From: Reclinomonas americana ATCC 50394
Lineage: Eukaryota
Length of the DNA stretch: 39,124 nucleotides
Direction of reading: 5' to 3'
Assembly: GCA_048213135.1 (NCBI GenBank)
Contig: PS015623.1
Location: 45,103 to 84,226 of the forward strand
The notes beneath the pieces are model-generated. The model was not told the DNA's origin. It searched no databases and saw only the letters and a list, made by a program, of their open reading frames with translations. A program made the translations under genes and the position numbers. This document shows positions 1 to 39,124 of this stretch, piece after piece (the stretch's first letter is position 1; each line of letters opens with the position of its first letter).

Positions 1-94
1 TACGTACGTACGTACGTACGTACGTACGTACGTACGACGACGTAGTAGGACGTACGTACGACGGACGTAGACGTAGAGACGAGAGAGTAGTAGT

Positions 95-105
<11 letters not shown>
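1..105. repeat. (TACG)n decaying into ACG/TAG-like units; probable pyrosequencing flow-order artefact at contig end
   Basis: A perfect TACG tandem over the first ~36 nt degrades into acg/gtag units. TACG is the 454 nucleotide flow order (established); the artefact call is inference. Confidence 0.6.

Positions 106-131
<26 letters not shown>
104..131. repeat. (AG)n microsatellite upstream of the first gene
   Basis: Seen directly in the sequence. Confidence 0.9.
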
Positions 132-134
<3 letters not shown>

Positions 135-151
135 GAACGACCATACACACC

Positions 152-2243
152 ATGGCAGCTGCACCCCATCACGTCGACACGGAGGTCACTCTGCGCGAGC
201 TGCAGAGCACACTGAAGCAGCTGAACGACGAGATCCGCCACATCGGGCAACACCGCGATCGCCGACATCATCGTCACCATCGTCGCTCTCACCGCGAAGA
301 GCGACGTCTCACCACCGTCGGCAGTGAAGATGATGACGACAACCATCATCGACACCGGCATAGTGGTCACCGAGAGGAAGGCGAGCAGAGGCAATCGACA
401 TCAGCCTCGCGTCGGTGCGTGCCGCTCACTCCGGACATGTGTGATATCTGTTTGGGAGAGTGGCAGAGCGGCAATGCGATCAGTGGCTGACTGGTGGGTG
501 GAGGCGCAGGTCTCGTCGCGCAGAGTCTGGTGGGGCAGTGGAGCGCGACGATGTGGCCGCGATCTTGTCGTCTTCCGTTGAATCGCCGCTTCCTCGTCGC
601 CGACACCATCATCATCGCCGACGGCATGGCGAAAAGAGAGCATCGTCTTCGCCAGTGCATGCGTGGAAGGCGAGCTCGTCGGCGGTTGGATCCGACAAGG
701 AGAATCAGGTGGACACCAAGTCGCTCCCGTCGTTCATGAAGGCCTCGATGAATGGCTTGACGACGCCGGAGATTGCCGATCGGTATGTGGTGGCGCCGGC
801 CAAGGAGAGTGTGCATGTGCATGCGGTGTGTGTTGATGGTGGAATGCGGTGCACAGGAGACTGGCTGCTGAAGTCGAACATTATCGCCTCAAGCGGCAAA
901 CGAAGCACATGGAGCGGCAATTGTTGGACTCGTGGACCGCAGCCACACTTGGTCGCTCCTCCTCCTCCTCCTCTGCGACAACAACAACGACAACAACAAC
1001 AACCACGACAGCACCAGTATCATCGTCAGTCGGTTCCAGTCGCATGTCATCCACACGCAGTCGGGAGAGACGACAGGCAGGTGGCGATGAGTCGCCACTG
1101 CTCAAGGCGGAACCGGTGGAGAGTTTGTACGAGAGCGAAGACGATGGTGCGCTGACCGAGGATGAGGAGCTGGCAGAGGTGGCTGGTGGAGGGCGCAGGC
1201 GCGACTTGAGCAGCCAGTTGCGCGAGTGTGAGGACCGACATGTGGAAAGGGGACGATCGAAAGCCGCCGCACTGTCGTTGTCGTCGTCGTCGTCGTCGCT
1301 GCTGGATCACGCCAGCATCATGCAGAGTGGCAGATCGTCGTCACTGGCCCCGACACGACGTGGATCCGTGGGAACTGCCTCGACCTTGGGCACCAGTTCT
1401 GTGGGAGCTGCGCGACGCGTGCATTTTGCGGATCGAGTGCAAGTGTACGGCATCACACCGAGGAAGAGCCGACTGGCACGATCTGCCCTCTCGCCATCGT
1501 CGCCCGCACTCGTATCACTCTCCACCGCTCGCTCCAGCTCGACTTCCACGCGCGACGATCCAGTGTTGCGGAGACTGCGCATGCTACGATCGCTGCCCAA
1601 GTTTTTCCGAGAGACCGCAGAGACCATCAACGGGTGGGTGTGCCTCTTGCTCGCATATCACTTCTCTCTGTGTATGTGTGTACTCAATCGCAGCTTGTCG
1701 CTTGCAGGTTTTTGCGTGACCACGGTCCGGCCATGGCGCTGACCGTCGCCGATGTTTATGGGTTCTTTTTCGAGGTAACACGTTTGACACGAGAGGTCGC
1801 CACTTCATATCGTGGTTTTTTCACACGCATCCCCACAGGTAATAACCGACAGCCGAGGGCAGCCACTGTGCGGAGAGCCAGTGGTACACGTGGACGTGTT
1901 TGTGTGCACGTCGGCCAAGCCGACCGCCACTGGCCGCATTGTTGCTCTTCGTGTTGGTACGTCGTCGAAAGAAATTCTCGTCGTCGTCTTCACACACTCA
2001 TGCGCATCCGCAGGGCGCATGCGAGTACCATACAACCGACACGGAGTCTGCGTGTTCCCGAAAATCACGCACGTTTCCTTCACGCGCGCCCGCCGCGACG
2101 ACCCCACAGTTGGCGTCACCAGTCGTCACAAATCATGGGTCGCCCGTCTCTTTGTCCGCGGCGCCACCCGCGTCGTTCACGTCCTTCGTGCGCTGGCCGA
2201 ACACGACCTGGCGACTGCTACCGCAGCCACCACTCGCCCATGA
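152..2243 (+). CDS. Hypothetical protein with ~5 introns; His/Ser/Arg-rich N-terminus and a globular-looking C-terminal domain
   Basis: GT-AG introns (e.g. 415-509, CG|GTGCGT...GCAG) join ORFs 152, 460, 849, 1634 and 1812 in phase, ending at TGA 2241-2243. No family recognised. Confidence 0.65.
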
Positions 2244-2316
2244 AACACACAGCAGTGAAGCTTTTCGTTTGTCGCGGTCCTGCAACCACAAAATCAGTCA
2301 CCATCGAGCGACGACA

Positions 2317-2800
2317 ATGGGCGTTCTCGGCAGCGTGCTGGTGTGGTTTCTCCGACTCGCCACACTCCTCATTCCCTTCAATGCCTACCAAATGCTGCGG
2401 CAAGTGCTCTCGCCGGCCGTCGAGAAGCGCTGGCGACCATTCCGACTCACAGTCCCCGTCATGCTTCGTCTCTTGCCTCTCTTTCTCTCTCCTCGAGTAA
2501 TCGCTCATCGCGCATGCAGCATCGGCGTGGCTCTCGTGCTGTCGTGGTTCGACGCAACCATTCACGCCCTGGTGACCACTGTCATGGTGCTCGGCACACT
2601 GCTGATGACGGCCTTTGCGGCCGGCGGTCTGATCACCATCGGCAATCGATGGATCACCGTCGGCATCATTGCTCTCTCGTGTTCCATGTTCAGGTTCTGT
2701 GCATCCATACCCTGTGGTCAAAGACTGAGAGAGAGACAGCTCACTGCCGCCTGCACACAGCGCGTTGGTGTACTTTGCCGGTCCTGCGTCTGTCGAGTAA
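2317..2800 (+). CDS. Small multi-pass membrane protein of unknown function
   Basis: Starts MGVLGSVLVWFLRLATLLIP and has several hydrophobic helices. Intron 2694-2760 gives ...SMFSALVYFAGPASVE-TAA. A further in-frame intron at 2463-2519 is possible. Confidence 0.6.
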
Positions 2801-2846
2801 ACCATATGCATAATCTGTTTTTGTTTGTGTGAGAGAGAGCGAGAGA

Positions 2847-3430
2847 ATGCACTGGGAAGGAGTGAACGGGCACGCTGCTGCTGCTGCTGCTGCACCCATG
2901 CAGGTGGACGCCGAGGACACGTGGCAACGCGATGTGCAAGTGCTGCGCGAGAGTCTGAGCATGCTGGGCGCGGTGTGCGGCACACGAGTTGCGCGCACAT
3001 GCATTGCTGATGATGATGATAGTGATGGAGTCTCTCACACTCCTCGCGAGAGCAGCAAGCGCGACAACCGAAAGAGACGCGCAGTGGTGCCATGCCACCG
3101 CAAATGTCGGAGCGCGCAGAGCAGGAGCGACTGGATGCAGAGAAGCAGGAGATTGTGAGTCTGTTGGATGAGACGTGGGCGATGTTTGAGGGGGCGGCCG
3201 AGCGACTGGAGCGCTCCGTGGTCTCGATGAGCGGTGATGCGTTTGGTGATGATGGTGAGGGCAATGTGGAGGCGCTGCGTGCGAGGAGAGACGAGCTGCG
3301 GGGGGAGGTGCAGAGCGGCAACGTGCAGCTGGCCGACGTGCTGGCGCGACTGCAGAGATTGCAGTTCCACTTGCACGCCATGTCGCTGTGCAACTCGGGT
3401 GCCGCCACCACCGCCTCCACGCTCACGTAG
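2847..3430 (+). CDS. Small helical protein; C-terminus resembles Mediator subunit MED30 (tentative)
   Basis: One intron near 2973-3055 joins MHWEG... to ORF 3092-3430. The C-terminal VEALRARRDELRGEVQSGNVQLADVLARLQRLQFHLHAM resembles, from recall, the MED30 C-terminal helix. Not verified by search. Confidence 0.4.
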
Positions 3431-3480
3431 TGAATGCTAACATGTCATTTACATTGATCCTTCTTCCTCCGCACTGTCCG

Positions 3481-6400
3481 TCAGCCACTGCCGCTGCCCG
3501 ACACGCCGCCCAGATGCTTGTGCGTGGACAACATGTCCTTGCGCGGATTCTGCTGGAGCGACATTTGCTGGAAAACTTGCTGTGCGTACGGCTTGTGCAG
3601 GAGGCCGGCCTCGCCCAGCCGTGTCACCAGCTTGTAGCGCGGATCCTTCAGCAGCTGCACCTCCGAGTAGCCCTTCAGCGGCTGGAAGGCCGTCGGTAAC
3701 TCGGTCGAGGGGTCCACCACAGTGCGGTCCGTCATGTTCGCAAACGCCGCCGTCGGCTGTAGCAGGCGCTCCGGANNNNNNNNNNNNNNNNNNNNNNNNN
3801 NNNNNNNNNNNNNNNNNNNNNNNNNNNNNNNNNNNNNNNNNNNNNNNNNNNNNNNNNNNNNNNNNNNNNNNNNNNNNNNNNNNNNNNNNNNNNNNNNNNN
3901 NNNNNNNNNNNNNNNNNNNNNNNNNNNNNNNNNNNNNNNNNNNNNNNNNNNNNNNNNNNNNNNNNNNNNNNNNNNNNNNNNNNNNNNNNNNNNNNNNNNN
4001 NNNNNNNNNNNNNNNNNNNNNNNNNNNNNNNNNNNNNNNNNNNNNNNNNNNNNNNNNNNNNNNNNNNNNNNNNNNNNNNNNNNNNNNNNNNNNNNNNNNN
4101 NNNNNNNNNNNNNNNNNNNNNNNNNNNNNNNNNNNNNNNNNNNNNNNNNNNNNNNNNNNNNNNNNNNNNNNNNNNNNNNNNNNNNNNNNNNNNNNNNNNN
4201 NNNNNNNNNNNNNNNNNNNNNNNNNNNNNNNNNNNNNNNNNNNNNNNNNNNNNNNNNNNNNNNNNNNNNNNNNNNNNNNNNNNNNNNNNNNNNNNNNNNN
4301 NNNNNNNNNNNNNNNNNNNNNNNNNNNNNNNNNNNNNNNNNNNNNNNNNNNNNNNNNNNNNNNNNNNNNCCTGCTGCTCCTGCTCACGCTTCTCACGCTC
4401 CATCCGCTCCGCCTCCAGCTCCGCCGCCCGTTTGACATCGCGTTCCTGCTGCCGCAGCTCGAATTGTTGCCGGGTGGTCTCGTAGCGCTGCTTCAACTCA
4501 CGCGTTGTCTCGCCGTGTCGGGCGCGCTCGGCTTCTGTCATGGCCGAGTCGTGCTCGAATCGCTCCAATAACTATGGAAATAAGCTGTGAGCTTACTCTC
4601 AAACACACACGCGTACCCTCATCACTCGCGCCGCAAACCTCGTTGAGTGCATGGCGCTGCTCGCGCAGCTCCTCCATCTCCACGGCAAACTCGTCGCGCA
4701 GACCCTTGAGCTTGCGGCGATTGTACTCGCACGCAGCGTGCCACGCCAGCATCTCCTCAATGGAGGCCTTGTTGTGCGACGGCATCTCCAACGACAGACG
4801 ATCGATGAAGCGCGCGCGGTCAAAGCGCCCCGTGGCGGCGAACTCGCGGCACACCTTTGTGAAGTGTGCCACGTCTTTCTCTGCACTCCATCGCTCCGGT
4901 CGCAACTGCGCCAGTGCCTGCCGCGTGGCCCGCACCGCCGGCTGCTCGTCGCCAGACATGCTCAACACGACCAGCATGCACGGAGTCTCCGAGAACACTG
5001 CTTGCTTGAACGCATCTGCACGGAAGCTCAGTACGCTGTGCGGGGAAGGGGGTAGAGAGGAGAGAAGGGAAACACGCACCTTGCTGGCCTTCACGCGGAG
5101 TCACCAATTGATCAATCGGCAGCTGCATGGGTGGTCTTTGCACACCGGCCGATGGCGGACGCTGCACTCCGCGAGCCGACGCCGGCCGTCCACCAGAGGC
5201 CGCCGACATGGGGCGTGCCGACAGTGGTGCATTACCCACAGCCGAGCCCGGTCGACTGGCGTTGGTGACGAGCGGGACGTTGAGTGCACTTGATGATCTC
5301 CCACAACACATGCACACTTGTACACACCTGCTGCGAGCCGAGGTTGGGCGCGCCTTCAGAATGACACGCGAGCCCTCCTGCAGCATTCGTGGTTGTGATC
5401 GCTGGGACTCCAGCACACCGTCGACCGTTGCGCTGCTCTCGGCCAGCTGCTCGTTGGCCTCCTGTGGAAGATCCAGCGCTGGCACCTCTACTGCAGCAGC
5501 AGCAGCAGCCAGGCCTTGCATATCGCCATCCTCGCTCTCCCCGTCATCGTCGGCAATGTCGTCGCTACCGACGACCGACAACTGCTGACTGTCTTCGTGC
5601 TCCACCGTCGACGATTCGCTGACACGCTTCTCCAGCGGTGGTGGCATAGCAGCCGCCGTGGTCTGTGTGACAAAGAACGATGGACCAGCATGCGAGGCAC
5701 CCGACTCCCGTCGCGACAGCGGCGGCCTGGCATTGCTGGCCGCCGATGCGACACCCGATCTCGACGGCGCAGGCGTCACGCACGTGGAGACGGCGGGTGT
5801 GGTGCTGGTCGAAGATGATGCAGTTGGCTGGAGGAGTGTGGAGGCTCTCCGTTGTGACATGACCTCCAGCGTCTCCGAGTGCAGCTGCTCGAGGCGCTGC
5901 GTCAGCCGACTCGGAATGCTGCAAGTGCGAGTCAACGAAAAGTGGGGCAAGAAAAACAGGCACCTTCTTCTGCCCCTACCTCGCCAAATCATCGTCCACT
6001 CGCTGCAACCAGTCCTCGACCTGGCTCTGCGTCATACCCTCAGCTCGTGCCACAGCCTGCGGATTCACGTGCTTGTAATGATGGTGTGTCCGCATGGTTC
6101 GGTGCGTCATGTGTGTTCTCCTCGAATGAATGCTCTCCCTGCAGGTACCACCACCACCAACAGTGAGCGAGGAGACTGTGTGTGTGCAAACACGCACGTG
6201 AGCAAGCACGACGCATGCGCAACAGATCGCCACCGTCGTCGCCCTCCAGCGCCGCTCGCTGCGCCTCCTCCTCGCTCTCCCTCTCCAGTTCGCGAACATT
6301 CGCCATGTGCTCCTCTATCTCGGCCATGACTCGCACTCCCTGCGCCGTCGTGTCCTCCTCCGCTTGCTCCAAATCGCCCTTCAGCTCCACGTACATGGCA

Positions 6401-7042
6401 CGCAGCGTGCCGGCCCGCTCGGCGGCATTAAAGTTGAGTGCCAGCATGCCCTGCGACGGAGGTGAGCCAACAGAGAAACAGGCATCAATAAGTACAAATT
6501 GCAGACTTGAGCACCTTCATGTCGTTGACTCGTTTCGCCCAGTCTGCGTGGTGATAAGCAGCTTGAGCGAAACGAGAGGAGAGAGAGAGGGAGACTGCGG
6601 GATGAAATGAACGCAACAAGTCGACATGGAGTACCGAGCGCCCTCTCTCCGCCCCTCCTCCTCTGCAAACTCACACGTGACGTCGTCCTCCATCGATCCC
6701 ATTATGGTGGCCAGCTCCAACTCCACGCGCTCCCTGCCGATCCAAGTAAGCAAATGTGTGATAGCAAAGGAACCACCACCAGCTGCAGTCGCACCTCTCC
6801 TCCTTCAGACGCGCATGCTCCATCAAATAGTCACGCTTGTGCCCGTCAATGCGCGACTTTTGCTTGTTGCCCTTGACCACCGACTTGAGCTGGTGCAACT
6901 ATACAAACGAGTGGAAGGATTGAGTCTGAAATAGCTGACAAAAAAAGTGACCTCGCACTCCCACCTTCTCCTCCAGTCGCTGCGAGCCTTGCTTTGACCG
7001 CTCCAGCAGCGCCATGGCCTTGTCCACATCGTGCCCGCCCAT
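3481..7042 (-). CDS. CCDC148: Coiled-coil domain-containing protein 148-like (>=9 introns; spans gap 3776-4369)
   Basis: The C-terminus GYSEVQLLKDPRYKLVTRLGEAGLLHKPYAQQVFQQMSLQQNPRKDMLST matches the recalled CCDC148 C-terminal motif (DPR...L.EAGL...YA...PRKDM.ST). A central W...HF...R.RFIDRL..EMPSH segment and E/R-rich coiled coils also fit. Confidence 0.75.
3776..4369. other. Assembly gap (N run)
   Basis: Ns in the sequence. Confidence 1.
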
Positions 7043-7420
7043 CAGTCGAGCGCGCTGACCATGGTGTGACACACTTCGAGCTGAGATGAATTGAAGACAC
7101 TGACTCGTGAGCACACACACACACACACACACTCACTCACTCTCTCTCACACACACCGTGCGTCTTCTCTCTTCTTCTTGCCTGTCTCTGTCTGTCTGTC
7201 TCTCTCGTCTTTCTGCTCCCGCGCAACTTGATTCGCCAGTGCTTGTCTGAGCACTGCCTGTGCGCTCACGCAAGTCGCGCACGGCTCTCAGTGCGCTCAT
7301 TCTTCAGAGAGAGCGAGCGGGCGGAGGTCAGAGTGTGTGAACGGCGGGACAGTTGCGCTCGCGTCTTCCCGCGCGCGCGATTCGGCTCCTTTCACATTTG
7401 TTAATCTCACATAAGCAGCA

Positions 7421-7996
7421 ATGGCCGGCGAGAAGTTGCGTCTCTGTCTGTGATGCTTATGCGATGTCCTTGTGTGCGCCTGTGGCGCTGTGCGTTCGCT
7501 CGTGTGCTGTGCGTGACATGTGCGCCGACATGTTTGCCAATGGCGGCCTCACGCTTGTCTCTTGACGCGCTGCAGGACTGTGTCGACGCGTGGAGCGGGT
7601 GCGGGCGTGTCGCTCAACTCAGCCAAGAAGAACTTCCTGTCGTTCTACTCGGGCGAAGGCGAGGACTCAATGGGCTTCAAAGTGTTGCGTCTCTCGCCAC
7701 ACACAGCGGACGCTCTCCCTCTCCGCACGCATGCACACACACGCACTCTATCCTCTGTTTCCGCACCCACTGCTCTTGTGTGTCTCGATGAGTGGCGAGC
7801 GTGTGGACGGGGGCGTGCGCGCCATTTTCCGACGCACATCCCCCACGCGCGTTGTCTCCCGCCAACTCATATTCTCTCTCTCCCCCTTGTTTCTCCCTTT
7901 GTGACTTTTAGGCCGCCGCAATTCGTGCTGATTGGCAGCATCATCTTTGTGGTGATTGTGTTCATCCTGCACATTCTCGGCAAGTTGGTCGGATAA
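7421..7996 (+). CDS. SEC61B: Sec61 translocon beta subunit; exons 7421-7434, 7576-7683, 7912-7996
   Basis: The spliced product is MAGEKTVSTRGAGAGVSLNSAKKNFLSFYSGEGEDSMGFKVPPQFVLIGSIIFVVIVFILHILGKLVG. It has the FY...DS.G.KV.P..VL..S..F...V..LHI.GK signature of Sec61beta. Both introns start GTTGCGT. Confidence 0.93.
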
Positions 7997-8124
7997 TCAT
8001 GGACTGCAGACGGGATTCGGCTCGCCTGTCGGCACGCGGGAATGAAGGCTGCGAGGCAGTGTTATAGACACCACCCTGTTTTGTGTTTCCTTGTTTTCTT
8101 CACATCTTACTTGGGTTCATCGCT

Positions 8125-10422
8125 CTACGTTGGTGTGTGTTGGTGTTGCTCCTCCACTGGTGGCTGTTGTGGTGACGGTGATGGTCTAGGTGGTGGTGGT
8201 GGTGGTGGTGGTGGTGGCGGCGGCGGCAGCGGTGATGTGGGTGACATCATTGCTGCGGCGTGCAGGTGGGGATCGGCATCCACGTCACGCAGGCTCTGCT
8301 GGATCAGCACGTCGCCGAGTTGGCGGCGCACGCAGTCGGCGAATGACAGCAGAGCGGTGTGCGCCGTGGCACTGAGGGTGTAGCCACGCCGTCGCAAGTC
8401 GAGATATCCGCGCAGCGCCACGGTGAATTCGCCATCGTCGCGACTGTTGTCCGTTTGAACCACAGGGACTTGCCAGCTGGCCGTCACCGTGGGGGTGTTG
8501 ACAGTCGACGTGGATGAGGTGAACGGCGTAGGAGGTCGTCGGGCTGGTGGCGATTCCACCGGGAACTCGAGAGCGGGCGCCAGAGGCGTCTGCGGGCGCA
8601 TAGGCACAGTGGACACCGCGTCCTCCTCATGGTCTTCACCGTCGTCACCTCCGTCGTCACTCGCCTCCTCCTCATCGTCCTCCTCTTCCGCCTCCTCCTC
8701 CTCCTCCTCGGGTTGTGGAATGGTGTGGGCACTGGGCGTGGGCGCTTCCACCGGTGGCGGTGGCGGCCGGGCCGATCGTAGTGCACTTTTCGGAGGTGCA
8801 CTGACGGGCGTGGGCGTCGACGACGAGGTGTTGCGCTTGTTCTCCTCCTTGACCACCGCCAAGGATATCGATGCAGCTGACGATGATGAAGACGACGACG
8901 AGGACGAAGATGAGGAGGAGGAGGAAGGAGACTTGGGGGGCGCACTGCGCGACCGCTTGGTCGGCGGCTCCACCGACTGCAATCTGTTCTCGGCCGGCCT
9001 CTTCGGTGGGGCCACTGCTGCCGCGTACACCGGTGCCGGTGGTCGCGCCGTCGTTGCCGCCTGCCCGACCGGTTTCACTGATGGCTGCAGTGGTGGACCA
9101 CCCGGCCGACTCCCTCCTCCTGGGACAGCTGCTGCTCCTGCTGTTGTTGTTGTCGTGGTGGTGGCAGTGGTGGTGGCGGCGGCCGTCATGGCGACATCTG
9201 GCTTTGCCAGTGACNNNNNNNNNNNNNNNNNNNNNNNNNNNNNNNNNNNNNNNNNNNNNNNNNNNNNNNNNNNNNNNNNNNNNNNNNNNNNNNNNNNNNN
9301 NNNNNNNNNNNNNNNNNNNNNNNNNNNNNNNNNNNNNNNNNNNNNNNNNNNNNNNNNNNNNNNNNNNNNNNNNNNNNNNNNNNNNNNNNNNNNNNNNNNN
9401 NNNNNNNNNNNNNNNNNNNNNNNNNNNNNNNNNNNNNNNNNNNNNNNNNNNNNNNNNNNNNNNNNNNNNNNNNNNNNNNNNNNNNNNNNNNNNNNNNNNN
9501 NNNNNNNNNNNNNNNNNNNNNNNNNNNNNNNNNNNNNNNNNNNNNNNNNNNNNNNNNNNNNNNNNNNNNNNNNNNNNNNNNNNNNNNNNNNNNNNNNNNN
9601 NNNNNNNNNNNNNNNNNNNNNNNNNNNNNNNNNNNNNNNNNNNNNNNNNNNNNNNNNNNNNNNNNNNNNNNNNNNNNNNNNNNNNNNNNNNNNNNNNNNN
9701 NNNNNNNNNNNNNNNNNNNNNNNNNNNNNNNNNNNNNNNNNNNNNNNNNNNNNNNNNNNNNNNNNNNNNNNNNNNNNNNNNNNNNNNNNNNNNNNNNNNN
9801 NNNNNNNNNNNNNNNNNNNNNNNNNNNNNNNNNNNNNNNNNNNNNNNNNNNNNNNNNNNNNNNNNNNNNNNNNNNNNNNNNNNNNNNNNNNNNNNNNNNN
9901 NNNNNNNNNNNNNNNNNNNNNNNNNNNNNNNNNNNNNNNNNNNNNNNNNNNNNNNNNNNNNNNNNNNNNNNNNNNNNNNNNNNNNNNNNNNNNNNNNNNN
10001 NNNNNNNNNNNNNNNNNNNNNNNNNNNNNNNNNNNNNNNNNNNNNNNNNNNNNNNNNNNNNTGTACTCGACCGAGGGCGACGGGGAACGCGAGCGCCGAC
10101 TCCGTGACGAGCGATGTGCGTGATGATGGTGATGATGGTGATGGGGCAATTCTGGTGGTGCTGGTGGCGGAGGCGGTGGTGGAGGTGGTGGCGGTGGCCA
10201 GTGGCTGCGGTGGCGGTGACTGTGGTCTTCGGGGCGGTACGGGTGGACGTCGTAGCGGTGGTCGTACGGGAGGTGGTGACGGAGACTGGGAGCGGCGGAG
10301 GAGTAACCGTGATGCACATAGTGGTGTGGCTGCGGGTGGCTGCTGCCGCCACTGCTGCTGTTGTAGTGTTGTCGCCGTTCGTAGTCCACGTCAGCAGCGC
10401 TAACTCTGCGACGCGCGCTCAT
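8125..10422 (-). CDS. Low-complexity His/Pro/Ser/acidic-rich protein (spans gap 9215-10061)
   Basis: Open frame on both sides of the gap, with an RSRSPSP motif, poly-P/S/E tracts and a short helical C-terminal segment. No family recognised, and continuity across the gap is assumed. Confidence 0.6.
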   Translation of the reverse strand: MSARRRVSAADVDYERRQHYNSSSGGSSHPQPHHYVHHGYSSAAPSLRHHLPYDHRYDVHPYRPEDHSHRHRSHWPPPPPPPPPPPPAPPELPHHHHHHHHAHRSSRSRRSRSPSPSVEYXXXXXXXXXXXXXXXXXXXXXXXXXXXXXXXXXXXXXXXXXXXXXXXXXXXXXXXXXXXXXXXXXXXXXXXXXXXXXXXXXXXXXXXXXXXXXXXXXXXXXXXXXXXXXXXXXXXXXXXXXXXXXXXXXXXXXXXXXXXXXXXXXXXXXXXXXXXXXXXXXXXXXXXXXXXXXXXXXXXXXXXXXXXXXXXXXXXXXXXXXXXXXXXXXXXXXXXXXXXXXXXXXXXXXXXXXXXXXXXXXXXXXXXXXXXXXXXXXXXXXXXXXXXXXXXXXXXXXXXXXXXSLAKPDVAMTAAATTTATTTTTTTAGAAAVPGGGSRPGGPPLQPSVKPVGQAATTARPPAPVYAAAVAPPKRPAENRLQSVEPPTKRSRSAPPKSPSSSSSSSSSSSSSSSSAASISLAVVKEENKRNTSSSTPTPVSAPPKSALRSARPPPPPVEAPTPSAHTIPQPEEEEEEAEEEDDEEEASDDGGDDGEDHEEDAVSTVPMRPQTPLAPALEFPVESPPARRPPTPFTSSTSTVNTPTVTASWQVPVVQTDNSRDDGEFTVALRGYLDLRRRGYTLSATAHTALLSFADCVRRQLGDVLIQQSLRDVDADPHLHAAAMMSPTSPLPPPPPPPPPPPPPRPSPSPQQPPVEEQHQHTPT
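9215..10061. other. Assembly gap (N run)
   Basis: Ns in the sequence. Confidence 1.
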
Positions 10423-10565
10423 GCAGACGACGACGACGGGAAGCGCGAGCGGGGCAAGAGGACGCCGAAAGACACTTCGCGGTTTTCCTTCTCAAATCAT
10501 TTCATTGCAAAACAAACAACAACACAACACAGAAGCTAGCTATGTAATACAAAGACAACGGGAGC

Positions 10566-13500
10566 TCACTGAATCTTGGGACGCAGGATGCCAGTGAATC
10601 TGCACAGCACAACACACAAATGAGTCGTCGGATCGTCCACCGTCCATGTCGCCGCATGGGGTGCACGCAACTTGTCCGGCAGCATCTCAAAGTAGCGGTC
10701 CATGGCCTCGCGGAAGCGCTTCTTGTACGACCGCGGATTCATGACGGTCGGCGCACCTTTGCCACCGCCAATGATACCACTGCTCTTCACAATGTGTTCC
10801 AGTTGCTTGTCCCACGTGTACTGGCGCAGGTAGTCTGCACGAAAAGGGCACACGTTGAGTTGCTTGCGAGCGAGCGCAGCGAGTGGACGAGCAGGTGGAA
10901 CGTAGCGCGCACCGATAATGCCGACCACCAGCTGCTGGCGCTTCTCATCGATGCCCACCAGCAACGAGTAGTCCATGACATTGACTTTGGAGAGGAAGAG
11001 GGTGTCGTTGAAGATGGATAGACTCATGAGCGCCTTGCTGGCCTCGTTCATGGCCAGCGGATTATCCTCGTAGATGACTGCACGCATCGACTCACAGTGA
11101 GCAGATGGAGCGGGAGCGCGCGCACACACATGCTCACGCACACTCCAGCATGTTCTCGTCGAGTTGCACGGCGTCGGACTTGGTCTGGTAGCGATTGCGC
11201 AACGAACCCTTGAGATCGAACGTCTGCACAACAGCAAAAGCACATGAGTTCCACGCTCGTACGCATCCCAACGACATTGTACATCACCTGTGCAATCTGC
11301 CGATCGTAGAACAGGTTCTCCATCACCACCAGGTACTTTTTCACGCTTCGACCGGCTGTCGCGTACTTGACTCTGTACAAGCCGAGGACCTTGACCAGCA
11401 CGGTCGGCAACTGCGCAGCACAACATACACGAGGTGTGAGTGCGTTGTACGTGCGAGCAGACGCAGGAATGCAGACGGAACTTGGTGGAAGAACGCCTTG
11501 GTGAGGTACTCAAAGTACGACAGGCCAAAGTCGAGGAACGACACGAGCTCCACACGCGACACGGACTTGATGACAAAGCGGTCATCTGCAACCTACGCGT
11601 AAGCAAAAAAAGGAAAAGAGAACACAGGCACAGTGAGTGGCATTTGCCGCACCCCATGTTTTCACAAATGTTGAGCCGGACTTGCCGCCGGTCGGCAGCC
11701 ATCTTGCGCATCGCAGGAGACTCTCCTCAAAGAGCACGTCACCACGGCTACAATCCCATCACGGACGACATGAGAAACGACGCACGACCGTAGCCAAGGG
11801 AATTCACAGCTACAACGCAACTGAATGTACTTGCGAAGGGCGGCAAACTGCAGCGGGAAATAGACGTGCACGGAGAAAGCGTCCTTCTTGGTGACGGGGT
11901 CCACCACGGCTGTGCGGGAAGCAGGGCATACCAATGGTAAGCAGGCGCAGAAAGCTACTCTCATTGTCGAACTACAGCGACACGCAACAGTGGCTAAACG
12001 GTGTCTTGTCCGGATTCAGCAACAGACTCTCCATGGCTGAGGGCACGCAGTGTTGAGACGGTCACACACACGAAATGAAGAAAACGGGACGAGTACAACG
12101 CAACTGACGTGATCGGCGGGGTGTGCCGCGTTCACTGGTTCCACTGTCCTCTCGTAGTCTCGAGAACTGCACGGGGGAGGCGGTGAGCTGCATGCACGGC
12201 GGTGTTTCACAACCCATATTTTCACGAACGTGAGCGTGTGAGCAATAAACGACGACGGTTCCTCGTGGTGCACCGGCACCAAGCCCAACAATCCCTCCGG
12301 CAAGTCCCAGTTGAACGACAGCTCCCTGTGAGACGAAGGTAGTTTGAGCAAGGTCACTAGCAGATAAAGTGCCACGTTGTAGCGACGCAACTGTGGGAGC
12401 GACACACTCGGGAACTTGATCTTTTTCAGCATGTGCGAGCGGCGTTTCATGTCTCGTTCGCGCTCGGCGGCTGCTGTGCGTGCGTTCGAAAGAGAGAACC
12501 CGTCGAGTGAGCAATCACAAACGCAGTCGCCGTCAAGTGAACAAGAGAATAACCAACCGAGACGTGCAGCCGCTCCACGAGCCGCACTGCCCGGCAGCGC
12601 TGTCGCTGACGGCACTGCACCAGTGGACACCGATCCGCTCTGCATCACAACCACCATCCTCGTCAGCACGCCGATACATGGCAAGCTAGCACACTCTCAC
12701 GTGGACGAACCATTCCGGAAACCGCAATCTCCACACTATCCAGCAGCGGCTCCGAAGCCACGTCGGGGAGCACCGGTGGCTGCGTATGAGAGCACGCATA
12801 AACATGTCAGCGTCAGAGCACACACACACTCGTGCAGCACACACAAACGCACATCCTCACGCGCGCCCTCCTGCAATCACACGAGCAATCAGTGAGAATG
12901 GGACATCGCAGAACACGATTCCTCCATTTCTTCGTCAACAAACCTCAAAGTCGGCATACGCAGAAATGGTCATGGCGGCAGCACCCTCGGATTCATCGGC
13001 CAGTCCTTCCCGTTCACCAAACCTGTCACTCTGCAACGACGCCAAGTAGTCCTGCATGGAGATGGCCGACTCGCCACCAATCTCCAGCTTGATTTGCACG
13101 CCAGCCGACAGGGCATTCTCAATCATCGTGGGCGACGTGGACAGGATCACCGGGTCGCCGGCATTCAACGTCAGCTGAACGAACGAGTGGTTCCAGTGAT
13201 GAATGTACACGCCCAAAAGTCTGCAACCACACGAGGTCAGCGGAGGCAACGATGATCACGCGGTGTGCGCACCGCACACGAACAAACACACAGAGCTCAC
13301 CTCAACAGTCGACCCATCGACATGAGGTCGTTGCCTTGCGAGCGCGCTTGCCGAATGATGGCGAGCATGTCCACAGTGTGCGACGGGATGAGGAGCTTCA
13401 GCGCCTCGAGTGTGTCCTTGCAGTGCTCGTACGGCTCAGACGCACTCATACGCTCCACCATGGCGTACACGCGCGACAAGATCTGTTCGCAGAAGAAGAG

Positions 13501-15381
13501 AAGTGTCAACAAACGCAACACAGTCGTACGAGCTTCGACGAACTGTACACACACACACATACACACACACACACACCTGCTCGGCAATGATGAACAGCGA
13601 ATTCCACTTCTCCTCACGCTTGTGATGGTGCGTTCGCATGTTGTAGTCGAGAACTGCCGGTGGCACAATGACGCGGCACAGCGACACCTCCTCGTACTCG
13701 AACCGAGCAATCTGCAAGTACATACACCGCGAGTGAGACGTGCGCACATGGAACCTCCGTTTCTCTCGTCCACAGCACGCAACAATGTTGCCCCTGGCAA
13801 AATGGCGTGTCACGTGCCGATGCGCCACCTTGTTCTCGGCCCATGTGCGGCAGTAGACGGTGGTGTTGTAGAAGAGGTTCTCCAAAAACTTGCCAAACGA
13901 ATACTGCAGGCTGCGATCGGAGAGTTTGTTGACTGGCGTCACTTGACGGCCTGTGTCGCGGCACGTGCCCCAAGTCACAATGTCGCGACCATCCGTCAGC
14001 TTCTTCTGCTCTCACAACACACGAAAGTGAGTCGATATCCATCCACAACATGAGCTCGCGTGGCACGAACCGCAGAACGGCGCACTGAGATCGACACTCG
14101 ACCCGATCCGTGTGCGTACGACTTGGTGTGCTGACAAATCTCGTCGAGCGTCTCCTCGTCAAAGCACTTGTGGTTCAAGTAGGTCTCCAACGTCAAGTCG
14201 TTCTCCGAGTAATAAGCAATCTCAATGACTTCCGGACACTCGTCCAGCTCCAGTCGATCGCGCAACTCGCTGTGGCGCACAAGGAAATAAAGCGATGAGT
14301 GTTAAGCACAACGATGCAACACAAGTAAAAAACACACACCTTCCGTCCGACACTGCGCGTTGTCGGTACAAGACGACCAGTTGCTGGTGATGGAACACCG
14401 ACGGCATGTACACTCGGAAGCCGGCTGTTGAACGCGGATACAGATCCACATTGTCGTTGGCCGACAGGAACGGCGAGGGCAAGAAGAGGCCTTTGGTGGG
14501 AATCGGAATGCGAATGTTTGGCGAAATGCTCATCAAATAGTCCGTCGGCACCTCGCCTGATGCGTGCACACACACAGAAGCAAAATCAGCGACGCGACAC
14601 GCACACGTGCTGTTGTAATGGAGACACACACACTCACCCATTTCGAGTGTGACCTCGCGATCAGTAATGGCCTCAAACGACGGGATTCGCGTGTGCACCG
14701 AAGCGGCCGGACTGCGAGCCGACGACTGCGAACCCTGCCCGTCGTCGTCCTCTGCCGTGTCGCCGCCAAACGCAGTGTCATCGGCGAGCGAGTCATGCGA
14801 GCCTTGTCGCACCAACTCCGCCGACACCTCCTCCACCGCCTGCGACACCAACGGCACGACGACCGAGTCGCGACCATCGGCTTTGCCGTCGGCCTCCACA
14901 TCGTCGAGCTAATGGCACGATAGTCATTCCGTGTGAGTCGTAGGGGGGGAGCCGCCAATACAGAAGTGCACACACCGCATTCGATCCGAACACGAAAAGC
15001 GGGACGGCACTGTTCTCGTAAAAGAGATACTCGGTCTCCAGCGACAGGTTGTAGGCCGCGTAAATTGCAAACTGCATGCAGTGCGGCAGTCAGTCCACAT
15101 CTGCACGACGAGCAGCTTGGTGGACGAGACGCAACGCGGAGCAGACGCTTGACAGCACGCAGTGTCTCGTGGTCCGCGCCACGCAGGTTGATGGTGCACC
15201 CGAGATCGGATGGGCAGCCTGCACGCATCAGTCGATAAGTAAATGCGTAAGCGCATTAATACGACGGCAGCCGAGAACGCACCATCAAAGTACAGTAGCG
15301 ACTTGCGGCCCCACTCGCCGGATTCGACCTTGAGACGGAACTCACTGCAAGTGCCCAGTTGCGGATTGCGCAAGGCATCTG

Positions 15382-15418
<37 letters not shown>

Positions 15419-18400
15419 GTCAACACAAATGCACGTAATTACACGACGAGTGTCATCGCGAGATCGTACCGGCCGACGGCAGGATTTCGCCCTCCGTCAG
15501 GCGTGCCACTCGCTCCATTGCCAAACCCTTGGTGTTGAGGATGAGCGTGACACCCGCTTCCAGGAACAAGTCCTGCATTTCGTGGTTGTCAGCAATCACT
15601 ATCGTCGGGTGCTCACAGATCGCGCCACCTTCACCGCACCTGTGCAATGCGTGACACGGATTTCTCCACAATCACAATGTCGGGCTTGAAGCTCAGAATA
15701 CGGTTGACGGTGCGCTTGATGTGCTCGCCCTCCTGCGCAATCACGCGTAAGAATGTGCACAAACGGCAACTCAGACAAGACAGGGTTGCTTGTGACACAC
15801 ACGTACCTGCTGCAGCAGAATGTCGAATGAGGAGACGCGATCTTCGGTGCGCTCGTATCTGTGTGCATGATTGTGATGAGACAATAGGCCAACAAGATGC
15901 GTGCGGAGAGGAGACGCACTCCAGCGCCGACTCGAGGAGCAGAATGCGTGGGTTACGAATGTGGCTCCGCATGCGCTTGTTCGCAATGGTACGATCAAGC
16001 ACCGCACCTGACACGTACTCGCAGTCCTCGAGGCGCATGTGTGGAATGCAGTGGATCTGCATGTGCGAGCGGACATTCATTCAGTAATCTGTAATGATGA
16101 CCACGACGCAGTTGGGGGAAATGTGGGTCACATACCTTGACGTACGCAGTAATGTCCATCTTGTCGCCATCGTCAACGCGCGGAAACACATGCTGGACGG
16201 CCTGGTACGAGAGCGCGAGGATCACATCTGCGGACGTTCCACGAGTGAGCGACAGACAAATACGAGCGCCACGCGAGAAACATAGCAATAAGCGCACCAA
16301 TCCACTGCGTGTCAAGGCCCGCCTCGGCAACAATCTGTGACACCAGACGATGGAAGTGCTGTGACGAGCAGTTCTCGAGAAGTACGCGATGGCGCATGCT
16401 GTCTTCCTCCGACTCTGTTAAAATGCAGATAATAAGCAGGCTGGAGGAGACACACACAGAGTGCACGCGCACATAGACACACCTCGCAGCTCCGACAGGA
16501 ACTGCACGGAAGTTGACTGGCCCAATACCAGCTGATGCTTTCGCGTGCCAAGGAAGCCGCGCAACCCGGCAGTGGTAGCCGTGCCTGCACATGAATATGT
16601 CAGCAAGTTGGTGACACGAACAAGCAAGAATGAAGTGAGGATCCACGCACCAGTGGGCGACGACGCAATGAGATGTTCCACATGTCGCGAGGCCGAGGCC
16701 ACAGAAGACTCCACATTCACTGTCGCCACCTGCACACCCACCACCATCAGCACAAACGAGAGCAGGTGGCGAGAAAACAACGCAACAGCTTCGGGAACTG
16801 CCGTGAGGTCTGTTTCAGACTTGCGCTCGGTGCCCCACCTGCATCGCCACAGAAAAGGTGAGAACAACAATGGCAGGTGCGCGGCAGCAGGACGATCACG
16901 CAACTCGGCCGAGTTGAACTTGTCCGAGTTGCCGGACTCGACCGTGGGAAGACCGACACGCTGCGGTAGATGAGTTGAGTCACAGCATGAAACACGAGAG
17001 TGCGTCTCGCTGTTAAGCAACACACCTCTTCTTGATCGGAAGCCGGTGGAACTGTGCCGTCGGCATCTGTCGGTAGCAGGAGGTGACAGCCGTCAGTATC
17101 AGGTTGAGCATTACACAAGCGCGCCAACTCGGGGCACACAAAACTCGGCAGCACAATGTCAGAGTCCGGGATCAACGCCAGTGTCTCGTCGCGATCCAGC
17201 GTCGTCTTGTTTCCCGACCCACCGAGGTGACTGATGATGGGCGTCGTTCCGGAGAGATTGCCGCCGTCTTCCGACCCCTGCACGTGCGTGCGCCGCAAGT
17301 GGATCTTGCGGTGGCCACCACTGAACTCTTCCTCCTCTGCGCAGCACTGCGAGTAAGCAAGTGGAATTCGTACAGGCCGTGAAGCTGACTGGACAAACCT
17401 CCACCTTCGTCCTGCGTCTCGAAAGAGTCAATCATGCGGCGCCTGCAGCGCCACGATGACGGTGAGTGAGTGAGTGGGAGCACAGGGGGAAACGTGGCAA
17501 AGGGATGATGAATACCTGCTGGCATTGTTTGCCGGTTCCTCCGATAATCTCGCCTCCGAGTGCGCACTGCTGGTCGGTGACGTGACAGTGGTGGCGACAG
17601 GTGCGGTCGACGAGTCGTGCGACATGAGCAGCTGAAAGCAGTACGAACAGACGCGAATGTTGCCCTGGTAGCCGTACGGAATGCCACTGATAAACACATT
17701 GCTGCACTTGCCGCAAAAGATCTGACCGCACACACGGCAGTGGTGCTTGCGCTTGAACACGCTAAACTGCGCGTGACACTCGTAGCAGTTCCGCGCGCTC
17801 TCGTCCGGCATCCAATACTCCTTCATCTTTTGCTTCGAGCCCAGCGCCTTGAGCCGCTCAATCACCTCCGACATTGGCGTTCGACTGTCGCGTTCCGTCG
17901 GCACACGCGACGGCCGCCTCGTCTGGTCCTCCACCAGCAACGAGCCCTTACTGCCACCAGAAGCACATCAGTGCGCTGTGGGAGACAGAAGCGCGAGCAT
18001 GCAAAGATAGACGCAACGCATCCAGCGACGACAGTGTTCCACTCCGATGCCGTGTTCTCACTGTCACGCAAACACATGCATGCCCAACGAGTGAGCACTG
18101 TTCTTGCGTCTGTCTGTCTCTCTCTGTCTCTCACACACACACACCTGCATTTGGTGCATCAGGCGACGCTCCTGCCGCCGCTGCTCCTCCTGGCCCGGAC
18201 GCTGCGGCTGTCGGCGTCATAGTCGGCGACTGTGCCGACTGCGCAGAGAGCGGAGTCACATTGGAGGTGTGCAGCGGAGCCAGTCTCGCCATCAAAGTCG
18301 GAGTCGTGGTGGTGGTCTCTGTGTCTTCATCACCGCCTCCTCCTCCGCCTCCGCCACCACCAGAGCCGCCTCCAGCACTGCTGATGTCGTCCTTGGAGAA

Positions 18401-18582
18401 GAAGCTGTGTGCACAATGAGTGAGCGAGTGTGTGTGCGCGAGTGTGTGAGAGAGAGAGACGGAGGATACCCTTTGAGACGAGACAGCAAGCCGCCCTTCT
18501 TCTGTTGCTTCTGTTTGCGCTCCTCGCGTGCAATCAGGTCAGAGAAGTCGGTGAGACCGCCGTTATCGCCGGCGTCGGCCAT
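10566..18582 (-). CDS. FAB1: 1-phosphatidylinositol-3-phosphate 5-kinase FAB1/PIKfyve (~41 introns)
   Basis: FYVE domain (YWMPDESARNCYECHAQFSVFKRKHHCRVCGQIFCGKCS), CCT/TCP1-like domain (KRMRSHIRNPRILLL, KPDIVIVEKSVSRIAQ), the SFGKFLE region, and PIPK domain motifs GGKSGS, DDRFVIK, MENLF, FDLKGS, DYSLLVG, GIIDYLRQYTWDKQLE. Confidence 0.96.
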
Positions 18583-18681
18583 GGAACGTGAGCACACACA
18601 CTCTCTGAGAGAGTGCAAAGAATTGCGTCTGTGACAATCGCAATCACTGCGAGCCCAATTGTCATACCCACGCACACGACG
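18583..18681. promoter_or_regulatory. Putative bidirectional promoter between FAB1 and ESF1 (99 bp between ATGs)
   Basis: Head-to-head start codons at 18582(-) and 18682(+). Confidence 0.6.
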
Positions 18682-21204
18682 ATGAGCGAGCGGAGAAAGA
18701 GCAAGGCGGCTGAGAAGGCGCCGAGCAGTGGCCAGAAGACGAAGAAGAAGCTGAGCAAGCAGCAAGCGATACAACGAGGTGAGAGAAAAATGGTGCTTGC
18801 GCGGCCATGTGCACATTCACATCACCAACTTTTTTCGTGTGCAGATTTGGAAGCGCCGATCATTCGTGATGAGCGATTTGCGAGGATTCACACGGATCCG
18901 AGGTTTGCAGAGCGACCGGCGAGTCGAGCGCACTTGCAAAAGGTGGTGATTGATCCGCGTTTCCGGGCGGTGTTGGAGGACGAGCGCTTTGTGTCGAAGA
19001 GTTGCGTCATCACTCTCGTGATTGGGGGGAAAGAGTGGTTGTTGTTGATGATGATGGTGTGGCTTGTGTAGCTCGCGTGGACAAGTATGGTCGCGTGGTG
19101 GACAACGACAAGGCGCGGAAGCGAATGGAAAAGTACTACACGATTGGCGAAGAGGAAGAGAAGGATGATGAGGAGGAGGAGGAAGACGAGGAAGAGCAGC
19201 AGCAGCCAGAGGATGAAGACGAGGATGGGGAAGAGTTGGATGTTGATGCGCTGAAGCGGGCACGTTATGAGGGATTCGTGGGCGGCGACAGCGATGACTC
19301 GTCGTCGACGTCGGAGGCCGAGTTGTTTGCCGACGATGTCGACAGCGAAGATGAGGATGAGAGCGATTTGTGGAAGGTTTTGGAGGAGGATATCCCGCAC
19401 GGTGATGAGACCACGCGATTGGCCGTCGTCAACTGCGACTGGGATCAGATCAAGGTACTGTTGGTGTTGGGGGATGACCGCTGTTGTGGCTCTGTCGCTC
19501 GCCTGCTGATCGAGAGTCGTGGTGGTGCGGTGGTGCACAGGCCAGCGATCTGTTCATGGTCTTTTACAGTGTGTTGAAGGATCCTTCGTCGTTGCTGTCG
19601 GTCACAGTCTACCCTTCCGAGTTTGGTTTGCAGCGGATGGCCGAGGCGAGTAACCCCCACCTTCACCCCCACCCGGCTTGTCGCTAGTGCCTCATGCTCA
19701 CGCTGTTGTATGCTCACGCTGTTGTGTGCTGCTGCAACTGCAGGAGACTGTGAAGGGCCCGCTGATCAGCAGCAAGTCGAAGAAGGCACCGAGCACCGTC
19801 GTCACACAAGAGTTGCATTGTGGTCTCTGGTGGTTTTCTTTCTGAGTTTTCTTTGTTGCTCACGTTGGTGTGTGGGGCAGGGCACTGAACCGAGCGGGTG
19901 CCAAGGGCAAAGAGAGCGATGACGACGATGATGCGAACGACAGCGAAGGCGAGGACCACGTGGAACGAGCACGCAGCGATGACGGAGACAGCGAAGATGA
20001 TGATGATGGTGACGACGAGGAGATGGAGGTGGATGAGGAGGACGATCGCAGAAAGAGGAGAGGCAGTGGCCGCGGCAACAACAGTGGTTCAGATTTCAAC
20101 CCGGTGAAGCTGCGCAAGTACGAGTTGGACAAGCTGAGGTTGGTGTTGCATGGGCATTTGCCAAAGAGTGGGCATACTTCTCATGCACACGCCCGTGCTG
20201 CTAGGTACTATTTTGCCATTGCCGAGTTCACCACCGTCTCCGCCGCGCGACAAGTGTACTCCGAGTGTGATGGCTCGGAGCTGGAGAAGACCGGCAACAT
20301 TCTTGATCTGCGCTACGTGCCAGTCGGCACCGCTTTCAAGCAACCCGCGCGGTGCGTAGGCTTGCCTGCTTGATTCGTGTGTGTGATTGCACCAGCTGCT
20401 GACCCCACCCCCCGCTGTCGTTCTAGTGACGCGAGCACATCGCCAGTGACAAACTACAAGCCGCTGGACTTCCACACGGCGGCGTTGCAAGACAGCACTG
20501 TTGAGCTGACGTGGGATCGCGACGACCCACTGCGCAGCACGGTGCTCAGGAAGCGTTTCACGGACGAAGACATGCGGGACATTGATTTCAATGCGTATAT
20601 CGCCTCGTCGGAATCGTCGGAGGGGGATGATGAAGAAGACGGTGTGAAGGAGGATGACGACGGTGGCAATGCAGCAGTAGCAGCTTCGAAGAGCCGGGAG
20701 CGCAACGAAAAGATGTTGAAGAAAAGGAGAAAGGGCAAGGATGAGAAGGACAAGGCTGTTGCGTGTGACTGTTGAAAACCGAAACGTGTTCACTGCCATG
20801 CTCTGTCGACTCAATGTGTGTCGTGCAGGCAAAGATGGAGGCGGAGCGCAAGAAGTACCAGGCGCTGCTTGCCAGACTGGCCAACGACGACGCCTACGAT
20901 GCGTTTGCCGACGGCAATGAGGAAGACTTGAAGCAGATGGATGGGCAGCATGATGCGGAAGATCAGCAGCACGATGAAGAGGAGGAGCCGGCGGACAAGT
21001 TTAGCGAGCGCGAGTTCAAGGTGGTGTCCGGCATGGACGATCTGGAGGAGCGGCTGCTGAAAAAGGCTCAGACCGGCACTCTTGGCAAGACGGAGGATAC
21101 GCGCACGGTGTGGGAAAAGTACTTGGCTAGACGCTCTGAGAAACGCAAGGATAAGAAAGAAGAGCGACGTTCTCGAGTGGCTGTGCTGCGGGCTGGCGGG
21201 CAAG
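18682..21204 (+). CDS. ESF1: ESF1 pre-rRNA processing protein (3' end lost in gap); 8 introns seen
   Basis: Motifs DERFARIHTDPRF, VDKYGR, TRLAVVNCDWDQIKASDL, VTVYPSEFGLQRM, LRKYELDKLRYYFAIAEF, CDGSELE...LDLRYVP, ALQDSTVELTWD and AYIASS, plus acidic tracts. Confidence 0.93.
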
Positions 21205-21273
21205 NNNNNNNNNNNNNNNNNNNNNNNNNNNNNNNNNNNNNNNNNNNNNNNNNNNNNNNNNNNNNNNNNNNNN
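21205..21273. other. Assembly gap (69 N)
   Basis: Ns in the sequence. Confidence 1.
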
Positions 21274-21316
21274 CTCTGTCACACTCTGTCTCTCTCTCTA
21301 TCTGATCCACCCACAG

Positions 21317-24300
21317 CTGACTGCGCGGCAACGTGTGACGATCGTGGCCAACAACAAGGAACGCTACGAGGTGGAGCCTTCGGTGTTTGAAGTGCTCGGT
21401 GGCGAGTCACACGACTTTGAGATCAGATTACGCATGCTGCAGGCACCGCGACAGGAGAAGAGTCTCTACAAGGGTACCGCACACAGTCGCTCCATCGCCC
21501 CAATGGAAGCAGAGAGTGCTCATGCATTGTTCATCACAGATCATTTCCAGGTCAAGCTCGGTGCTGGCGAGGTGATGGGACTGTCGGCCACGTTTCGCGT
21601 CGCCGCCGCCACCGAGTCGACCAAGGTTCTCTGTGTGTGTGTGAGCAGTAGAATGTATTGTCACTCGTCACGATCGCTCACCGCTGTGTGGCGTGCAGCA
21701 TCGATCGGAGACGGAGCGGCTGCATCGACAAGTGCAGCGACTGACCGACGAGATTGGCCGACGCGATCGTCAGCTGCAGGATCAGGAGTCGTTGCTGGCG
21801 CAGAAGCAGGAGCGACTGGATCGGTTGGCCGAGGTCAATCAGGATCTGCAGTTGCAGCAGCAGCATCACCAGCAGCAATCGGTGTGTTGCTCGGCGTCGC
21901 TGTGTGGTTGATGCGTCGGCTTCTCATCGCTTGTCGTAGGTGGCGGAGGCCGAGGCCGCCAATGCTGCCGAGTTGCGTATTCTGCGTGAGCGTCTCGATC
22001 AGACCATGGTGGATGCGGAGACGTACCGAGAACAGCTGGAGACGGTGACGGTGGTGCACGAGGAGATGCAGCGACAGTTGCAGGCCACTCATCCCGACGT
22101 TGACCGCCTGGTGGAGCTGTCGTTGCAGCGCGAGCGGCAAGATATGGAACGCAAGAGTCGCCAGGTGCTGGAGATTCTCAAGGCGCACGATCGCACCATT
22201 GAGACGCTGCGAACGGACGTGGCCACCAAAGATGAGCAGCTTGCACGCGAGTCCGAACGGGTGCACCGCTTGGAGGAGATGCTGGAGCAGTCGCAGCGAC
22301 GAGTCGAAGTGCGTCGCTGTCGTTGTCACAGGCGTGAGCGTTTGTGTGGTGATGGTGGCGGAGGCTGACGTGCACGCACGTGTGACGCAGGCGGTGCTGC
22401 AGGCCAAAGTCGAGGAGTCGAAGCACTGGGAGCAACTGCTGGCGCAGCGGGAGCGCGAGGTGCAGCACCTTACAACGCAGCTGGCGCAAGCGCAACGAGA
22501 GGTTCTCGTTCTCAGTGGCGAAACCGGCGAGGGCGATGATGATCCGTGCGTCTAACCTTATTTGGCGTCCTTGCATCCGAGTTGCTCATCTCGACAACAC
22601 ACAGAGCGTCCGGCGCCGGTCCCAGTGGCATCAATGTGCACGACTCGATGCGACAGCTGCGCAAGCGACTCACCGAGTGCGAGCGGGAGAATGCAGCCAT
22701 GCAACGGGAGCTGTCGATCCGGCAGACTCGCATCTCGCAGCTGGAGTCGCAGGAGGCGGATTTGTTGACGCGTTTGGAACGACAGGCGAAGGAGTGGAGC
22801 GCCACAGCTGCAGAAGCTGCCGCCACCAAGGACATTCGCATTCAGCAGCTGGAGGAGCGCCTGCGTGCACAGAATGGACAGGTGACTAGTTTATGCGGGG
22901 AGAGGAAGTGTTTTGTACTGCAAATCTGATGTGTGCGTGCACAGGTCGACGAGTTGCTGGCGCAGCTGGGCGAGAGTGAGCGCAAACTGGAGCAGTTCCA
23001 GACGCAGTATTCGTCGCACTTCCAGAGCGACTACATCCATCAGCTGGAGCAGCAACTCGGCAACGAGGCTGATCGGAGGAAGCGCATGGTGACGACGATG
23101 CGAAGCACTCTTGACGCCATCGACATGTACTGTGAACAGCTTGAGGTACGTGTGCGTGTGTGCACACGATGCTCTGCTGACTTGCAAATCCCCAGCCTCA
23201 CACGTTGATGGCACAGAAGTCGCGCAAGGGAGCACGAGCACGCCCACCCTCATCGCGTGATCCGAGTCCAACCGCCGCTGCCAGTGACAAGTGCGTTTGA
23301 CGGCAAACTGGGCGTGTGTGTGTGTGTCATGTGCGCGTTCATCAAGCTGACCTGTCGACACAGGAGTGCCATGGGCACGCTCGTTCGTGCACGTCGTGTG
23401 CTCTTTGATGCACTGCAACAAGACGACGGAAGCGCAGGTGGCAAGACTGAAGACAGCAGCAGTACTGCCGCCGCAGCCGCAGCTCCGCCGTCGCAGACCG
23501 CACAACCCGCCCCACTGGTGGGACCACCAAAGCCGAGTACGCGCTCCACCTCTACATCGCCACTGCCACAGCCGCCAGCCCCAGCTCCACCAATGGCGAG
23601 GAGGCCACCACCGTCGACGACAGAACAAGATGGCGTCGTTGATCAGCAGCGTCGTGAAATCCACACGTTGCGCATGCGCATCGGGCAGCTGGAGGCCGAG
23701 CTGGCCGACAGACCGGCGGCACCACCGGCTCATCTCAGTGCCTCCACGGGATCACTGCCCAGCAGTCGACGGCGCGTGGCGTTCCACGACGCAGCCGCCG
23801 CCGCCAACAGTGATGATGAGGGTGAGTGTGGGGTCGCATTCCAACCCGAAAGCCATTCGAATGGTCCTGAACGGGTGGTGGGGACTTGAGTAGGCGCCAC
23901 CGTGCGAGCAGCGTCTCTTCAGCGCACAGTCGACCGCCTGCAGACGGAGTTGTCGCTGGTGCAACTCAGCGAGCAGCGAGCCGTGCAGAAACTCACAGAG
24001 GTGGAGAGCGAGCTGGAGGAGATGCGACGCTCACGCAACCGAATCGCCGGTCTGCACCATGTGGGTGCCTCGGCCGACGGTCGTCATGCTGGTGTGTCGT
24101 TTTCGGTGGGGTACGGCAGCAACAGGTGGTCTCACGCGTGCGTGCGTCATGCAGACGACATTGATAACCACCTGGCGGTGCGTGTCGGCGAGCTGGATGT
24201 GGCACGCGGCGAGCTGAGTGACACCGTCGGTCGTTTGCGCCGCGAACTGGAAGGGCGGGTGCGACAGGTTGGTGATTGTGGCCAGTAGCAGACCGTCCTG

Positions 24301-27300
24301 CGCACGCGAACCGTGTGCTCACAGTGCGATAGCTGCGCGAGATTCACGAGCAGCTGACTGCCAGTCGTCTGGCACACCACCGTGAGCGACTGGTGCTGCA
24401 GCAGGCGTTGGAGGACAAGGAGCATGAAGCCGACGAGCTGAGACATGAGGTGCGCAAAGCGCGCGAGTTTGGCGAGGTGAAGATCAAGATTCTGGAGGAC
24501 TCGGTGGCCAAGCTCGCCAAGCGCGGTGACGCCGAGCGTCGACTGGCCGAGCGAAATGACGAGATGTTTAGGTGTGGGTTGTGTGTGTGTGTTGTGAGAA
24601 AAAAGCAGACAACTCGTGAGTGCGAGTGTCGTGCTCATTGTCGTGTGTCTGTCTATAGGCTTGCACTCTCGGAGGCGCAACACAAGCGCGAGGCTCAGGA
24701 GCAACGCGTTCGTGCCTCCAAATTGGACGACATGCTCGGGGAGCGGAATCGACGGATCGCAGATCTGGAGACACAGCTCATCCAGCAGTCGGGCACCTCG
24801 TTGCCGGTATGTGTGTGTCTCTGAACGCGCAGGGGTTTCCATGCTCGATCTCGCTAATTTGTGGTCATCATAGCCTGTAATCGTGGACTCGCACGATGGC
24901 ATCTCGCAGTCTGGCAAAGGCAGCAAACGCAACGGCTCGGCCACGCCGCAGGTCTTCACCCTTTGTTGTTGTTCTTGTTGCTGTTGCTTTGCACTTTGTG
25001 GCTCATTGTCGCATACAATCAGCAGCAACATCAGCAGCAGCAGCAGGAGCAACAACAGACGCAGATCATCTCGACGCTGTCGGCGCAAGTGCAGTCGCAG
25101 AAGGAAGAGATTCGACGACTGCGGGAGGAGTTGCAGGAGCGGCCGTTGCCGCCACTGCCGCCAGTGTCAACAATGGTGGCACCGGTGGCGGATTCGGGAG
25201 CCCAAATGCGCAGCCTGTCGCTGGAGATGGAGTGCAACTCGTATCGCGAAAAGCTGCGTTTGTACGAAGACGAGGCCGCGCAGACGGCACAGCGCATGGC
25301 CACTCTGCAGAAGCAAGTGGGGCGGCAAAAGGAGGAGATGCATCGCAAGTACATGGCCGAGATGAGCGAGCACATTGCTGAGATCCACGGTCTGCGCCAG
25401 TCGCTGTCGTCGGCACAGCAGTACAGCGAGCAGGCAAGTCCACCTCACCCTGTGTGCCGAGTGATCGTCTCTCACAAAATCAGCCGCAGGTTCAATTGGA
25501 GCTGAATCGAGTGCGCACCGACAAGCTCTGCCTGTCCGATCAGTTGTCGCAGCGGGATCAGTTGGTGCACTCGCTGAAAGAGGAGACTGCACGACTGGCG
25601 GCACTGGCCGACGAAAGGTTAGCGTTTCGTTGTGTCTGCATTGACTCGTCGCCTCTGGTCGCTCACACGACGACAAAGGTGCCAACGAGCCGACGCTGAT
25701 GCACGGCGCGCGGCAGCTGAGTCCGACAGACTGGCGCACGAAGTCGAAGAGAAGAAAGTGCAGTTGCAGGTGATGGCCGAGAGCCTGCAGTCGCTGGAGA
25801 ATCGCAGCACCTTGCGCATGGATCATCACGGCTCGGCGTTGCGTGTCTGCCGTGGTCTCTCTGCGAATCACACATCACCTCACCCTTGACTCGCAGCGAT
25901 GGGCTGAGTGATGCCGCGAAGGAGCGCGTCTTGGTGCTGACGGCCAAGTTGCAGAGTCTCATCGCCAGCGACTTTGTGCAACAGCGTCGTGTCGCAGAGC
26001 TCACCAACCGAGTGGCGGAACTGTCGCGCGCCCCGCCGCCGAGTGGCGGTGCCGATTTGCATGCGGTCCAGCTGATCTCGCAGTCGCAGGCGGAGAACGA
26101 AGTGTTGCGCAAGCAAGTCAGCATGTTGAAGGGCGAGGTTCGCAGTCTGCAGGAGCAGGTCGAGGAGACCGAGCGCGAGCGGCAACAGACACGCGAGGCG
26201 CTCGAGAGCTTGCGCGCCGATGCCGTGAGGTACTGTGGGAGTTTGACCAGGAGGAGAATGCGTACACGCAAGAAGCTCACCATGTGTCGTACAGGGTGGC
26301 CAGCGAGCGTCGTGCGTGCGAGGAGCGGCTGCGAGCGCAGCGGCAAGAGTTTGCCGAGAGCCTCCAACGGCACCGCTCGGAGCTCAACTCCAAACTGCGC
26401 ACGGCCCACGAACGTATGGTGGCCCGCGAGCGAGAAGTACTGCTGTGGGTCGACCAGCACACTGCGCATGCGAGTGACAGCGACGGCAACGGTGCGCATG
26501 GTGGTGATGTGAGTCCCACACGGCGTGCAGGGGGTCGCCAGGGTCGCTCGCACAGTGCAAGCGCCGTACATCGTCGGAGTCGGTCGGCAGATGGTCGTAC
26601 GGCTACGTTGGCTAGTGGCGATGTTGGTGGCGGTGACGAAGCACCGGTCGGTGATGCACATGTCAAGCTGTGGACCGCCATTCGCAGCACGCGGCAGGTG
26701 CGTGTCGTCGACTGTTGCATGGCACTTATTCCATGATTGCCGTTCTAACTGTGTGCGGCTCGCCAGCTGCTGATGGATGTCACAGCGCGGTTGACAGTCC
26801 TGTCAAGGAACGACGATGCTGGTGCACCGGCGCTGGTACGTTGCCGACTTTGGATGAAGTAAGTCGGCGCGACGCTGCGTTTGACTCACACACACGCACG
26901 TCGCAGGAGAGTCTCGAGGACCTCAAATCGTACATGCGGTCAATATGTGGCAAGCTCGAATTGGCACTGATTCAACACACGCTGAGGTGAGATCTCCTTC
27001 AATCTTTGTTGACATGCAGACACTGGCTAACGTGCTCGGCAGTGAGCGCTTCCTCGAGCCGCGAATCACCGAACTTAATAATGAGTTGACCGAGCGCGAT
27101 ACCGAGGTGCAAATGTGGCGCGACAGATGTACAGTAGCCGAGCGCAGCACCACCACATGCGAGGTGAGTTTATTCTCACCCCCTTGTTGATTCTTTTTCT
27201 CTCACTCTTCGCCCGTGGCGCACCGCAGGCCGAGTATCGTACCATGCTGCAGTCGCACACCGATCATGTGGCATTGGAGAATGGACTGTTCCGCGGTCAA

Positions 27301-30300
27301 ATCAAGTCGCTCATGGATGAATTGCAGCGCACCAATGAGCAAGCACTGCGTGTCCACGAAGAGCACATTCGGTGCGCGGCAGCCATGTGTTCTGTGCACT
27401 GCGGTGTCATTCGACGCTCACGCTTGCATGTTGCGCACAGACTGACGCACGCCAACACGCTGCTGACGGTGCGCATTCGGGAGTTGGAGATTCATCTCGG
27501 CAAGGTGCAGAGCGAGGCCATGGAGCACGGGCACCAGGTAAACAGCGACGCATTGCAGCAGGCACGGAGATTCTGGGAGACGGAGCTGGACTCGCTAAAG
27601 ACCTACTTTGAGGAGGAGATTCTCAAGGTGTGTCGCACATGGGCCAGCTTTCGTGAGCGTCGCTCACTCCCTTTATTCACACAGACGGTGCTGGTGGAGT
27701 CGAGGCAACCGGTTCTGTCATTAACGCGGGAACTGTGGTCGCAAAAGATTGTCGAAAGCAACCTGCTGTTGGAGCTGGAACTGGCGCAGAAGCGACGGGA
27801 TGCGGTGACGGTGCAGTTGGAATCGCAGGCCAGGGTGAACCGATCGTTGTTGGATCGCCTGCAAGAGGCCGAGGTGCTGTCGAGCACTTCGCCGACTGCG
27901 GCGTCGGTCACGGGTTCGGATAGCACGGTGTTTGGACAGTCGCTCGCCGCGTCGCTGTCACGCAAGACAGAACAGTTGGTGGCCATGGAGAAGGAGCTGC
28001 AGGAAGAGCGGCTGCTGGTGAGACGGTTGGAGAGTGATTTGCACATGTTGCAAACGCGCGCCGAGCGAGACCTGCATGCTGCGCGCACGACGGCTCAGTT
28101 GGAGACTTCGGGAAAGCACACAGAGTGGGAGAGGCGTCTCAGTACTGTGGAGGCGGAAAACGAGCGTCTGCATGCGGAGATTCTCAGATTACACGAGGAG
28201 CACGGGCACGAACTCATCGCGGTGCGGAAGCGCCTGAAGGAGGCGTACGAGAAGGTTCGTTATGCATTCGTGCGGTGTGTGTGTGTGTGTGTGTGTGCGG
28301 AAGGGCTCGTCTTCCTGCTCACTGGCATGTGTGCAGGAGGTGCTGGAGCTGGTGGACAAGTCGCGGCACATGAAGGTGGAGCACGACGAGGTGGTGCGGC
28401 AGTTGGAGGAGGTCAATGCGGCAGAGTCGTCGCGTCAGGCCGCATCGCAACAGCGAAAGGCATCATCGACGGCGGCAGCAAGTCCCGACGCCGTCAAGCA
28501 GCAGTGTTTGATCCGGCTGCGAGCCGACGATTTGGTCGCCGAGATTGAGACACGTGATCGCATTATTGAGGATTTGCAAAAGACAGTGGAACGACTGGCC
28601 AGTGTCGACCACGACGAGGAGGGCGGACGGGGGAGGAGCACCAGTCCCACTGGATTCATGTCGCTGACAGTGTCATCGCGTGGCAAGCAGCGTCGGTGAG
28701 TGAGGGTATGTGAGAGTGCCTGCGTTGGATGGCGATGCTGACTGCAGCTTCTGCCCCCTGTAGTGTGCATGGTCGCCCTGTGGAGGGTGCTGCGTCAGCG
28801 ACTGCCACAGTACCGCCAGCCGGTGGTGGAACTGGTGCCGCAGGTCCAACAACCGCTGCTGCCGCCCTCTCGCGTCACGTCTCGCAGCTCACTCGCGAGC
28901 TCGTGCGTGCCAAGGTTGCGTACAACTGAACCAAGAGCACGTCCGTTTCCGAATGATTGCTGACCGACGCCTGTGTGGTGTCGCAGACTGAACGACAAGA
29001 GGCCATTTCACGCATGCGCGTGGCGCTGCGAGCCGAGCTGGAAGTGCGTGAGCGCCTCTCGGCATTACGACTGCAATCCATTAGCCGTAGTGGCACGACC
29101 GCGGAAGCGCAAAGTGGTCCTCGGCGGCGCGACGAGTTGGCCGTGCGAAATGCGGAGCTCGAAGCAGAGGTGAACCACTTGCGTGGCATGCTGGCGCGTG
29201 CGCAGCTGCAAGTGACGCTTGGCGACGACGGGCATGTGGCCTCGCAGATGGTTCCGTACTCTGCATGTCTCACCAGTGTTGACTGTTGTACGTGCACTGA
29301 CGCTTGCTGGTGCCCTCCAGCGCGCGAATGGCGACACGGCCTCTCAGTCGGTGCTGGATGCGGTGCGTTGTAACTGCGCTGCGCGTTTGAGCTCACACAA
29401 AGCTCACTCGCCCTCGTAATGATGCAGCACTTTGTGTTGCAACACGGAGCACTTCCGTCGGCCGCACCGGCGCAGACGGGGGCAGGCGTTGTGCGCGACC
29501 ACAGTGAGGTGGACACGGTGTTGACTCGCATCGAGCACTCGCTATTGTCGCTGAGCAGCGCACTGGCGATCCGCCAACACGGCGCCGACGATGACGCTGC
29601 CTCTGCGGCTGCGAATGACGATGCGGGACCGGCAGATGAGGTCCGACCGGCCGAGGTGGCTCGCATTCGCAAGTTGCGTTCACGCACATGTTTTATCGCG
29701 TGGAGGGCGCCTTACCGATGTTTTTCATTTGGAGCAGGCTCTTTGATGACTGCATGCAGACATACATTAGCGAGTTGCACCGTCGACTGCGAGTGGCTGC
29801 CGACGTGTCGCAACACGCTGGAATCTCATTACCCAGGTTCCGAACTCACTACGCGTTTCTGCGCTCTTTCTTCTGTTCCTCTGAACCTCCTGAACAGCAC
29901 CGCCAGCGATCTGGTGCAGGAGCGTCGTGCCGTGTGGGAGGGCATGTTGGAACTCACACAGCGCATGTCGTCGCACGCCGGTTCGCTGATCTCCAAGGCA
30001 CAAGCGCTTCGCAAGCATCTTCGCCCCGAAGATGCGTCAGCACGCGACGCACTCGCCGACATGTCGGGAGTCGAGTCGATGGCACAACTGTTGCAGCAAG
30101 AGGTGCAGTCTTGCGGTCGGTGCCGGTTTTTTTGTCGTGGCACTCATGCAACGTTGCACTGCAGCTGCAAGACGTGGCCAAGATGCAAGGCTATCAGGTC
30201 GGCTTGTGCAATGTAGACGCGCAATTTGGTGGTGGTGCTGCGTCGGCCGCAGCATCAGATCGGTGAGTGCCTGTGTGTTGTTTGTCGCCTTCTTTTTCCA

Positions 30301-33300
30301 ATTGTGGGTGACCGGGCCATGCCATGTGCTGCAGCGAGCCGGTGGTGTTGACGTTGAAACAGCAAGTCGTCGACTTGCAGTCGGAGCTGAGTCGCCGCGG
30401 TGAGGAGACTGCACTGGATCAGCTGCGTCAGCGCGTCGAGCGTGAGAGTCTGGAAGAGCGCGTACGCCTTCTCGCACAAGCACAAGAGGCAAGTGTGTGT
30501 GTCTGTCTCAGAAGCTATGCTGTGTGACCGCTTCCGCTCATTGATTGGTGCGTGCCTCACAGCAACTTCGACAACGCTACGATGCGCTGCGTGAGAAGCT
30601 ACGCGACGAACGGCGCCAGCACAGTGAGAGTCGCAAGCAGGCCGACAAGGTGCAGCGGCAGCTGGTCGAGACGCAGTCGGCAAAGGACGATGCGGAGCGT
30701 CGACTCCAACAAGCACGCACCACCACTCGTCGTGAGTCCTCCTCGGCGGCGGCGGCACGCACTGATGGTGAGTCAGGCGAGTATGAGTGCGCGCGCGTCT
30801 CCATGCGGCATGCTGACGGGTGTCTGCAGGCGACGGTGAGCGTGACAGACGCTTGCGTGAGGCGGAGGCGCAAGTGGCTGCGCAGAGACAACGCGCGGAT
30901 CAGGTGCAGGAGGAGTTGCGATCGGAGGTCGAACGGCTGCGTCACGAGCTGGAGAGTGTGCGGGTGCGTTGTCGACGGCTATACCCTCCCACTCACGTGT
31001 TTTCGATGACCCAGACTAATGTGCGAGTGTGCTTTGCAGGAGCAACATCAGACCAAGTGCGACGAGCTGGCGCAGTGCACGCAAGAGCGCGATTCGGCAC
31101 GCCGTCAACTCGGCGAATCGCTGGCTGCACTCACCAGCAAGGCGCCCTCTGTGCCACCATCACCGGCGCCGGTGCCACAGGTCCATGACGATGCGTTGCG
31201 GCATTGGCGGGAGCGCTGCCGGTTGTTGGAGAGTGATGTGGAGCGAGCGAGGGAGGAGGCAGCGGAGAAGGATGACGAGGTGCAGAAGCTCACCGATCTG
31301 TGTGCTCGAGCCGACTCGGAGATTTCACAAATGCGCGGCGAGATGCGACGGGCTATGGAGGAGGTGGCGTGCTGTGTTTGCGCTCTGCGGGGGAAAAACG
31401 CCTTCCTCATTGTCCGTTCTGTGTGTGCAGCATGCCTCCATGCTGACGGATTACCGACAGCAACTCGAGGATGCGACCGCCGAGTGCGAGCGTTTGCGGG
31501 AACAGCAGCATCGACATGGTGGTGAGCGCGGTTACGTGCGTCACATTCAAGCACAGCTGGAGCAACAACAGGAGCGATTCAGACAGCAGCTGGAGGATCA
31601 ACGCCGTTTGTTGGAGGAGCACGCGCAGCCAGTGGTGCACGCAGAACGCGAGCTGTCGCCAAATGGATCGGTGAGGCTGTCAGCGTCGTCGCTCTCTTCA
31701 CAACTACCGTGACTGACTGGGCGCTGTGCAGTTGGCCGACGTACAGGAGGAGTTTGCGGCATATCGTAGGGCTCACGATGCCATGGCGGAGATGTACGAA
31801 GCCGAGATCGAACAGCTGCGCGAGCAGATGAACGTGGTGTGTTCGCACAGAAACACGAGCGTGCTGCATCTGTCCTCGAGTCTCACTCCGTTATCAGCTG
31901 CTGCGTGAGCGACGAGCTGCCGGCGCCCCTATTGTGGCTCGTGTGGCCCGCCCAGTGGGACGCAAGTTTGCACCCCTGCATTCGCGCAAGCGGCATGCGC
32001 AGGTCGCTGTCATTCCCGAAGGCGAGGAATCTTCATTCCCGTCCATTTCCAGTCTGTCGCCATCGCAACCGTCGTCGTCGTCGTCAAATGCGTCGGCGGC
32101 GGCCATGGTTCCGCCGCTGGCCTTGCCAAGGCACGAATCGGCAGCTACCACGACTGGTTTCGCCTCCGATGTTGCGGACAGCAGGCTGTTGCAGTTGGTG
32201 TGTGTGTGATACGCTGCTTACACATTTTTGTCGCAGTCGGCATACAAGGACTGGATGATTGAGCGGCTAAAGGAGGACGTGACCGAGTTGCGCAAGCAAC
32301 TGCGCAAGCTCCAACCAAAGGCAAGCCTTGTGTGCCGAGCGTTTGAGGTTGCGTGTAATGTCGCTTATGTGTGTGCGATGTGTGTGTGTGTGTGCAGCGG
32401 AAGAAGGGTGCAGCGGCTGTACGCATTGCCGGAGCCAGCGAGGGTGGCGTGCCAGCCTACGCACCGTTCCAGTGGCGCACCGAGAAGCGCAACCTGCAGA
32501 TCGAGTTGGAGATTGCCGCCGACCGACTGCGAGAGAGTGAAAACCGCGTGCTGGAGCACAAGCGGACGATTGACACGCTGAATCGGCGCATCCGTGAGCT
32601 GATGCGAGACCTCACCGCCGCCAGTCGGTGAGATCTCTCTCTCTTCTCTCTTCACGTGTGCTGGTGAAGAAGGAGAAATGTCTGACCAACGCTGCAGGGA
32701 ACGCGAGGCCGCTGCGGCTGCGAGCTCACGTCAGCAGCAGTTGCGCAAGAGCCAGCGATTGCACACTCATGTCGTCGTTGTATAATTGTCTCAACTCATG
32801 ATGTTCTGTTGGCAGACTGGATGACCTCGCCGCACGCACGAAACAGCAACGAGAGGAGGTGCAACGAAAGAATCGACAACTCAGCGCCATGAAGCACTCG
32901 GTGGAGGACATGGTGAGGATTGGGCATGCAAGAAAGCTTTGCCTTGGTTGGCTCGTTTTTCTCACGCCGTGGTCTCCTGCAGGAGGAGAAGAGTGCATTG
33001 CTGCAGCAGAAGCTCATGGTGGCGGAGGAGCGCAACAAGCGGCTCGAGGGCGACATCCTGCGCAAGGTTACGCCTCGGTGTGCTCGCTCGTGCTGCTGAT
33101 AGTGCATGTCGCCCTCATCACTTTCGTGCAGGATAATTTGATACGCGAACTGCGCGCCCGCGAGGAGCGTGCACACGGCGATGTGGATGCCGCGCAGCAG
33201 CAGGCCCAGAAACTGAGGTGAGCCGTTTCTATTTACTCCCGGCCTCCCCGTGCTTGCGTCACTCACGTGCACGGGGGTGGTCTTGTTTTTTCCTTTGTAG

Positions 33301-34316
33301 AGAGGATGGCGGCAAGCGCGACAAGATCATCAAGGAGCTGTCGCGGCGCGCACAAGTGCAAAAACAAGAGAGCGACGAGCTGGTTCGACTGCATGGCGAG
33401 CTGGAAAAGGTGGTCCGTCAACAGCGCGACGAGATCGCCTCGATGAGCTCGCGCCTGCAGTCGTTGGCCACGGAGCGCACCGAACTGCACGATCAGTACG
33501 AGGCGCTGAAGGAGCTCGTGCACGCTCTCGGCCTCGAACAGTTCCGTTGCCTGGAACGTCTGCAGGCCGCCACCAGCCTTCTCGACGGCGGTGTTGGCGC
33601 GGCACCGACGGCGTCGGGAGTGGGCGGCGACCTGTACCGCAGTGCCGAATCGCTGTCCATGTCGGTGCGTCGCCACCAGAAGCGCTTCTTGTCCTCTCGC
33701 AGCGTTGTGTGCTCACACACGTACTGGTGCAAACGCACAGCTGCTTGACTTCAACCCGGGAGAGCTGCACGATTTCTTGACGCCGGGCGCCGGTGGACGA
33801 CGCGCCGGTGGCGGTGGTGCGCAGTCGTCGGCACTGAGCGACAAGTACCAGACGCTGCGCAGCCAGTTCCTCGACTCGATGCGCCAGAATCATGCACGCA
33901 CACTGGGTGCGGCACTGACGCAGGCCGTCGAGGAGCGCGTGCACCTGGAGACGGAGCACGCACGACGGCTGGCGGCACAACCATCACGCGAGGAGCAAGC
34001 CGAGAAGCGACGACAGCTGCAGGTGCTGCAGGACTACGAGCAAGCGGTGCTCTCCATCAAGCAGCAGATTCGCTTGGAGCAGTCGCAACACGAGGCGCGC
34101 GTCGCCACGTACGAGAACCAGGTGTCGGAGCTGACGCAAAAAGTGCGCATCTACGAGCAAACCGTGGCACGGCTGCAGCAGCAGCTGACGGCGGCACTCA
34201 CCGCCCCAGCCGCCACTCGCCGGGATCTAATGGCGGGCAGCAGCAGAGGAGGAGAAATAGGAAGAGGAGGAGGAGACGAAGGCGACAGCGATTTCGACCT
34301 GCCGTCGCCACTGTGA
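21317..34316 (+). CDS. Giant coiled-coil protein with an N-terminal MSP/ASH-like Ig fold (5' end in gap; ~47 introns); possibly centrosomal or basal-body
   Basis: Exons splice in phase from VTIVANNKERYEVEPSVFEVLGGESHDFEIRL...YKDHFQVK (MSP-like beta pattern) through long E/Q/R/L heptad-rich segments to TGA at 34314-34316. The function is inferred only. Confidence 0.75.
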
Positions 34317-34397
34317 TGATGATGATAACGAATGACGAATGACTATAATAATGAATGAATGAGCTCTAATCGCAGTTGTGTACATGCTGCAGCATCC

Positions 34398-34808
34398 TCA
34401 CACACGCTCAGTGCGCACCGAGAGCAAGTGCTTGACCTGTGCCTGCAAAGTGAGCGCGACAATGACAACGACACACACGCAGTCAGTCACACAAAAGAGA
34501 GCAGCGTGCCTTGCTCAGTTTGCCAATGATCTCGCGTGTCGCCGGCAACACCCTCTCCTGCTGCAACTTGTGCAGACGCAGCGATCGCACGGTTGACCGC
34601 ACGGCCTCCGTGTTGCCAATGGGACTGCATGAGAGAGAAGAGAGAGAAAGAGAAGAAGGGAGGGTGAGAAGGGAAGAGAGTTGCAAGAGAGAGAGAGAGA
34701 GAGTAAGTGTGTGTGTGTGAGAGAGAGAGGAGGGTGAGGGAGAGTGTGTGTGCGTGTGTGTGTGGAGAGAGAGAAGAAGATCGAGGAAGAAGAAGAGAGG
34801 GTGAGGGA

Positions 34809-34844
<36 letters not shown>

Positions 34845-34904
34845 AGAGAGTGGAGAGTGGAGAGTGTGCGTGTGCATTATGCGCGTCTTTCACTTTCCCC
34901 CTTA

Positions 34905-34963
<59 letters not shown>

Positions 34964-35009
34964 CTCACCTCTTGACCAGCTTCACAAAGAGGATCGTGCC
35001 ACCGCTCAT
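34398..35009 (-). CDS. MRPL30: Mitochondrial (bacterial-type) ribosomal protein uL30; exons 35009-34969, 34624-34510, 34436-34398
   Basis: The spliced product is MSGGTILFVKLVKSPIGNTEAVRSTVRSLRLHKLQQERVLPATREIIGKLSKVKHLLSVRTERV, matching the uL30 pattern (VKLVKSPIG...TVRSL.L.KL.Q......T..I.G...KVKHLL.V). The second intron is GC-AG. Confidence 0.88.
34630..34960. repeat. Compound (GA)n/(GT)n/(CA)n microsatellite block inside uL30 intron 1
   Basis: Seen directly; includes a long (CA)n at ~34906-34960 and (GT)n at ~34813-34842. Confidence 0.9.
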
Positions 35010-35108
35010 CGCCAACACCAAAATCAACAACAAGTCGATGTCGACCGTCGCGCGCGCGCGTCGTCCTGTCACTCCTGTCCACGCTCTCGTGCGCGCTCGC
35101 TCACCTGC
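35010..35108. promoter_or_regulatory. Putative bidirectional promoter between uL30 and the F-box/LRR gene (99 bp between ATGs), containing (CG)6
   Basis: Head-to-head ATGs at 35009(-) and 35109(+); CGCGCGCGCGCG at 35049-35060. Confidence 0.5.
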
Positions 35109-38100
35109 ATGAGCGTCTCCTTTGTCAACGCCGAGCGCCATGGCGGTGCCACCTTCTCCCCCTGGCGGCGATTCAGCGCGCCCGGCTACCGCGCACTGCA
35201 ATACACCGCCAGCAACACGCACGCCAGCTCGGCTGTCTCGTCGATCCTGGCCGGGCAGGTGAGGGTGGTGGCCGTGGAGAATGGCGATGGTGGAGGGCAG
35301 CAGGAGCAGGGAGGAGAGGGATCGGCGGGACTGGTGCTTCGGCATGGTCGCGCGTGGGAGGAGCGCGATGATGGGTGGTTGACTGGCGATTGTTGCGTCT
35401 GTGTGTCACTGCGCTGCCACTGTGTGTTGCTCACGTGTGTGTGTGAGATCATCAGTGCCGGAGGATGTTACGTGCTGGCGCTGTGTGTTCAGTGTGTTCG
35501 GACTCGGGATTTGATTGCTGTTTGTTGGTGCGAGCAGACGTGGCGCCACATCTTCTCGTTCTTGGATGTGACTGACTATCGACGCAACTGCTTTGTGTGC
35601 TCGAAGGTGTGGCTGGCTGTCTCTGTCTCTCGCTTTCCACCCTCACCTCTCTCTTCTCATCTCATGTTGCAGTGGTGTCGACTCTATCGGGAAAATGTTG
35701 GTGGTGCCGTGTTGCCGCTGGAGACGCGACAGGCGCGAGACTTTTTGCAGAGGTTCCCCGGACTTTGTCAGATCATTGGTGAGACGCACGTGTGGTTTGT
35801 TTATTGTTTGTTGTCTCATTGTGGCTGGCAGTCGGGGAGGGCACATCGACTGCCACACTGGCGGTGCTGATTGAGTACTTGAATGCGCCCAAGTGTGTGG
35901 TGGAGAGCCTCGTACTCCCGTCGAATGGTGATGTGCCTTTTGCTTTTCCCCTTCTGCTTCTCTCTTTCTGTCTCTCCGATGCTGACATACTGGAAAAAGT
36001 GCTGGAGCGAGTCGACATGCTGCGAGTGGTCATAGGTGGCAACGGCAGTGCGCCGAATCTGTGCCGATTGCAGCTGAGTGGACCCAGTTGCGTCTTCGAC
36101 TTGCTTTCCGCGAGTGCGTGTGTGCGTGAGCGCGCTGACCTGAGTGCGTCTGACAGTGGCACCGAGCGACATGGTGCGTTTCCCTCGCGACAGGATTCGA
36201 AGTCTGCGCGGTCTGTCGCTCTCTTTTCTCGCTGTGACTTCTCAGTTCTCACTCTCTCTCTCTGATAGTGGTCAGCGGCCCGCCGGCGCCGTACTTCCTC
36301 GAGGCGCCCGCATTCTACGAGCAGCTGTCGCTGGTGGATGCCCACCCCGCGAGTGTGCGAATGCTAAAGGATCACCTTCAGCTGCGGTCGCTGGAGCTGG
36401 TGATTGGTGCGTCATCGCGTCAGAATCTCCTCTCTCTCTCTCTCTCTCTTACCCACTGTCTCTCACCGAAAATTAAATCGCCCAGGTCGAGGACCGGCTG
36501 CGCAGGTCATGCTGCTGTCGGAGCTGCGCGAACTGATCGCCGCCGACGCCTTTCCGAATCTCGAGATATTGCTCGGTGAGTGTGCGATCAACAAATGCAC
36601 AATCACCACTTGCCGTCGTCTCTTTCTGACAAGAACAGTTGTTGCAGTGCGCGCAAATAGTGCATACGGCTACTCCGCTTCGGAAGATGTTTCGTTGGAC
36701 GCTGCACTGGTGGCATTCAGTCAGGTGCTGCCACGGCTTCGGCGCCTCAAGGTTCGCCGCGATGTGCGCCGTCCTGCTGCTCTTTCCCCCTATCTGCGAC
36801 GCTCACTCGTGCCACAGGTCTTGCAATTGGACGGTGTGCTCAGCCTGCCCGTGGTGCAAATGGGTATGGAGAATGGCCTCAGTCGTGGACTGGCGGCACT
36901 CGGTGCGGCGATTGCGGCCGGCAACACCATTCACTCCTTGTCGCTGATGGTGAGTTGCGACAACAGTGTGTGATGGGAATCGACTGTTGAAAATGGACCT
37001 GACTGTCCACCTTGTGCATGCAGTGCAACGGACTCACCACACTGGCGTCCTTCTTTGAGGGCATGCACGGACCCCACTGCCCGCTTCGTGAGCTTGCCCT
37101 CTCGCAGGTGCCGTCTGTGAGATAAGAAATGAGAGATGTATCATCGCGTGCTCATCTTTTGCTGTTGTGCTTTACAGAACACACTGGGTGACGCGGCCGT
37201 CGAGCACCTCGCGAAATACTCCGAGTCGCACATTGGTGGCATCAGGCGCATCGGTCTTGGTTGGAATCGTCTGACCAACGCTTCCGTACCGCATCTGGCC
37301 ACGCTCTTGCGACAAGAGTGGTTGGAGACGTTGGATCTGGAGCGTGCGTACGAGCCGCGGGATGGCGCCTGCCTTTTCCTGCCTTGTGTAGCTTACCTGC
37401 AGCATGCATGCGCAGGAAATCTGTTGCAAGATATCTCTCCACTGGCCGAGGCCATGGCAGTGGCACCACTCGAGTCCTACCTCTGTCGCTTGGAGTTGGG
37501 AGGCAATCTAGTTGGTGGCGACGACGCCATGCGTCTGGTGGAGGCCGCTCGTCAACGCCCAGCCCTCGGCTATCTAGGTACGTGTTTGTCGATTTTCAAA
37601 ACGGCGACAAGACGGCTTGGTCTCACATGAGTGTGTGTGTGTGTGCGTGGCAGGACTCACTGGTAACTGCATTCCGTTTGACATTGTGCAGCAGCTGGTA
37701 GCCGGTGGTCGGCCAGTAGAGTGTGGCAGTTGAGTCGTTTGGGAGGAGAAGGTATTCTCTTTTGTGGTTGTTGACCTCGGTCCGTGCAGGTCAGCGAGTC
37801 TACGTGGACTGGGGTGCCATTCGACGTGAGATCGAGCCTCCAGCACCGCCGACCAAAGTGTTTACATTGTCGGCCACCACAGAGTGGAAGCCGCCGACGG
37901 ATCGTGTCGACTGCCCGCCTCCGCCGGATAACTCGGTGTTTCTGAAAAACATTGCAGCGCCCGTGGACTCTGCGGTGCCAGGTGTGTTTCAGTTCAGCAT
38001 CAGACCCTTTCTCTTTCTCTCTCTCACTCTGTCGATCACCAGGCGGCAAGCCGTCTCTGTACATGTCGCCACCATCTGCCATGAGACCACCGCTGCAAAT

Positions 38101-38925
38101 GGCGACAGGCGCAGGTGGCGCACCGCCACTTGGCCAGCCGCGTTTGCCCCTGACTACGCCTCTGCCGCCGACATTTCCACGCACGACTCCTCTGCACAAT
38201 TCGATGGCACACACGACACTGACCAATTTGTCGGACATGGTGCAGCAAGGTGCGCCGCCATGCATGTGCACATTCAGTCTGTCCACTCGCTCCCGTCTCT
38301 CATGCGCCTGTTGTTTGTTATGCGCAGCTGCCGCTCGGCGACCATACATGCAGACAGCAGCTGCACCACCGTCATCAGCCACAGAATCGAAGTCGCCCGC
38401 GGACGCGATTCAGACGTTGGTTTCGGAGCTGCGACTAACCGAGAGTGGGACTGTTCCTGCTTCTGGTTTCATGGCTCGGACTGCCACCGAAGAATTCGAG
38501 AGTGCCGTGGCCTACCGTGCGCGAAGGATGAATGGCGACAAGGAGAAGTCGGCCGCGGCGGCGGCGGCGGCGGCGTCCAGCACCACACAAATTCGCCAGC
38601 CACTGCTTGGTGTGTGCCGTGTCATTGTGAGTTGCGGCGGGTTCACATTGTCCACTCACCTGCAGCACTTGCAGCTCTTCCGATGACGCGCCGATTCGAG
38701 AAGTTGCCTCCGGTGCCCACCAGAGAGCTCTTCCATGGAGGCATGCCAAGAGAAGAGGCGGCGGAGCCGATTCGCCCAATCAGATTGTATCCGGCGGACG
38801 ATAGTGACGATGAGGGTGAACCCCATTTTCATGTTACTCGCTACAACGGAGACGAGGAGATTGAACCTCGCTCTCGCACTTACGACGACGACGGCGGCGG
38901 CGACAGCGAGGACTCGGACGAATAA
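35109..38925 (+). CDS. F-box + RNI-like leucine-rich-repeat protein with a Pro-rich/acidic C-terminus (~18 introns)
   Basis: Spliced F-box DLPEDTWRHIFSFLDVTDYRRNCFVCSKWCRL; LRRs LSLMCNGL, LALSQNTLGD, IGLGWNRLT, LDLERNLL and LELGGNLVG; stop TAA at 38923-38925. The start codon and the 35928-36268 exon layout are uncertain. Confidence 0.8.
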
Positions 38926-38965
38926 TAAACAATCGCGACATCTCTCTGTACATTCTGTCGAATTC

Positions 38966-39082
38966 TCACACATCGGCGGGTGGAGTGGACGCCACGACAG
39001 CACCCTGCTGTCGCGTGAGAGCGGCCTCGAGTTCCCGAATGCGCGCCAAGTAGGCGCTCTCTCGCTCGGCAAACACACGGGC
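38966..39082 (-). CDS. Last exon of a convergent gene continuing beyond the window
   Basis: A pyrimidine-rich tract and CAG acceptor are followed by ARVFAERESAYLARIRELEAALTRQQGAVVASTPPADV-TGA (coiled-coil-like). Confidence 0.65.
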   Translation of the reverse strand, partial: ARVFAERESAYLARIRELEAALTRQQGAVVASTPPADV

Positions 39083-39124
39083 CTGGTGGTGGCGGGGGAA
39101 AGGGGAAGGGGGAGGGGAAATGGG

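Follow-up and report, generated by a model that had tools for sequence, protein, structure and literature searches.

An abundant GTTGCGT class of predicted 5' splice sites in an intron-dense window of Reclinomonas americana

Human cells use a minority of 5' splice sites whose pairing with U1 is not in the canonical register. In shifted-register sites every pair with U1 is displaced by one nucleotide (Roca & Krainer 2009, cited after Tan et al. 2016, PMC4856993), and the validated non-canonical registers, all together, account for 3119 of 201,541 sites, i.e. 1.5% (PMC4856993). In C. elegans, mutations of SNRP-27 alter which of the neighbouring 5' splice sites is chosen (PMC6140464). We analysed one 39-kb window (the whole stretch of DNA under study, with seven genes) of Reclinomonas americana ATCC 50394, from which all our counts are taken. 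Its intron density is very high, and the final set comprises 132 introns with a median length of 68 nt. Judged by their sequence, they are true spliceosomal introns of the major type (GT-AG); about one-sixth begin with GUUGCGU and about one-quarter fall into the broader class GUU(G/C)C(G)U. As in the human shifted-register sites described in PMC4856993, the G at +1 would pair in the place of the -1 G while the cut remains at GU, and our exon-side statistics and pair counts (the latter with an assumed canonical U1 5' end) fit this. Those sites are an atypical minority (1.5% with all registers), whereas here one motif starts 16% and the class 24% of the 132 introns; their core is AAGU, and here it is GCGU. 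Since GTTGCGT-type donors are rare in humans and start about one intron in six here, this organism may read them routinely. In bulge +2/+3 sites (Roca et al. 2012, as cited by PMC4856993) an extra U likewise separates GU from the conserved bases that follow and in effect makes the donor one base longer, but these sites keep the -1 G pair, which is lost here (3/32), and they are far less abundant. The C. elegans case is similar in that the exact position of the cut is fixed once U1 has bound and is able to move, but, as far as that report goes, it concerns mutant or cryptic sites and not a natural genome-wide class (PMC6140464). U12-type introns likewise form a second class whose 5' motif is long and almost without variation. 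However, they have an unrelated donor motif, the branch site here is neither distinct from nor tighter than the ordinary one and lies at an equal distance from the 3' end, and the class makes up a far larger part of the introns than the 0.36% given for U12-type introns in humans. Ostreococcus reportedly has strict GTGCG(T/C) donors and ACTGAC branch sites (Irimia & Roy 2008, PMC2483917). The ordinary class of our window resembles it in the GTGCGT core, which is rich in GC, and in its branch motif, CTGAC/CTCAC. Ostreococcus is intron-poor, in contrast to the very intron-dense window, and the part of that work available to us mentions no donor class that is one base longer.

Introns were predicted with a gene finder written for this analysis. 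In its blind form the donor was scored as GT only (GC being penalised), with no further donor sequence, which gave 129 introns beyond position 4369, 125 of them with a GT donor (blind set). The second pass used a self-trained two-class donor model. Junctions are based on protein homology in PIKfyve and Sec61beta and on reading-frame continuity in the other genes. At the sequence level, the analysis confirmed a real and abundant second donor class with the conserved G-T at +6/+7 instead of +5/+6 (Table 1). GTTGCGT is present at all 20 sites of the original prediction, and the nine variants named there are also as described. The window contains 27 copies on both strands, versus 9.74 +/- 3.42 expected from dinucleotide-preserving shuffles, and 0 of 100 shuffles reached 27. 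Predicted donors account for 21 of these copies (the 20 sites and 32348(+)); the others are exonic and sense (21972(+)), within an intron (13519(-)), antisense to plus-strand genes (24039(-), 24933(-) and 35588(-)) or in a region of unclear strand (2558(-)). The blind finder picked 15 of the 20 sites and the new 32348(+), and the second pass 19 and 32348(+), leaving 16786(-) as the sole site unused by either model. GTTGCGT was the commonest donor 7-mer in the blind runs (13 of 137 in the first run, 16 of 125 GT donors once ESF1 and Sec61beta had been included). Under independent positional frequencies, a comparison suggested along with the original prediction, 0.30 occurrences would be expected in the blind set of this window versus the 16 found (p = 5e-23), and 0.47 versus 20 in the second pass. 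Clustering of the donors, another suggestion, separated the class unprompted: an unsupervised two-class mixture yielded aG/GTGYGT (77%) and a/GTTGCGT (23%), the slash marking the cut, and BIC was lowest with two classes (3996.8, compared with 4029.1 for one and 4055.3 for three). The exact heptamer starts 21 of the 132 final introns (15.9%, CI 10-23%) and the broad shifted class comprises 32 (24%, CI 17-32%), in agreement with the 15-22% initially estimated. Retention would cause a frameshift or an in-frame stop in 15 of the 21 exact introns. For seven of the 21 the support consists of signals and reading frame: five appear only when the donor is scored, 16786 was never used and 12391 is frame-neutral. 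The identical 7-mer in many introns and the very high intron density could also suggest a family of recently copied, introner-like mobile elements with a common start. This is hardly credible, given that after trimming of the splice sites 29 of 469 similar pairs (6.2%) were within the class versus 6.0% expected from class sizes, and that the similarity hits are (GT)n repeats.

Table 1. Predicted introns with GTTGCGT or variant donors in the window; remarks name the gene model that used each intron and the effect of retention or of an alternative donor.
Positions	Strand	Donor	Length (nt)	Gene (junction)	Remarks
6139..6223	-	GTTGCGC	85		second pass only
6544..6617	-	GTTGCGT	74	coiled-coil gene	blind and second pass; phase 1; length not a multiple of 3
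7352..7418	+	GTTGCGC	67	upstream of Sec61beta start codon	second pass only; possible 5' UTR intron, uncertain
7435..7575	+	GTTGCGT	141	Sec61beta, after MAGE(K)	second pass only; in-frame stop if retained
7684..7911	+	GTTGCGT	228	Sec61beta (GFKV/PPQF)	blind; downstream exon aligns with PDB Sec61beta residues 70-93
10600..10671	-	GTTGCGT	72	PIKfyve, last intron (PDK/FTG)	blind; weak support
11411..11481	-	GTTCCGT	71	PIKfyve (FFHQ/LPTVL)	blind; next alternative -7.9 bits; no GC donor possible 3 nt downstream
11748..11821	-	GTTGCGT	74	PIKfyve (KYIH^RGD)	blind
11910..11988	-	GTTGCGT	79	PIKfyve	blind; stop if retained
12037..12104	-	GTTGCGT	68	PIKfyve	blind; frameshift if retained; homology not decisive
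12326..12391	-	GTTGCGT	66	PIKfyve, unaligned linker	blind; frame stays open if retained; supported by signals only
13712..13783	-	GTTGCGT	72	PIKfyve (ARGNI/IARFEYEE)	blind
15072..15135	-	GTTGCGT	64	PIKfyve (KRLLR/FAIYAAYNL)	blind; a sole alternative donor
16730..16786	-	GTTGCGT	57	PIKfyve linker	candidate, neither model; in frame, stop-free, read through; least certain of 21
16839..16904	-	GTTGCGT	66	PIKfyve linker	blind; region not conserved
17067..17144	-	GTTTTGT	78		second pass only
17951..18017	-	GTTGCGT	67	PIKfyve, 5' part	second pass only; frameshift if retained
19001..19071	+	GTTGCGT	71	ESF1 (SKT/RVDKYGR)	blind
19812..19880	+	GTTGCAT	69	ESF1	blind; stop if retained
20145..20204	+	GTTGCAT	60	ESF1	blind; two-residue excess at junction versus one homologue, exact borders uncertain
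20758..20828	+	GTTGCGT	71	ESF1	blind; stop if retained
25838..25896	+	GTTGCGT	59	giant coiled-coil gene	blind; stop if retained
28915..28986	+	GTTGCGT	72	giant coiled-coil gene	blind; stop if retained; G at -1 (only two exact sites so)
29251..29320	+	GTTCCGT	70		blind
29673..29737	+	GTTGCGT	65	giant coiled-coil gene	blind; frameshift if retained
32171..32236	+	GTTGCGG	66		blind; stop if retained
32348..32397	+	GTTGCGT	50		blind and second pass; frameshift if retained; absent from the original prediction
32740..32815	+	GTTGCGC	76		blind; stop if retained
35392..35455	+	GTTGCGT	64	leucine-rich-repeat-like gene	second pass only; frameshift if retained
35467..35537	+	GTTACGT	71		second pass only; stop if retained
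36087..36156	+	GTTGCGT	70	leucine-rich-repeat-like gene	second pass only
37729..37789	+	GTTGAGT	61		second pass only; stop if retained

The position of the predicted cut was assessed in PIKfyve with a Fab1/PIKfyve HMM built from 40 homologues, alternative donors being compared in bits. Alignment showed that cleavage placed before GTT gives gap-free junctions at four homology-checked sites, 15135, 13783, 11821 and 11481, in the pairwise comparison with the metagenome locus L001; the HMM alignment has no gap across 15135, 13783 and 11481 and a one-residue insert at 11821. A relative's ORF, P0242, diverges exactly at the 13783 junction. Could the borders be mis-placed, the exon ending in GTT and a GC-AG intron starting at GCGT, or other nearby sites being used, so that the class is an artefact of splicing by hand or by model? 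A frame-compatible GC is found 3 nt downstream of every GTTGCGT, and this alternative is slightly better at 12104 (+2.2 bits) and 12391 (+0.9 bits). However, it is worse at 15135 (-6.6 bits), 13783 (-4.3), 11988 (-6.6), 11821 (-1.8) and 10671 (-1.7), the GTTCCGT at 11481 is homology-exact with no GC alternative, a GTT that always closes the exon whatever the phase (8, 8 and 9 introns in the three phases) would be odd, and GCGTNN is unlike the donors of this organism. We consider such an artefact very improbable. Several junctions had been predicted to be restored by these donors. LLR/FAIYAAY and FFHQ/LPTVL are aligned to the HMM gap-free at full posterior, and after GFKV/PP the downstream exon is in register with the PDB Sec61beta chains. 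SKT/RVDKYGR of ESF1 is recovered in the blind model and its retention gives a stop, the single homologue being length-variable there. PDK/FTG holds in part: PDKF is matched to PDkW of the HMM where the domain ends, but retention costs only 0.6 bits. The 16786(-) candidate carries a branch-like site, TGCTGAT, and ends in GTGCAG. For the intron at 36087(+), the blind model used a GTGGACC donor 9 nt upstream with the acceptor unchanged.

The original prediction described most of the class as ordinary donors with an extra T. This is consistent with the displacement of G-T to +6/+7 and with its link to T at +3 (19 of 26 versus 6 of 39 introns in the blind set, p = 4.5e-6), but not any donor is extended in this way, the core being almost only GCGT. 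After the extra T the cores are GCGT (20), GCGC (3), GCAT (2), CCGT (2) and GTGT (0), versus ordinary donors in which GTGT (17) is about equal to GCGT (16). What is new here is the loss of G and the enrichment of A at -1 in the GTTGCGT class. G is found at -1 in 3 of 32 class introns versus 78 of 96 others (p = 3e-13), and in 2 of 21 exact GTTGCGT versus 9 of 16 GTGCGT donors (p = 0.003); in the class its frequency is lower than the 0.33 of the exon background (p = 0.002). At -1, 15 of 32 have A (background 0.22, p = 0.0015), which parallels the frequency of A one position further into the exon, at -2, in ordinary donors (48/96). For the exon side of the class the likelihood is -122.5 for a one-base-shifted profile, -133.5 for background and -179.5 for the same register (blind set: -91.7, -95.3 and -114.9, respectively). 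If the U1 5' end is assumed to be canonical, the class would form on average 6.66 pairs in the shifted and 4.16 in the canonical register, versus 4.67 and 7.28 for ordinary donors. Because G at -1 is lost and A enriched, U1 pairing shifted by one base would fit better than a simple bulged T. The original prediction named shifted or bulged pairing for a minority of human sites and, for this organism, put a bulged donor first and variant U1/U6 snRNAs second. In a bulged register, U1 and then U6 would pair normally at -1, +1 and +2, one U of +2/+3 would be flipped out and pairing would resume at GCGU. This reading, which we rate as rather unlikely, accords with the heptamer being GTGCGT plus one T and with the tie between T at +3 and the displaced G-T; +2/+3 bulge registers have been validated in human cells (PMC4856993), and any model must fit an extra base at the U6 stage. 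But with the -1 pair kept, G there should equal or exceed its ordinary frequency instead of falling below background, and a bulge gives no reason why the GTGT core never gains a T. Alternatively, the exon-side constraint may simply be lost in the class, since the shifted profile is only 3.6 bits above background in the blind set.

The best explanation, in our opinion a moderately probable one, is that these are genuine major-type introns in which one eight-base site is read in both classes and the cut is shifted by one base in the GUUGCGU class. An early 5' splice-site reader (U1 snRNP or equivalent) would bind A-G-x-U-G-C-G-U in both. With x = G the cut would be made at the GU of x-U, giving the ordinary aG/GUGCGU. 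With x = U the site has its sole GU one base further upstream, to which the cut would move, giving a/GUUGCGU, in which the G that opens the intron would fill the slot that the G at the exon end normally takes. U6, U5 and Prp8, in the catalytic steps that follow, would set the cut at GU. We infer that U1 is the reader, that it pairs in a shifted register and that U6 handles the extra base. Counting against this proposal, G-C at +4/+5 is near-absolute although its C would mismatch a canonical U1, which a shifted register leaves unaccounted for, and the shifted duplex with an assumed canonical U1 is weak (-1.5 kcal/mol versus -8.2 for the ordinary consensus). G at -1 would strengthen this binding to -6.9 kcal/mol (same assumption), yet it is avoided in the class. 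In this pairing model, the weak predicted duplex and the avoided G would be easier to reconcile with a non-canonical reader than with thermodynamics alone.

The two donor classes do not differ in the CTCAC/CTGAC branch motif, in branch-to-3' distance (medians 20 and 23), in C before the final AG (46/55 and 22/25) or in intron length (medians 68 and 71, p = 0.48). As they are alike in branch site, 3' end and length, a separate minor-type spliceosome for the GTTGCGT class is unlikely. A search for Rfam matches across the window gave none. Another scenario is a dedicated snRNA, i.e. a U1 paralogue (or other reader) fully complementary to a/GUUGCGU, with the main U1 serving aG/GUGCGU; the two complements, ACGCAACU and ACGCACCU, differ in a single base. 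We regard this as unlikely: conservation of the 5' end of U1 is almost universal, and with the branch site and 3' end common to both classes a difference would be confined to the first step of recognition. A dedicated reader would nevertheless suit the nearly invariant seven-base motif (21 of 32 exact), with a core far stricter than that of ordinary donors, as well as the weak predicted binding of canonical U1 and the avoidance of a helpful G at -1. Also in its favour, the ordinary donors have G at +3 and either C or T at +4, which do not match a canonical U1.

All 20 GTTGCGT sites of the original prediction are present in the window, and 50-230 bases downstream of each of them lies a branch-like CTNAY motif followed by CAG or TAG. 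The heptamer occurs 27 times on the two strands versus 9.74 +/- 3.42 times in shuffles, none of 100 of which reached 27, and chance was rejected as the source of this class of donors. To avoid judging donors by eye, introns were called with a generalised hidden Markov gene finder, self-trained for codon use, acceptor, branch motif and intron length, whose donor score was limited to GT, or GC with a penalty. This blind model predicted 137 introns, and its most frequent donor 7-mer was GTTGCGT (n = 13). Run separately on the ESF1 and Sec61beta genes, it added 19001, 20758 and 7684, for a total of 15 of the 20 predicted sites and an extra site at 32348 (+). Among the blind introns beyond position 4,369 (n = 129, 125 of them with GT), 16 begin with GTTGCGT where positional independence would give 0.30; this comparison, proposed with the original prediction as one that could refute it, does not do so. 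A product-multinomial mixture with random starts, in which the number of donor classes was chosen by BIC, preferred two classes (3996.8) over one (4029.1) or three (4055.3), and the classes obtained unsupervised were.aG/GTG.Gt (77%) and ..a/GTTGCGT (23%). With this mixture as donor score, a second pass recovered 19 of the 20 sites and 32348; the intron at 16786 (-) is read through because it is 57 bases long, stop-free and in frame. In the final set, exact GTTGCGT heads 21 of 132 introns (15.9%, CI 10-23%), in keeping with the 15-22% first estimated. The wider class, defined as GTTGC.. or as GTT with G-T at +6/+7, comprises 32 of these 132 introns (24%), and its members are spread over six genes. 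A sense copy of the heptamer is found within an exon of the giant coiled-coil gene, at 21972-21978 (+), where it forms part of the codons E-L-R. None of the models takes it for a donor, and no branch-like motif was seen downstream, which indicates that GTTGCGT alone is not sufficient.

The window of 39,124 bases (GC about 58%, three N runs) carries genes broken by very many short introns (see the table). The final set beyond 4,369 has a median intron length of 68 bases, for 22.9 kb of coding sequence and 5.8 introns per kb; the PIKfyve gene alone has about 40 introns within 7.6 kb. Positions 1-3775 were excluded from all counts because gene models of similar score overlap there on both strands, with exons lacking a family match. 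This part contains one GTTGCGT (2558, minus strand) and, in a plus-strand model, a GTTGCGC donor at 2988. Those exons of the giant coiled-coil gene that were compared with Pfam had no match, the upstream exon of Sec61beta taken alone had no PDB match, and the search of the window against Rfam returned no matches. The best named homologues of the PIKfyve protein are from chytrids, Glomeromycota and plants (44-53% identity), and among 80 metagenome loci the best-segment identity is at most 69%, for a locus (L076) with a GC content of 43% that belongs to a different organism. For ESF1, the homologue search with an exon yielded a single weak match, too divergent to fix the junctions at 19001, 20145 and 20758.

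Genes, aligned donor junctions and frame-neutral introns in the window
Feature	Position	Strand	Details
PIKfyve/Fab1 gene	~18,200 to 10,566	minus	Pfam FYVE and PIP5K domains on single exons
ESF1 gene	18,682-21,188	plus	Pfam NUC153 domain on single exon
Sec61beta gene, small	7,421-7,996	plus	solved structures of Sec61beta chains match its last exon
Giant coiled-coil gene	21,302-34,596	plus	~51 exons, ~3,300 residues, E/R/Q/L-rich
Second coiled-coil-like gene	4,371-7,300	minus	no family match
Repeat-rich gene	34,660-38,925		no family match
GTTGCGT donor	15135	minus	KRLLR/FAIYAAYNL, gap-free HMM alignment
GTTGCGT donor	13783	minus	ARGNI/IARFEYEE, gap-free HMM alignment
GTTCCGT donor	11481	minus	FFHQ/LPTVL, gap-free HMM alignment
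Frame-neutral intron	10600-10671	minus	multiple of three, no in-frame stop
Frame-neutral intron	12326-12391	minus	multiple of three, no in-frame stop
Frame-neutral intron	13712-13783	minus	multiple of three, no in-frame stop
Frame-neutral intron	16730-16786	minus	multiple of three, no in-frame stop
Frame-neutral intron	16839-16904	minus	multiple of three, no in-frame stop
Frame-neutral intron	7684-7911	plus	multiple of three, no in-frame stop

The position of the cut was examined in PIKfyve, for which an HMM was built from 40 of 120 homologues (the first 18 plus a random 22; 92 formed the pool at 1,500-2,000 residues). The spliced protein aligns to this HMM with full posterior and without gaps at three class junctions, and with a one-residue insert at GTTGCGT 11821; the pairwise alignment with an independent metagenome locus (L001) has no gap at 15135, 13783, 11481 or 11821. 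Scores were computed for retention and for all in-frame GT/GC-AG alternatives lying no more than 15 bases away. The sole systematic rival donor is a GC located 3 bases downstream, which would make these GC-AG introns with GTT kept in the mRNA. This choice gains 2.2 bits at 12104 and 0.9 at 12391, both in poorly conserved stretches. It loses 1.8 and 1.7 bits at 11821 and 10671; at the conserved junctions 15135, 13783 and 11988 the loss reaches 6.6, 4.3 and 6.6 bits, on which ground it is rejected, and it is impossible at 11481, where the next best alternative loses 7.9 bits. Retention of the exact introns would bring a frame shift or a stop in 15 of 21 cases. The other six are frame-neutral, and since they lack stops their retention would yield in-frame insertions rather than a truncated protein. 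The set covers one window and seven genes, with junctions drawn from sequence comparison and reading frame, and seven of the 21 putative exact sites are placed by splice signals and frame only. Most sites of the class are very probably real donors that are cut before the GTT.

A relative known from three short ORFs only (P0179, P0242 and P0256; 74-89% protein identity with window 10748-14196, minus strand) provides a second view of the gene. P0256 is gap-free over introns 13576 and 13300, and P0242 over 14070, and the two ORFs confirm these model junctions; either the relative lacks the three introns or the ORFs derive from transcripts. Where the window has the introns 13783 and 10912, the relative appears to have kept introns whose donors start differently. 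The orthologous exon in P0242 ends at the same place (...FAKGQM versus ...FARGNI in the window, at 13783) and is followed by V-S-R and not by the V-A expected from GTTGCGT, so that the intron of the relative must have another start there, possibly of GTGAGT type. That the border is kept while the donor type has changed argues for turnover inside the intron over sliding of the border, in what is one case of translated read-through.

The class introns all start with GT and end with AG (32/32), with C before the final AG in 22 of 25 strict members. Their branch motifs are CTCAC, CTGAC or CTCAT, at a median of 23 nt from the 3' end, compared with 20 nt for ordinary introns (p = 0.06). Neither in branch motif and branch distance nor in length and the base before AG do the two classes differ, and no sign of a separate kind of intron was found in the branch, 3' end and length comparison. 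By termini, branch site and restoration of frame and alignment, the class fits major (U2-type) GT-AG introns. In U12-type introns the donor is RTATCCTT, and a branch site resembling TCCTTAAC lies near the 3' end; this identity was rejected on the GTTGCGT donor and the ordinary branch motif. A mobile, introner-like family was rejected as well, with class-class pairs, after trimming of splice signals, making up 29 of the 469 similar pairs, in line with the 6.0% expected by chance. With signals shared with ordinary introns and similarity at chance level, the class is neither U12-like nor made of copies of a mobile intron.

What sets the class apart is its core and its exon side, two features that go beyond the original description. 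There most of the donors were regarded as ordinary ones with an extra T. The longer donor is borne out, but not the idea that any donor plus T will do, as the core is strict. The bases following GTT are GCGT in 20 cases, GCGC in 3, GCAT in 2, CCGT in 2 and single others, versus GTGT (17), GCGT (16) and GAGT (8) as cores in the ordinary register. On the exon side, G at -1 is present in 3 of 32 class introns versus 78 of 96 ordinary ones, for an exon background of 0.33 (depletion p = 0.002), and the donor-blind set gives the same picture (2/16 versus 31/41, p = 2e-5). A is found at -1 in 15 of 32 class introns (background 0.22, p = 0.0015), and at -2 in 48 of 96 ordinary introns. Aligned on the right, ordinary and class donors become A-G-G-T-G-C-G-T and A-G-T-T-G-C-G-T, respectively. 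As read from this alignment, both would be one site with a single base changed, the cut following the GT. The exon-side likelihood is -122.5 for the ordinary profile moved by one base, -179.5 for the same register and -133.5 for background in the second-pass set; the corresponding values in the blind set are -91.7, -114.9 and -95.3, where the margin of the shifted profile over background is 3.6 bits only. The loss of the -1 G in the class is solid, and the positive match to a shifted exon profile is moderately supported.

According to Roca and Krainer, as reported in Tan et al. 2016 (PMC4856993), the shifted register displaces every U1 pair by one position, and the first G of the intron pairs in the slot of the exon's last G; the same paper mentions that a bulge at +2/+3 has been validated in human cells. 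The class donors may be read in such a shifted U1 register, with an exon-side pattern as predicted there. With a bulge, the extra T would be flipped out at +2/+3 and the -1 pair kept, and G at -1 should thus be preserved. G is present at -1 in only 2 of 21 exact GTTGCGT donors, versus 9 of 16 GTGCGT donors (p = 0.003), which makes the bulge the poorer fit. Assuming a canonical U1 5' end, from which that of this organism may differ, the class would average 6.66 pairs in the shifted and 4.16 in the canonical register, and ordinary donors, in reverse, 4.67 and 7.28. The duplex predicted with this same U1 is weak for the class, at -1.5 kcal/mol versus -8.2 kcal/mol for the ordinary consensus. A G at -1 would strengthen the class duplex to -6.9 kcal/mol, yet it is avoided. 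We give the shifted register about an even chance of being the mechanism of the class.

The ordinary donors have their own peculiarity, with G at +3 in 40 of 53 and C (23), T (22) or A (7) at +4, a preference opposite to the best pairing with the canonical U1 5' end. Together, this mismatch, the weak class duplex and the avoidance of G would allow for a reader that is not canonical. Only one base separates the complements of the consensus sites, ACGCACCU and ACGCAACU, so a U1 paralogue with a single change could serve the class. One may go further and imagine a lineage whose one spliceosome works with two 5' splice-site codes in parallel. In the second, found at between a sixth and a quarter of introns and possibly served by its own U1 paralogue (ACGCAACU versus ACGCACCU), register and cut would be offset by one base. 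We consider this unlikely; if true, this organism would be the first in nature to uncouple the U1 register from the cleavage site genome-wide.

In human genes, recognition of donors in a shifted or bulged register is a rare exception that has been studied site by site. The shifted register is described as atypical in PMC4856993, where 3,119 of 201,541 human donors (1.5%) use a validated non-canonical register. In contrast to the human shifted or bulged donors, a single heptamer heads about 16% of introns here. Amorphochlora is a different organism, with a GC content of 27% (PMC12730881). In the literature searched, no report of an abundant shifted donor class in any organism was found, and GTTGCGT was encountered only in primers and unrelated text, not as a splice motif. 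One shifted motif at a sixth of introns would constitute a natural system for studying how the cut is fixed after U1 leaves, how U6 tolerates an extra base and whether snRNA paralogues divide the work. It also has a practical side: gene finders with a single donor matrix would mis-splice about a quarter of introns in this genome. The donor-blind model itself mis-placed several class introns. Many introns contain (GT)n or (CT)n microsatellites, e.g. at 13483-13576 (-), 15379-15469 (-) and 32348-32397 (+). Such repeats open all frames, which is why the blind model translated intron sequence as VCVCVYVCV.

What the first reader, a model, noticed from the sequence alone, without database searches (positions are those of the whole stretch)
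6617..36093. Shifted donor is tied to the absence of G at exon position -1
Seen: the last exon base before the 20 GTTGCGT donors is A 9 times, T 7, C 3 and G once (28915). Ordinary donors are overwhelmingly preceded by G; I found only ~8 exceptions, nearly all GTGCGT (e.g. 22309, 22546, 23291, 37343). Established: donors lacking -1G (U5 loop/U1 contact) normally compensate with +5G (U6 contact). The shifted class has neither, since +5 is C. Inference: in the shifted register intron G+1 takes the place of exon G-1 (A|GTTGCGT aligns with AG|GTGCGT). This would free the exon end from sequence constraint and act as a compensatory splicing code.
Basis: partly seen in the sequence, partly recalled or inferred. 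Interest (0 to 1): 0.75.

Follow-up and report, generated by a model that had tools for sequence, protein, structure and literature searches.

The report
Extra-T splice donor class GTTGCGT
In this stretch of DNA from an unidentified eukaryote about one intron in six starts with the fixed letters GTTGCGT (the usual GTGCGT plus one extra T), and these introns, unlike ordinary ones, are almost never preceded by a G at the end of the exon.

Summary
The core observation holds. GTTGCGT occurs 27 times against 9.7 expected, and 22 of the 25 copies in gene bodies lie on the sense strand. I judge 19 copies to be plausible intron starts, 3 uncertain and 5 not donors. Six sit at junctions supported by homology in the Fab1/PIKfyve gene, and two more fit Sec61beta. 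The base before the 19 donors is A 9, T 5, C 3, G 2.

Ordinary donors have G at -1 in 11 of 13 homology-checked junctions and in 35 of 54 of my modelled GTRMG donors (Fisher p = 4e-5). Only the seven motif letters are shared among these introns, so they are not repeat copies. They are also not U12-type.

The shifted-register reading is plausible: A is enriched at -1 (9 observed, 4.4 expected). It remains untested. A bulged-U register, or a U1 complementary to GUUGCGU, fits nearly as well. Both non-canonical registers are known but rare in human. No RNA data, genome, U1 gene or close relative could be obtained.

Verdict: a real feature, a new variant of a known kind, of moderate interest.

The parts
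7435..7575 (+). Sec61beta intron 1, GTTGCGT donor, -1 A, 141 nt
   Evidence: The 14-nt first exon ATGGCCGGCGAGAA is followed by the motif. The spliced product reads MAGEK.... My gene finder predicted this 3-exon gene independently.
7684..7911 (+). Sec61beta intron 2, GTTGCGT donor, -1 T, 228 nt
   Evidence: Residues 2-23 of the exon after it match Pfam Sec61_beta positions 20-41 of 41 and Sec61beta chains in the PDB. The reading frame joins ...GFKV to PPQFVLI.
10600..10671 (-). Fab1/PIKfyve last intron, GTTGCGT donor, -1 A, 72 nt
   Evidence: The spliced C-terminus PDKFTGILRPK aligns with PDKFYGILVPR of the relative P0122. The score is 99.4 bits spliced against 90.1 bits read-through.
11748..11821 (-). 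Fab1 intron, GTTGCGT donor, -1 A, 74 nt
   Evidence: It gives a near-gapless profile alignment FAALRKYiHRGDVLFEESLLRC and scores +8.3 bits over the alternative donor at 11785. One other alternative scores +4.0 bits, so support is moderate.
11910..11988 (-). Fab1 intron, GTTGCGT donor, -1 T, 79 nt
   Evidence: Together with the 12104 intron it frames a 47-nt exon. The two-intron model scores +20.7 bits over a single 195-nt intron. The best alternative junction is 3.1 bits lower.
12037..12104 (-). Fab1 intron, GTTGCGT donor, -1 A, 68 nt
   Evidence: Same test as for the 11988 intron. The best alternative junction is 3.5 bits lower.
12326..12391 (-). Probable Fab1 intron, GTTGCGT donor, -1 A, 66 nt
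   Evidence: It is in frame and free of stops, and the profile cannot tell spliced from read-through (-0.2 bits). It has a donor motif, a CTCAA branch-like motif and a TCTCACAG acceptor.
13712..13783 (-). Fab1 intron, GTTGCGT donor, -1 T, 72 nt
   Evidence: Removing it adds 24 bits against the Fab1 profile. The best alternative junction is 12.9 bits lower.
15072..15135 (-). Fab1 intron, GTTGCGT donor, -1 C, 64 nt
   Evidence: It is required for the reading frame. It joins ...LRAVKRLLR to FAIYAAYNLSLE. The best alternative junction is 21.4 bits lower.
16730..16786 (-). Probable Fab1 intron, GTTGCGT donor, -1 T, 57 nt
   Evidence: Profile gain of +5.1 bits, but alternatives score equally in this poorly conserved part. 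It has typical branch and acceptor signals.
16839..16904 (-). Probable Fab1 intron, GTTGCGT donor, -1 A, 66 nt
   Evidence: Profile gain of +3.4 to +10.3 bits over read-through. It has typical signals.
17951..18017 (-). Probable Fab1 intron, GTTGCGT donor, -1 C, 67 nt
   Evidence: Read by eye. Together with the 43-nt exon 18060-18018 it is the only reading I found that links the ATG at 18582 in frame to the FYVE domain (the profile match starts at 17877).
19001..19071 (+). ESF1 intron, GTTGCGT donor, -1 A, 71 nt
   Evidence: It is required for the reading frame. It has 136 open codons upstream and 167 downstream, with good coding scores. A NUC153 domain lies in the upstream exon.
20758..20828 (+). 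ESF1 intron, GTTGCGT donor, -1 T, 71 nt
   Evidence: It is required for the reading frame and was chosen in every run of my gene finder.
25838..25896 (+). Intron in the large coiled-coil gene, GTTGCGT donor, -1 C, 59 nt
   Evidence: It is required for the reading frame and was chosen in all gene-finder runs.
28915..28986 (+). Intron in the large gene, GTTGCGT donor, -1 G, 72 nt
   Evidence: Read-through meets a stop (VAYN*). Splicing joins ...RELVRAK to TERQEAISRM. Chosen.
29673..29737 (+). Intron in the large gene, GTTGCGT donor, -1 A, 65 nt
   Evidence: It is required for the reading frame.
32348..32397 (+). Intron in the large gene, GTTGCGT donor, -1 G, 50 nt
   Evidence: It is required for the reading frame. 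An in-frame alternative donor at 32330 was chosen in one run.
36087..36268 (+). Probable intron in an F-box/LRR-like gene, GTTGCGT donor, -1 A, 182 nt
   Evidence: This is the top-scoring frame-keeping junction...LQLSGP[m]VSGPPAPYFLE, with acceptor TCTCTGATAG. The rival reading is read-through plus a weak GTCTGT donor.
6544..6617 (-). Uncertain GTTGCGT donor, -1 T
   Evidence: An in-frame alternative donor exists at 6674 (GTGAGT). Different gene-finder runs chose differently. No homology is available.
35392..35455 (+). Uncertain GTTGCGT donor, -1 T, possibly a 5'UTR intron
   Evidence: It has the motif, a CTCAC branch-like motif and a CAG acceptor, but there is no coding frame with which to test it.
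13483..13519 (-). Doubtful GTTGCGT donor, -1 T, probably inside a 94-nt intron that starts at cag|GTGTGTG (13576)
   Evidence: Models that remove the (GT)n-encoded residues score 5 to 14 bits higher than the 37-nt intron model.
21972..21978 (+). GTTGCGT copy that is not a donor; it encodes E-L-R inside an exon
   Evidence: Context shown; it lies in the long open frame 21275-22045.

Best explanation
GTTGCGT is a genuine second class of ordinary (U2-type, GT-AG) intron starts in this organism. It makes up about 16-17% of the introns I could model. It equals the commonest donor, GTGCGT, with one extra U after the GU.

The same splicing machinery most likely reads it in a non-canonical register. 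The U1 helix forms on UGCGU one base further into the intron. Either the whole helix is shifted, so that intron G+1 sits where exon G-1 normally sits, or one U is bulged out. Cleavage still happens in front of the only GU.

In this reading the intron supplies all of the recognised bases, so the exon end carries no G requirement. I favour the shifted register over the bulge because A, not G, is enriched at -1.

What is shown: the class is real, its seven letters are invariant, and G is lacking at -1. What is inferred: the register and the RNA partners.
For: - Motif enrichment: 27 copies against 9.7 expected. Sense against antisense in gene bodies: 22 to 3.
- Junctions supported by a Fab1 profile built from 45 homologues: 15135, 13783, 12104, 11988 and 11821, and 10671 through the relative P0122. 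Sec61beta exon 3 matches the family directly after the 7684 intron.
- The -1 base is G in 2 of 19, against 35 of 54 modelled ordinary donors (p = 4e-5). In the homology-supported junctions it is 0 of 8, against 11 of 13 (p = 2e-4).
- A at -1: 9 observed, 4.4 expected from codon-position composition (p = 0.016).
- Only the 7 motif columns are invariant across the 19 introns; mean column identity is 34%.
- Length, composition and branch-like CTNAY motif match ordinary introns: 14 of 18 against 42 of 54 carry the motif, and median length is 71 against 73 nt.
- Variants with a weaker downstream match are nearly absent. Modelled donors include GTTGAGT 1, GTTGCGG 1 and GTTGTGT 1, while the unshifted GTGAGT 10, GTGCGC 7 and GTGCGG 5 are common. 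This is expected if a weaker register demands a perfect remainder.
- GTTGGTG at 20139 has G and T at +5/+6 in the normal register, and it does carry AG before it.
- Shifted and +2/+3 bulge registers are experimentally established in human cells (PMC4856993, passages and section 18 read).
Against: - No transcript evidence exists for any junction.
- Thirteen of the 19 donors rest on reading-frame logic and splice signals alone. My gene finder made demonstrable errors: 13978, 15800, and the missed introns at 20139 and 37344.
- G depletion against a neutral expectation is only marginal: 2 observed against 5.6 expected, p = 0.044.
- T at -1 (5 to 8 cases) pairs with U1 in neither register.
- The -2 and -3 preferences of ordinary donors are too weak here for a proper test of register transfer.
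- The organism's U1, U5 and U6 sequences are unknown, so all base-pair counting uses the canonical U1 5' end, which I recalled rather than retrieved.
Confidence: 0.55

Rival explanations
1. Bulged-U register with plain compensation. U1 pairs with G+1 and U+2 as usual, one U bulges out, and GCGU pairs as +3 to +6. The exon-end G is dispensable only because the intron side is already a perfect match. This follows the known trade-off between exon-side and intron-side strength. G is not replaced by anything.
For: - Ordinary donors show the same trend. GTGCGN donors have G at -1 in 17 of 32, and GTGAGN donors in 15 of 20.
- Of the 19 modelled non-G exceptions, 14 are GTGCGN.
- Both homology-checked exceptions (15919, 11141) are GTGCGT.
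- The bulge at +2/+3 is a validated human register.
- G at -1 is not absent: it occurs at 28915 and 32348.
Against: - In a bulge register G at -1 would still add a pair, so it should remain at least as common as in GTGCGT donors (9 of 17). It is 2 of 19 (p = 0.01).
- This model does not predict the A excess at -1.
Confidence: 0.25
2. The organism's U1 snRNA, or a second U1 variant, is directly complementary to GUUGCGU. The seven-letter class would then be the best-matched site and would need no help from the exon. The ordinary, degenerate donors would be the imperfect ones that need the exon-end G.
For: - All seven letters are invariant in 19 of 19 introns, while ordinary donors are degenerate. 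Such invariance recalls classes served by a dedicated RNA.
- The -1 composition is close to neutral.
- The preference for C at +4 in ordinary donors and at +5 in this class does not match the canonical U1 5' end (recalled), which hints at a changed U1.
Against: - Rfam finds no snRNA in the window, so nothing supports this directly.
- Branch-like motifs, length and composition do not differ between the two classes, which argues against a separate machinery.
- One-mismatch variants of GTTGCGT rescued by an exon-end G should then be common. I modelled only three GTTG variants plus GTTGGTG at 20139.
Confidence: 0.12
3. Artefact. The pattern comes from mis-modelled genes and chance copies of a common heptamer, and the -1 bias merely reflects codon composition.
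For: - There are no transcripts.
- My models contain errors.
- About 10 copies are expected by chance, and I do reject or doubt 8 of the 27.
- Nine of the 19 donors are in phase 2, where G is rare at codon position 2 (19%).
Against: - Strand asymmetry of 22 to 3.
- Homology-supported junctions.
- The contrast with ordinary donors modelled by the same procedure, which never scored exon bases.
- The phase-corrected expectation still leaves an A excess and a G deficit.
Confidence: 0.05

Closest known systems
Shifted-register 5' splice sites of human genes (Roca and Krainer 2009, cited as ref. 10 in PMC4856993; that paper itself could not be opened)
   Same: The donor equals the consensus with one extra U after GU. 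All U1 pairs are moved by one position, so intron G+1 takes the place of exon G-1, and cleavage stays at the GU. The register is described in the passages of PMC4856993 read. The human motif GUUAAGU is recalled, not seen.
   Different: In human these are rare atypical sites within a degenerate spectrum. Here a single invariant heptamer accounts for 18 of 112 modelled introns, or 19 of 113 with the hand-read intron at 18017. It is built on a GUGCGU rather than a GUAAGU consensus. No genetic proof of the register exists here.
Bulge +2/+3 register of U1 pairing (Roca et al. 2012, cited as ref. 16; numbers from Tan et al. 2016, PMC4856993 section 18)
   Same: The sequence logic is the same: one surplus U at +2/+3 is accommodated so that the downstream bases pair as +3 to +6.
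   Different: In human it covers 68 of 201,541 sites (54 after curation), about 0.03%. Here the share is about 16-17% of modelled introns. The loss of the -1 G preference seen here is not what a pure bulge predicts.
AG|GTGCGT donors with a CTGAC branch motif in Mamiellophyceae (Ostreococcus, Micromonas). PMC2483917 passages read; PMC3879977 passages read
   Same: The atypical GTGCGT(G) consensus and a CTGAC-like branch motif are what the ordinary introns of this window show.
   Different: The passages I read do not mention an extra-T class. Those genomes are intron-poor outside their outlier regions, whereas this window holds about 35 introns in one 8-kb gene. No close protein relative was found: best identity about 50% for full-length proteins, and a single 91% fragment from a metagenome.
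Association between exon-end G and intron +5G (PMC8283771; only the start of its abstract in the search listing was seen)
   Different: Here the rule appears to be satisfied in another register (G at +6). The class carries neither G when counted canonically.
U12-type (minor spliceosome) introns
   Same: This is a minority intron class with a long, nearly invariant donor and no exon-end G preference (recalled).
   Different: The donor is not RTATCCTT, and no TCCTTRAY branch motif is present: 3 matches against 2.1 expected, none of them in these introns. The 3' ends look like those of ordinary introns.

Membership tests
U2-type GT-AG spliceosomal introns | GT at the 5' end and AG at the 3' end | tested here: met
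   All 19 modelled introns run from GT to AG; 15 have a CAG acceptor and 4 a TAG acceptor.
U2-type GT-AG spliceosomal introns | Removal restores an open frame or the homologous protein sequence | tested here: met
   Homology supports 15135, 13783, 12104, 11988, 11821 and 10671 and the Sec61beta junction at 7684. Eight more donors are required for the reading frame: 7435, 19001, 20758, 25838, 28915, 29673 and 32348, and 18017 by my own reading. 36087 has a rival read-through model. Three remain optional: 12391, 16786 and 16904.
U2-type GT-AG spliceosomal introns | Branch-like motif shortly upstream of the acceptor | tested here: met
   CTNAY lies 8-45 nt before the 3' end in 14 of 18 introns of this class and in 42 of 54 ordinary ones.
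U2-type GT-AG spliceosomal introns | Excision seen in transcripts | not testable with these tools
Shifted-register 5' splice sites | The sequence reads as the organism's consensus moved one base into the intron behind GU | tested here: met
   GTTGCGT against the commonest ordinary donor GTGCGT (17 modelled). All 7 letters are invariant.
Shifted-register 5' splice sites | Exon positions take the preferences of the position one step further out (-1 behaves like ordinary -2) | tested here: inconclusive
   A is enriched at -1 (9 of 19 against 4.4 expected, p = 0.016), and A is the commonest base at ordinary -2 (18 of 54). T is also frequent at -1, and ordinary -2/-3 preferences are weak.
Shifted-register 5' splice sites | More stable pairing with the organism's own U1 in the shifted than in the canonical register; rescue by suppressor U1 | not testable with these tools
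   There is no snRNA gene in the window and no genome is held.
Bulge +2/+3 register | A surplus U at +2/+3 with the consensus downstream | tested here: met
   Same sequence evidence as for the shifted register.
Bulge +2/+3 register | Exon-side pairs (-1 G) are kept as in the canonical register | tested here: not met
   G at -1 in 2 of 19, against 9 of 17 for GTGCGT donors (p = 0.01).
U12-type introns | RTATCCTT donor and TCCTTRAY branch site | tested here: not met
   The pattern searches found none in these introns.
Introner elements (repeat introns) | Sequence similarity between copies beyond the splice signals | tested here: not met
   The alignment of the 19 introns has no conserved column outside the heptamer.

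The most novel reading that the evidence does not exclude
In this lineage a non-canonical U1 register is not an occasional rescue but a second, genome-wide donor code. About one intron in six uses an invariant seven-letter donor read one base out of register, which frees the last exon base from any splicing constraint. It would be the first organism in which shifted-register recognition is a major intron class. It would also offer a natural system for separating U1 binding from choice of the cleavage site.
Probability: 0.35. Interest if true: 0.7.

Novelty: new variant of a known kind. Interest (0 to 1): 0.55.

Why it matters
Donor recognition is usually taught as a single register of U1 pairing. 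Human exceptions sit at the 0.03% level for the +2/+3 bulge.

An organism in which one fixed out-of-register donor serves a sixth of the introns would do three things:
- It would give splice-site predictors and genome annotators a concrete rule. My own gene finder mis-modelled several of these introns until it allowed the extra T.
- It would show how far the exon-end G requirement can be transferred into the intron.
- It would provide many natural paired cases (GTGCGT against GTTGCGT) for asking which RNA (U1, U5 or U6) fixes the cleavage site.

If the class proves to reflect an altered or second U1, that would be of interest in its own right.

Tried and rejected
- **RNA evidence.** No RNA holder was listed for window 10500-20400. 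Read laying could therefore not be used.
- **Genome.** None is held, so neither a genome-wide test nor a search for U1, U5 or U6 was possible.
- **Earlier notes.** None exist for this genome.
- **Rfam.** No family matched in the window.
- **Protein searches.**
  - The L30-like frame gave nothing at E <= 1e-10.
  - ESF1 gave one distant hit.
  - Fab1 gave only relatives of about 50% identity.
  - The representative search added a 91% fragment, P0144, from a 1,424-nt metagenome contig whose DNA I could not fetch.
- **Metagenome scan.** The scan for relatives' DNA gave 59 loci, the best at 67% identity, none of them close. I did not use them further.
- **PDB and Pfam on Sec61beta exon 2 alone.** No match. 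The fit of that exon to the family rests on my recall of the family consensus.
- **My own gene finder.**
  - Flat scoring over-predicted on both strands.
  - Self-trained site matrices ran away to 865 introns, and 169 remained over-predicted.
  - Later runs were usable but still erred.
  - Codon log-odds cannot separate in-frame introns from exons.
- **Literature.** Searches for the motif itself returned only primers and unrelated sequences. This is weak evidence that the class is not in print. Roca and Krainer 2009 and Roca et al. 2012 are not held.
- **Readings rejected.** U12-type introns; introner repeats; pure chance or codon composition.

Full report
**What the window is.** It is nuclear DNA of an intron-rich eukaryote with about 58% GC and three N gaps.
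- Pfam hits on open frames identify a Fab1/PIKfyve gene on the minus strand, roughly 18582 to 10566, with FYVE, Cpn60_TCP1 and PIP5K domains.
- On the plus strand lie ESF1 (from 18682), Sec61beta (7421-7996) and a very large coiled-coil gene (21.3-34.3 kb), followed by an F-box/LRR-like gene. A small L30-like frame lies on the minus strand.
- No genome is held, no RNA run was listed, and there are no earlier notes.
- Protein searches found no close annotated relative. Fab1 hits are about 50% identical. The only near relative is a 71-residue, 91%-identical fragment from a metagenome contig. I could not place the organism.

**The motif.** GTTGCGT occurs 27 times, against 9.74 +/- 3.42 in shuffles; 0 of 100 shuffles reached 27. 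In gene bodies 22 copies are on the sense strand and 3 on the antisense strand (p = 1.6e-4). For comparison, GTGCGT is 38 to 24 and GTGAGT 16 to 19. An alignment of the 19 candidate introns shows seven invariant columns and nothing else, with mean column identity 34%. So this is a signal, not a repeat family.

**Are they donors?** With no transcripts I used two lines of evidence.

*Line 1: my own gene finder.* I wrote a dynamic-programming gene finder using codon log-odds plus intron-side site matrices. Exon bases were never scored, so it cannot bias -1. Early versions over-predicted. Later ones gave 114 to 137 introns, with known errors.

*Line 2: homology.* I built a profile from 45 Fab1 homologues, mapped the exons, and scored 384 alternative spliced models plus targeted toggles.
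- Against the best alternative GT-AG junction, 15135 wins by 21.4 bits, 13783 by 12.9, 12104 by 3.5 and 11988 by 3.1.
- Removing the 13783 intron adds 24 bits.
- The 47-nt exon between 12104 and 11988 adds 20.7 bits.
- 11821 beats the 11785 donor by 8.3 bits and gives a near-gapless alignment. One other alternative scores +4.0, so support there is moderate.
- The last intron (10671) is supported by the relative P0122: PDKFYGILVPR against spliced PDKFTGILRPK, 99.4 against 90.1 bits.
- In Sec61beta the exon after the 7684 intron matches Pfam positions 20-41 and PDB Sec61beta chains. The three-exon product is a 69-residue Sec61beta-like protein. That exon 2 fits the family is my recollection, because exon 2 alone gave no hit.

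*The remaining sites.*
- 7435, 19001, 20758, 25838, 28915, 29673 and 32348 are required to keep the frame open.
- 18017 is required by my reading of the sequence. 36087 is the top-scoring frame-keeping junction, but a read-through model is also open.
- 12391, 16786 and 16904 are in-frame and supported only by signals and small profile gains.
- 13519 is probably inside a 94-nt intron that begins at cag|GTGTGTG.
- 6617 and 35392 cannot be decided.
- 21972 is coding; 24039, 24933 and 35588 are antisense; 2558 is unknown.

**The -1 base.**
- For the 19 plausible donors it is A 9, T 5, C 3, G 2, with G at 28915 and 32348.
- Ordinary donors supported by homology have G in 11 of 13. These are 16297, 16135, 15806, 15639, 15469, 15282, 13300, 11652, 11287, 10912 and 20352. 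The exceptions are 15919 (A) and 11141 (T), both GTGCGT.
- In my full model set, GTRMG donors have G in 35 of 54, and all non-GTTGCGT donors in 54 of 94. Before that count I dropped:
  - 13519, from both classes;
  - the untrusted stretch 34300-35550;
  - a two-exon model on the + strand at 2898-3430;
  - three donors that I replaced by hand (28787, 28941, 36211).
- Fisher tests:
  - 2 of 19 against 35 of 54, p = 4e-5;
  - against GTGCGT alone (9 of 17), p = 0.01;
  - homology-supported subsets, 0 of 8 against 11 of 13, p = 2e-4; the strict Fab1-only subset, 0 of 5, p = 0.0025.
- Wrong ordinary calls would dilute, not create, this contrast.

**Is G avoided or just not needed?** I used codon-position composition and the phases of the 19 donors (6, 4 and 9 in phases 0, 1 and 2). 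The neutral expectation is G 5.6 (observed 2, p = 0.044), A 4.4 (observed 9, p = 0.016), T 3.9 (observed 5) and C 5.0 (observed 3). The solid statement is therefore that the G preference is absent. Active avoidance of G and a preference for A are suggestive only.

**Mechanism.**
- The class has the same length, composition and branch-like motif as ordinary introns. It has no U12-type signals. This points to one spliceosome.
- The heptamer equals the commonest donor plus one U. Weaker versions are nearly absent among modelled donors (GTTGAGT 1, GTTGCGG 1, GTTGTGT 1), although the unshifted GTGAGT, GTGCGC and GTGCGG are common (10, 7 and 5). A costly register thus seems to demand a perfect remainder.
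- GTTGGTG at 20139 is supported by the ESF1 homologue P0121. It has G and T at +5/+6 in the normal register and does carry AG before it.
- GTTCCGT at 11481 is homology-supported (best alternative 31.6 bits lower). It behaves like the extra-T class, with -1 A.
- These points fit register logic. Between the two known non-canonical registers (PMC4856993), the shifted one predicts A at -1, pairing where -2 A normally pairs. The bulged one predicts retention of G.
- The data lean to the shift, but T at -1 is unexplained. A U1 complementary to GUUGCGU cannot be excluded without the snRNA genes.

**Comparison with what is known.**
- Shifted and bulged registers are established but rare in human. The +2/+3 bulge accounts for 68 of 201,541 sites.
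- The GTGCGT consensus with a CTGAC branch is described for Mamiellophyceae. The passages I read do not mention an extra-T class, and their supplementary logos were not available to me.
- Motif searches of the literature found nothing relevant. That is weak evidence of absence.
- I therefore rate this a new variant of a known kind. It is a non-canonical-register donor used as a major, invariant class: 18 of 112 modelled introns, or 19 of 113 with the hand-read intron at 18017.

**Verdict.** The decisive data are transcript junctions, U1, U5 and U6 genes, and related genomes, and these lie outside what the tools offered.

Noticed in passing
window 11989-12036 (- strand): A 47-nt exon of Fab1 (MESLLLNPDKTPFSH) lies between two GTTGCGT introns. 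Keeping it adds 20.7 bits against the Fab1 profile.
   Followed up: yes
window 18462-18469 (- strand): The first intron of Fab1 starts aagg|GTATCCTC, a U12-like donor motif. RTATCCTY occurs 4 times against 0.7 expected, always on the minus strand. No TCCTTRAY branch motif follows.
   Followed up: partly
window 11411-11481 (- strand) and 20139-20204 (+ strand): There are two further homology-supported donors with T at +3. caa|GTTCCGT in Fab1 (best alternative 31.6 bits lower) has -1 A. gag|GTTGGTG in ESF1 was missed by my gene finder and was found through P0121. It has G and T at +5/+6 in the normal register and keeps AG before it.
   Followed up: partly
whole window, e.g. 13543-13576 (- strand), 18062-18144 (- strand), 21635, 28285: (GT)n runs are very common: GTGTGTG occurs 160 times. 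They often sit at intron starts, where any GT of the run could be the donor. Such donors cannot be placed without transcripts.
   Followed up: partly
window 10835-10912 (- strand): The intron between ...VVGII and DYLRQYTWDK of Fab1 lies where unspliced genomic frames of distant relatives (P0122, P0123, P0125) also carry an insertion. This is probably an old intron position.
   Followed up: no
protein P0144, corresponding to window 10671 (- strand): A 91%-identical fragment from a metagenome contig continues after ...MLPDK with F, a TTY codon. If it is an unspliced frame, the relative's DNA there begins GTTY, not GTTG. The donor may therefore differ between close relatives.
   Followed up: no
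window 37344-37414 (+ strand): gagc|GTGCGTAC...GCGCAG is a likely in-frame intron that my gene finder read through.
   Followed up: partly
window 34507-34626 (- strand): A Ribosomal_L30 domain frame lies on the minus strand (E = 1.2e-5). It falls between the large gene and the F-box/LRR-like gene. My plus-strand models across 34300-35550 are therefore not trustworthy.
   Followed up: partly
window 8001-10000: There is a low-GC stretch (GC 0.39, against about 0.57 elsewhere) next to the N gap at 9215-10061.
   Followed up: no
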